Of a DNA stretch of 64,000 nt, positions 1-64,000 are shown in pieces. Location: NCBI GenBank assembly GCA_046570105.1, contig JBKHVI010000001.1, positions 96,001-160,000 of the forward strand. The letters are read 5' to 3'. Both the position numbers and the translations under genes were made by a program. This DNA comes from Bacteriovoracia bacterium. GTDB lineage: Bacteria; Bdellovibrionota; Bacteriovoracia; Bacteriovoracales; Bacteriovoracaceae. Positions within the stretch are counted from its first letter, which is position 1. Every line of letters begins with the position of its first letter. A model generated the notes under the pieces. That model did not search any database. It was given only the letters and a program-made list of their open reading frames with translations, and had not been told where the DNA came from.

Positions 1-1
1 C

Positions 2-253
2 ATTCGTGACTATGGAATTGGGATTCCCTTACAAACACGTAAAGATCTCTTCGACCCTTTTGCTCTCACCATGCGCGCAGGAACTGCAGGAGAAAAAGGC
101 ACAGGCCTTGGACTTCCTATCACTAAAAACTGTGTCGAACTTTTAGGTGGATTAATTGTGGTAACATCAAGAACAAAAGAAGAAAGTCCACAGGATCACG
201 GTACAAGTATCACTGTTATCTTGAAGCGCGCGCCTCAGACTCAATCTCGCTGA
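2..253 (+). CDS. Sensor histidine kinase, C-terminal HATPase fragment (5' part outside window)
   Basis: Frame open from base 2: IRDYGIGIP...LFDPF...GEKGTGLGLPI (G1, F and G2 boxes). Confidence 0.85.
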   Translation: MRDYGIGIPLQTRKDLFDPFALTMRAGTAGEKGTGLGLPITKNCVELLGGLIVVTSRTKEESPQDHGTSITVILKRAPQTQSR

Positions 254-1953
254 GAAAGCTCATAGAGTTTACGATACTCACCGGCAGTATTCATCAATTC
301 TTCGTGAGAGCCCTCTTCAACTTTTTTGCCTTCTTTGAGTACGACAATACGATCGTAGTTTTTCAAAGTTGAAAGTCGATGAGCGACGGCCACCACTGTC
401 TTGTGTCCTGCCACACGCGCTAGTGCAGCTTGCACCGTTTTTTCAGACTCATTATCAAGCGCACTCGTCGCCTCATCAAACAACATGATGTCGCGATTCT
501 TTAAGAATGCACGTGCAATAGTTAAACGTTGAGCCTGGCCTCCTGAGAGACGTAAGCCTCTATCACCAATAACGGTTTGAAGCTGCTCTGGTAACTCCAA
601 CACAAAGTCTTTTGCATATGAAACTTCCAACGCATGAATAATTTCTTCGTCACTCGCTTCTTCGCCAGTTGTTAAATTTTCTCTTACTGTGTCGTTGAAA
701 AGAAAAATATCCTGACTCACGAGTGAAAACAGCTTACGCAAATCAGCTAATTTCCAATCGTTAATATTGACCCCATCAACTAGTATCTCTCCGCTACTAA
801 CTGGATAAAGTCGCAGTAATAAACTGACTAACGTCGACTTACCTGAACCGGAAAGACCTACTAGGCCAATCTTCTCACCCTTCTTAATTACCAGATTGAA
901 GTTCTTTAAAACCTCACGATCGCCGTAACTGAAAGATAAATTCTTGAACTCAATTTTTTCTTTAAAGCCAGCTTGGTGATGGCGACCTGTATCTGGCTCG
1001 ATGGGAGTATCAAGTAGACTCAAGATACGTGTCGAAGCTGCTCGTGCTTGATTAAGCTTAGCACTGGCTTTACTAAATTTACGAATAGGATCCATAAACA
1101 TAGCAAGGGCCGCCACAAAACTAATAAATCCACCTGTGGTCAACTCTCCCGAGGCAATTCGGTGTTGAGCAAAGACAATAACACCGGCAAAAGCCACAGA
1201 ACCGACGAGTTCAACTGCTGGATGGGAGTGCTCTTCTGCTGAGTTTGACCGCGAACGATTACCTAAGAAACGCTCTTGAACTTTTTCGAAACGCCCGGCG
1301 AGATAAGGCTGGAGCCCAAAAGCTTTGGCAATTCTTTGTCCTGTTAACGCCTCACTTACTGAGTGAGTCATGTCAGCAACATCTTTTTGCGCTTGCCCAA
1401 TATACTTACGAATCCTTCTGCCAAGTCGACCGAAGATGAGAGCAAAAATGGGTGAAGCCACTAAAATGATTAAGGCCAATTGCCAGTCGTGATAAAACGC
1501 AACGCTGACCAACGCGATAGCTGTAATAGGTTCGCGAATAATTTCTAGGGCGTTCTTGAAGGAGTCAGCGAACATATTCGTGTCACTCAAAAAAGTGGAC
1601 ACCAAATTGCCTTGCTTGGCCTGGGCGAAATAGGAGGAAGGCATGGCCTGAAATTTGTTGAACAGCTGAGATCGAATGCTACAAGCGCATCGATCAACAA
1701 TCATGCGCAGTCCGTAGTAATGAAAAAAGCGCAAAGGATAGTTAAGAATTCCTAATCCTACCAAGATAGCTGCTAGTTTAAATGCTTCGTCACTGGTTGA
1801 ACCAGCCGAAAAACCTTTGTCAAAAATATCCTTAACCAAATAAGCTTCGTAGGCTTTGATAGCCGACAAAGGCAACGCCAAAAGTGCAGCCGTTAACGCC
1901 TGCTTCCAAAATGGACGAAGGTATGGGAACATAAGTTTAAGAACTTCTAGCAT
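241..1953 (-). CDS. msbA: MsbA-like ABC exporter (TMD+NBD)
   Basis: Hydrophobic N-half, Walker A GLSGSGKS, LSGGQ, FDEATSALD; divergent from gmhB. Start moved to ATG 1953 (MLEVLK). Confidence 0.75.
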   Translation of the reverse strand: MLEVLKLMFPYLRPFWKQALTAALLALPLSAIKAYEAYLVKDIFDKGFSAGSTSDEAFKLAAILVGLGILNYPLRFFHYYGLRMIVDRCACSIRSQLFNKFQAMPSSYFAQAKQGNLVSTFLSDTNMFADSFKNALEIIREPITAIALVSVAFYHDWQLALIILVASPIFALIFGRLGRRIRKYIGQAQKDVADMTHSVSEALTGQRIAKAFGLQPYLAGRFEKVQERFLGNRSRSNSAEEHSHPAVELVGSVAFAGVIVFAQHRIASGELTTGGFISFVAALAMFMDPIRKFSKASAKLNQARAASTRILSLLDTPIEPDTGRHHQAGFKEKIEFKNLSFSYGDREVLKNFNLVIKKGEKIGLVGLSGSGKSTLVSLLLRLYPVSSGEILVDGVNINDWKLADLRKLFSLVSQDIFLFNDTVRENLTTGEEASDEEIIHALEVSYAKDFVLELPEQLQTVIGDRGLRLSGGQAQRLTIARAFLKNRDIMLFDEATSALDNESEKTVQAALARVAGHKTVVAVAHRLSTLKNYDRIVVLKEGKKVEEGSHEELMNTAGEYRKLYELSQRD

Positions 1954-1982
1954 GAGGTTGATCTTAAACCGCGGGGGCAGGC

Positions 1983-2501
1983 ATGACAAACAAAACCCCA
2001 AAAGCCATCTTTCTTGATCGAGACGGAACTTTGATCCGTGACAAGAATTATCTATCCCGCGTTGAAGATATTGAATATTTCCCGGATACGTTTAAGGCCT
2101 TAAGCTTACTTCGCTCAAAAGGCTATCGACTCTACGTGATTACCAATCAATCAGGTGTGGGTCGCGGCTTCTTTACTATGAAAGAGGTCAACGTTATCCA
2201 CCGTGTCATGGACGCTGATCTAAAAGCCCAAGGTTTAAAAGTCTATGATGGTTGGGGCGTCTGCCCCCATGCTCCTCACGAAGCTTGCTCATGTCGAAAA
2301 CCCCACCCGACCCTAATCCAAGATATCCTCACCAAAGAAAAATTGGTGGCCGATGATTGTTGGATGTTGGGCGATAAAGATATTGATGCTCAGTGCGGCC
2401 TGAACGCTGGAATCAATGGCGCCATCGTCAGAGCGAAGCCCAGCGAAGGTGACTACACCTTCTTCTCAACTCTTCTGGAATTCGCAGAAAGCCTAGACTA
2501 A
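1983..2501 (+). CDS. gmhB: D,D-heptose-1,7-bisphosphate phosphatase (HAD)
   Basis: FLDRDGTL, TNQSG, CPH...CSCRKP, GDKDID motifs. Confidence 0.9.
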   Translation: MTNKTPKAIFLDRDGTLIRDKNYLSRVEDIEYFPDTFKALSLLRSKGYRLYVITNQSGVGRGFFTMKEVNVIHRVMDADLKAQGLKVYDGWGVCPHAPHEACSCRKPHPTLIQDILTKEKLVADDCWMLGDKDIDAQCGLNAGINGAIVRAKPSEGDYTFFSTLLEFAESLD

Positions 2502-3289
2502 AAAAGCATTTTATAAGAAGTCACATCCGGAAGCTTTACCTGAAAGTGGTAGCACCAAAATTGAATCAAATGAGTATTCACAGCTTGAGGTGCACCCTGA
2601 ATAGCTGTCCAATCTTGAAAACGAGTTCGAATGGCCAGCGATAACAACGCTCGAACCGGTAGATCTGTGCTCACTTCGGAGCCCGACTCTTTCACACAAT
2701 TCATACAAGAGTAGCCACCTTGATCAACAATCAATGGACTCATCACTTCTTCTTCAAGTTGACAGCCGCAATAAACACATTCCGATTCATCTGGCAAAAT
2801 TCCCAGGTGTAATAAAAATTTGCTCAAGAAAAGCAGCAAATGATTTTCCCACTGAAAGTTTTTTTGCTGAAGTGCCTGATCAAGATGAAACAATCCATTG
2901 GAGACGACGTTAAATAGTCCCCCATGCTCTTGAGCGGCAAAGGTATTGTCGGATGTATGCGGGAGAGCTGTTTTAAGCACCATCTCTAAATACAAACAGG
3001 CCAAGGCAAAAGCTTGTGGATGATGACGAATCTCTTGTGACTGCCACAAAAGAGTTTGCTCGCTCGCCATTTGCAAAGTTTCTAATGAAGTATGGCCGGA
3101 GCGCGCCTCACGTAACTGAACACGCAATAAATTGCCTGGTTCATAAACGCGTGGCTTAGAGTTTTTTCCGCCTCCCATACCACCATAAACATAAACACTC
3201 GTGATCGTCCCTTCACGCAACAGCATACGTGCAATGAGATCACGTTCTTTTTGCGGAATAATCTGAATGACAATCCCTTCCAGGGTCAT
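2498..3289 (-). CDS. recO: DNA repair protein RecO
   Basis: N-terminal GIVI...ERD OB-fold-like start; Zn finger CxxC...CxxC after LGILP. Confidence 0.75.
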   Translation of the reverse strand: MTLEGIVIQIIPQKERDLIARMLLREGTITSVYVYGGMGGGKNSKPRVYEPGNLLRVQLREARSGHTSLETLQMASEQTLLWQSQEIRHHPQAFALACLYLEMVLKTALPHTSDNTFAAQEHGGLFNVVSNGLFHLDQALQQKNFQWENHLLLFLSKFLLHLGILPDESECVYCGCQLEEEVMSPLIVDQGGYSCMNCVKESGSEVSTDLPVRALLSLAIRTRFQDWTAIQGAPQAVNTHLIQFWCYHFQVKLPDVTSYKMLF

Positions 3290-4211
3290 ACCAATTGGCC
3301 TTGATGATAAGCTTCAATCGAAGCATCATAACTCTTATTAGTAGACGCAGGAAAGCCACAAGTCTGTCTCTTTTTGAGAGTCCAGATAACTTCCAACTCA
3401 TCCAAACTTCAAACGCATCACCGCGTCGCCCCGCTCTCGTACGCATCTGATGAACCATCCAATGAGGTGCACTTTGATCGAGTAAAATAACTCGGGCCAA
3501 ATTTGGTAAATTAATTCCGTGAGACAAGCATGATGTGGCGACAATCACTTGGGGTAATTCTTCCCGATGCAATCGCTCTTGAAACTGTGCGGTTTCTCCT
3601 CCTTTGCATCCCCAAACCGCTAAACCCATCTGACGAATACTTTTTACCCAATCATCAACGGCATTACGATGTTGGCAAAAAATCAAACTCATCCCATTCA
3701 ACTCATCTGTAATGAGTTCAGTAATCAATGAGGCAGGCCCAGCTAACGTCACACTAGGTAAATGTTTAAATTGAAAATTACCGGCATCACCTGAAATAAG
3801 ATGAGAAAAGTTTTGCCCAAGAGTTTCTTTCAAAAAACTGAGTGTCTCTGGTATTAATGTCGCGGTAAAACCAACTCCTGCCAAACCTGAGAGGCAGTAG
3901 CCATACCAGGCTTCTAAGAAAGCATGGCGAAAACTTTCACCCCACAACTGCACCAGATGAATTTCATCCCAAATAACCACCAAGTTCGGTTTTGCTTTTT
4001 GCAGCCCTTCCCAATCAAGCTGGAGCAACTCTTCGGGCAAAACAACCCATACTTTTTCATTTTGTCTTTTGACTTCTTCGGCTAGGGCCCTTAAGGGAGA
4101 TATATAAAGGAATTCACACCCAGATTCTTTGACCCATAAGTGAAACAACTGTGTTTTCCCCCATGCGGGAGGTGCGATCAGAAGTTGAAATGTTGCGGCG
4201 GGAAAGTACAT
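3240..4211 (-). CDS. Compact SF2 (DExH) helicase
   Basis: APPAWGKT, SPLRALA, DEIH, TAT, ATSCLSHGINLP, QMRTRAGRRG. Confidence 0.8.
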   Translation of the reverse strand: MYFPAATFQLLIAPPAWGKTQLFHLWVKESGCEFLYISPLRALAEEVKRQNEKVWVVLPEELLQLDWEGLQKAKPNLVVIWDEIHLVQLWGESFRHAFLEAWYGYCLSGLAGVGFTATLIPETLSFLKETLGQNFSHLISGDAGNFQFKHLPSVTLAGPASLITELITDELNGMSLIFCQHRNAVDDWVKSIRQMGLAVWGCKGGETAQFQERLHREELPQVIVATSCLSHGINLPNLARVILLDQSAPHWMVHQMRTRAGRRGDAFEVWMSWKLSGLSKRDRLVAFLRLLIRVMMLRLKLIIKANWYDPGRDCHSDYSAKRT

Positions 4212-4313
4212 TTCCTCTTCTTAAGCCTGTCGCAAGGCGCATGTCGCGTTTATTTCAGTTAATTGTAAGACAAATTCTTATTTGAATCAGTGTTTTCATT
4301 CTATAATCAGCCC

Positions 4314-5411
4314 ATGATAAATTCAGTAGTTCATCCTATCGCTCTCAAGCTCATCGAACTGTCGGGTGATCTCTTCATTGCAATGACTCCGGAAGGATTT
4401 ATTATTGCTCTCAGTAAAGAGTGGGAACCACTCTTAGGAAGAAGCATTCAAGACATTCGTGCTTATCAATATGAACACCTCGTTTACCCCAAAGATATGC
4501 CGGTAACACGTGCAGCATTTGAGGCGGTAAAGAATGGATCAGACATCAGCCAACTCCGTTTGCGCTTCATAAAAGCTGATGGAGAACCCGTTTGGCTGCA
4601 ATGGAGAGCGACTAAAGACCAGGAAACTGGGCTGATATACTCTGCAGCAACAGTCATTGCTCCGCTGGATATGAAGCAAGAAGAGATTGAACACGAGCGT
4701 CAAAAAAATATCCACACCGCGAAGCTCGCATCATTAGGGGAAATAGCCGCGGGTGTGGCCCATGAACTCAACAATCCTCTTTCAATTGTGATGGGCTATT
4801 TAAAAATGCTTGAGCTTGAATATGAGCAAGGGACACTGACTCCTCCTGAATTTAAAAAAATTATGGGTGGGACTCTGGCTGCCACCGATAGAGCGACAAA
4901 AATTATTCAAAATCTAAAAAATTTGGCACGAGATGGGGCACAAGATCCTCTCGAGAGAGTTTTACTGGATGAAATTATTGAGAGCACTTTAGATTTTGTG
5001 AGAGAAAAATTTCGTCGCTATAATGTTAAACTCGAAGTCAATTACCAACCCCATGTATGGGTGATGTGTCGTCAAGTCGAACTCTCTCAAGTCATTCTTA
5101 ATCTACTAACGAATGCCTTTGATGCGTGTGAGGGTCACACTGAACCATGGATAAAGTTAACTGTTGAAACCATTGATAAGAACGCTCTCATTCAGGTTTC
5201 AAATTCAGGGCCTTTGATTTCAAGTGAAATACAGCAGCGAATTTTTACTCCATTTTTCACTACTAAAAAATATGGCCGCGGCACTGGTCTAGGTCTCTCG
5301 ATCGCTGCCAGCATTATGCATCGTCACAACGGAGAGCTTTATCTAAAGTCTCGCTCTGAATTCACCACTTTTGTGGCCCGTATTCCCACTTCTCCAGAAG
5401 GCAAAATATGA
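4314..5411 (+). CDS. PAS-domain sensor histidine kinase (NtrB-like)
   Basis: PAS/PAC, AHELNNPL H-box, NLLTNA, FFTTK, GTGLGL; start ATG 4314 follows TATAAT. Confidence 0.9.
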   Translation: MINSVVHPIALKLIELSGDLFIAMTPEGFIIALSKEWEPLLGRSIQDIRAYQYEHLVYPKDMPVTRAAFEAVKNGSDISQLRLRFIKADGEPVWLQWRATKDQETGLIYSAATVIAPLDMKQEEIEHERQKNIHTAKLASLGEIAAGVAHELNNPLSIVMGYLKMLELEYEQGTLTPPEFKKIMGGTLAATDRATKIIQNLKNLARDGAQDPLERVLLDEIIESTLDFVREKFRRYNVKLEVNYQPHVWVMCRQVELSQVILNLLTNAFDACEGHTEPWIKLTVETIDKNALIQVSNSGPLISSEIQQRIFTPFFTTKKYGRGTGLGLSIAASIMHRHNGELYLKSRSEFTTFVARIPTSPEGKI

Positions 5412-5761
5412 AAGTCTGGGTCGTAGATGATGAAGCAGAAATTTGTCATATTCTCGAGTATCTCCTCAAGCGTGATGGTCACGAATGCATGACATTTGAA
5501 AATCCTCTACAAGCTCTCAAGAGCCTGCAAACGACACCACCCGAAGTCATCATTTGCGATTTTAAAATGCCGCAAATGAACGGATTAGATTTTTTTCTAA
5601 AAATCAAAGATCAGTGGAAGGGTGAATTTATCATGCTCACTGGTGAGCCAAGTGCAGATCCAAAAGAATTACAATCGATCGGCATTAAAGAAGTGTTGTT
5701 TAAACCTAGAGATCTCACTCGTATCCTCACGGTTCTTAAAGATTTAGCGCAAAATAAATAA
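5408..5761 (+). CDS. Single-domain response regulator
   Basis: VVDDE, CDFKMPQMNG, LTG, KP; ATGA overlap with the kinase gene. Confidence 0.9.
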   Translation: MKVWVVDDEAEICHILEYLLKRDGHECMTFENPLQALKSLQTTPPEVIICDFKMPQMNGLDFFLKIKDQWKGEFIMLTGEPSADPKELQSIGIKEVLFKPRDLTRILTVLKDLAQNK

Positions 5762-5848
5762 AATCTTTTTTTCAACATAATTGCTGGCTCCCCTAGTCAA
5801 AGTCATTTCTTGATGCTGAAATGTTTATATCTGACTGAGGTGATTTTT

Positions 5849-6349
5849 ATGCGCCAATGGATTTTGAGTGCCTGCAGCATTTTTGCCATCGTCTTTTTGG
5901 CACTGTACTCGGCCCAAACAAAAGTTCACGACTACTCAAGTCTCACTGACTTGCGAGTAGGATTAAATGCAAACCAACTGAGTTTTCTGGGTCAGCCCGT
6001 ATCTGCGAGTGAAAGAGAACGAGTTTACTTGCTACCTGACCAATCTACTCTTGTTGTTATGATCCAAGATCAAAAAGTATCCGCCGCCTGGATGGAATTA
6101 CGTCAACCACTCAAGGTTGAGGATCCTCAATTTAAACGTCTCCGTTTTGTGCAAATGGGTGTGGATGCTGCTTTAAGTCCAACTTGGTTTTATGCCGCTG
6201 CTGCCGACCAGGGCCGCATTTTCAAAATTTCTCAGCAAGGGTTGATTGAAAGTATCACTTGGGTCAAGCCATTTGAAGCTCAAGGCCGTACTGTTCAGCT
6301 ACAAGCGTTGGTTCAAGAATTTACCGGTCAGCGCGCATTTTCTTTGTGA
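5849..6349 (+). CDS. Hypothetical exported or membrane-anchored protein
   Basis: GAGGTG RBS before ATG 5849; N-terminal hydrophobic segment. Confidence 0.65.
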   Translation: MRQWILSACSIFAIVFLALYSAQTKVHDYSSLTDLRVGLNANQLSFLGQPVSASERERVYLLPDQSTLVVMIQDQKVSAAWMELRQPLKVEDPQFKRLRFVQMGVDAALSPTWFYAAAADQGRIFKISQQGLIESITWVKPFEAQGRTVQLQALVQEFTGQRAFSL

Positions 6350-6355
6350 GACCCT

Positions 6356-6613
6356 ATGCTCGCACATGTTGAAAAACTTTTTGATGAACAAGTTCGTCCC
6401 GCTCTTGCCCAGCATGGTGGGAATATCGAGATTATCGATTTAGATAATCAAAAACTCTTCGTTAAATTTAGTGGGGGCTGTCACGGCTGTTCTAGTTCTC
6501 AAGCGACACTTAAAGGTGGCGTCGAAACTCTCGTTAAACAAACTTTTCCCGATATTCTAGAGGTCGTTGATCTCACCGATCACACGACCGGCGAGAATCC
6601 TTACGCGACCTAG
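6356..6613 (+). CDS. NifU/NfuA-type Fe-S carrier domain protein
   Basis: VRPALAQHGGNI...GGCHGC...TLKGGVE. Confidence 0.9.
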   Translation: MLAHVEKLFDEQVRPALAQHGGNIEIIDLDNQKLFVKFSGGCHGCSSSQATLKGGVETLVKQTFPDILEVVDLTDHTTGENPYAT

Positions 6614-7422
6614 AGCCAGTGTGGCTTGGTTGGATTTCTAATCACATCTAATCTTTCACGAACCTGCTTTAAGCGATCTTTATCAAAGGTCGCTGTAATC
6701 ATTTTTTCGCCCTCTTCAGCGTCCGCCAACACTTCACCCCAAGGGTCTACGATCAAAGAATGACCATAGGTTTTAATACGCTCATTATGATTGCCCCACT
6801 GTCCGGCCGCCACGACATAACATTGATTTTCTATCGCACGCGCTCTGAGCAGGGTGTGCCAATGCGCTTTCCCGGTAGGAACAGTGAAAGCAGAAGAAAT
6901 AGTTAGAGCGGTCGCACCTTGCGAACTGTACCAACGAAACAATTCAGGAAAGCGCAAATCAAAACAAATTGCGACACCAAACTTCCACCCCTCTACATCA
7001 AGGAGCAGTGGTTTCGCTCCTGCCGTATAGATTTTTCCTTCGTCAATGACTTGAGCAGAAGGATGCTTAGAGAGATCACAGGCAAACAAGTGAGTCTTAT
7101 CGTAGCGACCCATCTCAGTTCCATCAGGCGCAAAATTATAGCTTCGATTTAAAATTTTTCCATCGACCAACGTCGCAACTGATCCACCTAAAAGATAAGT
7201 GCTAAATTCAGTCGCAAGCTTTTGAATTTCTCTCCAATGTTCATTCCCATCTTCAACCAAATAAGGAGTGGCAGTGAGGCCGTTTGAAATCGAGTAAAAA
7301 ACTTCCGGCAAGAATACAGCTCGAACCCCTTCTTCTCGTGCTTGTTTCATAAATCGACGTATCGACGCCAAATTTACACTGGGCTCAAGCTTTGATTCCA
7401 ATTGGATAATAGCAACTTTCAT
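6610..7422 (-). CDS. Carbon-nitrogen hydrolase (Nit1/YbeM deaminated-glutathione amidase type)
   Basis: LPE, YDKTHLF, ICFDLRFPE, RARAIENQ, YGHSLIVDPWG. Confidence 0.9.
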   Translation of the reverse strand: MKVAIIQLESKLEPSVNLASIRRFMKQAREEGVRAVFLPEVFYSISNGLTATPYLVEDGNEHWREIQKLATEFSTYLLGGSVATLVDGKILNRSYNFAPDGTEMGRYDKTHLFACDLSKHPSAQVIDEGKIYTAGAKPLLLDVEGWKFGVAICFDLRFPELFRWYSSQGATALTISSAFTVPTGKAHWHTLLRARAIENQCYVVAAGQWGNHNERIKTYGHSLIVDPWGEVLADAEEGEKMITATFDKDRLKQVRERLDVIRNPTKPHWL

Positions 7423-7473
7423 AGTAATCCCTTTGTCATTTACGGATAACACCCTCACGGGCGATGATCAACC

Positions 7474-8433
7474 ATGCTTAAAAAAGTTCTCATTAATATT
7501 ATTAAGGCGGGGCTGGCCTTGGGCCTCTTGGGCTGGCTGGTTCAATCAGGGAAGCTCAACTGGAGTCTTTTAGCCGAGATGCAGCGCTACCCATTGCGTC
7601 TATTGATGGTGTTTGGCTTTTGCTTTTTGAATCTTCTGCTCGTCACTTGGCGCTGGCGCTACCTTCTAAGTGCGCGCTCTCGCCACTCTATTCCCTTGGC
7701 CGGCCTTGGAATGGTGAATTGGATAGGATTATTTTTTGGCTCTGTTCTCCCTGGTAGCATCACCGGTGATGTCGTTAAGATCTTTTATGTAAAAAAAAGT
7801 GATGCCAGCCTTTCGACCCCCTTTCTCTTATTCTCCAGCTTTCTTGATCGAGTGATGGGTCTGACTGGTCTGATTCTATTGATGGGCGGCTTTTCTGTTT
7901 TTAATTACTCAACTCTCTCGGCACTCTCACCGAAGTTAGTGCCGATGTTACACTTTAATTTTTTCTTACTCGCCAGTGTTATAACCGCACTGATCGTTTT
8001 CTTTCTCGCCCCCCATTTAATCGAACAACTCTTAACGATTCTCAAGAGCTTTGTACCTCAAAGTAAGTGGCCTGGGCGCTTGCAGGACTTGTGGAAAGAT
8101 CTCATTACTGCCAGAAAACAGATGGGCCTGGCGATTCTCATAAGTATCGTGGTTCAGTTTTTGGGCGTGGTCATTTTTCATTTACTCGTAAGCCCACAGT
8201 ATCAAACTGCACTCTCACTCGAGCTGGTACTCAGTTTCATTCCACTGGGTTTTATGGCGCTCGCTATACCCATTGCTCCGGGTGGCCTAGGCGTTGGCCA
8301 TGCTGCTTTTCAAACGTTATTTGGATTTGCGGGCGAGATGAATGGCGCGAACTTTTTCAACATGTACTTCGTCGTCACCATGGTCTTCAACATTCTGGGA
8401 TTTATTCCCTGGTTGATCAGTAAGCGGCGCTAG
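7474..8433 (+). CDS. Lysylphosphatidylglycerol-synthase TM / UPF0104 flippase-like membrane protein
   Basis: Polytopic; RWRYLL, LPGSITGDVVK, DRVMG, PIAPGGLG. Confidence 0.8.
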   Translation: MLKKVLINIIKAGLALGLLGWLVQSGKLNWSLLAEMQRYPLRLLMVFGFCFLNLLLVTWRWRYLLSARSRHSIPLAGLGMVNWIGLFFGSVLPGSITGDVVKIFYVKKSDASLSTPFLLFSSFLDRVMGLTGLILLMGGFSVFNYSTLSALSPKLVPMLHFNFFLLASVITALIVFFLAPHLIEQLLTILKSFVPQSKWPGRLQDLWKDLITARKQMGLAILISIVVQFLGVVIFHLLVSPQYQTALSLELVLSFIPLGFMALAIPIAPGGLGVGHAAFQTLFGFAGEMNGANFFNMYFVVTMVFNILGFIPWLISKRR

Positions 8434-8613
8434 GTTTTCATGCAAATTCACCCGTAAGTCCGAACTTGAGTCTCTTTTAATTCATAGAATTACTTGAGGA
8501 CGCTTCATGCAATCTCATAGAAACCATAGTTCATCCTGGCATAAATTAATGCTATTAAATAGGTCGTTGCGCCAGGATGAGACGGGTGAATTTGCCGCTC
8601 AGTAAGCGACGCT
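8417..8613. repeat. Intergenic structured element with 14-bp inverted ends and flanking 15-bp near-direct repeats (MITE-like or ncRNA)
   Basis: GCAAATTCACCCGT (8442-8455) / ACGGGTGAATTTGC (8582-8595); inner TCATCCTGGC (8531-8540) / GCCAGGATGA (8571-8580); TCAGTAAGCG[G/A]CGCT at 8417 and 8599. Confidence 0.6.
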
Positions 8614-8615
8614 GA

Positions 8616-9239
8616 TCAGGTAAATACAAATATTTTCGTAGGTTCAATATGCTGATAGTGCATCGACTTAGTCTTGAGTGATTCAAGATTAAGCAAAAAG
8701 CGCAACTCTTCTTCAAAAGAGTTCATCTTACGAATTTTCTTTGACTGTTTTTTGAGAATTGAACGTGTTGTTTGCGGAAGTGTGCAAACACCGTGAAGCA
8801 TAAAGCTCTCAGTCTTGTAACGAATTACGCGACCGATGAAAAGATCGTCTTCCACAAGGCCAATGTTCTTATGACCTTTAGCGAGAGTCACTTTTTCGTC
8901 ATGAAGAATGTCTTTGAGTACTATCTGGCGACGGAAATTCACTTTGCTGAATTCTAGTAGCGTGTGGTTTACATTCAAAAAAGCCTGCGACAAATCTTCA
9001 TCAAGTTGTTCGCGACGAATGTAGTCTTCGACTAATTTTTTTCCTGAATCATCTTTCCACTGAAACAAGTACCACTCATTAAAACAGTGCATGCGACTTT
9101 CAAACTCATCTTTGTCTTCATCAAGTTTGCCGGTAAGACCAATGTAAGTCTCTTTCGCTTGTTTTAAGCGTTCGAAATATTCGCCCTGGGTATAAAGGGT
9201 GAGCATCTTTTCAATATGAGAATCTATGAGTTCAAGCAT
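8616..9239 (-). CDS. Hypothetical protein
   Basis: 207-aa ORF directly downstream of lepA; no recognised motif. Confidence 0.75.
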   Translation of the reverse strand: MLELIDSHIEKMLTLYTQGEYFERLKQAKETYIGLTGKLDEDKDEFESRMHCFNEWYLFQWKDDSGKKLVEDYIRREQLDEDLSQAFLNVNHTLLEFSKVNFRRQIVLKDILHDEKVTLAKGHKNIGLVEDDLFIGRVIRYKTESFMLHGVCTLPQTTRSILKKQSKKIRKMNSFEEELRFLLNLESLKTKSMHYQHIEPTKIFVFT

Positions 9240-9249
9240 GGAGTCTATT

Positions 9250-11058
9250 CTACTCGTCGACCTTCAATACTGCCAAGAAAGCTTCTTGAGGAATCTCTAC
9301 GTTCCCGACCATTTTCATCCGCTTTTTACCCTCTTTTTGCTTTTCGAGGAGTTTGCGTTTACGGCTAATATCACCGCCGTAACACTTGGCCAAAACGTTC
9401 TTTCGGAGAGCTTTTACCGTCTCGCGGGCGATGATTTTTGCTCCAATTGCAGCTTGAACGGCAATATCAAATTGCTGGCGATCAATCAGTTTCATGAGCT
9501 TGTGAGTCAAATCCCGACCGCGGTTAAATGAATTATCACGGTGAGTAATAATTGAGAGTGCGTCGACCTTATCGCCATTGAGAAGTACATCCAACTTCAC
9601 TAGGTCGGCTTCTAAGTATTCATGGAGATCATAATCCATGGAAGCATATCCCTTAGAGAGAGACTTCAGTTGATCATAGAAATCATACATCATCTCAGAA
9701 AGAGGCAAGATATAGATGAGCTGCACGCGCTCTTCAGTGATGTAATTAATCGCCTGTTGTTGCCCGCGGCGATCTTCGCAGAGCTTAATAATTTTTCCGA
9801 CATAATCATTAGGAAGATGAATAGAAAGTTTTACTGTCGGCTCTTTAATACATTCAATGAAAGTGACATCTGGAAGCTTGGATGGGTTTTCAATAATAAC
9901 GACTTCACCTTTAGTCGTATGCACCTCATAGGCACACGAAGGGGCGGTCGAGATGAGAGCAAGATTGAACTCACGCTCTAAGCGCTCTTGAATAATATCC
10001 ATGTGGAGGAGACCCAAAAAGCCACAACGGAAACCAAAGCCCAGGGCCTGAGAAGACTCTGGTTCGTAAGTAAATGAACTATCATTCAAAGCAAGCTTTT
10101 CAAGCGCGTCTTTTAAGACTTCATACTCCTCAGAGACAACTGGGAAAACTCCACAGAAAACCATCGGTTTTACTTCTTTGTAGCCTTTCAAGTAGGGTGT
10201 GGTTTCTTTCTGGGAAGTATGAACAATCGTATCGCCCACCTTCACATCGCGAATCGTTTTGATGCCACAAATGATCATGCCAACTTCACCGGCCCCGAGC
10301 TCTTCGACTTCTTGGTAGAAGGGTGTGCTAACGGCAAGCTTAAGAACTTCGTGATCCATATGACTGTTCTTAAAATGAATCTTGTCTTTAAGTTTAATCG
10401 CGCCTTCCATCACACGGGCAAGAACTACGACACCACGATAAGAGTCAAACCAAGAATCAAAAATCAAAGCTTGTAATGGATTTGCACTGAGGCCTTTCGG
10501 CGGTGGTACACGCTTTACAATTTCTTCAAGAAGAACATCGACACCCAAACCAGATTTACCAGACACACGAGGAGCGTCTTCAGCAAGAATGCCGATGACA
10601 TCTTCGATCTCTTTCATGACTTTTTCTGGATCAGCGTGAGGCAGATCAATCTTGTTGATCACCGGAATAATTTCGAGATTGTTTTCTAGCGCCATATAAA
10701 CGTTGGCGAGCGTTTGAGCTTCAATCCCTTGAGAGGCATCAACCACCAAAAGAGCGGCTTCACAGGAGGCCAATGAGCGCGAGACTTCGTAGGTAAAATC
10801 CACATGTCCCGGCGTGTCAATTAGGTTAAACCAATAATCTTTTCCATCTTGGGCACGGTAACGCAGACGAACGGTTTGAGCCTTAATCGTAATGCCCCGC
10901 TCCTTCTCCAAATCCATATTATCAAGCAATCGATCAGACTTTTCCCGCTGGGTAATAGAGTTCGTCATCTCAATGAGACGGTCAGCGAGCGTCGACTTAC
11001 CATGGTCAATGTGAGCGATAATGGAGAAATTGCGAATGAACTGGGGATCTAAAGCCAT
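9250..11058 (-). CDS. lepA: Elongation factor 4
   Basis: [53 protein letters not shown]. Confidence 0.98.
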
Positions 11059-11112
11059 ATGTGTCCTGGGAGCCGTTTTAAGTACGGCGCCCAGAATAGC
11101 GCAAGAGTGACG

Positions 11113-12282
11113 TTAGTTAAACACCTCTTGCGAGATGATCATCATGTAGTAATCCGAGTTATTATCCTTAGCACGGATCGGGATTACGTTAGCATAGCCG
11201 TGATAAGGCTCGTCGAGGTCTTGGTAAACGTACTCATTAGTCTCAGGATCGAGCACTTTTTTGCGGCGAGGAACGGTAATTTCAGCGTTTTCAATTTTGG
11301 AGCGACGCTTAATTGCTACATCGAATGTTTCAACGATTGAATCTGGAAAGTTAACGTCCAAAAACTCTTTGTTAATAACGTCATCTGACTGCAAATCAAG
11401 CAGGCTATACATACTGTTGTTCATGTAAACAAGTGCACCTTTGGCGTTGGCCACCAAAACGTTCTTCTTTACCATATTGGCCAATAGATCGAACTTACGA
11501 TGCTCAACATTGATTCGGTCAGCACGTAACTCTTCAAAGCGCTTGATTGAAGCAATCATTTTATTAATCTCGCGCGCCAACTCACCAATCTCATCGTTTT
11601 GATTATAGTAAATACTTACGTCGAAATTACCTTCGCGTAGCTCTCTGACAGCGTCACGGATCTTCTTGAAAGGCATGGCAATCTTGCCTGGGATAACCAA
11701 CGAAAGAAGAATCGTACCCAAAAACGTAATGATTAAAGTGATCAGCATATTACGGCGAGTTTCACCAATAATGGACTTCACTTGTTTGTCGCGCTGTTCA
11801 TTCTGATAATATTGGATGTCTTGGAAATCGGAGAAGGCTTCGAGAATTTTATCAGTCAGTTCCGAAATGGTCGCAAGGCCCGCGTTGTCTCGATAAAAAA
11901 GAGCGGACTTACGAATAATCGTTTGCAGAGATTCTACGTAGCCTAACATTTTTGAAATAATCTTTTTTGCTTCAACTTCAGAATAATAACTGTCTAGACG
12001 TTGGAGTTGGGTTGAGAAACCTTCGCACAGTACTTGCAAGCGACGAAGATCTTCCTCATTCGATTTAGTCGTAAGGATTTTCTTTTGAAGCTTGAGAATT
12101 GAAACGGTACTCATGCGCACTTCATCTGACAAAAGACTGATCTTGTTGGTGTTGTCAGTGATGGAGCTAATTTGAGTATTGAGAGAATCAAGGAAGAAGA
12201 AAACGGTAAAGCCCATAATCAGAACCACCAGGTTCGCAATAATGAAGCTTGCAGCGACTCGACCTTTTAGTGAGAGATTCAT
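11113..12282 (-). CDS. Membrane sensor-like protein (TM-periplasmic-TM-HAMP-PAS) with no output domain
   Basis: Two TM helices, HAMP (P...DEIGELAREINKM), PAS-like C-terminus; no H-box or HATPase. Confidence 0.7.
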   Translation of the reverse strand: MNLSLKGRVAASFIIANLVVLIMGFTVFFFLDSLNTQISSITDNTNKISLLSDEVRMSTVSILKLQKKILTTKSNEEDLRRLQVLCEGFSTQLQRLDSYYSEVEAKKIISKMLGYVESLQTIIRKSALFYRDNAGLATISELTDKILEAFSDFQDIQYYQNEQRDKQVKSIIGETRRNMLITLIITFLGTILLSLVIPGKIAMPFKKIRDAVRELREGNFDVSIYYNQNDEIGELAREINKMIASIKRFEELRADRINVEHRKFDLLANMVKKNVLVANAKGALVYMNNSMYSLLDLQSDDVINKEFLDVNFPDSIVETFDVAIKRRSKIENAEITVPRRKKVLDPETNEYVYQDLDEPYHGYANVIPIRAKDNNSDYYMMIISQEVFN

Positions 12283-12294
12283 ATTCTATAATCC

Positions 12295-12990
12295 TTAATT
12301 CTCTTCCAGATCATGGAAAAGTTTATCTAAGTTTTTGTCATTACCTACGATGACCACGATATCGTCTTCTTCGATAATATCCATCGGCAATGGACTATCG
12401 TTAATCACCACTTTAAATGCTGCCTTACCATCTTCGTTAACCGTCGGGACACGTATCTGGAGAGCTACGATGTTCAATGAGTATTGCTGACGAATCTGAC
12501 TCTCCACCAGTGTCTTACCGTGAAAACGTTTACCTAACTTCAATTCTACAATTGAGTATCCAGCCGAGAAGTTAAAGCGCTGAAGGACATAGGGAGCAGC
12601 AATTTTGGAAGCAATAATCTCTCCCATTTCTTCTTCAACCTTAACGATCTCAGAAGCACCAACCTCTTTAAGAACGTGTTCATGAAGTGGATTGGTGGCA
12701 CGAGCAATAATACGACCGACACCTAGCTTTCTAAGCGAAGCTACCGCAAGAATAGACATCTGCACGTTATCACCAATAGCGACAACTGCAGTATCTACGT
12801 CAGTAATATTAAGCGCACGCATCGATTTCTCTTGAGTTACATCAATACAAACTGCGTGGGTCGCTCGATCTTTAATTTTTTCTACTAATTCAGGATTACT
12901 ATCAATTGCGAGTACCTCTGCACCCTTTTCATAGAGACGTGTGGCCGTCTTCGCACCGAATGTTCCTAAACCAATGACTGCAATAAACAT
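12295..12990 (-). CDS. ktrA: K+ uptake RCK subunit (KtrA/TrkA family)
   Basis: IAVIGLGTFG Rossmann motif plus TrkA-C domain. Confidence 0.85.
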   Translation of the reverse strand: MFIAVIGLGTFGAKTATRLYEKGAEVLAIDSNPELVEKIKDRATHAVCIDVTQEKSMRALNITDVDTAVVAIGDNVQMSILAVASLRKLGVGRIIARATNPLHEHVLKEVGASEIVKVEEEMGEIIASKIAAPYVLQRFNFSAGYSIVELKLGKRFHGKTLVESQIRQQYSLNIVALQIRVPTVNEDGKAAFKVVINDSPLPMDIIEEDDIVVIVGNDKNLDKLFHDLEEN

Positions 12991-13002
12991 ACAAGGCCTA
13001 CC

Positions 13003-14736
13003 TTATCCAATGAGAATTTTACTTTCAGGGTAACGAATACGTGAGCCAGTGCCTGCTGCATTTTGGCCAACGGCCAAAAGCAAGGTCAATGGTCCCACTC
13101 GACCAATAAACATAACAAGAACCAGCATCAACTTTCCTAACGTCGATAGTTGCGCAGTAATACCAAGACTTAAACCAACTGTGCCGAATGCCGACATTGT
13201 TTCAAACATGAGTGCCAAGAATTCTTTACCCGTCTCAAGACGCATCATAATCAAAAGCGCCACGCTCACAGTTATGAGGGAAATAATAACGATAGCAATT
13301 GAGCGTACGACGAGTACATTGGGCAGGGTACGCTCGAACATTTCAACACGCTTATTGTTAGTAAGCGTCGCTTTTACGGATTGAATCAAAATAGCAAAGG
13401 TCGTCGTTTTGATACCGCCACCAGTTGAGCCGGGCGAAGCACCGACAAACATTAACAAGATAATCATGTAGATCGAATGCGGATGAAGCTCCGTTATAGG
13501 GATCGTATTAAAGCCTGCCGTTCTGGTTGTGACACTTTGGAAGAATGCAAGTTGCACTTTTTCCCACAGAGAGTATTCCACAAATGCATGGAGGAACTCT
13601 CCAAAAAACAAATAGGTCATACCAAAGGCCAATAACAAAATGTTGGTTACGATCACAATCTTGCTATGCAGAGTAAAATCAATCAATTTTTTCTTTGTCT
13701 TAAAGGCTTGTTGAATCTCCTGAATAACCAAGAAACCCAGACCTCCCGAGATAACAAGCACAGCAATTGTTCCATGTATCAGAGGACTGAACCTAAAATC
13801 TTCAAGACTATTATTGAATAAAGCGACACCGGCATTACAGAAAGCAGAGATAGCGTGATAAAAGCCAAAATAAAGTGACTGCCCGATTTCATAATCTTCC
13901 AGATAAAAACCAATCGTGAGAACTATCGCACCAGCAAACTCGATCAACATCGTGAACTTCACAATATCAATAATCAAACCCAAGAGCTCTTCTGAGCTTG
14001 ATGAGTCAAGTACGTCTTGCATCATGACTTGTTCACGAACACCTAGTGAGCGCCCCATAAAGAGGGCGACAGAAGATGAAAGAGTCATGATTCCTAATCC
14101 GCCAATCTGAATCAATGTCAAAATGACAAGCTGACCAAAAAGCGAAAAATCATCTGCGACAGAATTTGTTGCCAACCCCGTCACGCATGTCGCCGAAGTA
14201 GACATAAACAGAGCATCTACAAATGAAACTGTTTTTCCAGTCTGAGCAGAAATTGGCAAAACAAGGAGCAAGGCTCCTACTAAAATAATTAATCCAAACG
14301 ACAAGATCACTAACTGGGCTGGAGATAGTTTTTTGTCGTAAATCCAACTTAGGCCCTGGACGGTAGGAGCTCTACTCGACTGAGAGGACCCTCGCTCATT
14401 TAGAGAAATGATCGTGGAGAATAAATGAACTACCGTTAACCAGTAGGTAAACTCACCATCTCCAAAAGTGAGCAACATGGGGATAAAAATAATTAAACTA
14501 AAAACATACTTACGAACAAAATCTTCAAGACCATCACTTCGTCGATAATGCGCCAAAATCGTAAAGGCTACCAAGATAGGTGCCAACCAAACTGCCCACT
14601 GACTTAGATATTCAGCAGGTATACCTTCAAAAAACTTTGGAAGCTTGTTGGATTTTGTAAGCGTAAATAATGCAACGAACGCTCCGTTGCCTACTAGCTC
14701 CAAAATATAAGGGGCCCGCGCCCATAATTGCTTCAT
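13003..14736 (-). CDS. ktrB: K+ uptake membrane subunit (KtrB/TrkH family) with N-terminal extension
   Basis: SATCVTGL, SAFCNAG, TTRTAGF, GSTGGGIK, SAFGTVGLS filter motifs. Confidence 0.9.
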   Translation of the reverse strand: MKQLWARAPYILELVGNGAFVALFTLTKSNKLPKFFEGIPAEYLSQWAVWLAPILVAFTILAHYRRSDGLEDFVRKYVFSLIIFIPMLLTFGDGEFTYWLTVVHLFSTIISLNERGSSQSSRAPTVQGLSWIYDKKLSPAQLVILSFGLIILVGALLLVLPISAQTGKTVSFVDALFMSTSATCVTGLATNSVADDFSLFGQLVILTLIQIGGLGIMTLSSSVALFMGRSLGVREQVMMQDVLDSSSSEELLGLIIDIVKFTMLIEFAGAIVLTIGFYLEDYEIGQSLYFGFYHAISAFCNAGVALFNNSLEDFRFSPLIHGTIAVLVISGGLGFLVIQEIQQAFKTKKKLIDFTLHSKIVIVTNILLLAFGMTYLFFGEFLHAFVEYSLWEKVQLAFFQSVTTRTAGFNTIPITELHPHSIYMIILLMFVGASPGSTGGGIKTTTFAILIQSVKATLTNNKRVEMFERTLPNVLVVRSIAIVIISLITVSVALLIMMRLETGKEFLALMFETMSAFGTVGLSLGITAQLSTLGKLMLVLVMFIGRVGPLTLLLAVGQNAAGTGSRIRYPESKILIG

Positions 14737-14926
14737 CACTCTATTCTAACGCTCGAAGGCCAGCTTTCCCACAGGAAGAACACTCCTATCTCTGAGTAGA
14801 TTGATCAGCTAGGCTTTCGTGATGACTGCCCCTATGGTGAGTTAAGAATTAAATAGCTTTGCTAAAAAGGGTGCGCATTGACTAGAATTTAGTTGTTTCG
14901 AACACCTGTGTCATAGAGAGGAAAAC

Positions 14927-15742
14927 ATGAGAGCCCACCTACATTTTTTGGCTTTTGTTTTGTTAGCAGTTTCTTGTGCGAGTAAGCCCGACATGAGCAA
15001 GAAACAAGCTGATATTCTTTACAATCACGGCACCGAAGAGTTGCTTAGCAAAAACTACACTCAAGCGATCGGTCACTTGATGAACGCGGCTAAACTTGAG
15101 CCTACCAATCCTTTGATCCATAACAACCTGGGAATGGCGTACTATTTTAAAAATGAAAAAGAACTCGCTCTCCAGCACGTCAGAAGATCTTTAGAACTTG
15201 ATCCGAAAAACACAGATGCTAGAGTTAATGTTGCTTCCTTGCTCTTTGAGCAAGGAGATTTCATTGGCGCTGAGAAGAACTACCTCGCTGCACTTAAAGA
15301 TCTCAGCTACGAAAAACATGCACGGACCTACTTCAATCTTGCTTTAATTGAACTGAGAAAAAAGCAAATCACAAAAGCCGTCGGTTATTTGAATGCATCC
15401 ACCAAAGAAGACAACAACTATTGTCCTGCTTGGTATCAACTGGGACAAATTGAATTCCAAAGCAGACGCTTCAAGGCAGCCAGCAAACATTTTCACCAGG
15501 CCCGCATGGGATCTTGTGTAGCCGACCCTGCCCCACTCTACTGGCAGGCGATGACTGATATTGAAATGGGTGAATACTTAAACGCTCGAATCAAGCTTGA
15601 TGAACTCATGGAGAAACACTCTGGCTCATCTTATGTTCCACTAGCCCAACAAAAAATGAGTGAAATTCATTTGCGCGAGAACTCTGCAATGAATCAACAT
15701 TCGGGTTCACAATCAAACATTGCTGAACCACCTAAATTTTAA
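14927..15742 (+). CDS. TPR lipoprotein (PilF/PilW/Tgl-like)
   Basis: Lipobox AVSC, TPR repeats (HNNLGMAY), upstream of rodZ-like gene. Confidence 0.7.
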   Translation: MRAHLHFLAFVLLAVSCASKPDMSKKQADILYNHGTEELLSKNYTQAIGHLMNAAKLEPTNPLIHNNLGMAYYFKNEKELALQHVRRSLELDPKNTDARVNVASLLFEQGDFIGAEKNYLAALKDLSYEKHARTYFNLALIELRKKQITKAVGYLNASTKEDNNYCPAWYQLGQIEFQSRRFKAASKHFHQARMGSCVADPAPLYWQAMTDIEMGEYLNARIKLDELMEKHSGSSYVPLAQQKMSEIHLRENSAMNQHSGSQSNIAEPPKF

Positions 15743-15751
15743 GGTTGTAGT

Positions 15752-16939
15752 ATGGTAAACGAAACGACTCCTCATTCTCCCAACGTCATGCACATTGGTG
15801 ACTATCTCAAAGCGAAGAGAGAAGAAACGAAGCTCTCTCTAGAAAAAGTCTCTCAAAAGACCAAAATTAATTTAAATATTTTGCGCTCTCTTGAAGCCAA
15901 TGACTTTCAAGCTCTTCCAAGTCCTGCCTACGTAAAGGGATTTGTTATGAGTTACGCGCGAGTGGTTGGTCTGAACTCAGATGAAGTGATTCACAAACTT
16001 GAATACTCATATCTAACAATTATCGGGAAACCTTTTCCTGCCCTCAATCACACTCGTAATCTTCGACCAACTCAAGACACGACTGAAGTTGCGACTAAAT
16101 CAGAAAAAAAAGATACCTCACCAGAAGATATCTTGAATCATGAAGAAGCTATCGAGAAAAGAAAGAAGGTCGTTGTTCCTTCGCTAGTTTTTGCCGGTGT
16201 AATTATTATCTTTGTTGGTCTTTACCAGATTGTAACTAAAACAGTCGAAGGTGAAGCGAATCGAAAAGAAGAAAAGCCTTACGGTGCAACCTTTGCACCG
16301 AGTTCTGAATTAGCTGATATCAACAAACCAGTTGTTGCTAAGAACGAAGATACTGAAAAAGCAAAAGAAGTTGAGAAGGTAGCTGAAGCCCCTAAAGAAG
16401 CTGTTAAAGAGAAAGAAAGTAAAGAACCCCCAGAAACGACACCAGAGCCTACTAAATCAGTTAGAAGAAATTTTCCTAAAAAAGATTTTAGAAAAATCTC
16501 TACTCGTCTTTTTGTTGTCATGAATGAAGCACCAGAGAATCAAGATGAAAAAGTTCTCCCATCTCGAATTAAGAGTGCTTTCAATCGGGATATGGAAAAT
16601 ATCTATATCGTAGCGACTGAGGGTAACACTTGGCTCAGCTATCAGGTTGATGGCTCTCCAATTGAGAGCGTCATCCTTGAGAAAGGCAAAGATCTTTTCC
16701 TGCAAGGAAAAGAAGTTTTGATGTTTTTAGGAAATGTAAAAGTGACCAAAATCTTTTATCAAAACCGTATGATCGATGCTCCAACTCCCACAGGTTTTAA
16801 AAGTCTTATTTTTCCTGAGTCACAAAATAGTAAACACGTTCTACCGCTCTTCCCTAAGGCGGCTGACGATATCCTCTATACCGCTGAAGAATATCAAAAA
16901 CGTATGAAGCTGGAAGAATCGGAGCTAGGTCAACCCTAG
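15752..16939 (+). CDS. rodZ: RodZ-like HTH-TM-periplasmic protein
   Basis: GDYLKAKREE...LPSPAYVKGFVMSYAR HTH, one TM, C-terminal W-containing beta domain. Confidence 0.75.
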   Translation: MVNETTPHSPNVMHIGDYLKAKREETKLSLEKVSQKTKINLNILRSLEANDFQALPSPAYVKGFVMSYARVVGLNSDEVIHKLEYSYLTIIGKPFPALNHTRNLRPTQDTTEVATKSEKKDTSPEDILNHEEAIEKRKKVVVPSLVFAGVIIIFVGLYQIVTKTVEGEANRKEEKPYGATFAPSSELADINKPVVAKNEDTEKAKEVEKVAEAPKEAVKEKESKEPPETTPEPTKSVRRNFPKKDFRKISTRLFVVMNEAPENQDEKVLPSRIKSAFNRDMENIYIVATEGNTWLSYQVDGSPIESVILEKGKDLFLQGKEVLMFLGNVKVTKIFYQNRMIDAPTPTGFKSLIFPESQNSKHVLPLFPKAADDILYTAEEYQKRMKLEESELGQP

Positions 16940-18066
16940 CTCTGCCAGTCGAGCTTGCGATAAAGATGTATTCCTAGAATGAGCAGGAAAGCGTCTGGAA
17001 CAAACATCGCAATCGGCATTGGAATTTGCCCTTTACGGGCCATCGCCACCAAACTGAAAAATAATGTGTAGAAAAGTATGAGGCTTCCCAAGGCCCACAG
17101 TGAGGAATTTCTTCCTTTACCTCGACTCTCTTTAATCCCCAAACCAAAACCTAAGAAGCAAAGCAGCAAACAAACGATCGGTGTATTGCGACGGTTCCAA
17201 TACTCGTAAACCGAATTGAATAAGTCTTTCTGACTAAATTTATATTTTAACTTAGCTTCTTCAACAGACATCTTTGTCACAGCAGTTAATTCATCACCGG
17301 CTAACATCGTCTCCTTGGGATTAATACGATCAGAAAACTTATTTTGCGAGATTGGAAGTGAGTAAGTTTGAAAGAGAATTTTTTCGATGTCAGTTCCCTT
17401 CTTCTTGATTCCAGTAATACTTCCGTCAAACAAGTTGAGCGTAAGCTTCTCTACTAGCGTTGTTGTATCGCGCTCATAAATCAATTCACCTTTGCGGGCC
17501 ATAATCACACGCTCGCCGTCATCCTCTGTCGCATGAAGAAAAACTCCACCCAAATCACGACCATCTGTCGAAACAGTCGTTGGAAAGAGAGTGATTTTTG
17601 GAATGGCTGTAAAAAATTGTCCTGCCTTAATTGAAGCAATCAAGCCACTGGAAGTGAGAAAGTTTACCTGACGACGAAAGGCTCGATTGGTGTGAGGAAT
17701 AACTTCTTGACCCAAATAATAGACACTGGTGGAAAGAATAACTGCCACAATTAGGAACGGAGCAAAAAGCCGCCCCTTGGTAAGACCGGCTGCACGCATC
17801 GCAATATATTCTGAGTCTGTGCTCAACTTATTCAAACAGAAGATCACAGAGAAGAAAGTCGATAAGGGGAGGGCCAGTGGAATAAACGTCAACGCGAGGT
17901 TTCCCATCAAACTAGTGAGAAAAGTGACTGAAATATCACGACTCATTAACAACGCTGTAAGCCGGAATAACTCAAATGTGAGGAGGAAGCAGACAAAGAA
18001 TAGCAAACTCACCACCAAAGGGAGGATGAAGTTGGCCGCTAGATACCGTTGCAATAATAGTCTCAT
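16936..18066 (-). CDS. lptF: LptF/LptG-family LPS export permease
   Basis: LSTDSEYIAMRAAG motif; 3 TM + periplasmic + 3 TM layout. Confidence 0.8.
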   Translation of the reverse strand: MRLLLQRYLAANFILPLVVSLLFFVCFLLTFELFRLTALLMSRDISVTFLTSLMGNLALTFIPLALPLSTFFSVIFCLNKLSTDSEYIAMRAAGLTKGRLFAPFLIVAVILSTSVYYLGQEVIPHTNRAFRRQVNFLTSSGLIASIKAGQFFTAIPKITLFPTTVSTDGRDLGGVFLHATEDDGERVIMARKGELIYERDTTTLVEKLTLNLFDGSITGIKKKGTDIEKILFQTYSLPISQNKFSDRINPKETMLAGDELTAVTKMSVEEAKLKYKFSQKDLFNSVYEYWNRRNTPIVCLLLCFLGFGLGIKESRGKGRNSSLWALGSLILFYTLFFSLVAMARKGQIPMPIAMFVPDAFLLILGIHLYRKLDWQS

Positions 18067-18153
18067 GACTAGAAAAGGTTACCCGTGAAGCGTGTTCTAG
18101 GCAACCAACCGGCCCCATGCTACCCTCTTGAAGTTTAAAATTTAGGAGGATCT

Positions 18154-19689
18154 ATGCAGTTAACACTTGATCAAAGCGGAAAAAATACTCTTGGAGCTGA
18201 TGTCAAAATCCTCAGCGCATTTCAAAAGACTAAAACTAGCAAAGTAAAAGGTAAGGAATCAACCGAGACGATCGTCAGCGTTGATCACTGGACTGACAAA
18301 AATCTGGTTGAAGAGTTTCAACAATTGCGCGCCCAGGCCACCTACAAGGCCGGTAAAGATGAAGTACTTACTTTCACCGGAACAATGGGTGAAATGGTTA
18401 AAGTCGTGGGCCTTGGCGATCGTGCCAAGATCAAAGCCGAAGATCTTCGTAAATCAATTGCAAAAATCTTTAAGACTGTAAAAGCCGAGAAGCATGCTGT
18501 AATCAGCATCGATCTCCATTCTTTCGACGTCCTGAAAGATACCGCGCGCGCCGCAGGTCTAATCGCTGAATCAATTGGTATGTCGAATTATTCATTCGAT
18601 AAATACCTCAGCAAAAAATCACCGGCCAACCTAGAAGAAATTCTAATTACTGGATTTGATAAAAAGAAAGAAGTCGCCATTAAGAAAGCCATTCTTGATG
18701 CCCAACTCCTCACGGACTCCATCAATGTAGGCCGTGATTACGTAAATGAAGTTCCTAACGTCTTGCGCTCAACTGAGTATGCTAAGCTCGTCGAAGCCGA
18801 TGTTAAGAAAAATCTTAAAGGTGTGAAAATTAAGATTCTTAACAAAGCACAATTGAAAGCCGAAGGCATGGAGATGTTCCTCTCTGTTAACGCAGGTTCA
18901 GCCTTTGAAGCACGCTTGGTTCACTTAACTTATGAGCCAACTAAAAAAACAGCGAAGACAAAACACATTGCTCTCGTTGGTAAAGGCCTCGTGTTTGATA
19001 CTGGCGGCTACTCTTTGAAGCCAGGTGCAAACATGATGAGCATGAAACACGACATGGCGGGCTCTGCAACTGTGTATGCAGCTTTCCGTGCTGCTGTTTT
19101 GATGAAGGCTCCAGTAAAAATCAGCTGCTTACTTGGTATTACTGATAATGCCGTTAACTCACTTGCGACAATGCCTGACTCGATCGTGAAGGCGCGCAAT
19201 GGTAAGACAGTTGAAATTCTCAATACAGACGCTGAAGGTCGTCTCGTTTTGGGTGACGTGCTTGATTACGCCTGTGATCTTAAGCCTGATGGCATCATCG
19301 ATGCAGCGACACTCACGGGCGCATGTCTCGTGGCCCTTGGAAGCCAAGTGACAGCAGCGCTAGGTAACAACCAGAAATGGATTGATACTGTTCTTAAGGC
19401 GGCTCAAGACAGTGATGAGTACATGTGGCAATTGCCGATCATTCCTGAGTGGACTGCCGATATGAAATCGAAGATCGCTGATCTCAAAAATATCGGCTCA
19501 CCGATGAAAGCTGGAACTGCGACAGCGGCGGCTTTTCTCCAAGAGTTCATCAAGAACGATATTCCTTGGTGTCACCTCGATATCGCTGGAACAGCGGATG
19601 GCGCAAGTCACCTTCCCTACTGTCCACCACACGGTGCTTCGGGCCTGACTGTCCGCTCACTTGTTCACTTGTTGATGACTACAAAGTAA
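18154..19689 (+). CDS. pepA: Leucyl aminopeptidase (M17)
   Basis: VGKGLVFDTGG, MKHDMAG, NTDAEGRLVL, HLDIAG. Confidence 0.95.
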   Translation: MQLTLDQSGKNTLGADVKILSAFQKTKTSKVKGKESTETIVSVDHWTDKNLVEEFQQLRAQATYKAGKDEVLTFTGTMGEMVKVVGLGDRAKIKAEDLRKSIAKIFKTVKAEKHAVISIDLHSFDVLKDTARAAGLIAESIGMSNYSFDKYLSKKSPANLEEILITGFDKKKEVAIKKAILDAQLLTDSINVGRDYVNEVPNVLRSTEYAKLVEADVKKNLKGVKIKILNKAQLKAEGMEMFLSVNAGSAFEARLVHLTYEPTKKTAKTKHIALVGKGLVFDTGGYSLKPGANMMSMKHDMAGSATVYAAFRAAVLMKAPVKISCLLGITDNAVNSLATMPDSIVKARNGKTVEILNTDAEGRLVLGDVLDYACDLKPDGIIDAATLTGACLVALGSQVTAALGNNQKWIDTVLKAAQDSDEYMWQLPIIPEWTADMKSKIADLKNIGSPMKAGTATAAAFLQEFIKNDIPWCHLDIAGTADGASHLPYCPPHGASGLTVRSLVHLLMTTK

Positions 19690-20160
19690 ATGTCCGATCC
19701 TTTTTTCCGAATTGTTCTGCATGCGCCTGAGATTCCCGGTAATACCGGGAGTATCGGGCGCACTTGCGTTGCACTTAATGCTGAACTCATCCTCATTAAG
19801 CCTTATGGTTTTGACATCAGCGAAAAAGCCGTTCGAAGAGCTGGCTTAGATTACTGGAAGCACGTCAAAATCAAAGAGTACGACAATTGGGAACATTTTT
19901 TAGCCAGTGAAAAACCACCGCGAGACCAAATCATGTTGTTTGAAAAAGGCGAAGGCAAAGCCTGGCACTCAGCCCCCTACAAAAAAGGATCCTACTTAGT
20001 TTTTGGTGGTGAAACGCGAGGTATCCCCGATCGAATTCTGCAAGACATGCCAGATAACTTTTATAGTTTTCCCCAGTACTCCCCGCACATTCGCTCGTTG
20101 AATTTGGCCAACATCGCAACGGCTGCGGCCTACGAATGTTTGCGACAAATTAATCATTAG
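19690..20160 (+). CDS. trmL: tRNA (cytidine34-2'-O)-methyltransferase
   Basis: PEIPGNTG, RRAGLDYW, FGGETRG, RSLNLAN. Confidence 0.93.
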   Translation: MSDPFFRIVLHAPEIPGNTGSIGRTCVALNAELILIKPYGFDISEKAVRRAGLDYWKHVKIKEYDNWEHFLASEKPPRDQIMLFEKGEGKAWHSAPYKKGSYLVFGGETRGIPDRILQDMPDNFYSFPQYSPHIRSLNLANIATAAAYECLRQINH

Positions 20161-20162
20161 AA

Positions 20163-20195
20163 TTGGAGAAGGAGCGCATCCTCCTTCTCCAAAAA
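20163..20195. terminator. Hairpin terminator between convergent genes
   Basis: TTGGAGAAGGAG-cgcatc-CTCCTTCTCCAA followed by an A-run (U-tract on the minus strand). Confidence 0.75.
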
Positions 20196-20202
20196 TATAA
20201 AT

Positions 20203-21366
20203 TTACTCTTCTTCAGCGATGGCAGATCCAGTAACACTGTATTTACATGAAATACTTTCAGTACCATTTACGATATAGGGATCTTGTTCCGTACCTTGCT
20301 GGTCATAAGTTGTCACAAAATCTCTATATGCAGCGGTGTACGTTCCTGACAATTCCCCGTCTTCATAATTTAGCACTAGATCTTGTGATTCACGATAAGT
20401 GACGTCAGTTGAAGAAAGATACCATTCACCAGTCCAAGCCTCAGTAGCGACTCCGGCGGGAAGTTCAATAGACTCTTGGTCAGTAATTCTTAGTGTGTTG
20501 CTAGAAATCAAACGAGGCAACATATCTAGAGTGCCAGTTCCACAATTTTCATACTGCATGTCGCAGTCTACAAAGGTTCCATCCATATTCAAGGTTGGTC
20601 TTGCTGCGATTTCATCAAACTCTGCGTAATTTGTAAGATCAATAAAGTATGTATCAGCTGAACCTGGCTTAGTAATCTCTCCTGAAGCTGCTATATATTG
20701 GTAGCAATAATCGGTAGAACCTGATGTTAAAGTACCGAATATTTTGATTCGGTTCTCACCTGTTTGTACATTAGCGTTCGTAGCAATTGTATTAAGAACT
20801 GTTTTAAGCTCATTAGAAAGAGAACTATTTAAAGTGATGAAGCGATTAATATGAGCTTCTGCATCTAACGCTGAAACAACTGTTAATTTATCCAACTTTG
20901 TAGGATCTGCTATAATTGCATCAAAAGTTTCTGCCGACAGATCATCTGTAAATGAACTTATATCCAAAACTGCATCATCGTCGAGATCAGCCGGATCTCC
21001 AGCTTCTGGCAACGCAATAGTTAAGAGGATACGCGAGACTTTAACTTTATCAGCTGGAGAAATGTCTAACTCGCTTAGAAATACTTTATCTCCACAAGAC
21101 GCAGAGCCTATGGTCAGACCATTGATCAAAAACTCAATTGCTTCACCACGAACGCAGCTAAACTTACCACCGTTTGCTGTCGTATCAGTTGAACCATCCG
21201 CATATTTAACTGTGAGTCCATTCACTGGAGCATCAATAAACTGCGCAGAGATTGAACTAAAAACACTTCCATCACTGCTACCACCACCGCCACTTGAACC
21301 ACCACCGCCTCCGCAAGCAACTGCTAACATGAGTGAAGGCAAAACTGCATAATTAAGAAATCTCAT
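20203..21366 (-). CDS. Acidic surface lipoprotein, hypothetical
   Basis: Lipobox AVAC, Gly/Ser linker, FIDAPVNGL motif. Confidence 0.75.
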   Translation of the reverse strand: MRFLNYAVLPSLMLAVACGGGGGSSGGGGSSDGSVFSSISAQFIDAPVNGLTVKYADGSTDTTANGGKFSCVRGEAIEFLINGLTIGSASCGDKVFLSELDISPADKVKVSRILLTIALPEAGDPADLDDDAVLDISSFTDDLSAETFDAIIADPTKLDKLTVVSALDAEAHINRFITLNSSLSNELKTVLNTIATNANVQTGENRIKIFGTLTSGSTDYCYQYIAASGEITKPGSADTYFIDLTNYAEFDEIAARPTLNMDGTFVDCDMQYENCGTGTLDMLPRLISSNTLRITDQESIELPAGVATEAWTGEWYLSSTDVTYRESQDLVLNYEDGELSGTYTAAYRDFVTTYDQQGTEQDPYIVNGTESISCKYSVTGSAIAEEE

Positions 21367-21630
21367 CCATTCTCCTTGGTTTTACTTGCTATAAGTATAT
21401 GTGAATCCATTTTAATCTCAAGTTAAGAATTTCATCGATATAGGAAGAGTTTGATTTTTAAACAAATTCAGAGACTTAATTTTTGTGAATTTGAATTTCG
21501 AATTTGTTCTGGCCATAGTTTTAAATTTTCAATCCCTGACTGTTTTAGTTTGAACTTCAAAAAATAGCTTGGATTGCTTCCAATAACGTTTCTTGATGAC
21601 TTCACTTTTTGTATTTCCTAGTATTTTCCG

Positions 21631-22107
21631 ATGAGATTTCTTTGTATTTTATTTTTGATTTTCGCATCAAAAAGTTTCGCCAACATCATCGCTGCCACCG
21701 GCGTCTCCGCTGTCACTGAAGGACGTGTGATTCCGATTCTCTACGTGGGATACGATGCGCCTGATTTTGCGGCCACCATCAGCTCGGTGGGCGTAGCAAA
21801 CGATGTGTACTACCAATCGGCTTATCAGTTAGGAATTTTTCGTCAAACTGATTTAGAGAATTTTTTGTGGGGCAAAACTCGAGCAGGCATGGGCCTCGGT
21901 GTCCATTACGCTGAGAGAGGGCTTGAGCAATACGATAAAACCGAAAAGGTCACTGATTTCTCCATGGGCCCCAGCATTCGCGTGACCTGGGAAGTTCTGC
22001 CTTATGTCGTTCTTGGAGTTGAATCATTCGTTGGGATTGGAAGCGCCGACATCATCATTCTCTCTACTCAGCAAATCAGTACTCTGTTTTTGGGAGTGAG
22101 ATTTTGA
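21631..22107 (+). CDS. Small outer-membrane beta-barrel-like protein
   Basis: Signal peptide; amphipathic strands; ends LGVRF. Confidence 0.6.
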   Translation: MRFLCILFLIFASKSFANIIAATGVSAVTEGRVIPILYVGYDAPDFAATISSVGVANDVYYQSAYQLGIFRQTDLENFLWGKTRAGMGLGVHYAERGLEQYDKTEKVTDFSMGPSIRVTWEVLPYVVLGVESFVGIGSADIIILSTQQISTLFLGVRF

Positions 22108-22487
22108 AAAAAATTATCTTCACCATTCTAGTCATCCTATTTTTCACAAAACCTTCATACTCTGCAGTCGATGAGAAGATTGGTCACCTCTACGTCGCTG
22201 GGGGACCGGGCCTCATCAGCCTTGGCAGTTTACGAGTCGGAGTGCGGAGCTGGGAGTTCGGTCTCCTTAATCGAAATGGTATCGGCCTCGCGAAGCTGTT
22301 TTACAAAGGCAATGTCTACGCAGGTTTTGGTCCAGCCTACGTGAATGGCCTAGGATTTTACGGCGCCATGGGCTTCGAATGGCCCTTCTGGGCGATCTTT
22401 TCATTTCGCTCAGAAATTAATACCGTACAGAGTTTTAATAATTATTCGGAAGGCGGCATCTTGGCCGGCTTCACGATCTATCTCTAG
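22104..22487 (+). CDS. Small exported beta-strand protein
   Basis: Signal peptide; Gly/aromatic-rich; overlaps the previous stop. Confidence 0.55.
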   Translation: MKKIIFTILVILFFTKPSYSAVDEKIGHLYVAGGPGLISLGSLRVGVRSWEFGLLNRNGIGLAKLFYKGNVYAGFGPAYVNGLGFYGAMGFEWPFWAIFSFRSEINTVQSFNNYSEGGILAGFTIYL

Positions 22488-22493
22488 GAGATT

Positions 22494-23180
22494 TTGATGT
22501 ATCGAATAATTCTCATCATTTTCTTTCTTCTTATGATGTCTGGCTTTCGCCTCCTATCTTCAGACAAATGGAACAATAAAGAATCCTCACCTACCCTATG
22601 GGTAAAAGTATGCGACGACATGATTGATGCTGAAATCGATGATAATGATTTATCAACTAATGATGCTCTCTACGGACGTAATCTCGACGTAAGAGCGGTC
22701 GTTCAAAGTATTATCCGTGATATAAATAAAGTTGATAAATCTTGGATTCGCTTAGCTCTCTACCCAGCTGACCCACAAAACCCTGGAGCTCCTGCAACGG
22801 GAGACGACACATTCACTATCGCATTAGCAGAGAATCGTACCATTGAGATTTGTGAGAACTCGCCAACAAATCCTTTCCAAGGTGGAGAAGCAAGGCCTGA
22901 AGTTGAAGGAAGTGAGGTCATTGGCTGCAAAATTCAAATGAATCGCAAATCCAGAAAAAAAGCACGCGGTTTTACTGGAACCTTGACCCATGAAATAGGT
23001 CATTGTCTGGGTCTGGATCATCCACAAGAAACTCGTCACGCAATTATGTCTTACTTTCACTCTGAGAAACAGTATCGCTTAATGATTGATGACAAGATGG
23101 GATTGATTCATCTTTACCCAGAAGATGGAATCTCATTAAAAGAAAAACCAAACCTAGGGCTTAAGTGCTCTAAGGACTAG
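22494..23180 (+). CDS. Matrixin-like (M10) secreted zinc metalloprotease
   Basis: HEIGHCLGLDH and Met-turn AIMSY. Confidence 0.85.
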   Translation: MMYRIILIIFFLLMMSGFRLLSSDKWNNKESSPTLWVKVCDDMIDAEIDDNDLSTNDALYGRNLDVRAVVQSIIRDINKVDKSWIRLALYPADPQNPGAPATGDDTFTIALAENRTIEICENSPTNPFQGGEARPEVEGSEVIGCKIQMNRKSRKKARGFTGTLTHEIGHCLGLDHPQETRHAIMSYFHSEKQYRLMIDDKMGLIHLYPEDGISLKEKPNLGLKCSKD

Positions 23181-23184
23181 GGTA

Positions 23185-23847
23185 TTAGGACGCCTCGACT
23201 AACTCTACTACTCCGTCTCGTAAAACTTGAATACGAACTCCTGCGCTCGCAAGTTTTGCGCGAAGATTTGAAAGATGACTATTGAGAGTTTTATCCGACA
23301 CGTTTATTTCGCCCCAGATTTTTTGAAAGATAGTGCTCTTGTGGGTTTTATTTTGAGAACATCGCAAAAGGTGCGCCAAAATTTTAAGTTCCTTCAGAGT
23401 AACATCAATCAATTCATCCCCCGAACGAACTTCCATCATTTGCAAATCGACTAACAAATTACCGAGACGCAATTTCGTTTTTTTGAAATTCTGGATACAG
23501 TTCTCAACTCGTAACTTAAATTCTGCAGGCCCCATAGATTTAGAAACAAATTCGGCCCCCGTCTCCACCATGGCTTCTTTTAGCGTTTCTGGTGACACAT
23601 CAAAAGAAACAAAAATGACGGGTACATCTTTGGTATTTTCAGCATTCATTAATTCTTTTGAAACACTGAAACCGCAGGATTCAACTAAATGAATATCAAT
23701 CAAATAGGCATCGAGTTTTTTAGATTTACAACAATCTATAAACTCTTCTTTAACCGTATAAGTCTCAAGATTGAAATTTGCACCTAACTTAAAAGCTACG
23801 ACAGCAAAATTTGATTCCTGATCATCGAGATATGCAACGTGATACAT
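23185..23847 (-). CDS. OmpR-family response regulator
   Basis: Receiver (LDD, LIDI) plus winged helix (TLKELKIL...IWG...TLNSHLSNLRAKL). Confidence 0.85.
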   Translation of the reverse strand: MYHVAYLDDQESNFAVVAFKLGANFNLETYTVKEEFIDCCKSKKLDAYLIDIHLVESCGFSVSKELMNAENTKDVPVIFVSFDVSPETLKEAMVETGAEFVSKSMGPAEFKLRVENCIQNFKKTKLRLGNLLVDLQMMEVRSGDELIDVTLKELKILAHLLRCSQNKTHKSTIFQKIWGEINVSDKTLNSHLSNLRAKLASAGVRIQVLRDGVVELVEAS

Positions 23848-23943
23848 TAAAGAAAATTCCTAATGAAATAAGCTATCTAGGATTTTAACCAAAAATTTTA
23901 GGATTTTGAGACAAGATTTCTGGGCAGAGACGCCAGGCAGCAA

Positions 23944-24720
23944 TCACTTCTCCCAGAAGAATTGCTCCGTGACCCACAACTTACGCTGCTCCTCAGTAAT
24001 TATTCGCCCCCAGCGCATCTTTAGAAGAACTGCCTTGATTCGAGAACGAGCAAAGCGGGTCAATTTCCTTTTCTGAAACGACACATAATAGCGCTTGGGT
24101 GACGGCAGCAACATGGCCAAAAACGCAGCCTCTCTTGGATTAAGTGCAGAAGGATGTTTTTTGAAATAGTGATAACTGGCATTTCGAATTCCATAAATTT
24201 TTGGACCAAATTCAACAATGTTAAAATACGTTTCTAAGATTTTTTTCTTAGGAACAGTCTTCTCCATTTTTTGAGTCAAAATCATTTCATGAATTTTTCG
24301 AATAATACTTCGACTTGAAGAAAGAAAAACATTTTTCACAACTTGTTGAGAAATTGTGCTGGCGCCTCTTACAAGTCGACGTTCCTTCACACTCTCATTA
24401 ATCGCTTTTTTTAGTTCGTCGTAATCGACTCCCTGATGGTCGTAGAATCCCCAATCCTCAGATAATATGATGGCCCATTTTCCGTAAGAGGAAATTTGAT
24501 CTAGCCTTACCCAGTATGCAGGGGCCTTAGGCCGAAATTCATACTCAACTTTCTCATCAATATTTTTTGGAATGATCACATGAGGCCACTCGCTATTCAT
24601 GCGAGAAACATCGTCAGAAAAATACATATAAACAGGCATAACCAAGGCAACAAATAGGAAGAGCCCCAAAGCAATGGGGAGTCTTCTTAACCAAGGTTTT
24701 TTACGCTTTTTTCGTGCCAT
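23944..24720 (-). CDS. mtgA: Monofunctional peptidoglycan transglycosylase
   Basis: SED..FYDHQGVD, RGASTISQQVVKN, RKIHE, YFNIVEFG, LPSP. Confidence 0.9.
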   Translation of the reverse strand: MARKKRKKPWLRRLPIALGLFLFVALVMPVYMYFSDDVSRMNSEWPHVIIPKNIDEKVEYEFRPKAPAYWVRLDQISSYGKWAIILSEDWGFYDHQGVDYDELKKAINESVKERRLVRGASTISQQVVKNVFLSSSRSIIRKIHEMILTQKMEKTVPKKKILETYFNIVEFGPKIYGIRNASYHYFKKHPSALNPREAAFLAMLLPSPKRYYVSFQKRKLTRFARSRIKAVLLKMRWGRIITEEQRKLWVTEQFFWEK

Positions 24721-24797
24721 AAGGCCTTAATTTACAACATTTTAGCCACTTAGGGGAGCACTCAAGACAAATATTCGAAATTCCGAAAAGTTAGGCT

Positions 24798-25217
24798 GTG
24801 AAACCTTATGTCGGGCTCCTCTGCGCCCTAATAGCAGGCTGTCATCAAACTCACCCATTGAAGGGGATAAAGGACATTCGTCCCGGCAGCACTTCTTTGC
24901 AGGAAGCCTTATTAATACTCGAAGATCCAGAGCGGGTGATGAATAACGAAACTCAACCCGGAACACAGATCTTTCATTGGGAAGAGTTCTCTCTACAAAT
25001 TGACCATAAAATTGTTGAAGCGATCTTTCGAAATCCAACGGCCAATGAAACCTCATTTCTCTATTGGCGACATGCTTACCGACAAAACCACACTCAATTA
25101 AAAAAAATCAAAAATACAAGTCATTGGCAATTCACAGTCCCTCAAGCTGGTCTTGCTGTCATCTATGATGAAGAACTTGATCTTGTGACAAAGGTTGTAC
25201 GTTATGAAGCACCCTAA
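24798..25217 (+). CDS. Hypothetical lipoprotein
   Basis: Lipobox IAGC. Confidence 0.6.
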   Translation: MKPYVGLLCALIAGCHQTHPLKGIKDIRPGSTSLQEALLILEDPERVMNNETQPGTQIFHWEEFSLQIDHKIVEAIFRNPTANETSFLYWRHAYRQNHTQLKKIKNTSHWQFTVPQAGLAVIYDEELDLVTKVVRYEAP

Positions 25218-27567
25218 TCAGTGGCTGAGACTCGCAACCGTTTTATGGAAGTTTAATTGGAGAAAAAATCCAAACTTAAAATTCATAACTTTCTTTGCTG
25301 CTGCCATATTGTTGTTCAGTGCTCTCAAGCATTTTGATCACCCATCTTCCAAAAAAACGTCGTGGCATACCACTTATTGGCAATTACCACATATAGATTC
25401 TGCTCGAATGCCTGCTTCAGGAGAAGAGTGTTCACCAAATACTCCCAAGCTAGATGATCTTCAAAGAGAAAATAAAAAGCTAAATCATCTTAAGAGCCAT
25501 TCTATAAAAGGTTTTTGGCTGCATTTTAATTTAGCAAAATTAAGTTTTGCTGAGGCACGCTTTCTTTCATTTTTCCCTGCTGCTCCTCTCCTTCCAGTAG
25601 CGCAACAACTCAAGACTTGCGTCGACATCCCTTGTCTCTTTAATCAGCTATCGCAAGATCAAAGTGGTGAATACGGAGAGCTGGCATGGAACTTCTATCT
25701 TAAAACAGGCATCGCACTTCAATGGAAAGACGGCGAAAACTCATTTAATAAAAATGAACTGCAACTTCTGTGGCAACTAGCTTCGCAACTACCCACTTCA
25801 TTCTTGCATCAAACAAAATTAAGACAGCTGAGTAAGTCTCCGCTGCGCGAAGGGGTTTGCTTCAATACGCACAACTCTGTGGTCGAATTATCGACTCAGT
25901 GTTTAACTCTTGAATCAACGGCAGTAGAGACAAAGAAGATTATTGTCGCTGGCATGGCCGATGCTCTTTATTCTCAACTAAAAATGCCTGAACAATCTCA
26001 GTTCTCTTGGCAAAAGAATACTTGGAAAGAATTGACTCAAGATCGAAAGGCTTTTGCTCAACAAGTAGCTCAGTATATCGTTCAATTTGAAGCCGCTCCG
26101 GAATTGCATTCCTACTTTAAAGAAACACTTTTTAAACGTGATTGGTCTCTCGCCGGAGAGATGCATCGAATGTTCAAAAAAGATCAGTGGCTTTGGCGAG
26201 ACATAAAAAATCGTCATCTTAACGACTGCCTAGATTTACACAAGTCCGCTCTGTTTGAAAAAAAATCACCAAGAGGCATTGCCTCATTATCAGAGCCACA
26301 TCCAATAGCTGTTTGCTTGAGAGAAACTGCGCAACAAGATTTTTTAAAAAACAGACGCCAATGGTTAAGCCAAGAGAATCCACGTCACTGTGAGTGGCTA
26401 AGTTCTTTGCCTTCGGGAGCTGTACCAGTCGATGAATACATCCATCATTGGGAAAAATTACTGACGAGAGATATAGATCAACTTGAATGGCGCTTGAGAG
26501 CAGAAGGGCCTTCGTGGCTGGCACAGCATATCAAAAAAGAAGTTGTACTCGCAAAAATGGATCCCACTTGGGTTTATTTTCAATGTCATGCTTCACAAAA
26601 TCCCAAGGGATGTTACGAGCAAGGACTCACTAATCTTGTGCGAGAGCAGGAGCGTGGCCCTGCTTCAGAAAAAGAAGAATGGCTTAACGACTATCCATTT
26701 GAATCACTCGAAGAAAGAGTGAACGAGGATGTAGGTATAAAGCGTCAGTGGTTTTTAAGTCACATTGAAGAGGACGCAGAAAAGGCTTGGAGTCATTGTT
26801 GGCGGCAAGGGCCAAATGAGATGGTACTTTTAAAATCATCTCCACAATGGATTAGCTCAGGCGCTGAATATGTCGATGGGAAATTCGCTACTTGCTTGGA
26901 AAATGCTTCCGCAAGACTTGTGAGTCAGATTATTAAAGATAATTCACCCGAGTCGCTATTTTGGCTAAAAGAGCTCAAATCACCACTAAAAGACTGGTGG
27001 AAAAAGAAAATTCAAACCGAAGCAAATAAAGAACGCTCATGGCTTCTGCAGCAATCTGAACTAATTAAATCTAATCTTTCACAAGACTTGCTAAGTCAGT
27101 TGAAAGGTCACCAGAATTTTAGCGTCAACGCTCAATGCTTAAATCGCTTATCTTATCATTATCCTACTCGCATGTACTTCCACGAGCGTCGACAACTCAA
27201 TCAAAATTTTGGTGTGCGACTTTGTAAAGAAGTACTCGCAACGGTTTCTATGAAGAAAGCGGTTGGCTCTTATAAAAAAATGCGATGGAACAACTTCGGA
27301 AGCGAATTAACCACACAGTTGCTTACTCGCTGGGAAGATCGTACGCGACGTTTTTGTTTTGGTCGAATTCCTGCACAAGAGATAAGAGATCTCATCGAGA
27401 CGGAAAAGATGAAAGGATGCATGAGAGAGCAATTCGATCTCTCTAGGCCGGAAGCCTCAACAGAAGTCACACAAAAGTTTTCGCTACCAGAGGACAGTCT
27501 TGATGAATTCAAAGACGAAGTCATCACCATAGCTGAAGCCTCACTTTTAGACCAATTACAGAAATGA
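25204..27567 (+). CDS. Large hypothetical Cys/Trp-rich exported protein
   Basis: ~787-aa ORF with N-terminal TM; overlaps both neighbouring genes. Confidence 0.7.
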   Translation: MKHPNQWLRLATVLWKFNWRKNPNLKFITFFAAAILLFSALKHFDHPSSKKTSWHTTYWQLPHIDSARMPASGEECSPNTPKLDDLQRENKKLNHLKSHSIKGFWLHFNLAKLSFAEARFLSFFPAAPLLPVAQQLKTCVDIPCLFNQLSQDQSGEYGELAWNFYLKTGIALQWKDGENSFNKNELQLLWQLASQLPTSFLHQTKLRQLSKSPLREGVCFNTHNSVVELSTQCLTLESTAVETKKIIVAGMADALYSQLKMPEQSQFSWQKNTWKELTQDRKAFAQQVAQYIVQFEAAPELHSYFKETLFKRDWSLAGEMHRMFKKDQWLWRDIKNRHLNDCLDLHKSALFEKKSPRGIASLSEPHPIAVCLRETAQQDFLKNRRQWLSQENPRHCEWLSSLPSGAVPVDEYIHHWEKLLTRDIDQLEWRLRAEGPSWLAQHIKKEVVLAKMDPTWVYFQCHASQNPKGCYEQGLTNLVREQERGPASEKEEWLNDYPFESLEERVNEDVGIKRQWFLSHIEEDAEKAWSHCWRQGPNEMVLLKSSPQWISSGAEYVDGKFATCLENASARLVSQIIKDNSPESLFWLKELKSPLKDWWKKKIQTEANKERSWLLQQSELIKSNLSQDLLSQLKGHQNFSVNAQCLNRLSYHYPTRMYFHERRQLNQNFGVRLCKEVLATVSMKKAVGSYKKMRWNNFGSELTTQLLTRWEDRTRRFCFGRIPAQEIRDLIETEKMKGCMREQFDLSRPEASTEVTQKFSLPEDSLDEFKDEVITIAEASLLDQLQK

Positions 27568-28673
27568 GTGGCTGCACCTATTTTGATAAAAACTTATGCC
27601 GCTCATGCTCTGAAATGGATAAAGATCCAACAGAGTTGCTTACTCAAAAAAATATCCTGCTCCAGAATATTTTCAATATCGAGCCTGAAATTTCATCACA
27701 AGGTTCTCTTTGGGGATTTCGTGACAAAATCAAGCTCAATGTTGGGGGAACACTTGAGGCTCCCCTTATTGGACTTCTTTCAGTTGATCTAAAAAATGTA
27801 GCAGAACTTCCTCTTTGCCCTGTTCAAGCAACAACCTTGAATGAATCAATCGCTCCATTAAAAGATTTCATTACACGCTGGAAACTCACACCTTACGATA
27901 TCAATTCACGCAAGGGCGAACTCAAAGGATTAATCCTTAGCTGGTCCCCCACGACAAAACAGAAAATGATTCGCTTTGTATTACGCTCGAAAGAAGCGCT
28001 CGATCGAATTCGACTCGGACTTTCGGAGTTAGGTGAGTTCAATGTCGTTTCAGTTAACATTCAACCCATTCCTCATGCTCTCCTTGAGGGTGAAGAAGAA
28101 ATTGTGCTCTCAACGGCTCAAACTCTTATTCATCAGAGTGGCGACATTCGTTTATCTTTTTCTCCGCAAAGTTTTATGCAAACTAATTCTGCTGTCGCCA
28201 CACAACTTTATCAAACTGCCACAGAATGGCTTTCACCGTGGAAGAACAATCCCGTGCTTGATTTGTTCTGTGGAGCTGGTGGCTTTGCTCTACATCTCGC
28301 GAGCAAGGGACATCATGTTTTAGGTATTGAAATTAATGCTTCGGCGATCAAAGAGGCTCAACGCATGGCCCATGAACTGAAACTATCAGCGCAATTTAAA
28401 GCGGCCGCAGTTGCAAGAATTGAGCACGAATGGACCACATTTGTTCCTCAAGTTGTCCTCGTGAATCCGCCCCGTCGCGGCTTGGGAGAGGCCCTTGACC
28501 TCGTTATGCGCCAACGGCCGGCCATTCTCCTCTACTCCAGTTGTTCATATGAGAGCCTGGCTGCAGATTTTTCGATATTAAAAACTCATTATGACGCAAT
28601 TCGCACAAAAATCTTCGACATGTTCCCTTTCACTAATCATTTTGAGAGCTTAACCCTGCTGGTCCGACGATAG
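27564..28673 (+). CDS. rlmC: 23S rRNA m5U methyltransferase (RlmC type)
   Basis: N-terminal Cys cluster, SFMQTN, DLFCGAG, VNPPRRG, YSSC, DMFPFTNHFE. Confidence 0.85.
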   Translation: MSGCTYFDKNLCRSCSEMDKDPTELLTQKNILLQNIFNIEPEISSQGSLWGFRDKIKLNVGGTLEAPLIGLLSVDLKNVAELPLCPVQATTLNESIAPLKDFITRWKLTPYDINSRKGELKGLILSWSPTTKQKMIRFVLRSKEALDRIRLGLSELGEFNVVSVNIQPIPHALLEGEEEIVLSTAQTLIHQSGDIRLSFSPQSFMQTNSAVATQLYQTATEWLSPWKNNPVLDLFCGAGGFALHLASKGHHVLGIEINASAIKEAQRMAHELKLSAQFKAAAVARIEHEWTTFVPQVVLVNPPRRGLGEALDLVMRQRPAILLYSSCSYESLAADFSILKTHYDAIRTKIFDMFPFTNHFESLTLLVRR

Positions 28674-28698
28674 GGACTACATAGGGGCGCAAATACCA

Positions 28699-28725
28699 TA
28701 AATTTTATTTTGAGTGGTCCGATGA
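28699..28725 (+). promoter_or_regulatory. Sigma28/FliA-like promoter
   Basis: TAAA-N15-TCCGATGA upstream of the small ORF at 28790. Confidence 0.45.
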
Positions 28726-28789
28726 GATTTATCATTATTGTTTGATATATCAAACAATAGTATCATATCATCAACACAGGAGGGCTTTC

Positions 28790-28978
28790 ATGATGATCCA
28801 CCATTCAATCCAACTTCTCAGAGAACTCCATGAACTCGAAAACGAGATCAAACTTTGGGAGGATCTTACTCGTCGAATGGGTCTTGAGATTGACTCAAGG
28901 GCCATTTTGCACCTCTTACTCTCCAATAAAATGAAAAATAATCACACGACTTTGACGGACACTAAGATAGTTTCCTAG
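28790..28978 (+). CDS. Small hypothetical protein (62 aa)
   Basis: AGGAGG RBS before ATG 28790. Confidence 0.55.
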   Translation: MMIHHSIQLLRELHELENEIKLWEDLTRRMGLEIDSRAILHLLLSNKMKNNHTTLTDTKIVS

Positions 28979-29013
28979 GATGCCATGTGTATCTATCAAT
29001 TATGGAGGACTTC

Positions 29014-29421
29014 ATGAAAGCACTTCTCGCTTCTTTGCTCCTTGTTGCTGTTGCCCTACCGGCCATGGCCCAAGTAGTGATTCGTCGCCCGATTCCAATC
29101 CCACCACACTATCCATACCCAGGTGACCCTTGGCGTGATCCTTGGCGCCAACCTATGCCACCACAAGACTTCTGCTACGGTGATCGTTTTGATCGCGTTT
29201 CCGAACTCACTCGTGAAGCAGCTATCGTTCGTCTAGACCGCTTTGAAGTAGAAAAAGCTGTTGAGTGCTCACTCACTTCTTCTGGCCTTGATACTGCTTC
29301 TGGCAAATGTTACGAAGCTAACGGCGACTTGTTCGCTCGCTTGAACATGTCATTTGTTGTGAACTGCAATACACGCAGTGGTTCTTCAAGACTCCGCAAA
29401 ACAACGATTAAGTACTACTAG
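29014..29421 (+). CDS. Secreted hypothetical protein with Pro-rich N-terminus
   Basis: GGAGG RBS; signal peptide ending AMA; four Cys. Confidence 0.75.
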   Translation: MKALLASLLLVAVALPAMAQVVIRRPIPIPPHYPYPGDPWRDPWRQPMPPQDFCYGDRFDRVSELTREAAIVRLDRFEVEKAVECSLTSSGLDTASGKCYEANGDLFARLNMSFVVNCNTRSGSSRLRKTTIKYY

Positions 29422-29450
29422 TACAAGTCTTAATTGTTGCTCCTTGTTTC

Positions 29451-29479
29451 GGCCAAAAGGTGTCACTCACCTTTTGGCC
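29451..29479. repeat. REP-like perfect palindrome overlapping the RAYT stop codon
   Basis: GGCCAAAAGGTG-TCACT-CACCTTTTGGCC. Confidence 0.75.
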
Positions 29480-30089
29480 TTTTTAATGTCTCGAACAGTT
29501 TAATTTTCTTTTTATTAATATCAAACTGCCAACGTCTCAGCCCCTTGCGAATAATCGCTTCACCTTCATTTTCAATTCTCTCATTCAGCCACAGCAACTC
29601 GGCTGCCTCTCCACCTAACTCCATATTCACTCGACTATGTAATGGAAACGGCACTCGCGAAGTGAGTGTTGAATAAGGATAGAATTCCACTCTTTCAACC
29701 ATCCGCGCACGTAATGGATTTTGGTAAATATAGCGATAGACTTGATAATAATAAGCCTGATTCTCAATCAAGCTCCATTTATAGCGTCCTCCCCACAAAT
29801 GATTTGTTCCATCAGCCTTTCTCATAATTTTCACGGCCGTATTTCGCATCAATAGATGCATCACCTGATCTAGATTACATCGCGGCGTTTGAACCAACAG
29901 ATGGAAGTGATTATCCATCAAGACAAATGCATGAATACAAATCCCAAAGCGCTCTTGAACATTTTTAAGTTCATCGACAAAAATTTTCCAAACCTCGTTC
30001 ATCTCAATCGGATAGAACTGCTTGTCATTCGTTCGAGCTGTTACGTGGTAGGTATGAATATCACTGCGAATCAAAGCATTTCTCGGCAT
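29463..30089 (-). mobile_element. REP-associated tyrosine transposase (RAYT/TnpA-REP, Y1 HUH family)
   Basis: MPR start, YHVTAR, LMDNHFHLL (HUH), YIYQNPLRA (catalytic Tyr), YPYST; AAGGAG RBS. Confidence 0.9.
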
Positions 30090-30142
30090 AATTACTCCTT
30101 GTAACCCGTTACCTCTTGGCGCTTTTTTGCAGCACCAAGCGG

Positions 30143-30960
30143 TGTTAAAATTAAAACGGGAAGGAGTAAGCCTGAGGGATTCCCCCCAGACCTAGGTGCT
30201 TGTGACACCAAGAGGTTCACAGAGAACGTGGAACTGACAAAACATGGAGCGTGAGCATGCCCCTTCCCGCCTCTCTTGTTGCAAAAAGACGGGAAATTTT
30301 CCGAACACTAACTATTGAATTTTCAACAGGAGTCGTCTCACTGCGTGAGAGATTTTTTCCACTCACATGTCCGTTTTTTACCCGCGACTTGTTGGAGATG
30401 GATGAGACTTACTTCGAGTGATAAAATTAAAAAAGGGAAGAGGTAAGCCTTGAGAGATTCCTCTCAAGACCCAGGTGTGAGCACACCAAGAGGTTTAAAA
30501 AGAACATTGAACTGGCAGAGCGGTGAACTTGAGCTACCTCTTCCCGCCTCTCTTGGTGCAAAGAGACGGGAAAATTTCTACGACTCAACTATTCAAAAAA
30601 ATTCATCCATCACTTCACTGCGTGAGAGATTTTTTCCAATCACTTGTCCGATTTTTACCCGCGACTTGTTGGCGATAGATGAGAGTTCAATCAAGTGATA
30701 AAATAAAAAGGGAAGGAGTGGGCCTGAATTATTTAATTCAACCCCAGGGTGCTGTCACACCCAAGGGGTTCACCTGAACTTGGAGCTGGATGAACGTGGA
30801 GCGTGGACCTGCCCCTTCCCGCCTCTCTTGGTGCAAAGAGACGGGAAAATTTCTACGACTCAACTATTCAAAAAAATTCATCCATCACTTCACTGCGTGA
30901 GAGATTTTTTCCACTCACATGTCCGATTTTTACCCGCGACCTGTTGGAGATTGATGAGAG
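30143..30960. repeat. Three-unit tandem array (periods 277 and 275 bp): variable 111-nt structured segments plus conserved ~140-bp linkers
   Basis: Segments 30158-30268, 30435-30545 and 30710-30820 each run GGGAAG...CTTCCC; linkers 30546-30685 and 30821-30960 nearly identical. Confidence 0.9.
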
Positions 30961-31025
30961 CTGGAAGAAAATAATTGGCACTAATTCAATAAAGAACTTT
31001 CTCGTATCTCACACACATAAAAACT

Positions 31026-31062
31026 AAAAAGCCGAACGTAATTGATGTAACTACGTCCGGCT
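31026..31062 (-). terminator. Intrinsic terminator of a putative antisense RNA
   Basis: Minus strand AGCCGGACGTAGTT-acatc-AATTACGTTCGGCT-TTTT: 14 bp including two G-U pairs, then a U-tract. Confidence 0.7.
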
Positions 31063-31107
31063 CTTCTATGACGTCCAATGAAGGACGCCTTTACCAAAAG
31101 GAAATTC

Positions 31108-31182
31108 ATGGAAGAGTTAGCGCGGGTTCTGATCCTCGTTATCTTGACGATACAGCTTGCTGTATTGCTCAAGATAATTTGA
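31108..31182 (+). CDS. 24-aa hydrophobic peptide, type I toxin candidate (MEELARVLILVILTIQLAVLLKII)
   Basis: AAGGA RBS, ATG 31108, TGA 31180-31182; single TM helix; below the ORF-track cutoff. Confidence 0.65.
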   Translation: MEELARVLILVILTIQLAVLLKII

Positions 31183-31280
31183 TCGGATTTAGAGGGAGGG
31201 GAAAGCAGCCTCTCCCTCACCGTTTTAACTTCCAATCCTCAAATTCAGCATAGCTCTATTTGAATAAGCGAATCAAACTT

Positions 31281-31313
31281 AAAAAAAAGGCCCGGGTTAA
31301 ACCCAGGCCTTTT
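31281..31313 (-). terminator. Intrinsic terminator of the OMP gene
   Basis: AAAAAAAAGGCCCGGGTT-AAACCCAGGCCTTTT. Confidence 0.8.
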
Positions 31314-31358
31314 CTACCTAAAAGTGTACCTAAAAGTGCATGACACCTTTTGGAAATT

Positions 31359-32594
31359 TTAGAACTTGTAAGTCATAGCGACGCGAGCGAGTAGACGGTT
31401 TGAATTCAAGATTCCGTTACTTGGTGCTGTGTTATTGGTCGCAGTAGCAGCCGAAGTCATCAGCAATCCGTCGATAGCGAAATCACCAAACTTCAAAGTA
31501 GCACCTGAACGGACAGATGTTGTATTCGCTTTGGTACGCTTCTTGTCTGGGTTCTGAGCGACAACGTTTGTGTTAACCAATGGCAATAGGTCTTCATCGT
31601 AGTCGTTGTCTTGCTCATTGATTATACTCTGAGAGATTGAACCACGAAGAGTCAGCCATGAAGCAGCGTCCACTTCTAAACCAACTACGACTGGAACAGC
31701 GTAATCATCAATCGTTGCTTTGCCGTCATCTTTGGTATCAAGCTCACGCTTGTTCAACACATAAGATACTTTATAGAACAAAGTCGCTTTGTCGTTAAGC
31801 TTAGTCTCGCGACCGTAACCCACGATAAAACGATCAGTTTGCGCATCAGCTTCACCTGTATAAGCAGGAGCTGCAGCTGTCGTTGCAACTTGAGAGACAG
31901 AACTCTCTTGTTCCCAAGCAGCGTGGCGCCAGAAAGCAAATACGCTTGCCTGATTGTCGATACGGTATGTTCCACCTAATTCGTAACCAAGCTTACCCTT
32001 GAATTCTTCTTTATCCCCTGCACCTGCATCAAGATCGCCCTCGAAAGAGTTGATCAATGAAACGTTAGCAAAAGCTTCAAACTTGCCAGCGATAACACCT
32101 AGACGAGCTGATAACGTCTGGCTCTCAAGATCTTCGAATGTGCCATCTGTATCATCTTTGTTTTGTGAATAAGTAAGGTTTGCTCCCCACTTAACTGAAG
32201 ACTCTCCAGCTAAGAAAAGATCAAGCTGGTTATCTTGATGAATCACTCGGCGGTTTGTGACCAAGTAGCCGCGTGCTTCGTTTACAGAAGCAGATTCGCC
32301 ACCGAAGTAAGCACCAGCGACCATGTTGTTCCAGCCGTAAAGAACACCACCCTCAGCCTGTGGATTATTATTGGCGTCAGCTTTAGTTCCCGCGGCGCCA
32401 TCACCACCCAATTCAAAGATCGCAGTATCTTTGTAATTGTTAGCATGAGCTGAGTTGAGGAAAATATTACGATTATCGTTAATGTACTGTGAGCCACCGA
32501 TATCTTCGCCTAAAGCGACGAGACGTGCTTTGGTTGCGAACGCCGGAGTCGCGAGGACTGCCAAGGCTGCTCCAAGAACAAGATGCTTTTTCAT
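31359..32594 (-). CDS. Major outer-membrane beta-barrel protein, paralog 2
   Basis: Signal peptide ...PAFA-TKARLVALG; amphipathic strands; ends MTYKF. Confidence 0.8.
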   Translation of the reverse strand: MKKHLVLGAALAVLATPAFATKARLVALGEDIGGSQYINDNRNIFLNSAHANNYKDTAIFELGGDGAAGTKADANNNPQAEGGVLYGWNNMVAGAYFGGESASVNEARGYLVTNRRVIHQDNQLDLFLAGESSVKWGANLTYSQNKDDTDGTFEDLESQTLSARLGVIAGKFEAFANVSLINSFEGDLDAGAGDKEEFKGKLGYELGGTYRIDNQASVFAFWRHAAWEQESSVSQVATTAAAPAYTGEADAQTDRFIVGYGRETKLNDKATLFYKVSYVLNKRELDTKDDGKATIDDYAVPVVVGLEVDAASWLTLRGSISQSIINEQDNDYDEDLLPLVNTNVVAQNPDKKRTKANTTSVRSGATLKFGDFAIDGLLMTSAATATNNTAPSNGILNSNRLLARVAMTYKF

Positions 32595-32627
32595 GTTTCA
32601 CTCCATTTAAGTGCAGGAAGAGTTTTC

Positions 32628-32661
32628 AAAAAAAAAGGGCCAGCAAGCTGGCCCTTTTTTT
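32628..32661. terminator. Bidirectional intrinsic terminator between the OMP paralogs
   Basis: A9-GGGCCAGC-AA-GCTGGCCC-T7. Confidence 0.85.
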
Positions 32662-32670
32662 AACTTTCGT

Positions 32671-33810
32671 TTAGAAACGGTAAGTCATTGATACGCGAGT
32701 CATCAAGTTAGATGAATCGATTTCACCAGCTGTACCGCTTGCAGTGTTACCGATCATACCGTCGACAGCCATATCGCCGAACTTCAAAGAAGCACCAGCA
32801 GCTACTACAGTTGTGTTAGCTTCTGTGTTCTTGTTTGAGTCAGAGTTAGCAACTGCTGCTTTAGTTTCAACTTCGTTGATCAAGATTTCTTGAGAAACTG
32901 AACCACGAAGAGTCAACCAAGAAGCTGCGTCGAACTCAAGACCGATAGTCGCAGACAAATCGCTTTCGTTATTTTCGCCATCTTCTCCAGCATCCTTAAC
33001 ATCGCTAGTTGTATTTGTGTATGCAACTTTTGTGAAAAGAACTGCTTTGTCATTCAACTTGTCTTGGCGAGCAACACCCAAAGACATTTCGTTTGATTCA
33101 ACGTTATTATCGCCGTCAACTTCAAACTCATTCATTCCGTAATAACCGAAAGCAGTGTAGCCGTTCCAGCTGTAAGAACCACCAATTTCAGTATCACCTT
33201 TGCGCTCTACTTCTACGTCTTGATCTTTATGATCTGTCTTACCTGTGATGCCGTACTTCAAGTAAGCAGCCCATGGGCCCTGGCTAAGACCAACTGCAAG
33301 ATCCATAACATCTGTCTTAGCTTCTGTGTTTGTAGCAAGACCAGCACCGCCGTCACCAGCATTGAAGTCATCATTCTTCTGTGATGAGTAAGTCAACTGA
33401 ACGCCCCACTTGATACCAGCGTCGCCGCCGATGAAAAGATCAAGTGCGTTTGTTGCTTGATAAACGAATAGGTCACCAGCATCAACATCACCATCATCGT
33501 TAGCGTCTGTTGCAAAAGAATCAGTACCTTCGTTGTAAGAAAGATTGCGGCCCATGTGTGCGCCCCAAACCAAGTTACCAGCGTTACGGATGAATCCACC
33601 TTCGCCGTTTCCGCCGTCATTTTCTAATTCGTAAGTAACGAAATCTTTTTGGTTATTAACTTCAGACGCGTTAAGGAAGATGTTACGGTTATCTTGGATG
33701 TAGAATGAACCGTTAGTATCTTCACCCAAAGCTGCCAAACGAGCTTTAGATGCGAATGCAGGAGCAGCTAGTACAGCCAATCCAGCGGCGAGAGCGAGTT
33801 GCTTTTTCAT
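32671..33810 (-). CDS. Major outer-membrane beta-barrel protein, paralog 1
   Basis: AGGAG RBS, MKKQ...PAFA-SKARLAALG; ends MTYRF; shares NRNIFLN and DAASWLTLRGS with paralog 2. Confidence 0.8.
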   Translation of the reverse strand: MKKQLALAAGLAVLAAPAFASKARLAALGEDTNGSFYIQDNRNIFLNASEVNNQKDFVTYELENDGGNGEGGFIRNAGNLVWGAHMGRNLSYNEGTDSFATDANDDGDVDAGDLFVYQATNALDLFIGGDAGIKWGVQLTYSSQKNDDFNAGDGGAGLATNTEAKTDVMDLAVGLSQGPWAAYLKYGITGKTDHKDQDVEVERKGDTEIGGSYSWNGYTAFGYYGMNEFEVDGDNNVESNEMSLGVARQDKLNDKAVLFTKVAYTNTTSDVKDAGEDGENNESDLSATIGLEFDAASWLTLRGSVSQEILINEVETKAAVANSDSNKNTEANTTVVAAGASLKFGDMAVDGMIGNTASGTAGEIDSSNLMTRVSMTYRF

Positions 33811-33961
33811 GAAATCTCCTTGTTTCAAAATGACGTTGGTCATTCCTAAATTAAGCAAACAAATAACTTTATACGTTAAGTGTGTAAGTGTTCTTTCTTT
33901 TTGGCAATACTGTTTTTGTTGGTTGCATTTTGCATAGGGGCAAACTCATTGGTCCTATCAA

Positions 33962-34561
33962 TTAAAACAACACATCAAACTTCAAAAAATTAATCTTAAG
34001 TTCTGTGCCACTGGTGTAGTACTCATCACGAATACCACCGCCGTAGCGACGGAAAATGAATTCAAACGTTGGTGCGTAAGAAATATTGGCCATCGCGTAA
34101 TTGCCCATGTCCCAGCGCTTCCCAGCCTCAGCATTGAAAACGATATTTAAACCGTTCTCATCATTCTGGCCCTGAGCATCGATGGTTTCCCACTCTCCAC
34201 CAATCAACACACCAGCAAACATTGAGTTCTTAATATCCGAAGCATCATGATTAACCACGACACCTGCACTCAATGCATAAACTGAGTTCGTGGTATCTCC
34301 ACCTTGATCAAGATGATTACGCTCAACACGTGCCACACCTTTGAACATCAAATTAGGATACTCATTAATAGTCTGAGCGAAGTTAGCGTTGATCTTAAAT
34401 TGATTCTGATCACGATCTTTTGTATCGCCTTTACCACTGTCTTTTTTGAACATCAGTCCACCTGAGTAACCCAGCTGAAAAGCATCAACAGAAACGATAC
34501 GATTTTGTGCGCGAGCGGCTGCGACGCAAAGTAGAGCAGCGAAGAGAACGAGAATCTTCAC
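33962..34561 (-). CDS. Outer-membrane beta-barrel-like protein
   Basis: Signal peptide; C-terminal F. Confidence 0.6.
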   Translation of the reverse strand: MKILVLFAALLCVAAARAQNRIVSVDAFQLGYSGGLMFKKDSGKGDTKDRDQNQFKINANFAQTINEYPNLMFKGVARVERNHLDQGGDTTNSVYALSAGVVVNHDASDIKNSMFAGVLIGGEWETIDAQGQNDENGLNIVFNAEAGKRWDMGNYAMANISYAPTFEFIFRRYGGGIRDEYYTSGTELKINFLKFDVLF

Positions 34562-34681
34562 GAGTAGTCCTTGGTTGATGGTCTTAAGATAGAGTTTAGG
34601 AAGAGGCGCTGAGCGAAATCAAGCATGACTCTTTGAGTTAGCCTAATCTGATGCATTTACGTCAAGTTTCTGACGCAAAGT

Positions 34682-35791
34682 TTAGCAAAGATCGCCTAGA
34701 AATGACGACCAGTTAAGAACTTCAATCTGTGAGGGTGTTGAGTATTCTTTTTTTCCAATAGCGTGCAACTGAATACAGCGACAATTAGGAAATTTATTTT
34801 TGAAGTATTTTAAGCTTGGTGAAACTTCTGCATCAGACCACTTCACTTCAATAGCAAGGATGGGATTCTTACCGTCCACAATAACAAAATCGACTTCTCT
34901 TTGTTCGCGATCTCGAAAGTACCTTAGCTCCCAATTCAGTCCCTCTGTGTCCTGCTGAAAATGTACCCATTTCAATAAGTGTATCGCCACTAAGTTTTCA
35001 AAGCGTAAAGATTCCTCAGGCACCAGCGCCCAATCATAGTGATAGTGCTTTTGTTCTTTTTTGACGGCACGAATCTTAGGAGACCCAAAAGGAGATAAAC
35101 GAACTATCCCGTAAAGCCTTTCAAGAATATCAACCCATTTGCCGATTGAACGTGGAGTGGCCTGCAGATCTTCCTGGAGTGAATTAATGGAAAGTGGGCT
35201 GCCAACTAAATTAGGAAGATGATGAAGCATCAACTCCATTTTCTGAAGTTCTTGCGTTTGCTCCATGGAGGTCACATCTTCATATATAAGACGTTGGCGA
35301 TAATCTCTCGTCCAGCGCCGAGCAAAAGTTTCTGAACCTTTTAAAAATGGTTCTGGAAAACCACCTAGTGTCAGAAGGTCTAAAAAATCTTTCTGAGATT
35401 TTAATTTAAGTTCTGCCACAGAAAGAGGATGCATTCTGAGGTAAAAATAGCGGCCTTGCAGAGAATCTCCACCGAAACGATAAAGGTCTAAGCGAGCACT
35501 CCCCGTAACAAGAATCTTTTTTTGATCTTTATGGAGATCGTAGAAGCCTTTTAAATAATTTCGCCATTGCCGGTATTTGTGAATCTCATCAAATACAATA
35601 AAAGATTCACGTGGATATTCTTTCTTGAGAATACTCTCCCTATCAATAGGAACATCCCAATTCAAATATCTCCCAGTTTTTGGCATAAGCGTACGCGACA
35701 GCGTTGTCTTACCAACCTGACGAGGCCCTCCAAGGAAGACCATTTTTTCAGCTAGATCTGATTTTATCTGTTTTATTAGGTATCGGTTCAC
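34682..35791 (-). CDS. AAA_14 ATPase with DUF4143 / PD-(D/E)xK C-terminus
   Basis: GPRQVGKTT, FDEIH, TGSA, GGFPE, FEN, EVDFV...IEVK. Confidence 0.9.
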   Translation of the reverse strand: MNRYLIKQIKSDLAEKMVFLGGPRQVGKTTLSRTLMPKTGRYLNWDVPIDRESILKKEYPRESFIVFDEIHKYRQWRNYLKGFYDLHKDQKKILVTGSARLDLYRFGGDSLQGRYFYLRMHPLSVAELKLKSQKDFLDLLTLGGFPEPFLKGSETFARRWTRDYRQRLIYEDVTSMEQTQELQKMELMLHHLPNLVGSPLSINSLQEDLQATPRSIGKWVDILERLYGIVRLSPFGSPKIRAVKKEQKHYHYDWALVPEESLRFENLVAIHLLKWVHFQQDTEGLNWELRYFRDREQREVDFVIVDGKNPILAIEVKWSDAEVSPSLKYFKNKFPNCRCIQLHAIGKKEYSTPSQIEVLNWSSFLGDLC

Positions 35792-35801
35792 ACCCCCATT
35801 A

Positions 35802-35847
35802 TATACAGGTGTATAAAAAAGTCACTTCCATTTTATACATGTGTATC
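35802..35847. promoter_or_regulatory. Twin palindromic operators over the ATPase promoter
   Basis: TATACA-GG-TGTATA (35802) and TATACA-TG-TGTATC (35834); TATAAT on minus strand at 35803-35798. Confidence 0.6.
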
Positions 35848-35871
35848 AAACGGGGGACACCTCTCAAAGTT

Positions 35872-36975
35872 TTAGGTACTTAAAAGAGAGCGTGCTAAGA
35901 AACGAGCCTCTGAAGTAGAGGCTGCAATCTGCCCTATTACATGCAACCTAGGCACTGAAACGAGAAGCGCCTCAGCAAGCTTAGGCTCGGTCGGCCATTC
36001 AAGAAAATCTTCTGAAGCAAGTATGTGTTCTTTACGAATGCTTTTTTCAAAATCATTCAGCACACGCTCAAGTACACGCTTAGCTAATTTAATCTTATCT
36101 GCCATGCCTTCACTGGTGGGCTCTTCATCTTGTAAAAGAATAAGAGCATTGACTGGATAACACTTACGAGTTTCATCCCAAGATTGAATATCAAGAATGA
36201 AGTGTCCCCACTCGTGAGTCATACTCTGAGGTATAAAGAGCGTGCGAGGCTCAGGATGCATTTCTTTAGTGCACTCCCATGAGAGCGCAATACCGGCCTG
36301 ACGTTGAATAGAAGCAAACCACGCACCTGCTTCAGCTGGCAAAGTTTGTCCCTGCTCTGTGGCCTTTAGTATTTGCTTTGCCGGCAATGAAGTCCAAAGC
36401 TCAGTACAAGTCACTTCACCCAAATCATGGAACAGCATCCACCACTCATCTTGATGAGCGAGGTCAGTCGGAGCTTGTTTCTCTAATTTTTCAAGAACTC
36501 GAACACCTTGATAGCTTTTAAGAATCTCGTCTAGATTATCCCAATCACTTTTTGAAAACAGTGAGGCGAGTGAAATTTCTTGGCGCTCTGGAAGAAAATA
36601 AGACTCTCCCGGCATGCATTCCATGGGCTTCGCGCGACTACCAAACTTATGCCACTGCCCTTCTTTAGCGAACATTGTTTCGTGTTCGAAGCGGGCACTT
36701 TGACAGTTGGGAAACTTAGCGGCAATCGCTAATGTTTCTTCGTTATTTCTTAGCTGAGAGGTGCCTGCGTGGAATGTTTCAATAAGTGTCTGCTTAGTGA
36801 GAAAGCGCGGAGTGAGAAGGCGCAAAGCCTCAGGGCCATGTGTATTCTTTAACTCAACAAGCTTCAGTACGGCAGCTAGATCATGCCCCAAAATCACATG
36901 CGTGATATGCAGGCGTGTCGCCGTAGATTTAGTGTCGTCTTTTTGTCTTTTGAATGCTTTTAATCCGAAACTCAT
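35872..36975 (-). CDS. Hypothetical protein (possibly degenerate FAD-oxidoreductase fold)
   Basis: 367-aa ORF; VILG..LAA start and LHVIG end are only weakly Rossmann-like. Confidence 0.6.
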   Translation of the reverse strand: MSFGLKAFKRQKDDTKSTATRLHITHVILGHDLAAVLKLVELKNTHGPEALRLLTPRFLTKQTLIETFHAGTSQLRNNEETLAIAAKFPNCQSARFEHETMFAKEGQWHKFGSRAKPMECMPGESYFLPERQEISLASLFSKSDWDNLDEILKSYQGVRVLEKLEKQAPTDLAHQDEWWMLFHDLGEVTCTELWTSLPAKQILKATEQGQTLPAEAGAWFASIQRQAGIALSWECTKEMHPEPRTLFIPQSMTHEWGHFILDIQSWDETRKCYPVNALILLQDEEPTSEGMADKIKLAKRVLERVLNDFEKSIRKEHILASEDFLEWPTEPKLAEALLVSVPRLHVIGQIAASTSEARFLARSLLST

Positions 36976-37014
36976 GCCTGCGAGTATGTCACAGGCATGA
37001 TGGATTAGAAAAGA

Positions 37015-38511
37015 TTACTTAATAGCGAGCTTGTCACCTGGTAGCAATTGACGACGACGCAGATGATTATTGGAACGCACAATGACGTCCATCGACACAC
37101 CTGTTTTGCGAGAAATTTCCCACAAAGTGTCACCCTTTTTAACTACATAGAACTTACTAGGCTGGCGAATGCGTGGGCCATTTTCGCTCACACTACTAAT
37201 AGCACGGTAGTAAGAACGGCGTGCTTTACGGAAGCGACGTGGAACTTCGTAAAGATCAGCGTACATTCTATCACGCGCACTTTGATCGGCACGGAATGGA
37301 AGACGAATCTCAGTTCCTTTGTCCAGGCGCTTACCAACGGCTTCAGGATTAAGCGCAGTCAGGACTGGCAGCGGAATGCGATGTTGATTAGAAGCTTCTT
37401 GGAGTGTGAAAGGTTTTTTACCTGTCCACGTTTGATACTTCGTGGCAGTCAAAACAGTTTTGTCTTCGAGTGCAGTCCACTTCTCTTTGGTGCCCACTGG
37501 AACACGTAGAGTGTAAGTTTCTACCAACGGTGGAGTTTGCCAACGCAACAACTCTGGGTTGTAGCGATGCAATTCTTCGAATGGAATTCCAATTGTGTTA
37601 GCAATTTCCATCAAGTCGGTATTACCTGGAACATCGAGCTGTTCATAATCAAGTGGGTGATGGAAAGCCAGCTGGTTAAAACCAAAGGCTTCGAGGTTTT
37701 TTCCGATAATCGCAAGCGCCATGATCTTAGGAACGTAATTTTTTGTTTCTGGCTTAAGATAACGACCTTTCGTCAGCTTCCAAAAATCACGAGTCCCATA
37801 GCGCTTGATGGCGCGAGCAATCTTACCTTCACCGGCGTTGTAACCAGCTGTTGCCAGTTCCCATGAACCGAAGAGGTCATGCAAATCTTTTAAGTAACCA
37901 GCAGCGGCTACTGAAGCTTTCAAAGGATCACGACGCTCATCCATCCACCAGTCTTGATTAAGACCGTATTTGCGACCAGTGAAACTCATGAACTGCCAAG
38001 GGCCCATGGCACTCGCGTGAGACTTAGCAATATTTTGAAAACCTGATTCTGCCATCGCGAGATAAATCAAATCGCGTGGAAGACCGTTGTCATTGAGAAT
38101 TTTTGATAGGACTGGAGCGTAGCGACCACCGCGTTCAGCATAGCGAGCGAACCACTCACGGCCGCGACCAGTGAAGTAGTTAACCCATTTTGCGACAGCT
38201 GGGTTCCATGTGACAGGAATATCAAAATGGGTGTTTTTGAGATTGAGATGTTCGGCACCTTTGAGTTCATATACTCGCAAAGGTGAAGTGAATGTTCCGT
38301 GATGAGAACTTCCTAGGATGCAGCCTTCGCAAGCAGCTAAATCACGCTCAACCAATTGCTGTTGAACGCGCCCTCCAGGAGTGTAAGTCGCTTCTTCTCC
38401 AAAACTCTTCCAACCGCTGTCAGCAGTCTTAGTTTGCTTAGGTGATGAGGTGGCGCAAGCACCGACGAGGATCGAGAGCGACAGCAAAGATACGGTGCTA
38501 AATTTCATCAT
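37015..38511 (-). CDS. mltD: MltD-family lytic transglycosylase lipoprotein with LysM
   Basis: Lipobox VGAC, AESG, GPWQFM, YNAGEG, ETKNYVPK, YVVKKGDTLWEI. Confidence 0.9.
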   Translation of the reverse strand: MMKFSTVSLLSLSILVGACATSSPKQTKTADSGWKSFGEEATYTPGGRVQQQLVERDLAACEGCILGSSHHGTFTSPLRVYELKGAEHLNLKNTHFDIPVTWNPAVAKWVNYFTGRGREWFARYAERGGRYAPVLSKILNDNGLPRDLIYLAMAESGFQNIAKSHASAMGPWQFMSFTGRKYGLNQDWWMDERRDPLKASVAAAGYLKDLHDLFGSWELATAGYNAGEGKIARAIKRYGTRDFWKLTKGRYLKPETKNYVPKIMALAIIGKNLEAFGFNQLAFHHPLDYEQLDVPGNTDLMEIANTIGIPFEELHRYNPELLRWQTPPLVETYTLRVPVGTKEKWTALEDKTVLTATKYQTWTGKKPFTLQEASNQHRIPLPVLTALNPEAVGKRLDKGTEIRLPFRADQSARDRMYADLYEVPRRFRKARRSYYRAISSVSENGPRIRQPSKFYVVKKGDTLWEISRKTGVSMDVIVRSNNHLRRRQLLPGDKLAIK

Positions 38512-38769
38512 TTTGGATCATCCTTTCCAACCAAAGATCGTTTTTACTCCAGCCTGGAGCAACAAGCCTAATTCTACCTTAGGCTTGACGGCACATTCTT
38601 CAGTAAAGTTTAGCTCGAACAATAACTCTCATGATGACCGTAAATCCAAAGGTTTGTCGACTCAATATCCTGCACCTCGCCGAACTATTTTTCCCCATCG
38701 GGGCACTTGGTGGTTCGATATCTTCTGACTATTTTTCTCTGGCTTTTCTTTTGTGCTAATCTTTAATGC

Positions 38770-39285
38770 ATGAAATTAAGTTCTCTCATTCTCGTAATTT
38801 TTTGTTTTTGCGCGCATGCCAAGGTTGATCCAAAAAACTACGACTTCAGCACCGATACCCTCGCTGAATTTTTTCCAGGAAAAGAACTAAGTAGTATCGA
38901 ATCGAAGTATGGCAAAGCAGACATTATGCGCGAGCGTGGTGAACGAAAAATGCTACGTTTTTGGGTAACACAAATTCGCTACAAATTTCCTGTCATCGTC
39001 CAAGTCGAAAATGGCAAAGTTCTCGATATGTTCGCCAAACTTCCTTCCTATTTTTTACATGATATTTTTCACCATTCACTGATTAAGCGATGGGGCCAAC
39101 AAAAAATTTATAACCGAGTGGATGAAGAGGCTTATTATCGATGGGAGGATGACGAAAAAATCATGCATTATTCTGCTTCTTGCACGATTACTTGTTTTCC
39201 GATTTATTTCACTGTCTCTCCCGCCAAAAACAAAGCGCCTGGCGGGTTTATCTCACAGCACGATCAGCTTAACGTGAAGCCTTAG
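38770..39285 (+). CDS. Exported hypothetical protein
   Basis: Signal peptide ending AHA. Confidence 0.7.
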   Translation: MKLSSLILVIFCFCAHAKVDPKNYDFSTDTLAEFFPGKELSSIESKYGKADIMRERGERKMLRFWVTQIRYKFPVIVQVENGKVLDMFAKLPSYFLHDIFHHSLIKRWGQQKIYNRVDEEAYYRWEDDEKIMHYSASCTITCFPIYFTVSPAKNKAPGGFISQHDQLNVKP

Positions 39286-40075
39286 CAAAATACGGATTAG
39301 GAATATTGGCCTTCCGTGCCCAAGCATAGATACCGCCAGCAATCACCAGCATCAAGAAACAAAGAATTTGTCCCATGGTGATGCCGCCAAAATAATAGCC
39401 TAGCTGCGAATCCGGCTCGCGGAAGAATTCTACGATAAAACGGAATGTTCCATATCCAATTAAAAAAACAGTACTCACGATACCGTAATGTTTTTGCTTT
39501 TTATGAACAAAATACAAAATGATAGCGAGAACAATCCCTTCTAAAATTCCTTCGTACAACTGAGAGGCATGACGTGGATAAGGACCGCCACCTGGAAAAA
39601 TGATTCCAATCGGTGAGTCAGTCACTCTTCCATAGAGCTCTCCATTAATGAAGTTCCCCATACGACCAAAGAAAAGACCTGGTCCACCGGCCACCGCCAT
39701 ACAGTCGGCAATTTGAAAGAAATGAACTTTATTTTTGCGAGCAAACCAAGCGGTGGCTAAGCACATTCCAAAAACGGCTCCGTGAAACGACAAGCCACCT
39801 TTCCAGACATGGAAGGCTTCCATGAAGTGACCGGAGTAATAATCCCAGTTGTAAATGAAAACGTAGAATGTGCGAGCGCCCAAGAACATGCCGATGATGA
39901 GCGCCGTCACGTATTTATCAATCGATTCTTTGGGAAGTGGCCAAAAGCCCTTCTTCGCAAGGCGGCCCAAAAGCCAACTGCCTACCGCAAAACCTGCGAC
40001 GTACATAAGTCCGTACCAACGTACCTGCAAGGGCCCGAGTTCAAAGAGAACAGGATCAATCCATGAATTTGTCAT
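39269..40075 (-). CDS. lgt: Prolipoprotein diacylglyceryl transferase
   Basis: RWYGLMY, GGLSFHG, GRMGNFINGELYGR, HASQLYE, EFFREPD. Confidence 0.97.
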   Translation of the reverse strand: MTNSWIDPVLFELGPLQVRWYGLMYVAGFAVGSWLLGRLAKKGFWPLPKESIDKYVTALIIGMFLGARTFYVFIYNWDYYSGHFMEAFHVWKGGLSFHGAVFGMCLATAWFARKNKVHFFQIADCMAVAGGPGLFFGRMGNFINGELYGRVTDSPIGIIFPGGGPYPRHASQLYEGILEGIVLAIILYFVHKKQKHYGIVSTVFLIGYGTFRFIVEFFREPDSQLGYYFGGITMGQILCFLMLVIAGGIYAWARKANIPNPYFAKASR

Positions 40076-40096
40076 GAGCTTATGCTAGCGGAGGGA

Positions 40097-40897
40097 TTAA
40101 GCGTTCGACAACCCAGCAACTGGAGCTGAATGGCCACTCCACTCACCGCGCACCGATGAGCCAAGCTGCAAGGCAGCTCGTTTGATGGTGTATGGCAGAC
40201 CGATGTGGGTGAAATAGATATTGGCGGTATTTAAAAAACTAACCAACTCTTCAGGTGGCAACGGACGACCGGCCGGACCCGGCTTATCAGCACGCAAAAT
40301 TGTAAAGTTCGATTCAATAGCAACGACACCCGACGAAGAAAGCATTCGACGCTTCTCGACGTCTACCATTACGACTTCACCAAAAGACTGTGACTGTTTC
40401 ATCGCTACTAAACCATCACTGGTTGAGACGCCCCAAAAGCCGAGAACACCCAGTGGTGCCAGTGCCCATGCGAGTGCACGATTAATCATTACTCGCAGTC
40501 CCATCAATTCTTCTGTCGTATCCAACTGACTGACTAAACCCAATTCCCACATAGTGGTAGCAGGTGAAGAAACCATCATCCCGATGCGGCGGTAGAGATA
40601 CACTTGAGTCTCACCACGATAACTCAAAGACTCATGGCCAAACTTATCCATTGAGTCAGGAAGTAACACTTGCTGAGCCACGCGAGTTGAAGCACGAGAA
40701 ATAGTCAAAATTTTTGTGCCAGGACGATTGGCGGGAATTTTTTTATGATCGGCTTCGGCAATTTCCACAAAGCCAAGATCAGTGATGAGTTTATTTAAAC
40801 GACCTTCGAGCATATCGCGACCCACGCGCAAAAACACAGGATACCCGTGCTGTTTTTGCCATTGGAAATAAATTGGTTTCGCGCTTACGGCGGACAT
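40097..40897 (-). CDS. Hypothetical protein
   Basis: GAGGAG RBS; FliA-like TAAA-N15-CCGATAG upstream (40944-40919). Confidence 0.7.
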   Translation of the reverse strand: MSAVSAKPIYFQWQKQHGYPVFLRVGRDMLEGRLNKLITDLGFVEIAEADHKKIPANRPGTKILTISRASTRVAQQVLLPDSMDKFGHESLSYRGETQVYLYRRIGMMVSSPATTMWELGLVSQLDTTEELMGLRVMINRALAWALAPLGVLGFWGVSTSDGLVAMKQSQSFGEVVMVDVEKRRMLSSSGVVAIESNFTILRADKPGPAGRPLPPEELVSFLNTANIYFTHIGLPYTIKRAALQLGSSVRGEWSGHSAPVAGLSNA

Positions 40898-41027
40898 AGT
40901 CTCGCTCCTCTAAGACTCCTATCGGTAGGCAGATAAAAAGTTTAAGTTTTAGACAGTTACCGGACTAAACTGGCCAAGTTTTAGACACCTCACCTCTGCC
41001 AAGCGCCGGTAATGACGTTAGGACATT

Positions 41028-41043
41028 TGGCGCTGAAATTGCT
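41028..41043 (+). promoter_or_regulatory. Sigma54 -24/-12 promoter
   Basis: TGGCGCTGAAATTGCT (GG-N10-GC) ending 14 nt before ATG 41058; identical 12-mers AAGTTTTAGACA at 40944 and 40976. Confidence 0.65.
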
Positions 41044-41057
41044 CTACTAAGGCTACT

Positions 41058-43976
41058 ATGAGCAAAAATACAGAGACCCAAACGGGTGACTCTCTATTAT
41101 CGAATGCCAATAACGCTTCTTACGAAACGTTCGCTCAGCCTTTAACTGGGCAGCTCTTGCGTGCTCTCGAACTCAACGTGGTTTATCACCAGGGTCACGG
41201 CCAATGGCTCACAACTGAAATAGCCGGCGAAACTCGTCGAGTGCTGGATATGACGGGTGGTTATGGTGCTAACTTACTCGGACACAAAAATGCGCGTATT
41301 GCTCGTATCGCACAAGATTATTTAAGTGAAGGTGAACCCAATCTTATTCAAGGATCGAATCGCGCTAAGGCCGGTGAACTCGCACAACGAATAAGCGAAA
41401 TTCTTTATGCTGAAACTGGTGAAGGTCCATGGATAACGACTCTTTCTAATTCTGGAACTGAAGCAGTTGAAGCTGCTCTTAAGCATTGCTTACTCGCTTT
41501 TGGAAAAAAACAACAAGAACGCCTCCAAGATCTACAAAAAGGTCTGAACGAAGTTCATCTCTATGTACAAGAACTTGATGAAAACCAACTAGCTGCACTG
41601 ACTCAAGATTGGCGCTACCGCCTGATCAATATGTGCGCTGATATTAAGGCTTCTGATAAACGCAAAGATTGGCTCCTGCACATGGCGCTTCAGACCCACG
41701 ACATGATGGGCCTCATAGACCTAGTTCATGAGTTTAACAAACTCCAATTAAGTGAGATCCCTCTCACGGTATCACTTGAACGCGCCTACCATGGTAAAAC
41801 AATGGGTGCACTTCATCTGACCCATAATCAGAAATATCGTTATCCGTTTTATGTGTCGGAAGGACAGAATCGCTTTTTGCCTCCCCACGCTGATGACGTA
41901 CAACTTGAGAAATTCTTTACCGACCTAAAATTTGATATTATTGAAATCGGCCTTCATCAAATAGGTCTCTTCTTTGGTAAAACAACTTTCACCCGTGTCG
42001 CTGGTTTATTTGTTGAACCCATTCAAGGTGAAGCGGGTGTCTATCCACTCGATGCAAACTATCTTGCTTTGTTGAAAAAATACTCTCTCAAAGACGGTTT
42101 CTCACTGGTGTTTGATGAGATTCAAGCTGGAATGTATCGCACCGGACTGATGGCTTCAGGTCACCACTGTCATGTCACAGCAGATATCTACTGTTTTTCA
42201 AAAACGCTTGGGGCAGGTGTTGCCAAAATCGGCGCTACGACAATTCATCATAAAAAATACCAAGAAGACTTCGGTCATCTCCACGCATCAACATTTGCCG
42301 AAGATGGTTATTCAGCAGCAGTGGCACTTGAAGCAATAGAAATTATCACTCAATCAGGGCATCTCACACGCGGTATGAGCGCTGGGGATAAAATCAAGAA
42401 AGGTCTAGAGACTCTCCAAGATAAGTATCCACATCTGATCGCAGGTGTTCGAGGCAGAGGCCTCATGTTGGCATTCGAACTAAGTCCCAACTTGAGCAAG
42501 ATTTGTTTTGAATTTAATGTATTTAATGAAGCTGGCATGCTGGGATATCTCATTGCTTCAGCTATGCTTCATCGTGAAAATATTCGCATGACTCCTTCAT
42601 TGTCTAATGGAGCGACACTTCGAGTTCAACCCAGTTTGTTTATCACTGACGAAGAAATTCTCTATTTCTTGATCGGCCTTGAGAAAATATTAATGCGTCT
42701 GGATGACGGCGATTTCCGCTATTTCTTTCAACATTTATATCCCGACACCCCATTGGCCGATATCAAGGCCCAAGGTCTCACAACAGAATTCACACCCTCG
42801 GATAAACCCTTAGCGGTTTTCTTATGTCACTTAATTGATGCAGATCACGTGAAACGAGTTACTCCTGCATTCATACCTGTTAAAGATGCCACCTTAGAAT
42901 CACGCTTGGGACTTATGAAGCGTGCGATGGAATTTGGTATTTACCACGCCCAACCCCTTAAAGGTGCGGACGGCAGCGAGATCAATATTATCCTCATGGG
43001 TATTCCAACAACCTCGCAGGAACTTAAGAAAAGTTTTACCGGTAAACAGCGCTCTGAGGTTATTGCCAAGGTTCAAAGAGCAGTCGATTTGGCAGCTGAA
43101 CTGGGTGCTAATACTGTAGGCCTGGGTCAGTTTACTTCAATTGTATCAGGGAATGGTCTCTACCTTGATTCACATGGTATGAATCTCACCACCGGAAATT
43201 CATTTACTATCGAGCTGGCAATTCAAGCTGCACTCCGAGAAGCGCAAAACAAAAAAATAGATATCTCATCTTCTTCTGTAGGATTAGTAGGAGCAGCCGG
43301 AAATATCATTTCAGTTGCAGCCATGATTATGGCAGACAAGGCTTCACGATTAGTCTTGATACACCATTCTCCAATCGAGAAGAGCCCTAAACTTTTAGGA
43401 GTTGTTCGCTCGATACTTAAAGAATCACTCGATTCCAGAGAGAACTCTGTATTTAACCAACTATTGAATGATCGATTAAGTATTGATGTTCTGAATTCGG
43501 ACAAAGCCCTAATAGGATGGCTCAATTCTGGTAATCAACACGATCTCATCCAGATTACCGACGATGTTACCGCTTTAAGTTCTTGTGAGATTATTATCAC
43601 CGGTGCGAGTAGCGGTACCGGTTTCCTTGAACCTCAGCATTTTACCAAAAACGCGGTCGTAGTAGATGTCGCCGTTCCAGCGAATATCAAACCAGATGTT
43701 CTCGCTCGACTCAAAACTGAGCGACCAGATGTGACTTATTGTTTAGGTGGAGTGGCCAAACTTCCACACCTACAATCCATCGTCACACCGTTATTCCCAC
43801 TCGATACCAATGAAAGCTTTGCTTGTATGGCAGAGACGTTTGCAATGGGTTTCCTCGGTAAGAAAAATTTAAAGCACATTGGTAATCTGACCAAAACCAT
43901 GGTTAACCATACAGCTCAATTCACTATGGATGCTGGCTTTACTCTAGGTTCTACAAAAACGAAGAGCTCTCTCTAA
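41058..43976 (+). CDS. Class III aminotransferase fused to an acyl-ACP (thioester) reductase, TamH-like
   Basis: NSGTEAVEAA, YHGKT, EPIQGE, FDEIQ, FSKTLG; C-terminal LGQFTSIV, TTGNSFT, GAAGNI, FACMAE. Confidence 0.8.
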   Translation: MSKNTETQTGDSLLSNANNASYETFAQPLTGQLLRALELNVVYHQGHGQWLTTEIAGETRRVLDMTGGYGANLLGHKNARIARIAQDYLSEGEPNLIQGSNRAKAGELAQRISEILYAETGEGPWITTLSNSGTEAVEAALKHCLLAFGKKQQERLQDLQKGLNEVHLYVQELDENQLAALTQDWRYRLINMCADIKASDKRKDWLLHMALQTHDMMGLIDLVHEFNKLQLSEIPLTVSLERAYHGKTMGALHLTHNQKYRYPFYVSEGQNRFLPPHADDVQLEKFFTDLKFDIIEIGLHQIGLFFGKTTFTRVAGLFVEPIQGEAGVYPLDANYLALLKKYSLKDGFSLVFDEIQAGMYRTGLMASGHHCHVTADIYCFSKTLGAGVAKIGATTIHHKKYQEDFGHLHASTFAEDGYSAAVALEAIEIITQSGHLTRGMSAGDKIKKGLETLQDKYPHLIAGVRGRGLMLAFELSPNLSKICFEFNVFNEAGMLGYLIASAMLHRENIRMTPSLSNGATLRVQPSLFITDEEILYFLIGLEKILMRLDDGDFRYFFQHLYPDTPLADIKAQGLTTEFTPSDKPLAVFLCHLIDADHVKRVTPAFIPVKDATLESRLGLMKRAMEFGIYHAQPLKGADGSEINIILMGIPTTSQELKKSFTGKQRSEVIAKVQRAVDLAAELGANTVGLGQFTSIVSGNGLYLDSHGMNLTTGNSFTIELAIQAALREAQNKKIDISSSSVGLVGAAGNIISVAAMIMADKASRLVLIHHSPIEKSPKLLGVVRSILKESLDSRENSVFNQLLNDRLSIDVLNSDKALIGWLNSGNQHDLIQITDDVTALSSCEIIITGASSGTGFLEPQHFTKNAVVVDVAVPANIKPDVLARLKTERPDVTYCLGGVAKLPHLQSIVTPLFPLDTNESFACMAETFAMGFLGKKNLKHIGNLTKTMVNHTAQFTMDAGFTLGSTKTKSSL

Positions 43977-45076
43977 ATTTCTTTTGAAAAGAGCGCGTAG
44001 CTCGAAATCATTTCTTTTTGGTCTTCACGATAACTTTTGAGTGCAGGACTATCTTCAGCGGTATAGCAGATATAAAGATGCGGCAGACTGATTGCTACAG
44101 GAATCGTCATCTTTTTAGCCACCAAACTTTGTATCCCTTTAAATTCTTGGCCATCCGGGGCCGGCAGACGACCCACATACATAATCAGCAAACGACTAAA
44201 ATTTAATTTAATTCGTAAGAAGACCCAAAGATTTAAAAGCGTCTTAGGAATTTTATTCATCCATCTCTGACGCTGCAGAAGAAGCGGTAAAGGATCCATG
44301 AAATTCACACAAAAAGCGACAGGCTTGCCATCATGTTCGATTATAAAAGCAAAAAGCGGACTAATAATGTAACGAAAGCCGGCATAAATTTTTTTGAAAG
44401 TCTCAAGCGGCATCGGCTCATATTCCGGCATATCTTTAAACGTTTCTTGAAACAAACCATGAATGATCGTCATTTCATCTTCAAATCGTGACATGTCGAT
44501 GCCACGTATATGCAAGCGATGTTCTGGTTTTTTTGCCGTACGAATCTCACCATACTGTTTTTTGCTTTTAAAAAATCTAATACGAAAAGTATCCCAGCGC
44601 TTAAGCGGCTTCATTCCGACTTTTTCAAAAAAATCTAAATAATAACTATGCTGTTGAGGTTCGCTATAAAATGGACGAGCCTTGCCCCATGTTTTCCATC
44701 TATAACTCACAAAAAAGTGAAGATTAATTGGCCCCTTAATTCGCGTAGCCCCCAGCTCTCGCGCTGAACTTTCAACTTTCTCCCATAGTTTATAAAATAC
44801 ATTTTCATCGTTATCACTTTCGATGAAACCAACTTTCGCGGTTTGTGGATTGAGGTTTGAAACGGCGACAAGCGCTCTTGCCACAATTTCACCCGATTCA
44901 TAAATTGAAATTGCACGCCACTGATCCAGTGGAAAACTTTTTGAGTCTTCAAACAAATCTTGAAAGTTCGTGATGTCCTCATGAGGGACAGAATCTTTCG
45001 AATAGAGTTGGTTTTGCAGTTTTACCCATTCTAAAAAAAATGATTTATCCCAACTCGATATAATCTTAATTTCCAT
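43973..45076 (-). CDS. GNAT-fold acyltransferase (YghO / bacterial ceramide synthase-like)
   Basis: GFIESDND...E...RELG..RIKGPIN...P...YY..FFEKVG pattern. Confidence 0.6.
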   Translation of the reverse strand: MEIKIISSWDKSFFLEWVKLQNQLYSKDSVPHEDITNFQDLFEDSKSFPLDQWRAISIYESGEIVARALVAVSNLNPQTAKVGFIESDNDENVFYKLWEKVESSARELGATRIKGPINLHFFVSYRWKTWGKARPFYSEPQQHSYYLDFFEKVGMKPLKRWDTFRIRFFKSKKQYGEIRTAKKPEHRLHIRGIDMSRFEDEMTIIHGLFQETFKDMPEYEPMPLETFKKIYAGFRYIISPLFAFIIEHDGKPVAFCVNFMDPLPLLLQRQRWMNKIPKTLLNLWVFLRIKLNFSRLLIMYVGRLPAPDGQEFKGIQSLVAKKMTIPVAISLPHLYICYTAEDSPALKSYREDQKEMISSYALFSKEI

Positions 45077-46397
45077 CGGTCAGCTTCCTCATGACAACCA
45101 CAACATTGCTAGTGGGCCGTAATGTGATTCCAGCTTCCACTGTTTGCTCAACTTCATTCTCAATCGACCAACGAAAGTTGGCCGAGAGGTGAGACAATAT
45201 AAGTTTCGCCTCAACTTGAGCAAAAATTTTCCCTATACACATACGAGGTCCAAGCCCAAAGGGGAAATAGGAACCTGGCAGAACTTTTTCTTTAAGAGGT
45301 GGCAGAAATCTTTCTGGATAAAATTTCAATGAATCGTGCCAGAAATCCGGTGATCGCTGGGCAAAAAACGGCATTAAAAAAACGATATCCTTCTTTTTAA
45401 GCTCCAAGCCATTTATCTTGATCGCCTTACTGGCCTGTCTCATAAAAGCCCAGACTGGGGGCCACAAACGCATTGCCTCTTCAGTGACTGCTAAATGCAT
45501 ATTGAGCTTATTAAAATTTGCCTCAATGAGTTGATCATTTTGCCAAAAGCTTTTGGACTCATCTTTAAGCACGTCTAGATATTTAGAATTCTGAGCTAGC
45601 AGTATCATCGTCCAGGCCATGGTATTGGTAATCGTTTCGTGGCCGGCCATCAAAATAGTTATAACTTCGTCTCGGATCTGTTGATCGCTCATCTGGTTGC
45701 CGTCTTCATCACGCGTATCAACTAGGATTTGTAACAGATCATTTGATTGTTGGCGCCCGGAACGGCGATCTATCAAAAGACGCTTGATCAAATTATCAAA
45801 TCTATCTCTTGCAGCATAAAACTCTTGGTGACTTGCCAGCGGCATCCACATGGGAGCTGAAACAACTGAGCGCACTCTCTTAATCAAAAAGTGCATCATA
45901 TACTCAACATCTTTTAAGAATGTGGGTGCTTCTTGTGAAAGATCGAGCGCAAAAAGTGTGCGGGCAATAATTTTAAGCGTCAGTGCATTCATCTCAGCGT
46001 GAGCATTTATCTTTTGCCCATCGGCCCAGACGCAATGTTGCTCAATAATTTCTTGAATTGATGGAACTAAATTCATCATATGTTTAATGCCAAACACAGG
46101 ACGCATTAAACGATTTTGCTTCTTCCACAAATCACCTTCACTGGTAATGAGCCCTTCACCCAATAGAAGTTTCAGCTTTTGAAAAGTACGACCTTTAGCA
46201 AAAGATTCGGAATTTTCCTGTAATACACCTAGGATATCGTCGGGATGAGACAAGAGATAGGCACGTTGATGGAGCATCCTCAGTTTTACTCTATGGCCAA
46301 ACTCATGGTGGCATTTATTTACAAAGGCCCAAGGATCACGAGCATACTCGCGCAAACTTCCCATTGGGCCTGATGCTTTTGGGCCTTTAATTTCCAC
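45066..46397 (-). CDS. Cytochrome P450
   Basis: AGHET, EAMR, PERF, FGLGPRMCIG; GTG start at 46397 after GGAG. Confidence 0.95.
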   Translation of the reverse strand: MEIKGPKASGPMGSLREYARDPWAFVNKCHHEFGHRVKLRMLHQRAYLLSHPDDILGVLQENSESFAKGRTFQKLKLLLGEGLITSEGDLWKKQNRLMRPVFGIKHMMNLVPSIQEIIEQHCVWADGQKINAHAEMNALTLKIIARTLFALDLSQEAPTFLKDVEYMMHFLIKRVRSVVSAPMWMPLASHQEFYAARDRFDNLIKRLLIDRRSGRQQSNDLLQILVDTRDEDGNQMSDQQIRDEVITILMAGHETITNTMAWTMILLAQNSKYLDVLKDESKSFWQNDQLIEANFNKLNMHLAVTEEAMRLWPPVWAFMRQASKAIKINGLELKKKDIVFLMPFFAQRSPDFWHDSLKFYPERFLPPLKEKVLPGSYFPFGLGPRMCIGKIFAQVEAKLILSHLSANFRWSIENEVEQTVEAGITLRPTSNVVVVMRKLTDGN

Positions 46398-48906
46398 TGA
46401 TCTCCACCTTTCCCTCATCAGCATTGAGGATAATATGGGGAATTCCTCTCAATTGATTAACGGCACCTCTAATTCCTACAACAGTAGGTATTCCTAACTC
46501 TCGGCCAATTATGGCGGTGTGACTTAACAATGATCCCTTCTCAGAAATGAGGCCTCTGCATTGGGACATAATATAGACCCAAGCTGGGTCGGTGTGACGA
46601 GTGACAAGAATGCAATTGGAGAGATCTTCAATCTCAAGGGCTTCTTCTGGTGAATCTAAAACCAGTGGTCGGCCCTCAACTTTTCCTGGGGCTGCTGTTT
46701 GGCCAATTAACAAACCTTCAGACGGAGTGAGTTCAACCGATTTAAAGGGTGTCTCACCCACTGCAGTAACTAAGAATTCTGGAAATGGCCCTTGAGCCTC
46801 TTGCCAGCTTTTATTTTTTTCAAGCAAGTCTGCTAATTCGGAATTGGTAATTTTCCCTTCCGCAAATCTTTGGTACTCTTCGAGAGAAATGTTGAAATAG
46901 TCTCGCCACTTAAAAATCTGAAACGAAGGATAATCTTTGCGTAACTGTTCAGCTGCGTGGGCCAGCATTTCACGAATCACATTATAGAACTGACCACGCA
47001 ACAAACGCGTTTTTTCACGCCAGAAGATCGCTCGCTTCGTCACACTCCAACTTATCTTCCAAGCAAACTGCTTCGGGAGAGAGAAACTTTTCACATCAAA
47101 CTGTGTTTTTGCTGGTTGCTTAAGGCCGGCGCTCATAATTCTTCGACGCATGAAACGCAGCAGGCGATAAAAATCTTTAGGAGATTGCCTTAAAGTAGGA
47201 CTCTCTAATTTCAACTCTTCGAATGAACGTTCTCCGTACTGCTGAAGGAAACCTGCTAGCAATGCGGCTTCTTTCTTCCAGCCTTTCTGCTCTAGCTCGT
47301 TCCAGATGGGATGATAGACATCTCCCCACTCAGGGGCGGTTGAAACTGAAGCTTCAAGATGCGGCCAAAAATCTTCGGGGATTTGAGACATGACTTTTTC
47401 TAGAAGGGCGAGTGGCTTCAACGATTCTACTTCATCACCAGTTTTCAGCATTGGCGCGAGAACATCTTCACCAAGTCCTTTGGTTTTTAGCAACGCAGCT
47501 AAAGCCTTTACTCCAATCATCAAAACCACATCGTTGATAATGGTTAAGCCAAACCCCAAGGGCCGGGTCAGAGTTTGGTGCAAGAGTCGCAAGGTTTCTT
47601 CTGAGGTTGAAGAGCCCATCAACCGATCATGGAGAATCTTCTTCTGAGCTTCTAAGCTTTCAGCGAAACGATCTAAAACGCGTTGATGAGTGCAAATAAA
47701 GGCGAACAGTTTGAAAGCAGCTTTAAGTTGTTCGAAAATATTTGGAGGATTGAGGATCATGGGAACATCCATGCCATCTCTTTTTCCCCCAATCATCCGG
47801 TGCCAATTTTCAATATTCTTCTCACCGCCAGGTAGGGCAGCAATGACTGCATAATAATGTTCAAGATCGTAATAAAGATGATGGTTCACTTGCCCAATCA
47901 AGGACTGATAGTGAGGCATTAGTTTTTTCAAACGATCACTTGATGCACCCAAGATGATCGCCGACTCGGCAAAAACATTGCGATAAGCAATTTGCACAAA
48001 ACTAGTGGTTAATGGAGAAGTTACACCTGGGTACGACTCCGCAAGATTGGTATCTGTATATGATTTTAGCGGCGAGAATTCCTGAGTGATAGGTCGAACC
48101 TGTAAGAGATAGAGCATTTCTCCTTCAAAGGCGAACTCGATATCAACGGGATGCCGTAAACGCTTTTCAATTCTTAAAACTTCATGAACAATTTTCTGAC
48201 GCTCTTCCAGTGTTAAACTTGCACTGGCCTGTAAATGAGCTTCCACTGGAAATCCTGATGTGCCTGAACCATCTGGGCTTGAACCCAATCGAGTTGTTTT
48301 AATGCTTAACCGCTCATCCAACATTTCATTAAGACGCGAATATCTCCAATGATCTGTTTCAACCAGCCCCGAAACAACTCCCTCGCCCACTCCCCAAGAA
48401 GCATCAATTACGATATCGGCCGTGGGAATTATAGGTGAGCGCGAGAATGCGACTCCAGCTGCAATTGGGTCAAGCATCTTTTGGACAACAACGGCCATAT
48501 GTAATTCATCAGTAATTCCCTTCTCGCGGCAATATACTTTAACTCGGTCAGAGTTAAGTGCTACATATGCAGCTTGAATTTTTTCTTTGAGATCTTTTGT
48601 TGTCACATAAAGATACGTTTCAAATAAACCAGCAAAGCTCGCTGACTGACCATCCTCTCCTGTAACTGATGAGCGAACGGCGACCCAGCGGGCATCCCAT
48701 TTTTTTACTTCTTTCTCTATGGCCTGCCAGCACTCTTCTGGAAACTGACCTTGTGAGTTTGTCCATTGTGAAACAGCAGTTGGGATCACCAGAAAAGGTG
48801 GAACGTTAGCACCCAACTCAACTAGTTTTAAGAGTTGAGCACCTTTACCTCCGACGAGTGACTTTTCCGCGCGCGTTGGTGGAATTATCGGGAGTAGAGA
48901 GCTCAT
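46387..48906 (-). CDS. PEP-utilising-enzyme family phosphotransferase (rifampin phosphotransferase / PigC architecture), copy 1
   Basis: VGGKG, AVRSS..ED..SFAG, DIEFA, LQVRPIT; central helical domain; C-terminal GSLLSHTAIIGRELGIP; ATGA-coupled start at 48906. Confidence 0.9.
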   Translation of the reverse strand: MSSLLPIIPPTRAEKSLVGGKGAQLLKLVELGANVPPFLVIPTAVSQWTNSQGQFPEECWQAIEKEVKKWDARWVAVRSSVTGEDGQSASFAGLFETYLYVTTKDLKEKIQAAYVALNSDRVKVYCREKGITDELHMAVVVQKMLDPIAAGVAFSRSPIIPTADIVIDASWGVGEGVVSGLVETDHWRYSRLNEMLDERLSIKTTRLGSSPDGSGTSGFPVEAHLQASASLTLEERQKIVHEVLRIEKRLRHPVDIEFAFEGEMLYLLQVRPITQEFSPLKSYTDTNLAESYPGVTSPLTTSFVQIAYRNVFAESAIILGASSDRLKKLMPHYQSLIGQVNHHLYYDLEHYYAVIAALPGGEKNIENWHRMIGGKRDGMDVPMILNPPNIFEQLKAAFKLFAFICTHQRVLDRFAESLEAQKKILHDRLMGSSTSEETLRLLHQTLTRPLGFGLTIINDVVLMIGVKALAALLKTKGLGEDVLAPMLKTGDEVESLKPLALLEKVMSQIPEDFWPHLEASVSTAPEWGDVYHPIWNELEQKGWKKEAALLAGFLQQYGERSFEELKLESPTLRQSPKDFYRLLRFMRRRIMSAGLKQPAKTQFDVKSFSLPKQFAWKISWSVTKRAIFWREKTRLLRGQFYNVIREMLAHAAEQLRKDYPSFQIFKWRDYFNISLEEYQRFAEGKITNSELADLLEKNKSWQEAQGPFPEFLVTAVGETPFKSVELTPSEGLLIGQTAAPGKVEGRPLVLDSPEEALEIEDLSNCILVTRHTDPAWVYIMSQCRGLISEKGSLLSHTAIIGRELGIPTVVGIRGAVNQLRGIPHIILNADEGKVEISGN

Positions 48907-49784
48907 CCCCACCAGCCTGCCGTGATGAGAAAAAGTACCGTCCAGAGAATTTGATTTTCGGCCCAGAACTTTAAAGGCTTTTTTGTTTTGATTGTTCGCC
49001 AATAATTAAACACCGGCAGCATGAGTCCTAAGAATCCTAAAGCATAGATGATATTCCAAAGCAAATGGCAGCCCATGGCTTGAATCAAATAACTACCCGT
49101 GGCAAGTACGATCAGCTGAATGACTAAGGCCGCCAGGCTTGCTGGACGTGGGCCCCAGATTTTTGAATATGTGGTATAAGTGTTTTCTTCTTTAGGCATA
49201 CGAATTTTTCGACAGAGTTCCCAATTCGTCATCATCAATACCAGAGGGAGAATTGTATATATTTGCCATTGCTCAACGGCATATGAGGTTGTCTGATTAA
49301 CTGTTAACAAATACATGAAATGAAAAATAACGATTGGATGATGAGTCACTAAAGCTAAAGGGAGTGACGCCTTCATCTGCTCTTCTCTGAAAAACCACTT
49401 GAGCATCAAGAATGAATAAAGCAATGACCCCATCGCCATATACAGAACTTCTTCGGACCAAACTGAAACTGCTAAGGTGATAAAAACACAGAACCACCCT
49501 AAAACGAGTAGGTCTTTTTTGAGCACGCGTCCCGATGGTACTGGACGTTTCGGATAATTAATTTTGTCGTCTTCAAAATCTTTAAACTCATCTTTTACAC
49601 GCAATAGAAGTGAGAAGAAGCATAAGGCAACACATCCTAACAGCGTGTGCCACTGAAAAGGATGATAAGGTGAGCCGCCTAATCTCCATGCGACAGTGAG
49701 CACCATAAATCCAAGCGAAAATGTGCCAAACCAACTCGACAGAGGATACATTTCACGCAAATAAATAAATATCCGCTTCAGCAT
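48903..49784 (-). CDS. UbiA-family prenyltransferase-like membrane protein
   Basis: DEFKDFEDD...RPVPSG; polytopic. Confidence 0.8.
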   Translation of the reverse strand: MLKRIFIYLREMYPLSSWFGTFSLGFMVLTVAWRLGGSPYHPFQWHTLLGCVALCFFSLLLRVKDEFKDFEDDKINYPKRPVPSGRVLKKDLLVLGWFCVFITLAVSVWSEEVLYMAMGSLLYSFLMLKWFFREEQMKASLPLALVTHHPIVIFHFMYLLTVNQTTSYAVEQWQIYTILPLVLMMTNWELCRKIRMPKEENTYTTYSKIWGPRPASLAALVIQLIVLATGSYLIQAMGCHLLWNIIYALGFLGLMLPVFNYWRTIKTKKPLKFWAENQILWTVLFLITAGWWG

Positions 49785-49790
49785 AAGTTC

Positions 49791-50339
49791 CTACAATGGG
49801 TTCTTTCTTAAACCCAAGCTCCATAGCAAAACATTGATTAGTAAATGAATACCTGTACCGAGTAGAAATAGTGTCACCCATAAGGTGAAATTCCCCACTC
49901 CGCACAGCGCGTAGATCAAAACGCAACCTATGACTGAGTCGGCCTGATCAATCAGTGAGAATACCCACGGAGAACGCTCGGACATCTCACCAGGCTTAAC
50001 ACCCATTCTTCTTTTGATAAATGAATTAGGAAGCTCAGGTATCACGTAGCCAAAACCTAAGAGTATTCCTAATCCCCAGACGGAATGAGTTCCAAAAAGT
50101 GAAGACTGCCAATCTTTAGCCAAGAGAAATGAAAGCCACAATCCCACAACGGTCAAGAGCGGCATAACTACAACGCCACGCCATGTTTTATTCAGGCCAA
50201 ACCAAGTTTCATGCAGAGGGATTTTCAAGTAAGATAAAGCATCCAGTTTCACAATGATCATGTGAACGATCCCCGCTAAAACAAGCGGAAGGGTCATGAT
50301 GAGCGCATTCTGCCAAAAGAGTGCATCTGAAATGGACAT
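49791..50339 (-). CDS. CDP-archaeol synthase (CarS)-like cytidylyltransferase
   Basis: GLNKTWRG, ELPNSFIKRR, DQADS. Confidence 0.75.
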   Translation of the reverse strand: MSISDALFWQNALIMTLPLVLAGIVHMIIVKLDALSYLKIPLHETWFGLNKTWRGVVVMPLLTVVGLWLSFLLAKDWQSSLFGTHSVWGLGILLGFGYVIPELPNSFIKRRMGVKPGEMSERSPWVFSLIDQADSVIGCVLIYALCGVGNFTLWVTLFLLGTGIHLLINVLLWSLGLRKNPL

Positions 50340-50358
50340 GGTTCTATTATATGTGGAA

Positions 50359-51603
50359 GTGAGCAAAGTGAACGGAGAAAACCGCTATTTGGCTAAACTT
50401 GCTGTGAAGAACATCAACCGCAATCGCGGAAGAAGTTTTTTCATCGGACTTTCTGTCGCCATGTCGGTAGTTATGGCCGTATGGATTCTGGCTTTCTTTG
50501 ACGGTCTTAATCATCAAATTGAAAATGCGGTAGTTAAAGGGAACGTCGGACACTGGCAACTTCAAGAAAAAAATTACGGCCTCACGACTGACCCCACAAC
50601 TCCTGTTCCATGGGATATTCAATCACTCGATGGCTTCGATAAAAAAATAATTCAAGCTCAATCTCCAGAACTCGTGCTCGATGGGTACATCTCTGGCACC
50701 GAGGGCAATGCTGCTCTTCAAGTCGTGGGAGTCGACTTCAAACTTCATCAAGAGATGTTCAAGCTTGCAGACCACATAACTTCTGGTCATTGGCCTGTTC
50801 AAACTGAGCGTGGAATTGTTATCGGTCAAGAAGTAGCAGAGCAATTTCAATACGCCGTAGGTGACTCAATTGTTATCAATTTTCAAGATACCAAAGGTGA
50901 ACTTCGTAGCGAACTTTTGCCCGTTCTTGGCATTTATAATCACAACGGCCGCAGCTTTGAGCGTAAATACGCTTATGTCAGTGGCGATGTCGTCGAAGAG
51001 TTTCTATTTGGTTCTGCTGATCCAAAGTTTCTCATCCATCGTGTCGTTCTGATTACAAATGAATTAGCTCAGAGTGAGACAACAGTCGCTGCTGCGGCTA
51101 AAAAAACCGACCTCACCTATAGTTCTTGGAAACAGATCAACCCAGAAATGGGAGTTGTTCTTGATTTCCACGAAGGCCTGATACGTTTCTTTTTTGTTAT
51201 CATTGCCATTACTGTCACTGTAACCATTCTTACTCCTGTCAGCATGCTATGGCATGAACGACTGAGTGAAATTCGTATGATGTCCATTATTGGAGTTCCT
51301 AAGAAAAAAATCTGGCGTCTCGGGATGTTTGAAGCAGTGCTAATGACTTTTCTGGCTGCCACTACAGCTGCTTTTTTTATTCTTGTTATTGTGGGTTTGC
51401 ACACCAAAACAGGTATTGATTTTCGTGATATCTCCAACGGTCAAATCATGGAGCGTGCCGGCATCCAATTGCCACGTACAGTATTTCCTCGACTGTTACC
51501 CAAGCAGCTACTCGTCACGTATGGTTTTGTCATTTTGATCATCACGACCAGTTATGCTTTCGCAATTCGTGGCGTGCTTAAAAAAGCGGAGAACATCGCA
51601 TGA
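50359..51603 (+). CDS. LolC/E-MacB-family ABC permease
   Basis: KNINRNRGRS, large periplasmic domain, ERLSEI...IG; start uncertain (GTG 50353, 50359 or 50368). Confidence 0.8.
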   Translation: MSKVNGENRYLAKLAVKNINRNRGRSFFIGLSVAMSVVMAVWILAFFDGLNHQIENAVVKGNVGHWQLQEKNYGLTTDPTTPVPWDIQSLDGFDKKIIQAQSPELVLDGYISGTEGNAALQVVGVDFKLHQEMFKLADHITSGHWPVQTERGIVIGQEVAEQFQYAVGDSIVINFQDTKGELRSELLPVLGIYNHNGRSFERKYAYVSGDVVEEFLFGSADPKFLIHRVVLITNELAQSETTVAAAAKKTDLTYSSWKQINPEMGVVLDFHEGLIRFFFVIIAITVTVTILTPVSMLWHERLSEIRMMSIIGVPKKKIWRLGMFEAVLMTFLAATTAAFFILVIVGLHTKTGIDFRDISNGQIMERAGIQLPRTVFPRLLPKQLLVTYGFVILIITTSYAFAIRGVLKKAENIA

Positions 51604-52808
51604 GCCGCTGGTTATTTCTGATCAAATTCTCATGGCGCAATCTCGGCAGACAACCTTTGCGCACACTCATCATGGCACTGGGCCTTTGTTTTGGCACAGG
51701 CTATATTATTTTTGCCCTTAACTTCTCCGCCTCAGGCTCCAAAGAAATCGTCAACGATTTCCTCGCGCAATATACCGGTGATCATCAACTGGTCGCTCCT
51801 GGCTATTACCCAGATAATGACAAAAAGAAATTTGATCCACAAAAAACACTTCTTGAATCAAATTTTGAGAATTTTGATCGTACTCGCTACACTCAGCGAA
51901 TAACTTTGCCAGTTTTCCTCTCTACTCCTAAAAAAACCCAAGGCACTCTACTTACAGGCCTTGTGCCTTCGCAAGAATTGCGTCTTTCAAATGTCACAAA
52001 AGCTCTCTCGCAAGGCCGCTTCTTAAGTGACGAAGGTCGTAATGAATTGCTGCTTGGAGAAAAGCTGGCTCGCAAGATTGGAGTGACTTTGGGCGGAGAA
52101 GTCGCCGGTATCTCACAAGGCCTTGATGGTTCAACCGCAGTAGATTTATTTACCGTCGTTGGGTTGATGAATTTTGGTGGCGGTGACATGGAGGAGTATG
52201 TAGCCTTCACCTCACTGGCGAGCACGCAAGAGTTTGGTGTCTTTCCGCAAGGTGGATTTCATCAATGGGTGAGTTTTGGCACTTTTGAGTCAAAAGTTCC
52301 AAAAGCACCCGAGGGCACTGAGCTTGTTCCGTGGGATGTAATCCTGCCTGAAATTAACGGTTCGATTCGTTTCATCGATATTTTCACTTGGATCGTGGCC
52401 GTCATCATTGTGGTAGTGATTAGTCTTGGAATGGGTAACACCTTGATGATTACCTTTCTCGAACGGCAGAAAGAGTTTTACTCTCTGAACGTCATCGGCG
52501 CACGCTCTTCTTGGATTGCCGTTTCACTTGCTTTTGAAGTCCTCTTCTTAGGCATTATTGGCATTGGTACTGGGGTGATCTTAGGATTCTTAGTCACGAC
52601 CCTTTTCCACTACTACCCTATTAGCCTTAAACTCTTTACCGGTGGCAAAGCGATTATGATGGGTGGAATGGCCATCATTCCCAAGATTCGACTATCTCAC
52701 TATTCTCATTATTACTGGCAAGCACCACTCCTGGTGTTTAGCTTTTTGTCTTTGAGCCTCATCCTGCCGATTCATAGGATTATTCAAAGGAGCCGTCGTG
52801 CTGATTGA
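51600..52808 (+). CDS. LolC/E-MacB-family ABC permease
   Basis: WRNLGR, ERQKEF...IG; ATGA overlap. Confidence 0.85.
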   Translation: MSRWLFLIKFSWRNLGRQPLRTLIMALGLCFGTGYIIFALNFSASGSKEIVNDFLAQYTGDHQLVAPGYYPDNDKKKFDPQKTLLESNFENFDRTRYTQRITLPVFLSTPKKTQGTLLTGLVPSQELRLSNVTKALSQGRFLSDEGRNELLLGEKLARKIGVTLGGEVAGISQGLDGSTAVDLFTVVGLMNFGGGDMEEYVAFTSLASTQEFGVFPQGGFHQWVSFGTFESKVPKAPEGTELVPWDVILPEINGSIRFIDIFTWIVAVIIVVVISLGMGNTLMITFLERQKEFYSLNVIGARSSWIAVSLAFEVLFLGIIGIGTGVILGFLVTTLFHYYPISLKLFTGGKAIMMGGMAIIPKIRLSHYSHYYWQAPLLVFSFLSLSLILPIHRIIQRSRRAD

Positions 52809-53478
52809 AATGCAAAACCTCACTAAAACCTATGGTGAAGGCGATCAACTGGTTCATGCCACTCGAGGCGTGAATTTAGAAATCGTCGAAGGTGATTTTA
52901 TCGCGGTGGTAGGCCCATCTGGCTCAGGTAAAACGACTCTTCTGAACTTGCTCGCAGGCCTTATTGGACCCACCTCCGGAACAATTAAACACCGTAACAA
53001 AGAAATTCAGACTCTCTCTCTCGAAGAGAGAACAGCGCATCGTCTCGCCAACATGGGATTTGTTTTCCAAGACTACCAACTGCTTCCAGTTCTAACCGCG
53101 AGAGAAAATGTTGAACTACCTTTACAGATGCGTGGCGAGCCTCAAAATGAAATAAATCAAAAAACCAAATGGGCCCTTGAGCAAGTCGGTCTTGGCACCA
53201 TGATGAATCGCTATCCCAAGCAGCTCTCCGGTGGACAACAGCAGCGTGTCGCGATTGCTCGTGCCGTTGCCGGAAAACCATCACTTATCCTCGCCGATGA
53301 ACCTACCGCCAACCTTGATTCAAAAACCGCCCAAGATATCATTGATTTGTTTAAACGACTCAATCATGAATATAAACTGACATTTGTCTTCTCTACCCAT
53401 GATCCTCGTCTGATTGATCAGGTAAAGCGTGTGATAAGAATTAAAGATGGTCAGACTCAAGAAGGAAAAGAGCTATGA
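52798..53478 (+). CDS. LolD-like ABC ATPase
   Basis: [36 protein letters not shown]. Confidence 0.92.
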
Positions 53479-54212
53479 AATTGAAAAAAGAAATTTTCTT
53501 TTGTGTCGCTGTTGGCGGTGCTCCGGTTAAGACAGCTGATCAGTGGCTTAAATACATGGAAGACCAAATGCGCGGAGATCAATCCAAAGCAGAACTCACC
53601 ATGTTGATCAAAACACCCAGCTGGGAGCGCCAGCTTGAAATTCGCTCCGACGTCAAAGGTAAAGACGAGGCATTGACCTTCATTGATGCTCCGGCAAAAG
53701 AAAAAGGCACCGGCACACTTCGTTTGGGCAACAACATGTGGAACTACTTTCCAAAACTCAAACGCAAAGTCACTGTCTCACCTTCCATGTTACTCGCTAA
53801 CTGGATGGGTTCAGACTTTACGAACGATGACCTTCTAAAAGCCTCGAGCATGTATGAAGACTACTCTCATACCTTCACTCCCGACCAAACTGTCGATGGT
53901 AAGACTTACAAAGTAATCAATAATCTTGCGAAGTCCGATGCCAAAGTAATCTGGCCTCGCATTGAAACGCTCGCCGACAAAAAAGATTGTCTCCCTCGTT
54001 TTCATCGTTATTACGATAAAAAAGGCGAACTTATTCGCACATTGGCACTTTCAGAAATAGCTACTTTTGATGGCCATAAAGTTCCCAAGCGTTGGGTGAT
54101 GACACCCCATAAGAAAGAAGGCCAACAAACTGAGATGATTTATAAGAAGCTCCAGTTTAAAGTCGACTTCAAATCAAGCCACTTTTCATTGCAAAACTTA
54201 ACAGGCAACTAG
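53475..54212 (+). CDS. LolA-like outer-membrane lipoprotein-sorting protein
   Basis: APAKEKGTGTL, MWNYFP, WMGSDFTNDDL, FSLQNL. Confidence 0.8.
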   Translation: MKLKKEIFFCVAVGGAPVKTADQWLKYMEDQMRGDQSKAELTMLIKTPSWERQLEIRSDVKGKDEALTFIDAPAKEKGTGTLRLGNNMWNYFPKLKRKVTVSPSMLLANWMGSDFTNDDLLKASSMYEDYSHTFTPDQTVDGKTYKVINNLAKSDAKVIWPRIETLADKKDCLPRFHRYYDKKGELIRTLALSEIATFDGHKVPKRWVMTPHKKEGQQTEMIYKKLQFKVDFKSSHFSLQNLTGN

Positions 54213-55424
54213 ATGTTCAAGCTGCTTATTTTATTTCTTCTGCCGATCTCCGCTTTCGCACTTCCTAAGTACGAGAAAGGTGATTTTAGCTTAGAAGTCT
54301 CTGGCAACGTTGAAGGACAAGCTCGCAAACTCTGGAATCCCACTTCAGCGAAACGTTTTCCCCTGCTGCAAGATTGGAAAGAGTCTGAATATCAAATGGG
54401 GATGGCGAACCTCAACATCAGAGCGGAATTTAAAGAGTCTCGTATTGAAGCTAATTGGTTTGGCCGAGTCGCCAACTCACCTCTCTACGGCGATGGTTTT
54501 GAAGCTCCTAAGCTGATCACATTTCCAAGAAAACTCGTAGCGCGAGATGTATTTCGCTTAGATTACTCACGCCAAGATGGTGACCAGCAAATCGATTCAG
54601 TACTTAACAAGTTTTACTACGAACTTGATGGTGAAGACTCGCGTTTTGCCTTTGGTCGTCTTTTCATCAACTACGGCGCCGGCGAAGTCTTTAATCCTGT
54701 TAATCCCTTCAATCAACCATTGGGCCTGGCGGCGCAAAGTAATATCGCTCAAGGTAATGATGGAATGAAGGCGAGCTTCTATCCCAGCGATCGTCTCAAT
54801 CTCAATTTCTATCTCTTAGGTAATAAACGCCAAGAAGATTACGAAAATCAAATCACACGAACATTATGGCTTCATGGTGATTACCGCATGGGCGATAGTC
54901 TTCAATTTGATTTTGTAATGGGTGAAGATCAGAAGAGAAACAAGATTGGTGGTCAAGTCAGCTATATCCTGGGCGAAGCCATGATCTTTGCACAGCTGCT
55001 TGAATCCTCTGCTTTTATCGATGGTAAATCGAGCCAGCAGATTAGCGATATTCTTCTTGGCTACGATCATCAATTCACCGCCGCGTGGCACTTTCGCCTT
55101 GAACTCGGTCATCAAGAGCGCGATCAAGTTTTACTCGAGGCTGACCCAGCGGCTCTAGGCGATCGTCTACTTCCTTACGAATACTTCATCGCCATCGCCC
55201 AAACCTATGAAGTCCATCCGCTGGTCAAAACCTCTGCGACTTTCATCCACGACTTCAAAACTCGCTATGTCTATGGTCTGGGCCGTGTCACCTGGTCTGT
55301 CTTTAACGATATCGAATGGGATTTCTTCGCCAATGTGCCGATTTATTGGATCGAAGATGAATCTAATCTCGTACAAAAGATTTTTCCGACTGAAGTGGGA
55401 ACGAGTCTGAGAGTCTTTTTCTAA
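54213..55424 (+). CDS. Outer-membrane beta-barrel-like protein of the ABC operon
   Basis: Signal peptide; GR..INYG.G.VFNP; C-terminal F. Confidence 0.7.
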   Translation: MFKLLILFLLPISAFALPKYEKGDFSLEVSGNVEGQARKLWNPTSAKRFPLLQDWKESEYQMGMANLNIRAEFKESRIEANWFGRVANSPLYGDGFEAPKLITFPRKLVARDVFRLDYSRQDGDQQIDSVLNKFYYELDGEDSRFAFGRLFINYGAGEVFNPVNPFNQPLGLAAQSNIAQGNDGMKASFYPSDRLNLNFYLLGNKRQEDYENQITRTLWLHGDYRMGDSLQFDFVMGEDQKRNKIGGQVSYILGEAMIFAQLLESSAFIDGKSSQQISDILLGYDHQFTAAWHFRLELGHQERDQVLLEADPAALGDRLLPYEYFIAIAQTYEVHPLVKTSATFIHDFKTRYVYGLGRVTWSVFNDIEWDFFANVPIYWIEDESNLVQKIFPTEVGTSLRVFF

Positions 55425-55431
55425 AAAAATC

Positions 55432-55761
55432 TTAGATATAGACCGCGATCTGTTGAGCCTCATCGTCTTCAATCACAAGACTAATCTTCACTTTCATGCC
55501 CATAGCTTTTGCATATTTAGCGAGTGTTGAAATTTTCATATCTTTACGACTTTCAATTTTCGAGACCTCAGGCTGAGTAAGCCCCTTAAGTTCAGTCTGA
55601 TTCAACCCAATAAACTCTCTTGCCATCTTTAGACGAAGTTCGCTCGCTCTGATTTGGCCTTTTTTAACCGCACGTTTGAAAGATTTGTCACCCATCGTTT
55701 TTTTGGCATGTGAAAAAAAATCGGGATTATATTTGCTAGCTTTTTTCTTCATAGTTCTCAT
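55432..55761 (-). CDS. XRE-HTH antitoxin (HigA-like)
   Basis: LTQPEVSKIESRKDMKISTLAKYAKAMG; downstream of the toxin; start inferred. Confidence 0.85.
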   Translation of the reverse strand: MRTMKKKASKYNPDFFSHAKKTMGDKSFKRAVKKGQIRASELRLKMAREFIGLNQTELKGLTQPEVSKIESRKDMKISTLAKYAKAMGMKVKISLVIEDDEAQQIAVYI

Positions 55762-55765
55762 CCTG

Positions 55766-56125
55766 TTAAGTTTTCGATCTATTTCCCAGGTAGCGTAAAT
55801 AAATCTTCTCACTCTGCTCAATCATCGTTTTGTAGAATTTCTTATCTCCACTGCTTGATTTATTCCCACCGATAAGAAGTACTCCATTTCGATTTGGATC
55901 AAATACATAAAAAATTCGTATAACCCTTTCTCTGCTATTGAATCGTAACTCTTTTAAATTAGAAATTACGCTGGCCCTAAGTGTATCTGCATAAGGTCTT
56001 CTGAGTTCAGGCCCTAGTTCTCTTAAAAGTTCCACATGCTCTAATATATCTTCCTGAAGCCGTTTATCTGATCCGTCAAACCAGTCTTGGAACTCTGGAG
56101 TTTGCACAATATTCCACACTCTCAT
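55766..56125 (-). CDS. RelE/HigB-family (Gp49-like) toxin
   Basis: LGPELRRPYADTL...NLKELR...RIFYVFDPNR..VLLIGGNK; start ATG 56125 or GTG 56119. Confidence 0.88.
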   Translation of the reverse strand: MRVWNIVQTPEFQDWFDGSDKRLQEDILEHVELLRELGPELRRPYADTLRASVISNLKELRFNSRERVIRIFYVFDPNRNGVLLIGGNKSSSGDKKFYKTMIEQSEKIYLRYLGNRSKT

Positions 56126-56141
56126 TATACCCCCAAAAGCA

Positions 56142-56159
56142 TATGCATTCAAATGCATA
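56142..56159. promoter_or_regulatory. Operator palindrome of the TA promoter
   Basis: TATGCATT-CA-AATGCATA just upstream of a minus-strand TATAAT (56129-56124). Confidence 0.6.
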
Positions 56160-56313
56160 CCAGAAACGGTCGCAAGCTGTGATAATGTCGTTAGTGAACG
56201 TCATAACCCACCACTTTTGAGCTTTTACGCTGGCATGCGGGAAGAAGCTCATTTTATTGGCAGAAAATGTGATTTTTTTCGATTAGGAAACTAATCTTTA
56301 GAAGTATTCATAC

Positions 56314-58575
56314 TTATTTCAAAATCTCCACCACACCCGTTCTACCATCGACACGCACGCGCATGCCCGTCTTAAGTTTCTTGGTGGCACCCGTGAGATT
56401 TAGCACGGCTGGAATGCCGTATTCGCGGCCAATAACAGCCGCATGAGATAATACCCCACCCACCTCAGTGATAATCGCTGAAGCGCGTGCCATGGTGGGT
56501 GTCCAGCCAGGGTCAGTGAATTTTGTGACGAGAACTTCACCGCTCATAAGAAGGTTCGCCTCTGATAAATCCAAAACGACCCGTACCACTGCCTCGACCT
56601 CACCACTTGAGCAACCAATGCCTTGTAGCCCTGAGGTATCTTTTGAAATCGTCAGTGCACCACCGAACTCGTTCGGTGCTTCAAAGTTGCGATAGCCTTT
56701 CAAAAGCAAATCTCTTTTGCGCCATTCTTTTTTATTGGGGATATCTTGGCTCACAAATTCATCGAACTTTAAAAGATGAATCTCGCCCGCCTTTAGGCCC
56801 AAGCGTCTCTCACCTTCAAGCAGCATTTTCCTGACCAGGTAATACGCTCTTGTGGAGTACGCCCGCATGCTCTCTCTTTGCGTTAGGTAATTACGCGCAC
56901 GTAGTAACTGTCGCTTCACTTGATTTTTCTCAAACAGATTCCAGCTCCAGCGAGTCTGAAGTGAGCGATCTAGCCGTTCCCATTCATCCTGCCAATTTTC
57001 ATTTGAATGATGTTGAGCCGGTTTGACGTCTTTAAGCATTTCCAGAACACGAACTGGATTTTCACCCCAGCGTGGCACGGTTAAATCAAGTTCCACGTCG
57101 CCATGATGATAATGCCGCTCGAGAAATTGATTCAGGCTTTCTTGAAAGCTCGCTTTGCCTTCATGCTTCTTGAGATTTTCCAGATCACTCAGAATATCCA
57201 TGTGACTCATCTTATCTAGATTTGAGAGCAGTTTGAGAAGGTCACAACCCGGATTAAGCTTTGTGATCTTATTTTTAAGATCGGTTTGAAAATTGGAATT
57301 GTTATAAATTGTGCGAAAGTAACTCGTTTCAGTACGAAATTGATACGCATCGACCTCGCGAACTAATTGCCAAAAATCGCGGTCATTGAGTTCCTGACAA
57401 CTCTCAACTCTTGGTCTCAGCCTTTGATCTTGTCCTTCAAACCAAGCTGGAAATTTTTCCAACATGCGTTCACAGTTTTGGTATTCAAATGTCACTGCTG
57501 CTAGCGCGTTTAATGCAACTAAGACGGATTGCGGAGTGATCCCCGTTTTCTCTGGGCCCTTTGCCCCGTAGTCTTTGGTAATACCTAGACCCTGATCAAA
57601 AACTTTTTCATCGTAACCAGGAATGCGCTTCAAAGCTTCTTTAACCACTCCTGCATTCCAAAATCCTCTTCCATAGAGATGATACATCCATTGATAAGCA
57701 TCCCCTGAGCGCAGGAGCGAGATGTCTTCAAAATAGCGGCCCATAGAAGATTGCAGTGCACGTTGATAGAGTGAGTACATCATCGGGGGACAAACACGTG
57801 CTGATATGCCGCCATCTTTTAAATCAGCATTGGTGAGTTCCGGCACATCTCTGCGCCAGGCCACATGGGTAACAGGACGAGCTTGCAGAATCCAAATCTT
57901 GCCGGCGGGATCAATCGCCCATTCGATATCTTGCGGATGACCGTAGTGAGTTTGAATTTCCAGTGCAAGCCGAGTGAGAACTTTTAATTCATTATCAGAG
58001 AGCCCGGTCTTTTCATCATTAATCTCCGCCGATACAACTACTTCTTCACTCCAATCATAGCGATAGCGCGAAGGAGTTACATGTCCTGACACCAATCTCT
58101 CTCCAAGACCGGCACAGACTTCGATATAAAAAATTTCTTCCTGTCCCAAGACGGGATCAATCGTGAACAGCACCCCCGCTCTTTCGGCTGGCACCATTTT
58201 CTGCACCATCACGCGCATGCTCTTTTCTAACTCGTCTTTCGAGATAGTCTGTCCGTGAGTTTGAAGATAGTCACGCACACGCTCAGATTGACTGGAGTTA
58301 AAACACTCTTCAATGGCATTTTTGAGTTGCGCCTCATCCTGGATTCGCAAGATCGATTCGTACATACCAGCAAAGCTGGCATCTCCCAGATCCTCAATGG
58401 TGCCCGACGAGCGAGCGGCGACGGGATATCCCCCGATTTTGGCGACCTCTTGGGCTAAGTCACGAGCCTCGCCCCTCGAAGGAACAATAAAAAAGGGCGG
58501 AACGGGCATATGTATCGCCTCGAGCTCCCTTAAGCGCCCTGCCTTACTACCCGCATCATGAAAAACTGATACCAT
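56314..58575 (-). CDS. PEP-utilising-enzyme family phosphotransferase (RPH/PigC architecture), copy 2
   Basis: AGSKA, ARSS..ED..SFAG, QDIEWA, LQARPVT; C-terminal TDPGW...GGVLSHAAVIGREYGIP. Confidence 0.9.
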   Translation of the reverse strand: MVSVFHDAGSKAGRLRELEAIHMPVPPFFIVPSRGEARDLAQEVAKIGGYPVAARSSGTIEDLGDASFAGMYESILRIQDEAQLKNAIEECFNSSQSERVRDYLQTHGQTISKDELEKSMRVMVQKMVPAERAGVLFTIDPVLGQEEIFYIEVCAGLGERLVSGHVTPSRYRYDWSEEVVVSAEINDEKTGLSDNELKVLTRLALEIQTHYGHPQDIEWAIDPAGKIWILQARPVTHVAWRRDVPELTNADLKDGGISARVCPPMMYSLYQRALQSSMGRYFEDISLLRSGDAYQWMYHLYGRGFWNAGVVKEALKRIPGYDEKVFDQGLGITKDYGAKGPEKTGITPQSVLVALNALAAVTFEYQNCERMLEKFPAWFEGQDQRLRPRVESCQELNDRDFWQLVREVDAYQFRTETSYFRTIYNNSNFQTDLKNKITKLNPGCDLLKLLSNLDKMSHMDILSDLENLKKHEGKASFQESLNQFLERHYHHGDVELDLTVPRWGENPVRVLEMLKDVKPAQHHSNENWQDEWERLDRSLQTRWSWNLFEKNQVKRQLLRARNYLTQRESMRAYSTRAYYLVRKMLLEGERRLGLKAGEIHLLKFDEFVSQDIPNKKEWRKRDLLLKGYRNFEAPNEFGGALTISKDTSGLQGIGCSSGEVEAVVRVVLDLSEANLLMSGEVLVTKFTDPGWTPTMARASAIITEVGGVLSHAAVIGREYGIPAVLNLTGATKKLKTGMRVRVDGRTGVVEILK

Positions 58576-58631
58576 TCTTTGATATTATCACGGGCCCCCT
58601 CTGTGCGCCGTGCGACAAGTGTTTCATTTTT

Positions 58632-58660
58632 TTGACAACTGACTAGAGTGGCCTTATAAA
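58632..58660 (+). promoter_or_regulatory. Sigma70 promoter of rplU-rpmA
   Basis: TTGACA-N17-TATAAA. Confidence 0.8.
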
Positions 58661-58734
58661 GTTCCACTAACTCATCTAGGGCGAAAAGCAGGGAACTCCC
58701 TCCCCGGCAGATGGTTATTCTTTAAGGAGCTCTC

Positions 58735-59100
58735 ATGTACAGTGTCGTGGAAATCAAAGGCCACCAATACAAGGTGTCTCCCGGCGATCTTATCGATGTT
58801 GAAAAACTCGATCTAGAAGAAGGGAAAACAGTAGAATTCGATCAAGTCCTCTTGATCGGTGGCGAGAAGACAATTGTTGGTTTGCCAACAGTTGCTGGCG
58901 CGAAAGTAACAGCTACGGTTGTTAAGCAAGGCCGCACTCGTAAAATTTTCGTTCTCAAGCGCGCACCTGGTTCATACCGTCGTAAAAACGGTCACCGCCA
59001 GTGTTTCACCGGCCTCGTGATCACAGAGATCAATGACGGCAAAGGTGGAAGTGCAAAAATCGATGCTGGCCACCAAAACGCCAAGCGTCTCAAGAAGTAA
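58735..59100 (+). CDS. rplU: 50S ribosomal protein L21
   Basis: MYSVVEIKGHQYKV...GHRQ. Confidence 0.97.
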   Translation: MYSVVEIKGHQYKVSPGDLIDVEKLDLEEGKTVEFDQVLLIGGEKTIVGLPTVAGAKVTATVVKQGRTRKIFVLKRAPGSYRRKNGHRQCFTGLVITEINDGKGGSAKIDAGHQNAKRLKK

Positions 59101-59123
59101 TTAAAGAATTAGGAGATTAGACC

Positions 59124-59378
59124 ATGGCACACAAGAAATCGGGTGGTTCGACCAGTAACGGCCGTGACTCAAACCCAAAATATCGTGGTGTAAAAAAGTT
59201 CGGTGGCGAAGTTGTTGAAACTGGCATGATTGTTATCCGCCAGAAAGGCACTAAGATTCACCCTGGCAAAAACGTACGTATGGGCCGTGACTTCACGATC
59301 TATGCTATGTGCCCAGGTAAAGTGAAATTCGCTTGGTTCACTAAGGACCAGAAGATCGTTTCAATCATCCCAGCATAA
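59124..59378 (+). CDS. rpmA: 50S ribosomal protein L27
   Basis: [16 protein letters not shown]. Confidence 0.98.
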
Positions 59379-59404
59379 TTTTCGGGATTATTTGAGTTAT
59401 TTTC

Positions 59405-59437
59405 AAGGGAGCTTGGCGACAAGCTCCCTTTTTTTTT
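59405..59437 (+). terminator. Intrinsic terminator after rpmA
   Basis: AAGGGAGCTTG-GCGA-CAAGCTCCC-T9. Confidence 0.85.
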
Positions 59438-59451
59438 GTACAAAGCGCATC

Positions 59452-60456
59452 ATGAGATTCATCGACGAAGTAGAAATTATTATCCGCTCAGGCGACGGTG
59501 GTGCTGGCTGTGTAGGCTGGCGCCGTGAAAAATTCGTTCCTCGCGGGGGACCTGACGGCGGCAACGGCGGCCGTGGGGCTCACGTTATTTTCGTCGGGGA
59601 TGAAAATTTCAATACCCTCATGCACTTTCGCGGACAAAAAGTTTTCCGTGGTGATGACGGAGTTAAAGGCGCTGGCTCAGGTATGAACGGTGCCGCTGGT
59701 GAAGATCTCATCCTTCGCGTACCAGTCGGAACTCTCCTCTATCACCAAGAAACGGGTGAGTTGATCTGTGACATCTCAGAACACGGCCAGACTTATACGG
59801 CTTCAGAGGGTGGCCGCGGAGGACTCGGCAACGCATTCTTTCAGACTTCGACCAACCGCTCGCCACACTACGCTCAGAAAGGTGAACCGGGAGTAGAAAT
59901 TCCTATTCGCTTGGAGCTGAAGCTCTTAGCTGATATCGCGCTCATCGGTCTACCAAATGCCGGCAAGAGCACGATGATTTCAACGATTCGTAATTCACGT
60001 CCTAAGATTGCAGATTATCCCTTCACTACTCTCGAGCCAAACCTAGGCGTAGTTTCAGTGGATAACGACAAGACTTTGGTGGTGGCTGATATTCCCGGAT
60101 TGATCGAAGGGGCCTCTGAAGGCAAAGGTCTAGGTATCGCTTTCTTAAAGCATATCGAGCGCACCTCGGCCCTTGTTCACTTAATCGATTGTTCGATGTT
60201 TATTGAAGAATACGAAGTGATGGAAGCCTACTCCACCATTCGTGATGAGCTCGGAAAATACGATGAAAGCCTGTTAAATAAACGTGAAATCGTCTGTTTA
60301 ACTAAGATTGATGCCATGACTGAAGACGAGATTGAAAAATTCCGCTCATTTATGGAAGAAAATCTTGATCGCCGCGTACTACCGGTATCTTCGATCTCAG
60401 GGCGTAACATTGACCTCTTAAAGCGCCTGATGCTAAAGACCAAAGAAGAAGTTTAA
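59452..60456 (+). CDS. obgE: GTPase ObgE/CgtA
   Basis: MRFIDE, GGPDGGNGG, GLPNAGKST, YPFTT, DIPG, TKID. Confidence 0.97.
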   Translation: MRFIDEVEIIIRSGDGGAGCVGWRREKFVPRGGPDGGNGGRGAHVIFVGDENFNTLMHFRGQKVFRGDDGVKGAGSGMNGAAGEDLILRVPVGTLLYHQETGELICDISEHGQTYTASEGGRGGLGNAFFQTSTNRSPHYAQKGEPGVEIPIRLELKLLADIALIGLPNAGKSTMISTIRNSRPKIADYPFTTLEPNLGVVSVDNDKTLVVADIPGLIEGASEGKGLGIAFLKHIERTSALVHLIDCSMFIEEYEVMEAYSTIRDELGKYDESLLNKREIVCLTKIDAMTEDEIEKFRSFMEENLDRRVLPVSSISGRNIDLLKRLMLKTKEEV

Positions 60457-60468
60457 GAAAGGACACCC

Positions 60469-60930
60469 GTGGCTAACGAATTTTTGAAGAATGAAATCCA
60501 GAATATCCTTAATGATAAGCGCTGGGCTTTTCCATTGAATCACGCCATGGCGGCCACTTATGTGCTGGCCCACTACAAAGGTGAGAATCTTAAAGTTTTC
60601 GATATGCAGAATGGCTCAGCGATGTGTGACTACAACATTGTCGCGACAGCACAAAACCCGATGCAAGCACGCGCGATGGCCGACGAAATTGGCCGTCAGT
60701 TCCGCGAAATGGGTACCGAAATTATTTCTTTCGAAGGTTATGGTTCAGCTGATTGGATCTTGCTAGATACTGGTGACGTGATCACTCACATCTTCCAAGA
60801 AAATACCCGCTCGGCCTATGACCTCGACCATGTCTTCGGCGATCGCCCACACGTTAAAATTCCTGACGAATTCTACTTCGCAGGCGCCGCCGCTCCAAAA
60901 GCTGAAGAGACCCTCAAAGGGTTCTTCTAA
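60469..60930 (+). CDS. rsfS: Ribosome silencing factor
   Basis: KGEN, WILLDTGDVITHIF...R..YDL. Confidence 0.9.
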   Translation: MANEFLKNEIQNILNDKRWAFPLNHAMAATYVLAHYKGENLKVFDMQNGSAMCDYNIVATAQNPMQARAMADEIGRQFREMGTEIISFEGYGSADWILLDTGDVITHIFQENTRSAYDLDHVFGDRPHVKIPDEFYFAGAAAPKAEETLKGFF

Positions 60931-60932
60931 GC

Positions 60933-61382
60933 TTGAAGGCCTTTCATCTTATCTGTGTCGGCAAACTCAAAGACGCCTCCCTTGAGGCGATCGAGAACGA
61001 CTACTTTAAGCGCCTGAACAATCCTCCTCTCCAAATTCATGAACTCAAGGCCTCAGCTGAAAATAAAGAAGCTGAGGGCGAAGTCATTCTCAAAAAGCTC
61101 AAAGACTTGGGTGATACCCATCGAGTCGCCATGACTGAATGGGGCAAACGTTATACTTCAGTGGATTTTGCAAAGTGGACAGAGAAGCTACTCGAGCGGC
61201 CGGCCAAGACGGTATTCATTATCGCCGGCGCGGAAGGCTTCTCCGACGCAGTGCTGAGTTCATGCCAGGAACGATTATCGCTCTCGGAGCTGACATTTCC
61301 TCATAAACTAGCGAGAATTCTACTCGTGGAGCAGCTCTACCGCGCTCAAACGTTGCGTACAGGGCATCCCTACCACAACTAG
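60933..61382 (+). CDS. rlmH: 23S rRNA m3Psi1915 methyltransferase
   Basis: VGK, LSLSELTFPH, EQLYRA, HPYHN. Confidence 0.95.
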   Translation: MKAFHLICVGKLKDASLEAIENDYFKRLNNPPLQIHELKASAENKEAEGEVILKKLKDLGDTHRVAMTEWGKRYTSVDFAKWTEKLLERPAKTVFIIAGAEGFSDAVLSSCQERLSLSELTFPHKLARILLVEQLYRAQTLRTGHPYHN

Positions 61383-61391
61383 GGGATCGTT

Positions 61392-62924
61392 ATGTCTTCC
61401 ATTCAATCTTTAAGTAAGCGTGCACTCCTTTGCATCTTTGATGGCTTCGGTCTGCAATCGGCCGATTTAAAAAACGCCATTCTTCACGCCAAGAAACCTA
61501 CTTTCGATCATGTCTTCGCGACTTATCCGATGACCACTATTCAGGCCGGCGGTGAGCCGGTGGGTCTTCCCAAAGGCGTGGCGGGAAATTCTGAAGTCGG
61601 TCATTTGAATTTGGGTGCAGGTCGCCCTGTTCGTCAGGACTTAGTGCGAATCAACGAAGCGATTACGCTGAACACCTTTAAAGACATGCCTCGCTGGAAA
61701 GAGCTGATTGAGTTTGCTCGCAAAACTAAACGTCTGCATCTCTTGGGTCTTTTGTCAGATGGTGGTGTGCACTCACACATTGAGCATCTGAAACATATTC
61801 TTTCGCTTTTAAAAAACGAAGGCATTCAAGTTTATCTACATGCCTTTATGGATGGACGAGACACCGGCAAAGATAAAGGCGTGAATTATCTCGCCGATAT
61901 CTTGGCTTTTGGCGGATGTAAATTTGCCTCCATGCAAGGCCGCTCGATTGGCATGGATCGTGACCGTCGTTGGGAAAAGATTCAAGCAGCGATGGATATG
62001 ATGATCGGAGATAAGATCACTACAACTGATCCTCTAACTTATCTTAAGAGTGAATACGCCAAAGGTCTCTTTGATGAATTCATTACGCCTGCGCTCTTTG
62101 ATAAAGACGGCGCCATTAAAACTGGCGACGCTGTCTTCTTTTTTAACTTCCGTCCAGATCGGGCTCGTCAGATCTCTCTCGCTTTTAACGAGAAAGGCTT
62201 TAAAGAATTTCCAATTAAAGTGAAACCCGGCATGTGGCTTTGCATGAGCCCTTATGTACAAGACGAGATTCCTGATTTACCGATTCTCTTTGATAAAGAA
62301 AAAATCCAAGGAACTCTCGCCCACTACATTTCCACCTTAGGCTTAAAGCAATTTAAAATTGCTGAAACCGAGAAGTATGCTCACGTGACTTACTTCTTCA
62401 ACGGTGGTGAAACCCAAGCTTTCCCTGGTGAAGAGCGTCTCTTGATTCCTTCTCCGCGCGAAGTGGCGACCTACGATCTAAAACCACAAATGAGTGCACC
62501 GGAAGTTTGTGACAATCTCGTCGCGAAACTGGCGGATCATTCTATCTCCCTTTATGTGGTGAACTTCGCTAATTGCGATATGGTTGGCCACACCGGCAAT
62601 TATGAAGCGGCAGTGAAAGCTGTCGAAACAGTCGATCAGTGTCTCGCTCGTTTAGTGGATGCTTGTGCGAAAGAAGATGTCACCCTCTTGGTGACGGCTG
62701 ATCATGGTAATGCCGATCAGATGATTTATCCGGATGGCTCGGTTCATACTTCTCACTCTGATGCGGAAGTCCCCTTTGTCATCATTCATCCCAAACTTAA
62801 AAATGTTAAAATCGCATCACGAGTGGCCTCTGATTTGGCGCTCAAGGATGTGGCCCCCACCATTCTCAAAGTGATGGGGATTGATAAACCTAAAGACTTC
62901 TCTGGTGAGGCGGTGTTTCCATGA
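61392..62924 (+). CDS. gpmI: 2,3-BPG-independent phosphoglycerate mutase
   Basis: GNSEVGH, DGGVHSH, AETEKYAHVT, DMVGHTG, TADHGN. Confidence 0.97.
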   Translation: MSSIQSLSKRALLCIFDGFGLQSADLKNAILHAKKPTFDHVFATYPMTTIQAGGEPVGLPKGVAGNSEVGHLNLGAGRPVRQDLVRINEAITLNTFKDMPRWKELIEFARKTKRLHLLGLLSDGGVHSHIEHLKHILSLLKNEGIQVYLHAFMDGRDTGKDKGVNYLADILAFGGCKFASMQGRSIGMDRDRRWEKIQAAMDMMIGDKITTTDPLTYLKSEYAKGLFDEFITPALFDKDGAIKTGDAVFFFNFRPDRARQISLAFNEKGFKEFPIKVKPGMWLCMSPYVQDEIPDLPILFDKEKIQGTLAHYISTLGLKQFKIAETEKYAHVTYFFNGGETQAFPGEERLLIPSPREVATYDLKPQMSAPEVCDNLVAKLADHSISLYVVNFANCDMVGHTGNYEAAVKAVETVDQCLARLVDACAKEDVTLLVTADHGNADQMIYPDGSVHTSHSDAEVPFVIIHPKLKNVKIASRVASDLALKDVAPTILKVMGIDKPKDFSGEAVFP

Positions 62925-63886
62925 AAATAGCTCTTTTATGCTCTGGCGGCGACGCTCCTGGAATGAACTGTGCCATCCGTGCCGTCGTCAGAACGGCGAT
63001 TTTTCACGGCCATAAAGTCTTAGGGATCAAACGCGGCTACGCAGGCCTTTTGCGTGGTGAATTCCAAGATATGAGTCTCTCTTCTGTTGGTAATATCATT
63101 CAGCGTGGTGGAACAGTCCTACAAACTTCACGCTGTCCAGAATGGATGAAGCCGGAATATCGCGCTAAAGGTGCTGAGATTTTGCGCGCGCAAGGAGTCG
63201 ATGGTCTCATCGTTATTGGTGGTGATGGATCTTTTAACGGTGCGAACGCACTCTCCAGCGAACACGGTTTTCCGATTATCGGTATTCCCGGAACAATTGA
63301 TAACGACATCAGCGGCACTGAGTACACCATCGGGTTTGACACCGCCGTGCAAACCGCGATTGAAGCCATTGACCGCATTCGTGATACCGCTCACTCGCAC
63401 GCGAGAACATTTCTCGTCGAAGTCATGGGCCGAAACTCCGCCGCCATCGCCCTTAAAGTGGGTGTGTGTACTGGTGCTGAGAACGTCCTACTCCCTCACG
63501 ATCAAATTCCTTTGCAAAAAATCGTCGACGATATCCAGCGCGGAGTCGCTCGTGGCAAAGACTCATCAATCATCGTCGTAGCCGAGGGTCCTGTTTCTGG
63601 CCGCTCTTATGAAATACAAAAAGAACTTAAAGCGAAGCATCAACTCGACGCTCACGTTTGTATCTTGGGCCATATTCAGCGCGGTGGCTCACCAACATCC
63701 AACGATCGCTTTATTGCCTCACAAATGGGTTCTCTCGCGGTAGAAGCTATCATTGCAGGCAAAACTGGTAAAGTGACTGTCGTGCAAAAAGGCGTGGTCA
63801 CACTTGAAGAACTCTCCAAGTGCACCCTCAAAAACGACGTCGGCTTCACTGAATTTAAAGAGCTGGCAGAGAAACTTTCGATTTAG
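62921..63886 (+). CDS. pfkA: ATP-dependent 6-phosphofructokinase
   Basis: SGGDAPGMN, GGDGS, PGTIDND, EVMGR, LGHIQRGG. Confidence 0.97.
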   Translation: MKIALLCSGGDAPGMNCAIRAVVRTAIFHGHKVLGIKRGYAGLLRGEFQDMSLSSVGNIIQRGGTVLQTSRCPEWMKPEYRAKGAEILRAQGVDGLIVIGGDGSFNGANALSSEHGFPIIGIPGTIDNDISGTEYTIGFDTAVQTAIEAIDRIRDTAHSHARTFLVEVMGRNSAAIALKVGVCTGAENVLLPHDQIPLQKIVDDIQRGVARGKDSSIIVVAEGPVSGRSYEIQKELKAKHQLDAHVCILGHIQRGGSPTSNDRFIASQMGSLAVEAIIAGKTGKVTVVQKGVVTLEELSKCTLKNDVGFTEFKELAEKLSI

Positions 63887-64000
63887 AAAATTACGCAAGT
63901 AAGGGACTTGAGGATTTTTTAGTTCTCAAATCTGTCTCAAGAGCAGCCGCTTTCTTGCTAGCTTCATTGAAAATCGTATTCAGGTGAATATTGGCACCTT

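Follow-up and report, generated by a model that had tools for sequence, protein, structure and literature searches.

What kind of element is repeated three times beside a RAYT-like gene in this Bacteriovoracia genome? The window, a 64,000-nt stretch of one contig, contains at 30103-30960 three tandem units of about 276 bp (start-to-start spacing 277 and 275 bp). The array is divergent to a RAYT-like Y1 (HUH) gene on the minus strand (29463-30089). A sequence-only reading took the units either for an undescribed family of structured non-coding RNA genes travelling with the RAYT, or for a complex ssDNA substrate or an array of cassettes that the RAYT had built. We favour, with a probability of roughly 0.65, the reading that each unit is its own plus-strand gene for a small structured RNA and that its link with the RAYT reflects a shared history.

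The neighbouring gene encodes 208 aa. Its translation carries both the HUH motif (HFHLLV) and the catalytic-tyrosine motif (YRYIYQNP) expected of a RAYT, and matches Pfam PF01797 (Y1_Tnp) with an E value of 1e-9 (39 bits, cut-off 23). NCBIfam NF047646 (REP_Tyr_transpos) scores 77.2 bits (E 1.2e-21), just below its cut-off of 80, and an IS200 model reaches 24.6 bits against a cut-off of 55. The original designation as a RAYT holds for the Y1 domain; given the NF047646 score, we prefer the wording "RAYT-like".

The gene is flanked by genome-recurrent REPs, another mark of a RAYT. The hairpin GGCCAAAAGGTG-TCACT-CACCTTTTGGCC (29451-29479), an inverted repeat of 12 nt with 100% complementarity, overlaps the 3' end of the gene and doubles as a terminator-like site, ending the upstream 144-aa gene on the plus strand. 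A variant copy at 31328-31355 (CCAAAAGGTGTCATGCACTTTTAGG on the minus strand; nhmmer C1:127355-127328, E 1.9e-5), also an inverted repeat, lies on the far side of the array, adjoining the terminator of the PopA porin. This family of ~29-nt elements occupies about 33 loci genome-wide (nhmmer), and its 10-mer occurs 34 times against 5.4 expected. Since an ordinary REP family flanks the RAYT, the 111-nt modules are not its REPs. Nor do they fit as REP or BIME elements, which are palindromes of ~20-40 nt present in tens to hundreds of copies: the modules measure 111 nt, contain three helices and number four.

Each unit combines a 111-nt core, variable in sequence but conserving its structure, with a better-conserved linker. 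The three segments of exactly 111 nt described at first are found in the window sequence, all on the plus strand, at 30158-30268 (unit 1), 30435-30545 (unit 2) and 30710-30820 (unit 3); their invariant length holds within this array, whereas homologous cores elsewhere range from about 104 to 117 nt. The linkers are, as had been noticed, more alike than the cores: over a 155-nt, mostly-linker block identity reaches 95% between units 2 and 3 and 75% for unit 1, against 62-69% among the cores of the array. Their length is about 165 nt, not ~140 nt. A last linker copy (30821-30960, plus strand), complete with the hairpin that follows the closing stem, the conserved block and a copy of the upstream motif described below, has no RNA core beyond it. 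The genome holds four module copies in total, the fourth of them on contig C55 without a RAYT.

In folding and in a covariance model (CM), the core is closed by a long stem (P1) and also contains a hairpin (P2) and a bipartite one (P3), three helical elements in all, with conserved junction nucleotides. In unit 1, which scores 157.8 bits (R1) and 141.7 bits (R2) with the CM, P1 is GGGAAGG/CCTTCCC, and the core also comprises P2, the two-part P3 and the A(A/G)C-bearing 3' segment. Unit 2 has an 11-bp P1 (GGGAAGAGGTA/TACCTCTTCCC), CM scores of 162 bits (R1) and 145.9 bits (R2) and a fold z-score of -3.86; unit 3 keeps the fold and scores 164.3 bits (R1) and 140.9 bits (R2).

The compensatory changes that the sequence-only reading had listed for the closing stem and its hairpins 1 and 2 are seen in the window and across 27 distinct homologues, and covariation is significant on these 27 units: the score is 0.373 against 0.158 ± 0.010 in shuffles (0 of 500 reach 0.373), and slid partners give at most 0.125. 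Pairing cells amount to 81.3% against 68.2% in shuffles, a pair count somewhat inflated by an alignment fitted to the model structure. Double changes occur at all six P2 pairs and at all four inner P3 pairs. Altogether, covariation supports P1, P2 and P3. The third short stem of the first description (TTCAC/GTGAG) did not survive: its register is lost in other lineages, and the region is a conserved periodic sequence motif instead. More generally, no additional stem (a third one, or P4) was accepted for the 3' half of the core, as no register fits all lineages; a single-column pair scan was too noisy to help.

The 3' segment of the core, roughly 45 nt long, is unpaired and conserved in sequence. 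It holds five to six A(A/G)C motifs, mostly GARC, at a spacing of 7-9-7-6 nt in most units; 141 motifs are observed where shuffles give 45.1 ± 5.4 (0 of 1000 reach 141). This fixed spacing suggests a multi-site binding platform, a putative role predicted from motif periodicity. A sponge of the CsrB/Rsm type was considered and rejected: the conserved motif is A(A/G)C and GGA is not conserved, being present in some units and replaced by UGA or UAA in C55-type and other units (by eye).

On the plus strand, a -10 box of the form TAnnnT precedes P1 by 5-10 nt in all 27 distinct units when read by eye. A script confirmed it in 24 of the 27, with the extended TGn in 16 of those 24; the three misses are due to a P1 start misplaced by the model. 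The most distant homologues (G042, G151, L150) carry a perfect TGnTATAAT. In the window the extended -10 boxes are TGTTAAAAT for unit 1 (30143-30151, 6 nt before P1) and TGATAAAAT for both unit 2 (hexamer 30422-30427) and unit 3 (30696-30704). With such a box ahead of every unit, each is best read as its own small-RNA gene. When both hexamers were required, a sigma-70 scan picked up no promoter within the units, and no -35 box stands at 17 nt.

Further upstream, a regular expression found the motif CCTnTT(G/C)Gnn in 18 of the 27 units, 24 nt ahead of the -10 box in 14 and 25 nt in 4. The stretch in between varies in sequence by lineage and has a length of 24-25 nt. In unit 1 this REP-like motif, AACCCGTTACCTCTTGGCGC (30103-30122, plus strand), ends exactly 24 nt before the -10 box and forms part of a hairpin, common to the RAYT 5' region, in the 68-bp gap. 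Unit 2 was missed by the regular expression; read by eye, its motif (30378-30397), 24-nt spacer and -10 box occupy 30378-30427 of the plus strand. A sigma-54 reading of the TGGCAC-like upstream motif was discarded by eye, as neither its spacing nor its distance to P1 fits.

The 3' end is less distinct. In the units checked, no canonical intrinsic terminator (hairpin plus U tract) comes directly after P1. A weak terminator-like site lies ~70 nt beyond P1: the short hairpin TCTCAC-TGC-GTGAGA with a T run behind it (30336-30359, plus strand) is a possible weak terminator that would yield a transcript of ~200 nt. The linkers of this lineage conserve the block; in other lineages the T run is missing. 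Closer to the core, a post-P1 hairpin (TTCCCGCC...GACGGGAA, 30264-30295) overlaps the 3' arm of P1 with its own 5' arm, which resembles the upstream motif. In 25 of 26 units the minus-strand form of this hairpin is the more stable one (energies sum to -262 kcal/mol for plus and -372 kcal/mol for minus), a bias that a plus-strand model leaves unexplained.

The first reading had stated that no ORF is conserved across units. This stands as far as coding is concerned, although a frame of ~50 codons (LPLPASLGAKRRE...) is open across all three linkers here: since the frame contains stop codons in the close relative G007, it is not coding, and it has no Pfam match. What follows the array depends on the locus, namely an opposite-strand porin here, a globin in G007 and other genes in L145 and L150.

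The number of units is polymorphic (2 versus 3 and 1 versus 3), a possibility raised by the sequence-only reading. Metagenome contigs from three runs of one study carry a two-unit allele without unit 2, whose joint 30427>30704 skips exactly 276 bp; at the RNR-side locus there is one unit here and three in G007. Orthologues at matching array positions in G002, G010 and L173 share 81-96% identity, compared with 62-75% within arrays. Judged by these identities, the array units are old paralogues.

By CM, about 30 homologous units are present in 8 related genomes (this one included) and 4 metagenome contigs, all of one family. The search sample comprised 101 + 151 + 151 genomes; 7 of 101 relatives and 6 of 151 family genomes were positive (our genome counted in both), as were none of the 127 phylum genomes outside the family. 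The metagenome loci were confirmed in 4 of 80 scanned. Rfam 15, the comparison proposed at the outset, gave no match at gathering score in the 64-kb window and only chance-level matches at E ≤10, the one within the units being mir-4889 with 17.1 bits against 90; seven homologous loci gave none at E ≤0.1. ARAGORN reported no tRNA or tmRNA gene at 29400-31400. No account of such an RNA was found in literature searches, where the term "RAYT" matched mostly unrelated text.

How close is the tie with the RAYT? The RAYTs linked to the RNA fall, in 8 of 8 cases scored, into a single clade of 11 (100/100), with 0 of 19 in the sister clade. Where both are present, the RAYT start codon and P1 invariably lie about 50-75 bp apart in divergent orientation. 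The pair is kept in two genomic contexts, that of the window and that of L145, L150 and G045, and in unit 1 the REP-like motif ahead of the RNA promoter coincides with the RAYT 5' region. These points favour an RNA that is a functional partner of the RAYT clade, whether guide, scaffold, decoy or regulator of the Y1 enzyme or its mRNA. Several others argue against it. RAYT-free copies make up 5 of 14 RNA loci and 3 of 5 synteny classes (our own C55, G007 C111, L177, G042 and G151); G042, rated 100% complete, has the RNA together with a RAYT of the other clade only. Conversely, G113, G146 and G185 possess clade RAYTs without adjacent RNA, and G113 has no RNA match genome-wide at E 0.001. The two contexts count as at most one or two independent events, since two neighbours 60 bp apart stay together by default. 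Predicted duplex energies of the RNA with the RAYT 5' region give cognate pairs no advantage over non-cognate ones (-45.7 and -42.8 kcal/mol); small-RNA pairing with this region was dropped, as the duplexfold duplexes were long and meaningless for cognate and non-cognate alike.

From the clade pattern, the RAYT-free copies and the RNA-less clade member it follows that the RNA-RAYT link is real but not obligatory. The sequence-only reading had named units occurring independently of RAYT genes as evidence against its own proposal, and this is in part what we find at the five loci above. Its undescribed RNA family travelling with a RAYT is nevertheless largely borne out by the lack of an Rfam match, the covariation, the -10 boxes and the 8 of 8 within one clade. 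A functional partnership we consider unlikely. A more specific and rather doubtful form of it would make the RNA a dedicated cofactor of the RAYT clade, expressed from REP-controlled promoters, whose GARC segment binds the Y1 protein and guides, tethers or curbs its activity on REP DNA. If true, it would be the first known RNA partner of an HUH/Y1 domesticated transposase, and the RAYT-free copies would act in trans or be relics.

The modules might instead be untranscribed ssDNA structures, an elaborate substrate of the REP/BIME kind or a cassette array made and moved by the RAYT. The strands of the core are indeed hard to tell apart: summed folding energies are -1096 and -1103 kcal/mol, and counts of G.U versus A.C (20 vs 22 in P1, 3 vs 9 in P2, 13 vs 8 in outer P3) favour neither as the RNA strand. 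The post-P1 hairpin does prefer one strand, REP-like motifs in direct orientation flank the units, and tandem arrays are typical of BIME clusters. A rearrangement between our C55 and G007 C111 also breaks exactly at the left motif; this is the one breakpoint that can be placed beyond the RNR gene, as the region after the RNR terminator is different in every relative. Yet the RAYT already has its conventional REP family at some 33 loci, against four promoter-bearing modules; a -10 box at a fixed distance in all units, up to TGnTATAAT, is not predicted by such a substrate; the 45-nt unpaired segment with its conserved motifs differs from REP hairpins; and 27 other RAYT loci in the family do without a module (0/27). 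We regard this second proposal of the sequence-only reading as improbable.

A functional minus strand, with the array as a long leader of the RAYT mRNA and P1 plus a U-rich run acting as an attenuator in each unit, is harder still to credit. On that strand the units would be co-directional with the RAYT, T-rich sequence follows P1 in the window, and G.U pairs occur on the minus strand in the post-P1 and RAYT-5'-region hairpins. Against this, G003, G045 and G151 have no U run after P1 on the minus strand while TAnnnT fits the plus strand, RAYT-free loci lack a downstream minus-strand gene (at C55 the unit points at the RNR gene's end), and by eye no conserved minus-strand promoter stands upstream of the hairpin. 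Least credible are cis-acting, riboswitch-like leaders in which the 3' arm of P1 would compete with the next hairpin to control read-through: the two share 3-5 nt and so exclude each other, and the junction nucleotides are aptamer-like, but the downstream gene or ORF is not conserved across loci, both here and at C55 a convergent gene follows, and the post-P1 hairpin has no U tract. An array of type III toxin-antitoxin RNAs, in which short tandem repeats share a transcript with the toxin endoribonuclease gene behind them, was rejected, the 276-bp units having their own -10 boxes, a divergent RAYT as the sole adjacent gene and no conserved downstream ORF.

We now propose the following account of the units as small-RNA genes. 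Each ~276-bp unit would be a separate plus-strand transcription unit, its strand, ends and expression being predicted. Transcription would start at or just ahead of GGGAAGG from the extended -10 promoter, with the REP-like DNA motif held 24-25 nt upstream. The RNA may then be a trans-acting platform with several binding sites, most likely for an oligomeric protein or for several copies of one, and the variable hairpins would tell the paralogues apart. The array presumably grows and shrinks by unequal recombination between its homogenised linkers. The family probably originated beside one RAYT clade, within a REP-flanked neighbourhood, and has mostly remained there. Since it survives without a RAYT, we take the link as shared locus history, perhaps with shared regulation through the REP-like motif, not as an obligatory partnership.

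The arrangement has partial counterparts elsewhere. Proteobacteria have RAYT/REP (REPIN) systems and BIME clusters; as in these, a single Y1 HUH gene is flanked here by genome-recurrent short palindromic REPs, and repeats lie in tandem beside the gene, each bounded by REP-like motifs. The modules differ in their 111-nt multi-helix cores, their own -10 boxes, their unpaired motif segment and their copy number of four. CsrB/RsmX-Z sponges and Qrr paralogues are multi-copy or tandem regulatory RNA genes whose products carry repeated binding motifs, with GGA in hairpin loops as the motif of CsrB/Rsm. The likeness lies in paralogous, separately promoted (as predicted here) small-RNA genes standing side by side in varying number and in a short motif repeated five to six times. 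Here, by contrast, that motif is A(A/G)C or GARC in an unpaired segment at 7-9-7-6 spacing, not GGA in loops; the modules have neither sequence nor Rfam similarity to these RNAs and no canonical terminator.

The ring proteins TRAP and HutP bind periodic triplet-repeat RNAs. Their targets share with the 3' segment conserved motifs of 3-4 nt, whose short intervening spacers vary but keep nearly the same length; neither the motif nor its spacing is the same, and the segment here belongs to a structured RNA predicted to be encoded in trans, not to a leader. Small RNAs that control transposase genes are a further parallel, art200 of IS200 being one. In ISPpu9, Asr9 and Ssr9 reportedly control a transposase gene inserted in REPs (PMC8450116). 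In both cases, as here, small-RNA genes adjoin a transposase-type gene, in a REP context. The RNAs of ISPpu9 and IS200 overlap or pair with the transposase mRNA, whereas the RNA described here is divergent, begins ~60 bp away from the start codon, has no preference for the cognate gene in predicted pairing and also occurs where the gene is missing.

The units make a well-supported candidate for a new family of structured small RNAs in relatives of Bdellovibrio, as judged from sequence comparison. To our knowledge, almost no small RNAs have been characterised in predatory Bdellovibrio-like bacteria. The candidate stands out by its conserved promoter, its covarying helices, a repeated motif at strict spacing from which a multi-site partner is predicted, and old tandem paralogues with homogenised spacers. 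The role of RAYT/REP systems is still unsettled. The close, though not obligatory, association of the RNA with one RAYT clade offers a testable handle on that role, and on whether REP-like sequences may serve as promoter-proximal control sites.

Three head-to-tail units occupy window positions 30103-30960, with start-to-start spacings of 277 and 275 bp. Each consists of a 111-nt core (30158-30268, 30435-30545 and 30710-30820 for units 1, 2 and 3), closed by a stem, P1 (GGGAAGG/CCTTCCC), and then a linker of ~165 nt. Linker identity over 155 nt is 95% between units 2 and 3 and 75% for unit 1. The cores share only 62-69% identity; nonetheless, their helices are kept the same through paired changes. 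The sequence-only reading was correct, small corrections aside, on the three units, their 111-nt cores, the conserved linkers, the paired changes and the adjoining RAYT-like gene. We propose, with a probability of roughly two in three, that the units encode structured small RNAs, each with a promoter of its own, and form a new family that is restricted to one lineage and tandemly amplified.

The core fold is under selection. In a model-fitted alignment of 27 distinct units, which inflates pairing somewhat, 81.3% of pairing cells are occupied by pairs, as opposed to 68.2% in shuffles. Covariation scores 0.373, whereas shuffling gives 0.158 ± 0.010 (0/500 shuffles reach 0.373) and sliding the partners out of register gives at most 0.125. 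Both sides change in all six pairs of the hairpin P2 and in all four of the inner helix of the two-part hairpin P3, and these double changes are plain in the raw sequences. The covariation predicted from the three window units is thereby borne out across the 27; a third short stem, also drawn from the window alone, is out of register in other lineages. Between P3 and the 3' arm of P1, a segment of ~45 nt carries five to six A(A/G)C motifs, which usually read GAAC or GAGC and in most units follow one another at 7-9-7-6-nt spacing. They number 141, compared with 45.1 ± 5.4 in shuffles (0/1000 reach 141), which suggests a candidate multi-site binding platform.

A fourth copy is found in the same genome on contig C55, downstream of a ribonucleotide-reductase (RNR) gene and with no RAYT nearby. 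Of 101 related genomes searched with R1, a covariance model of these four copies, 7 carry units (the own genome being one of them), for the most part in tandem arrays spaced by 277-293 bp. With R2, built from 19 units, 6 genomes were positive among 151 sampled from the family, and two among 151 sampled across the phylum, both of them in the family; none of the 127 phylum genomes outside it carries units. Four true loci were recovered among 80 metagenome loci preselected by a degenerate pattern. Rfam gave no match at gathering score across the whole 64-kb window, and only chance-level matches at E up to 10; seven homologous loci likewise gave no match at E up to 0.1. The claim of an undescribed family passed this check. 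ARAGORN found nothing.

Directly left of the array, a minus-strand gene (29463-30089) encodes a 208-aa RAYT-like protein with HFHLLV and YRYIYQNP motifs. It matches Pfam Y1_Tnp (E 1e-9) and, at 77.2 bits, just misses the cut-off of 80 of the NCBIfam REP-associated tyrosine transposase model. A second RAYT-like gene of this genome (G000:C8:19502-20110) is 42% identical to it. RAYT homologues occur in 86 of the 151 family genomes; at 27 other RAYT loci, searched with filters off, no module was found (best chance matches E at least 0.12). In a maximum-likelihood tree of 30 RAYTs, which excludes the short or broken matches L046, L051, L062, L066 and L067 and the interrupted gene of G045, all eight RNA-linked RAYTs fall in one clade of 11 (support 100/100), and none of the 19 in its sister clade is linked. 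The arrangement is always divergent, with ~50-75 bp from start codon to P1. The loci that pair the RNA with a RAYT form just two synteny classes, that of the window (own genome, G007, G002, G010, G003 and the metagenome contig L173) and that of L145, L150 and G045, so that few independent events underlie the association.

The link is not obligatory. No RAYT occurs in the available sequence around 5 of 14 loci: own C55, C111 of G007, L177, G042 (611 bp of flank) and G151 (3.7 kb of flank). G042, rated 100% complete, has the RNA and only a RAYT of the other clade; conversely, G113 has a RAYT of the linked clade and no RNA match. The idea of an RNA family travelling with a RAYT thus holds for the eight linked genes of a single clade, but not for these five loci. 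The boldest reading, an RNA acting as cofactor of the RAYT, is quite improbable.

For the small-RNA reading, the strongest evidence on strand and RNA nature lies upstream of P1. A plus-strand TAnnnT hexamer stands 5-10 nt before P1 in 27/27 distinct units, usually preceded by TGn; in G042, G151 and L150, which are the most distantly related, it is a perfect TGnTATAAT. A script check returned the hexamer in 24 of 27 (TGn in 16 of those 24), missing three only because the model misplaced the start of P1. An upstream motif, ~AACCCGnnACCTnTTGGnn, is separated from the hexamer by 24 nt in 14 units and by 25 nt in 4; the spacer sequence differs between lineages, and therefore its length is what is conserved. 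Together they look like a promoter with an upstream operator. Neither a minus-strand model nor a DNA-substrate one predicts this arrangement, and the view that the modules are single-stranded DNA substrates, the other option of the sequence-only reading, is very unlikely. Against a settled answer on strand and RNA nature count a sigma-70 scan needing both hexamers, which flagged none within units, the absence of a canonical terminator after P1, wobble counts and core folding energies that favour neither strand, and a post-P1 hairpin, overlapping the 3' arm of P1, whose minus-strand form is the stabler one in 25 of 26 units.

The RAYT has REPs of its own. A hairpin at its 3' end, GGCCAAAAGGTG-TCACT-CACCTTTTGGCC (29451-29479), belongs to a genome-wide family, with a variant copy beyond the array (31328-31355). 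The REP 10-mer occurs 34 times in the genome versus 5.4 expected, and nhmmer places the family, (G/T)CCAAAAGGTGTCAnnnAC(C/T)TTT(T/A)GG, at ~33 loci of the 3.0-Mb draft. Its loop/arm variants are three (TCACT/CACC, TCATG/CACT and TCAGC/TACT), and several copies are grouped on contig C54. Because these REPs are ordinary and genome-wide, and related RAYT genes of other genomes have the same kind without an RNA module, the modules are not the RAYT's REPs. In G002, G010 and L173 a complete REP hairpin separates the RAYT start codon from unit 1, and every unit has an upstream motif that looks like a REP 3' half. The modules sit inside the REP-flanked neighbourhood of the RAYT, with REP-like DNA apparently recruited as a promoter-proximal element.

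A frame of ~50 codons is open through all three window linkers; it was rejected as coding because stop codons interrupt it in G007, a genome with a 95% identical RAYT. A cis-acting leader was rejected too, since the sequence after the array varies: a convergent PopA-type porin in the window, a globin-like gene in G007, other genes in L145 and L150, and a convergent gene after the C55 unit. Two tandem PopA-family porin-like genes lie on the minus strand at 31359-33858; the first matches NF053618 (E 9e-104), and the second is a paralogue by tblastn cross-matches. In related strains (contigs of runs X2-X5, window region 30931-31062), ~564 other letters replace 30932-31061, their loose ends resembling the start of the globin-like gene of G007. 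At the RNR-side loci (L004/L229-L235), a conserved block of ~70 nt, CTGCACCAGGTTTCCC...CGAGnGACATCGAAGAAACCTGACACACAC, and a terminator directly follow the RNR stop codon in 6/6 relatives; beyond them, gene content is different in every genome examined.

A palindrome-like block recurs in the linkers (GGAAGAAATTCC in G002 and L173, GTGAGAGATTTTTTCCACTCAC at 30336-30362 here, with an equivalent on C111 of G007). It precedes the next -10 box by ~85-105 nt, has an A/T run after it, and is a possible regulator binding site.

Unit number varies. Contigs of three metagenome runs from one study join 30427 to 30704, skipping exactly 276 bp, which makes a two-unit allele without unit 2, and the RNR-side locus holds one unit in the own genome and three in G007. 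Among G002, G010 and L173, same-position units are 81-96% identical versus 62-75% within one array, so some paralogues are old; neighbouring units in G003 and G007 are 86-90% alike, which indicates recent duplication or conversion. Between its first and last units, L173 holds decayed ones: in one, a 6-nt loop directly caps P1 (GGGAAGGGGG-ATTCGG-CCCCCCTTCCC), and from another the 3' motif segment is missing altogether. Some members of arrays are thus pseudogenes. That linkers stay alike next to cores that have diverged is best explained by recombination and conversion within the linkers, with distinct cores being kept. Most likely, the small-RNA family was born in, and is mostly still kept beside, one RAYT clade.

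Follow-up and report, generated by a model that had tools for sequence, protein, structure and literature searches.

Why does a tandem array in a predatory bacterium repeat the same short words at the same distances in every copy, and do these words serve an RNA, a DNA element or a coding sequence? The array lies at 30142..30959 on the + strand of the window, by which we mean the whole 64,000-nucleotide stretch of DNA analysed here. TRF reported a period of 275, 3.0 copies and 80% matches, and in our alignment of the three units of about 275 bp (alignment A1) the mean column identity is 84%; the units are paralogs. The original prediction, made from the letters alone, described four tetramers that frame variable slots in the large loop of each unit. 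The positions and letters given there are exact in all three units: GAAC gtg GAAC tgaca AAAC atg GAGC in unit 1 (30224-30250), GAAC att GAAC tggca GAGC ggt GAAC in unit 2 (30502-30528), and GAAC ttg GAGC tggat GAAC gtg GAGC in unit 3 (30776-30802).

Each unit has the same layout. Along the + strand in the 5' to 3' direction, an extended -10 box is followed after about 7 nt by a G-rich strand, two hairpins (P2 and P3), an internal G tract (AAGAGG), the strip that contains the periodic words, and a C-rich strand. Two more hairpins lie on the 3' side of the C-rich strand, the second of them with a T-run. In unit 1, the -10 box as read from the sequence is TG-n-TAAAAT (30143..30151), and the folded core, delimited by covariation counts, occupies 30158..30268. 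The core is closed by a 9-bp stem, P1, in which the G-rich strand GGGAAGGAG (30158-30166) pairs with the C-rich strand CCCCUUCCC (30260-30268); the form of this stem in the family is GGGAAGGRG paired with CCCCUUCCC. Within the core of unit 1 lie P2 (30172-30189), P3 (30195-30209, GGUG...CACC), the G tract AAGAGG (30210-30215), and a putatively single-stranded strip of about 44 nt (30216..30259). The strip contains five A-R-C triplets (30225-27, 30232-34, 30241-43, 30248-50, and 30254-56) and an invariant UG (30235-36). A terminator-like hairpin with a T-run of six (30336..30357) follows the core.

The corresponding parts of the other two units, all on the + strand, are as follows. Unit 2 has its extended -10 box at 30419-30427 and its folded core at 30435..30545, with P1 formed by 30435-43 and 30537-45, P2 at 30449-68, P3 at 30474-87, and the strip, which includes the motif, at 30494-30536. 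In the case of unit 3, the box is at 30696-30704 and the core at 30710..30820, with P1 formed by 30710-18 and 30812-20, P2 at 30725-40, P3 at 30747-62, and the motif-containing strip at 30769-30811. These two boxes, too, were read from the sequence.

The generalised pattern ARC-N3-KARC-TG-N4-ARC-N3-KARC occurs three times in the window, as against 0.00 expected from 100 dinucleotide shuffles; in the 3.0-Mb genome as a whole, with both strands counted, it also occurs three times, where about 0.09 would be expected. A pattern search found no copy of the motif outside the array on either strand of the genome. Since the array consists of paralogs, what counts is whether the pattern is kept in diverged homologs. 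The genome has four units in total, namely the three in the array and a solitary diverged copy on another contig, which sits behind an unrelated + strand gene. A DNA search gave matches in 6 of 201 Bacteriovoracaceae genomes. We built a covariance model from 15 units; in samples of 151 genomes each, it matched 6 from the family, 14 from the order (10 of 26 in one genus), and 2 from the phylum, both of the latter within Bacteriovoracaceae. With Infernal's stricter filters, none of the 127 genomes from the other 24 families of the phylum was matched.

A degenerate DNA pattern of the strip was found in 15 stretches of the species-genome collection, 13 of which carry titles of Bacteriovoracaceae type (MAGs of Bacteriovorax stolpii, Peredibacter sp. 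HCB2-198, and others). Peredibacter sp. HCB2-198, a cultivable carrier, has two units next to the Y1 gene on its chromosome (L053). The pattern matches from Paenibacillus and from an Erysipelotrichaceae MAG gave no covariance-model match and were set aside as chance. Among metagenome contigs, the strip pattern was found in 17 stretches, of which 11 match the covariance model and 6 do not. The model matches from genomes and metagenome contigs, 61 in all and 50 of them distinct, made up alignment A5; removal of five truncated or aberrant rows left the 45 full-length units used in the counts below. From this sampling, the family appears to be confined to a few genera of Bacteriovoracaceae. Rfam 15 gave nothing in the window at the gathering score, and at E values up to 10 only miRNA models, with E of at least 3.2, which we take as noise. 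Nothing on this RNA was found in the available portions of the literature on small RNAs of Bacteriovoracaceae and Peredibacter and on RAYT-linked structured RNAs. We put forward, as a possibility that we hold to be somewhat short of probable, that the units are genes for small structured RNAs of a family not described before; this prediction comes from sequence comparison.

The words are the best-kept part of the unit family. The five triplets of the 45 units give 225 cells for each triplet position: A opens the triplet in 216 of them, C ends it in 210, and the middle position has a purine without exception (A in 123, G in 102). The UG that follows triplet 2 hardly varies (U, T106 of the alignment, in 45/45 units; G, G107, in 44/45), and G143 is invariant in the 45 units. 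The triplets are spaced at 7/9/7/6, essentially without variation, and the loop columns contain only three gap cells and a single one-base insertion. The invariance of spacing claimed for the three paralogs, whose loss in a larger set of homologs would have told against it, thus extends to the 45-unit set, and so does the idea of a constant frame with variable positions. The unpaired letters of the strip are conserved across at least four genera.

Some parts of the original prediction need to be redrawn on these counts. The four tetramers are real, and a fifth triplet had been overlooked (GUG-AGC, with the triplet at 30254-30256 in unit 1). The letter before the triplet had been given as G, or as a purine in the third tetramer; the actual rule is G or U in repeats 1, 2, 4, and 5 and any base in repeat 3. 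The slots between the words do vary, as stated, and yet are not freely chosen: the 313 spacer cells that have a letter contain G in 140, U in 103, A in 62, and C in only 8. Since the spacers are rich in G and U and contain almost no C, triplets that look like bacterial start codons arise readily, and the apparent excess of start codons disappears when column composition is considered (17/43 and 15/45 observed, 14.9 and 13.8 expected).

How the slots differ between units depends on which units are compared. Between paralogs in one genome, slot identity is 149/312 = 48%, versus 75% for P2 and 76% for the tail (26 non-independent pairs); the unit tails may have been homogenised by gene conversion. 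Between ortholog-like pairs, slot identity is 94/120 = 78%, versus 70-72% for the other variable parts (10 non-independent pairs). These comparisons leave a 'specificity code' in the slots as a possibility. Ortholog-like units keep their array position in related species, at identities of 91%, 86%, and 72-77%; thus, the array is old and stable.

The three helices of the scaffold are supported by the alignment. On A5, which was itself fitted to the covariance model so that its pairing counts are inflated, 88.4% of the cells of P1, P2, and P3 together are paired, versus 72.1% in shuffles and 44-58% with slid partners, and 17 of the 20 scaffold pairs show double changes. By helix, the paired cells amount to 88.8% in P1, 89.6% in P2, and 85.2% in P3, and double changes were counted in 8 of 9, 7 of 7, and 2 of 4 pairs, respectively. 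P2 is a freely covarying hairpin, and P3 is a conserved one with GGUG opposite CACC. The C strand of P1 has a second possible partner, because the internal AAGRGG can pair with it instead of the 5' G tract (91.4% of cells paired), largely by way of G.U pairs, of which 17 cells fall at one pair. The 5' GGGAAGGRG and the internal AAGRGG are both Shine-Dalgarno-like, and the C strand that they share is anti-SD-like. The two pairings are mutually exclusive, so that a switch is possible, and their maintenance across the family suggests that the core may change conformation.

Within the strip, we found no conserved Watson-Crick helix. No strip-internal pair appeared in the top 40 by mutual information with APC, where pairs of P2 and P1 rank highest; a scan for runs of at least three column pairs with at least 75% complementarity found no helix within the strip; and the ends of the tetramers did not compensate one another, as pairing of GARC with GARC would have them do. 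A candidate strip-internal helix, P4b (YUCAC/GUGAG), had 60.4% of its cells paired with little covariation and was dropped. In partition-function folding, the mean unpaired probability was 0.52 for the ARC triplets and 0.49 for the slots, versus 0.05-0.12 for the stems. The pairing scans and the folding together agree with a single-stranded strip, as an absence of pairing evidence and not as a proof.

The flanks of the units resemble those of a transcribed gene to different degrees. Of the 45 units, 44 have TAnnnT at a fixed place in the 26 nt that precede P1, and 24 have its extended version, TGnTAnnnT. A strict scan of the family found a terminator after 9/45 units. In a separate terminator scan of the window, only the hairpin with T6 of unit 1 passes the rule; units 2 and 3 have weaker terminator-like equivalents (30614-30635 and 30889-30910, + strand), which were read by eye. 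Among the 22 sequencing runs listed, no run that contains the stretch is on record as RNA. The pairing is uninformative as to strand and molecule: among the helix cells, 39 are G.U and 49 are A.C, and since A.C is as frequent as G.U, the helices pick neither the + strand nor RNA over single-stranded DNA. In many loci (L038, L035, and L077, for example), the word at the fixed place upstream of the units often reads CTGGCAC-CTTTT-GGAC, which contains a perfect sigma-54 -24 box. A sigma-54 reading of this sequence was rejected; the -12 GC is missing by eye, and the sequence is absent from the units of the window.

Upstream of the array, at 29463..30089 on the - strand, lies a gene for a RAYT-like Y1 (HUH) transposase of 208 aa, which is transcribed away from the array; the predicted divergent promoters are only some 60 bp apart. 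Its product matches Pfam PF01797 at 1e-09 and the NCBIfam model REP_Tyr_transpos (NF047646) with 77.2 bits, where the cut-off is 80, and the motifs HFH and Y-x-Y-I-x-x-N-P are visible in its translation. A Y1 homolog lies divergently beside the array in all 15 loci for which flanks were available; it was likewise the case in all of a set of eight overlapping loci that cover six genomes. At one of the loci (G036:C4:142950-143562, L021), the array-linked Y1 gene is in two pieces, one of them with an internal TAA, and the unit still adjoins it. The other neighbours of the arrays, such as a methyltransferase and PopA-type porins, are common only within a genus, and the neighbouring proteins gave no informative Pfam family.

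The Y1 family is present in 93/151 genomes, often in several copies. In a maximum-likelihood tree, 18 array-linked and 7 array-less Y1 proteins formed one clade (100/99), and 13 other Y1 paralogs fell outside this array-linked clade. Protein identity among the Y1 proteins of the array loci falls to 38%. Beside 8 array-less Y1 orthologs and 12 paralogs, we detected no units (best E = 0.031, with filters off); seven of these orthologs are those in the clade, and the eighth locus (G039), which likewise gave no match, is absent from the tree. By eye, the Y1 paralog on contig C8 of the present genome has a photolyase-like gene upstream in place of an array. That the array-linked proteins belong to one orthologous clade, which yet has array-less members, indicates on these sequences that the linkage of Y1 gene and array is old and vertical and is not obligatory.

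A RAYT gene is usually bracketed by its REPs, and in the window REP-like palindromes bracket the Y1 gene together with the array. The first, a perfect palindrome of the form GGCC-AAAAGGTG-loop-CACCTTTT-GGCC on the - strand (29451..29479), overlaps the final codons of the Y1 gene together with its stop. The second lies beyond the array in the opposite orientation (31329..31353, + strand; C1:127342 +). The palindromes are perfect and 25-29 bp long, with about 35 copies in the genome; a 9-mer of the family has 81 matches, versus 23 expected. Most generally, they have the form CC-AAAAGGTG-5 nt-CACCTTTT-GG and variants of it, fall into sub-types of 8-9 identical copies, and cluster on some contigs, such as C54. 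The P3 hairpin of unit 1 (GGUG, with a loop ending in GUGA, and CACC; 30195-30209) resembles the core GGTG-AGTGA-CACC of the palindrome at 29451-29479. Across the family, the likeness is limited to GGUG...ACACC; it may be due to chance, or P3 may have been derived from a REP.

The closest known systems each share some features with the units. The original prediction compared the strip with the GGA repeats of CsrB-type RNAs, and CsrA is encoded in the genome (PF02599, 90.7 bits, G000:C41:19318-19473). Like CsrB, RsmY, and RsmZ, the units would be small RNAs, often in several paralogs, in which a short word recurs many times in unpaired stretches. The analogy fails on the defining GGA: because 17 of the 45 strips have no GGA at all (17 have one, 10 have two, and 1 has four), the unit is not a CsrB-type sponge. 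The repeated word here is K-A-R-C, it stands in one continuous strip with fixed spacing and not in separate hairpin loops, and the units have no Rfam match. A second comparison is with the RNAs bound by TRAP, which have (G/U)AG repeats as in the trp leader of Bacillus, and by HutP, which have UAG-N4 repeats; these are cis-acting leaders in Firmicutes. A ring-shaped protein whose subunits each read one triplet would be expected to bind triplets at a fixed short period, and the units share with these RNAs a G/U-A-R triplet repeated at a fixed period of 6-7 nt. They differ in having A as often as G in the third position, followed by C, and in having only five repeats. Searches of the genome, whose completeness is 87.8%, found no TRAP (PF02081), HutP (PF09021), or Hfq (PF17209). 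An (A-R-N)n site for the distal face of Hfq was considered and rejected; the ARC triplets are not contiguous but 3-6 letters apart, and Hfq itself was not found.

With REP, BIME, and REPIN elements and their RAYTs, the array shares its position next to a RAYT-like Y1 gene, the flanking REP-like palindromes, and the tandem covarying hairpins. It differs from them in the length of the unit (275 bp), the multi-helix core, the number of copies (4 and not dozens), the conservation of unpaired letters across genera, and the promoter-like box at a fixed distance. Among RNAs tied to a Y1 transposase gene are the small RNAs of IS200 in Salmonella, which are derived from the tnpA 5'-UTR or are antisense to it; unlike them, the units diverge from the Y1 gene and neither overlap nor precede it on the same strand. 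In type III toxin-antitoxin systems, ToxI consists of tandem 36-nt RNA repeats tied to a nuclease gene, whereas the present units are 275 bp long and each has its own promoter-like box.

Our preferred reading, which we hold tentatively, is that the strip is a multivalent single-stranded docking platform on a small RNA. Each unit of about 275 bp would be a small RNA gene of its own, transcribed from the extended -10 box about 7 nt before P1. The scaffold of P1, P2, and P3 would present the single-stranded strip with its five K-A-R-C anchors and the UG, and an oligomeric or multi-domain RNA-binding partner would read the anchors, so that the RNA acts as a sponge or as a scaffold. The tandem arrangement of the genes would multiply the number of sites, and the letters of the spacers would either tune binding or merely tolerate change. 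Such a strip would work like the RNAs that bind CsrA, TRAP, or HutP, while standing outside those families. We consider it decidedly improbable that the partner is the neighbouring Y1 (HUH) enzyme, with the strip mimicking or guiding to its single-stranded DNA sites. If so, the RNA could be a decoy that holds a domesticated transposase in check, or a programmable specificity subunit whose paralog-specific spacers choose different sites; in either role, it would mark the first time that a Y1 transposase is seen to have an RNA as cofactor or antagonist.

The chief rival to the docking platform makes the array a DNA element of the RAYT. The unit would be a large module akin to REP/BIME, with hairpins that form when the DNA is single-stranded; the Y1 (HUH) enzyme would recognise or cleave the GARC words, and the tandem array would have arisen by its action. 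Y1 enzymes of the IS200/IS605 type read tetranucleotides beside hairpins, and several of the observations above point in this direction: members of a single Y1 clade adjoin the array divergently in 15/15 loci while the other neighbours vary between genera, REP-like palindromes bracket the Y1 gene and the array, and A.C cells (49) match G.U cells (39) in the helices. In addition, 26/45 units are preceded by a half-REP-like word at a fixed position (-34 to -37), versus 38/900 random windows. We nevertheless regard the DNA element as unlikely. The unit is not dispersed, with 4 copies as against about 35 for the true REP-like palindrome; its unpaired letters are kept across at least four genera while the Y1 protein falls to 38% identity; ortholog-like units stay in order between species; and the extended -10 box keeps a fixed distance from P1. 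Moreover, seven orthologs within the Y1 clade lack an array beside them, and one unit is solitary behind an unrelated gene. If the DNA element were nevertheless correct, it would be a RAYT-associated element far more complex and better conserved than the classical REPs.

Three further readings concern the strip and its spacers. A base-pairing guide, in which the ARC frame shows the spacers as discontinuous seeds with a target for each paralog in the host, its prey, or a phage, would account for the fact that paralogs differ most in the slots (48%, versus 75% in P2 and 76% in the tail), while ortholog-like pairs keep 78% of the slot letters. In those pairs, however, the slots are no better conserved than P2 or the tail, and their restricted composition (C in 8/313 cells) is odd for free guide letters. 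The search for complementary targets proposed in the original prediction yielded none in the host genome: when the three strips were compared with the whole genome by blastn-short, all matches stayed at chance level (best E = 0.37, 14 nt), and the complementary periodic pattern is absent from both genome strands. This makes a guide quite unlikely. We give less credence again to a folded core, in which non-canonical contacts (purine-purine pairs, and A-minor interactions with P2 and P3) would pack the strip into a core that binds a ligand or is catalytic, with competition of the G tracts for the C strand as a switch. Tertiary cores typically have unpaired A, C, U, and G letters that never change, along with variation confined to purines, and both the 9-bp P1 (double changes in 8/9 pairs) and the alternative G-tract pairing (91.4%) fit such a core. 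A five-fold periodic repeat is unusual for aptamers and ribozymes, though; there is no covariation among the letters of the strip, and downstream there is no controlled gene, only a further unit or a terminator as the nearest feature. Finally, the SD-like AAGRGG followed by AUG might open a tiny ORF or leader peptide (M-N/S-x-E-L...). An ATG 11-13 nt after the start of AAGRGG occurs in 10 of the 47 units checked, with peptides of 6 to 27-plus residues, but it is missing there in the other 37, so that the start is not conserved. Because the 7/9/7/6 spacing is not a multiple of three, the conserved letters are out of codon phase; 'CUG' has an invariant third letter and a variable first letter; and no conserved ORF was found among the units. 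A coding function is hardly credible on these grounds.

To our knowledge, almost no regulatory RNAs have been described in predatory bacteria, and if the units are transcribed, they would form a new class of small RNA in these organisms. For the docking platform, the recognition surface is unusually legible, with five identical anchors at fixed spacing, which would make the search for its partner straightforward. The role of domesticated REP-associated transposases is a long-open question, and the strict tie of the array to one RAYT lineage may offer an entry to the role and the control of these enzymes.

Some features around the arrays should also be described. Just past the array of the window, the stretch 30981-31253 contains ORFs of 84 aa (- strand) and 61 aa (+ strand) that match no Pfam family. 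The same stretch recurs inside the arrays of L057 and L067, with 54-55% protein identity and in the orientation opposite to that of the units. Farther downstream, at 31359-32594 and 32671-33858, are tandem genes for porin-like outer-membrane proteins of the PopA family (NF053618, 348 and 303 bits). In a related array from a metagenome, the middle unit (L067:1412-1554, identical to L068:585-727) keeps P1, P2, and P3 and has no strip, so that AAGGGG runs almost directly into the C strand; this unit is probably a decaying copy.

Follow-up and report, generated by a model that had tools for sequence, protein, structure and literature searches.

In plants and cyanobacteria, phytol salvage proceeds via VTE5 (a CTP-dependent kinase), via VTE6, and then via UbiA-family phytyltransferases, i.e., in plants, homogentisate phytyltransferase. 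RPH/PigC-type enzymes, to our knowledge, have so far been known from antibiotic inactivation and from pigment condensation. Predatory Bacteriovoracia remodel and cross the envelopes of other bacteria, with their own envelope lipids being, so far as we are aware, poorly known. In archaea, as outlined in PMC4244643 and PMC7852524, ether phospholipids are produced by DGGGP synthase, which is a UbiA-family enzyme, followed by the CDP-archaeol synthase CarS. The enamine branch of tambjamine synthesis, as outlined in PMC6667630, employs the AMP-binding TamA, the reductase/aminotransferase TamH, and the PigC homologue TamQ, along with permeases and an ABC transporter.

The locus considered here shares parts with each of these systems. 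It spans positions 41058-58575 of the window, i.e., of the 64,000-nucleotide stretch of Bacteriovoracia DNA that was analysed, and consists of about 12 genes arranged as two divergent operons plus two flanking genes (ORF list, Pfam, NCBIfam). The best explanation, one to which we give slightly better than even credence, is that this locus makes a non-canonical amphipathic membrane lipid which would be delivered to the outer membrane, with the locus vertically inherited within Bacteriovoracaceae. The original prediction had likewise proposed lipid synthesis and export, and this part has been strengthened by lipid enzymes found among relatives and by an in-operon exporter found in two of them, with a canonical archaeal prenyl-ether route finding no support. 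The original caution that sequence does not reveal the product still stands. This combination of enzymes was not found in the literature searched.

Gene layout and conservation

All of the genes originally named are present, in the order and with the domains described. The minus-strand operon begins with a CarS-like, putatively CTP-dependent membrane enzyme (ORF 49791-50366, taken as 49791-50339) and continues with a divergent UbiA-superfamily transferase (48903-49784), an RPH/PigC-architecture, ATP-dependent phospho-His kinase (46387-49002, an ORF of 871 aa), a cytochrome P450 (45066-46424), and a tandem-GNAT acyltransferase (43973-45076). The plus-strand operon encodes two MacB/LolCE-type permeases (50296-51603 and 51600-52808), a LolD/MacB-like ABC ATPase (52798-53478), a LolA_like candidate periplasmic carrier (53475-54212), and a porin-like outer-membrane beta-barrel (54213-55424). 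Flanking these are a transaminase-reductase fusion on the plus strand (41058-43976) and a second RPH-like phospho-His kinase of 753 aa on the minus strand (56314-58575). The UbiA stop and the 871-aa kinase start overlap as ATGA at 48903-48906; that is, the UbiA-like gene is translationally coupled to the kinase, which likely starts at 48906, giving a protein of about 839 aa. The remaining operon junctions abut or overlap by 4-38 nt (ORF list), in keeping with the operon coupling that had been proposed. In the gap of about 1 kb between lgt and the left edge of the cluster there is, in addition, a minus-strand gene for a 266-aa conserved protein (40097-40897), lacking a Pfam match and found beside lgt in 13 of the 18 relatives counted below, whose membership of the cluster is uncertain.

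Conservation was scored over 18 loci possessing full flanks and a UbiA at least 38% identical, loci which are kin and therefore do not yield independent counts: the CarS-like gene is present in all 18 and adjacent to UbiA in all 18, the 871-aa kinase and the GNAT in 17 apiece, every one of the exporter genes (five in all) in 16, and the 753-aa kinase in 15, with the transaminase-reductase (14) and the P450 (13) dispensable in some loci. This conservation of the arrangement is far beyond chance. The same gene order is seen in five same-genus contigs, the locus usually is placed between obg/L21 and lgt, and that chromosomal position is fixed across the family at 40-50% identity. That these genes keep company elsewhere is borne out by this synteny, as is the view of the divergent operons, together with both flanking genes, as one conserved functional unit.

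Among 20 more distant loci, UbiA at no less than 40% coverage is found in 17, an RPH-like gene in 15, and a GNAT in seven. The UbiA-like/RPH-like pair recurs in Oligoflexia, Sericytochromatia, Spirochaetia, Clostridia, and Nitrosovibrio, often along with a tandem GNAT and an acyl-AMP ligase, such that, of the roughly 12 genes shared across the family, the core (divergent UbiA, RPH-type kinase, tandem GNAT) extends to five or more other groups at phyla level. In L060, L062, L064, L066, L069, and L070 the gene next to UbiA is AMP-binding (Pfam). Other neighbours of the core in relatives are DAGK_cat, NAD_binding_4 (FAR), DUF3419/BtaA-like, CDP-OH_P_transf, and CdsA, as well as Psd, FA_desaturase, and MMPL. 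In Oligoflexales and Pseudobdellovibrionaceae, the biosynthetic genes (in the order DAGK, FAR, reductase, DUF3419, AMP-binding, UbiA, kinase, GNAT) are directly preceded, in the same direction, by ABC, FtsX, LolA_like, and 390-aa protein genes, an exporter link which, on gene order, is independent of the window's locus. In marine relatives an MMPL transporter instead replaces the exporter next to the same enzymes. As Clostridia, which have no outer membrane, also carry the core pair, outer-membrane targeting would be a lineage-specific addition.

Kinases, fusion, and the possibility of a secondary metabolite

The two kinases are paralogues of about 23-25% identity, matching PPDK_N at 178.9 (871 aa) and 171 bits (753 aa) and PEP-utilizers at 70.8 and 85.7 bits, with the PEP-binding domain (PEP-utilizers_C) absent from both by Pfam. 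They are the genome's two RPH-like genes, a third PPDK_N gene being a true PPDK, and in L041, L044, and L047 it is the 753-aa kinase that is the sole RPH-like gene beside CarS/UbiA. In a phylum survey only seven other genomes had a kinase clearly orthologous to the 871-aa one (38-41% identity), and the kinase matches, seen in 103 of 301, are mostly type-2 paralogues of 27-32% identity. The best solved relative of the 871-aa kinase is the Listeria rifampin phosphotransferase RPH (5hv1/5fbs, E about 2e-41), with which the locus's enzymes share an architecture of ATP-grasp PPDK_N, central, and C-terminal swivel-His domains, and no PEP-binding domain. Unlike RPH, which is a stand-alone resistance gene, they are embedded in a biosynthetic operon with translational coupling, and they score under the equivalog cut-offs: 199 and 252.9 bits for NF041857 (cut-off 999) and 150 and 173 bits for NF000283 (cut-off 1700). 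The best NCBIfam model for the 871-aa kinase is NF004881, at 398.9 bits (cut-off 883).

The fusion (972 aa) combines a class-III, PLP-dependent aminotransferase (Aminotran_3, 196.6 bits) with a C-terminal acyl-thioester-reductase-like domain. Among NCBIfam models PigE fits it best (262.8 bits, cut-off 850). Its C-terminal 403 aa match PigE's N-terminal region (4ppm, E 1.5e-7) and, only faintly, an acyl-ACP reductase from cyanobacteria (6jzu, E 0.15). Related clusters encode proteins of 674-698 aa whose reductase-like part shares 25% identity with residues 638-935. Given these PigE-like matches, a fatty-acyl-derived amine, as had been suggested, would be a reasonable product.

Together these likenesses raise the possibility of a secondary-metabolite cluster, in which an ATP-dependent, PigC/TamQ-like enzyme would condense a fatty amine supplied by the fusion with a carbonyl partner, the product then being prenylated, hydroxylated, acylated, and ABC-exported as an antibiotic or predation factor. 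We consider this unlikely. As with the late steps of tambjamine and prodigiosin synthesis (PMC6667630, in its outline of them), the locus combines a reductase/aminotransferase fusion of the kind converting an activated fatty acid to an amine, an ATP-dependent enzyme of PEP-synthase/PigC architecture, and an ABC transporter; the AMP-binding genes which adjoin UbiA in distant relatives would fit as well. On the PigC and RedH models the kinases nonetheless score only 226 and 249 bits (NF052631, cut-off 1300) and 187 and 250 bits (NF052632, cut-off 1350), their scores on RPH and PEP-synthase models being equal or higher, and PigE, too, is far under its cut-off. In the fusion, furthermore, the aminotransferase is N-terminal, whereas in the PigE model it is C-terminal (profile positions 510-732 of 837), and UbiA, CarS-like, and GNAT enzymes have no role in those pathways. 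No MBC bipyrrole biosynthetic domains were present in the 14 locus and 16 flank proteins, nor, as the original prediction had it, PKS or NRPS domains in the 14 locus proteins scanned (Pfam). A canonical prodiginine/tambjamine system is rejected, that is, on the basis of missing MBC genes and of scores under the PigC, RedH, and PigE equivalog cut-offs. Also arguing against a secondary metabolite are the fixed chromosomal position, which suits core physiology better than a mobile BGC, and the phospholipid enzymes neighbouring the core in relatives (Psd, CdsA, CDP-alcohol transferase, DAGK, BtaA-like).

The UbiA-like and CarS-like enzymes

The UbiA-like enzyme matches PF01040 at 40.8 bits (cut-off 34.2) and NF010118 at 139.4 bits (cut-off 443), and belongs to a small clade, i.e., 2040 of 1.84 billion representatives at E<=1e-3. 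Across 16 sequences its first Asp-rich motif followed by RP.PSG is kept (D65, E66, D69, D73, R80, P81, P83, S84, and G85 invariant). UbiA enzymes are expected to carry a second Asp-rich motif in the C-terminal half. No conserved D-x3-D is found there in these 16 sequences; the invariants instead are N187, W188, E189, R192, K193, E200, Y203, T205, Y206, and S207 (N-W-E..R-K, E..Y.TYS). As this half of the profile also fails to align with the solved UbiA enzymes, the chemistry may differ from prenyl transfer. The CarS-like enzyme matches PF01864 at 40.9 bits (cut-off 22) and the equivalog NF003114 at 54.5 bits (cut-off 148), and its profile matches Aeropyrum CarS (5guf, E 5e-4) in an alignment that takes in the KRR...G and DQxD stretches, suggesting either a cytidylyltransferase or a CTP-dependent kinase.

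A UbiA-family enzyme adjoining a CarS-family enzyme is reminiscent of the archaeal ether-lipid steps, the more so with DGGGP synthase and Aeropyrum CarS being the closest solved relatives of the two profiles. The DGGGP synthase match (6m31, E 1.7e-5), however, covers only profile positions 47-128, the first-motif region, leaving the C-terminal half unaligned, and NCBIfam scores are far under cut-offs, with DGGGPS models at 21-35 bits versus 269-353. We know of no counterpart in the archaeal pathway to the RPH-like kinases, GNAT, P450, or transaminase-reductase. PcrB/GGGPS (PF01884), moreover, was found neither in the window's genome (0/1, 87.8% complete) nor in five other cluster-bearing genomes (0/5), a complete Peredibacter genome included, using a search in which positive controls were detected in seven known genomes. 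With 0/6, a canonical archaeal prenyl-ether route is not supported. Nor is a canonical sphingolipid system supported at the level of the locus, there being no serine palmitoyltransferase-type alpha-oxoamine synthase among the 14 locus proteins (Pfam), whose only PLP enzyme is class III. The suggested link to Bacteriovorax sphingophosphonolipids, with neither an alpha-oxoamine synthase nor a phosphonate gene at the locus, is accordingly not supported.

What might survive of the archaeal comparison, though we regard it as rather improbable, is the UbiA-like/RPH-like pair as an unrecognised bacterial route to ether- or N-linked lipids, with kinases activating an alcohol or prenol, UbiA transferring it, and CarS then CDP-activating the result. 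The kinases here may be of CTP- or DAGK-type plus swivel-His, raising a fatty-acid-derived alcohol to the phosphate or diphosphate. This may constitute an archaeal-style (UbiA then CarS) phospholipid branch that is GGGPS-independent and native to bacteria, one in which amine and alcohol-phosphate precursors may be interchangeable and which may have its own Lol-like outer-membrane route.

More doubtful still is salvage or remodelling of prenols and long-chain alcohols, prey-derived or endogenous, for which the CarS-like enzyme and then an RPH-like kinase would rebuild a diphosphate donor for UbiA. This would resemble phytol salvage, a likeness backed by one Atlas lead, in combining a membrane enzyme that is CTP-dependent and belongs to the cytidylyltransferase superfamily with a further kinase and a UbiA transferase. 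Consistent with it are the CarS-like gene adjoining UbiA in 18/18 full-flank loci, a DAGK-type kinase going with the core where CarS-like is undetected, and the predatory nature of the hosts. Three of the best 150 UbiA-clade representatives, furthermore, carry at their N-terminus a fused membrane domain of about 250 aa, the nearest named Atlas clusters of which are 'phytol kinase family' (0.91; PF01148 in 18% of members) and DUF92 (0.90). That domain nevertheless has no Pfam, NCBIfam, or PDB match, nor profile similarity to the CarS-like alignment, making its reading as a kinase a language-model lead only. The locus's second kinase, in addition, is RPH-type rather than DUF92, no aromatic-acceptor pathway is evident, the core is present in non-predatory phyla as well, and the GNAT, the transaminase-reductase, and the exporter are left unexplained.

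Exporter and proposed pathway

As with LolCDE-LolA and MacB-type (type VII) ABC systems, there are two FtsX/MacB_PCD permeases, one ATPase (ABC_tran, 128.5 bits), and a LolA-fold periplasmic protein. Unlike LolCDE-LolA, scores fall below every Lol cut-off, with the permeases at 58.2 and 49.8 bits on TIGR02212 (cut-off 362) and the ATPase at 223.2 bits on TIGR02211 (cut-off 307.75); the carrier, which is the genome's only PF17131 match (160.5 bits), is not of PF03548; a porin-like barrel is encoded in place of LolB; and in several lineages the module is tied to lipid-type enzymes. A canonical Lol system, and with it the notion of a true Lol transporter, is not supported by these scores or by the family of the carrier. 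The barrel, a 403-aa protein lacking a Pfam match, has a signal-like N-terminal segment and a C-terminal ...RVFF. Its AlphaFold model (pLDDT 76.3) is chiefly beta strands, with Foldseek matches to OmpU (6ehb, E 2e-13) and a chitoporin (7vtz), agreeing with the outer-membrane barrel foreseen; it is thus modelled as porin-like.

It is highly improbable that the locus is two unrelated neighbours, i.e., a housekeeping Lol-type lipoprotein-sorting operon beside lgt plus a separate biosynthetic operon, for although lgt is near, the transporter genes have LolD and LolCE as their top NCBIfam names, the genome has no LolCE match up to the curated cut-off, and its sole PF03548 match, elsewhere, is weak (21.6 bits, below cut-off), better LolCE scorers lie away from the cluster both in the window's genome (88.6 and 69 bits on other contigs versus 58 and 50) and in 3/3 other carriers (105.7-127.5 bits), the carrier is PF17131, and distant relatives have the ABC/FtsX/LolA_like module inside the biosynthetic operon or, in marine relatives, MMPL as its substitute.

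For a membrane lipid delivered to the outer membrane, the parts are identified by homology or fold and the order of reactions is one that we infer. A fatty acyl thioester would be reduced to an aldehyde and then transaminated, giving a fatty amine, the amino group of which would be acylated by the GNAT. This 367-aa protein has no Pfam or NCBIfam match, though as modelled (AlphaFold, pLDDT 83.4) it is of GNAT fold, as had been called: the best Foldseek matches are tandem GNATs (7q3a, E 4.5e-12; 5kf1; 2wpx; MshD 2c27), from E 4.5e-12 to about 1e-6, its Atlas neighbours are N-acetyltransferase clusters, and homologues in L062, L057, and L070 match PF00583. The P450 (PF00067, 241.2 bits; nearest NCBIfam models terpene oxygenases, every one below cut-off) would add a hydroxyl, a FA_desaturase-family enzyme taking its place elsewhere. 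To this molecule the UbiA-like enzyme may then attach a prenyl or alkyl hydrocarbon chain activated as the diphosphate. As no glycerol-backbone enzyme, acyl carrier, head-group transferase, or prenyl-diphosphate synthase is found among the 14 proteins (Pfam), its acceptor and donor are guesses. The RPH-like kinases would phosphorylate a hydroxyl or phosphate, and the CarS-like enzyme, drawing on CTP, would activate the lipid phosphate or phosphorylate it, following which general CDP-alcohol transferases could add a head group. The ABC pump would extract the product from the inner membrane, with LolA_like ferrying it across the periplasm and the barrel receiving it.

Should the product indeed be a membrane lipid, it would add a class to the lipids known, extend the roles of RPH/PigC-type enzymes to biosynthesis, and supply a second case of a Lol-like machine moving lipid rather than lipoprotein. 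A ready-made comparative experiment is supplied by the 37 type-1 loci, as 20 possess the transaminase-reductase, four (L020, L021, L032, and L048) an acyl-reductase, FAR, and DAGK trio, and none both together; in sister genomes with the trio the acyl group would be converted to an alcohol and then phosphorylated. In L021 and L022 the fusion is reduced to a 60-aa remnant. Between the barrel and the second kinase of the window's locus, on the minus strand, there is as well a Gp49 (HigB-like) plus HTH pair (55432-56158; PF05973, 69.3 bits), an inserted toxin-antitoxin module outside the pathway which, among the loci compared, is shared by only the window's genome and one same-genus genome.

Gene content and layout

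The locus is real and strongly conserved, one of a family of uncharacterised gene clusters of lipid type that crosses phyla. The originally predicted gene list was borne out by ORF listing along with Pfam and NCBIfam scans. Along the minus strand there is, in order, a CarS-like gene (49791-50366, likely start 50339), a UbiA-like gene (48903-49784), an 871-aa ORF (46387-49002) encoding the first of two RPH-like kinases, i.e., PPDK_N plus a PEP-utilizers swivel domain, without a PEP-binding domain, then a P450 gene (45066-46424) and a gene for a 367-aa protein without family match in Pfam or NCBIfam (43973-45076). An ATGA is common to the UbiA stop and the likely start of the 871-aa kinase, and the remaining junctions overlap or abut. 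The plus strand, reading away from the CarS-like gene, encodes two MacB_PCD+FtsX permeases, an ABC ATPase, a PF17131 (LolA_like) protein, and a 403-aa protein with no Pfam match. These are followed by a Gp49/HTH toxin-antitoxin pair and then, on the minus strand, by the 753-aa RPH-like gene, which is the second kinase gene. At the left end, a gene for a 972-aa aminotransferase fusion faces the 367-aa gene in convergent orientation. The block as a whole is bordered on its left by lgt plus a 266-aa unknown and on its right by rplU-rpmA-obg.

Several details of this layout can be set apart. With homologue-supported starts, the divergent CarS-like and permease genes begin about 20-30 nt from each other (50339-50370), so that both promoters would fall inside the opposite coding region. 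The Gp49/HigB-like toxin and HTH antitoxin-like genes (55432-56158, minus strand), inserted between the barrel and 753-aa kinase genes, are seen among the compared loci only in the window and one same-genus genome (loci L013/L017). The 266-aa protein (40097-40897, minus strand), which is without family match, adjoins lgt in 13 of the 18 loci with full flanks, and could be a member of either the lgt unit or the cluster. At 31359-36975, also on the minus strand, ORFs of 411, 395, 199, and 367 aa without Pfam match surround the gene of an AAA_14/DUF4143 ATPase; they lie upstream of a gene for an SLT/LysM transglycosylase. Just outside the window, on its upstream side, a third PPDK_N gene encodes a true PPDK with PEP-utilizers_C, unrelated to the cluster.

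Conservation, gene exchange, and the wider family

UbiA homologues and related loci bear the names Bacteriovoracaceae, Peredibacter, Bacteriovorax, and Halobacteriovorax, with the same gene order kept in five same-genus contigs. UbiA alignment fetched 57 loci; in 37 of them (type-1 loci) UbiA identity is 38% or more, and 18 of those 37 have full flanks. Among these 18, the CarS-like gene is present in all (18/18), the 871-aa kinase and the GNAT (the 367-aa protein) each in 17, each of the five exporter genes in 16, the 753-aa kinase in 15, the transaminase-reductase (the 972-aa fusion) in 14, and P450, lgt, and the 266-aa gene in 13 each; the full-flank loci being kin, what these counts document is a locus stably inherited at 40-50% protein identity, not a set of independent events. 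Within a phylum sample queried with the 871-aa kinase, 103 of 301 genomes matched at E<=1e-30. Only seven besides the window's own did so at 38-41% identity, with the remaining matches, at 27-32%, forming a second type.

Some of these loci differ in what they carry beside the core. In L020, and in L021 from a same-genus genome, a trio of genes separates the CarS-like gene from the first permease gene, encoding a reductase-like 674-aa protein, an NAD_binding_4 fatty acyl reductase (FAR), and a DAGK_cat kinase. L021 (15871-16053) and L022 (5849-6028) retain transaminase-reductase remnants of about 60 aa, at 46-48% identity and with the full-length gene absent, which looks like gene decay. Remnant and trio are found in one locus in L021, while L022 ends short of the trio's expected position and L020 short of that of the transaminase-reductase. 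The fusion is present in 20 of the 37 type-1 loci, the trio in four (L020, L021, L032, L048; in L032 FAR and DAGK alone are visible before the locus ends), and both together in none, though with many type-1 loci incomplete this exclusion is a pattern rather than proof. The exchange suggests that one set of downstream enzymes can be fed in either of two ways, by a fatty amine or by a fatty alcohol or alkyl phosphate.

UbiA and an RPH-like gene are neighbours well outside Bacteriovoracaceae too, in loci whose further gene content was read by Pfam annotation. A Spirochaetia locus (L060) reads DAGK, MMPL, CDP-alcohol transferase, GNAT-like, AMP-binding, UbiA, kinase, CdsA; Nitrosovibrio (L069) has DUF3419, P450, AMP-binding, UbiA, kinase; Clostridia (L064, L070) have AMP-binding, UbiA, kinase; and Sericytochromatia (L057) has UbiA, kinase, a GNAT-like protein, and AMP-binding. 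An apparent 1184-aa UbiA-kinase fusion in L057 is an ORF-calling artefact of GC-rich DNA, as the UbiA match (from 10001) and the ORF (from 9838) are in different frames. In Oligoflexales and Pseudobdellovibrionaceae (L094+L062, L095+L065) a single co-directional operon runs ABC, FtsX, LolA_like, 390-aa unknown, DAGK_cat, FAR, and continues with a reductase-like protein of 698 aa, DUF3419, AMP-binding, UbiA, kinase, and GNAT. This operon, being independent of the window, gives a separate link between these enzymes and a Lol-like exporter. In marine Halobacteriovorax (L041, L044) the transaminase-reductase is directly upstream of UbiA, with a CarS-like gene, a 753-type kinase, phosphatidylserine decarboxylase, MMPL, and an FA_desaturase-family gene adjoining as well. 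FA_desaturase genes adjoin UbiA or GNAT also in L048, L050, L052, and L032.

Enzyme relationships and known pathways

A model of the 367-aa protein, built from a 17-sequence alignment (pLDDT 83.4), gave tandem GNAT structural matches, the best being MAB_4324 (7q3a, E 4.5e-12), and others including a glucosamine N-acetyltransferase, a clavulanate-pathway tandem GNAT, and MshD; Atlas neighbours agree with this GNAT reading. The 403-aa protein, as modelled (pLDDT 76.3), is a predicted porin-like barrel, matching OmpU (E 2e-13), chitoporins, and OprD-like proteins. Its equivalence to a 392-aa protein 3' of LolA_like in Oligoflexales would be one of position only, with hhalign finding no homology between the two (probability 0.2).

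Over its C-terminal 400 residues the 972-aa fusion is similar to the N-terminal part of PigE (E 1.5e-7), with a faint match to a cyanobacterial acyl-ACP reductase (E 0.15). The fusion thus has the reductase-plus-aminotransferase logic of TamH and PigE, likewise pairing an aminotransferase with a reductase-like domain. By TamH, a CoA ester is reduced and then transaminated, giving a fatty amine (PMC6667630). The C-terminal domain of the fusion recurs at the C-terminus of 674-698-aa proteins in related clusters (L062 5370-7466, L066 13826-15871, L021 5291-7315), where the N-terminal half preceding it, of about 370 aa, is without detectable family.

Among solved structures, the 871-aa kinase is nearest to Listeria rifampin phosphotransferase (E about 2e-41); the UbiA profile to archaeal DGGGP synthase (E 1.7e-5), over the first Asp-rich motif region only; and the CarS-like profile to CarS of Aeropyrum (E 5e-4), the alignment taking in the KRR...G and DQxD stretches. 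NCBIfam equivalog scores are all far below cut-offs, so that none of these proteins can be filed as the named enzyme. UbiA enzymes canonically have a second Asp-rich motif; in the C-terminal half of this UbiA protein none is recognisable. The UbiA clade is small and distinct: a 16-sequence profile run against 1.84 billion representatives picks up 2040 proteins at E<=1e-3, of which 1310 reach 1e-10 and 227 reach 1e-30. A second UbiA paralogue of this clade (L078, G000:C29, 11441-12337, plus strand; NF010118, 124.5 bits), without RPH-like partner, is directly 3' of lptC/A-like, lptB-like, rpoN, and hpf genes, with three unknown genes, a GH3-family adenylating enzyme, and a Rieske oxygenase downstream.

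In plant phytol salvage a CTP-dependent kinase, a second kinase, and then a UbiA enzyme act in succession, and a salvage route of that order may be kept as a rival reading of the locus. Its only extra support comes from three clade proteins (P0175, P0207, P0215) in which a polytopic domain of about 250 aa is fused ahead of UbiA; an Atlas lead connects this domain with clusters of phytol-kinase-like and DUF92 type. D-T-x-A-A-x-V-G-x-R-x-G ... K-x-x-E-G-S-L-A-F-F is an invariant stretch within it, but the domain is without HMM support: it matched nothing in Pfam, NCBIfam, or PDB, nor the CarS-like profile. A canonical archaeal route, hinted at in the original prediction, is not supported: PcrB/GGGPS was not found in the window's genome (87.8% complete) or in five other carriers, one of them a complete genome. 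Nor is a sphingolipid locus, also hinted at, with no alpha-oxoamine synthase among the locus proteins in Pfam scans. A true Lol system is not supported either: the exporter genes score below its cut-offs, and better LolCE-like genes exist elsewhere in the window's genome and in 3/3 other carriers. A prodiginine/tambjamine cluster is rejected, with no MBC genes and scores far below cut-offs.

A probable membrane lipid and its proposed delivery

Several lines favour an amphipathic lipid of the membrane as the product over a diffusible natural product. The partner enzymes that recur act in lipid activation and head-group chemistry, the core consists of membrane-embedded enzymes, that core is accompanied by lipid-type exporters (a MacB/Lol-like ABC system with LolA-fold carrier and barrel, or instead MMPL), and chromosomal position is fixed. 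The general lipid-synthesis and export portion of the original prediction stands, while its archaeal and sphingolipid hints do not. Domain identities are what the analysis shows, with substrates and step order presumed. No description of this enzyme combination was found in the literature searched, supplements and subscription journals being outside its scope. As the core is found also in Clostridia, delivery to the outer membrane would be lineage-specific. Two CDP-alcohol transferases are encoded elsewhere in the window's genome, and these could add head groups.
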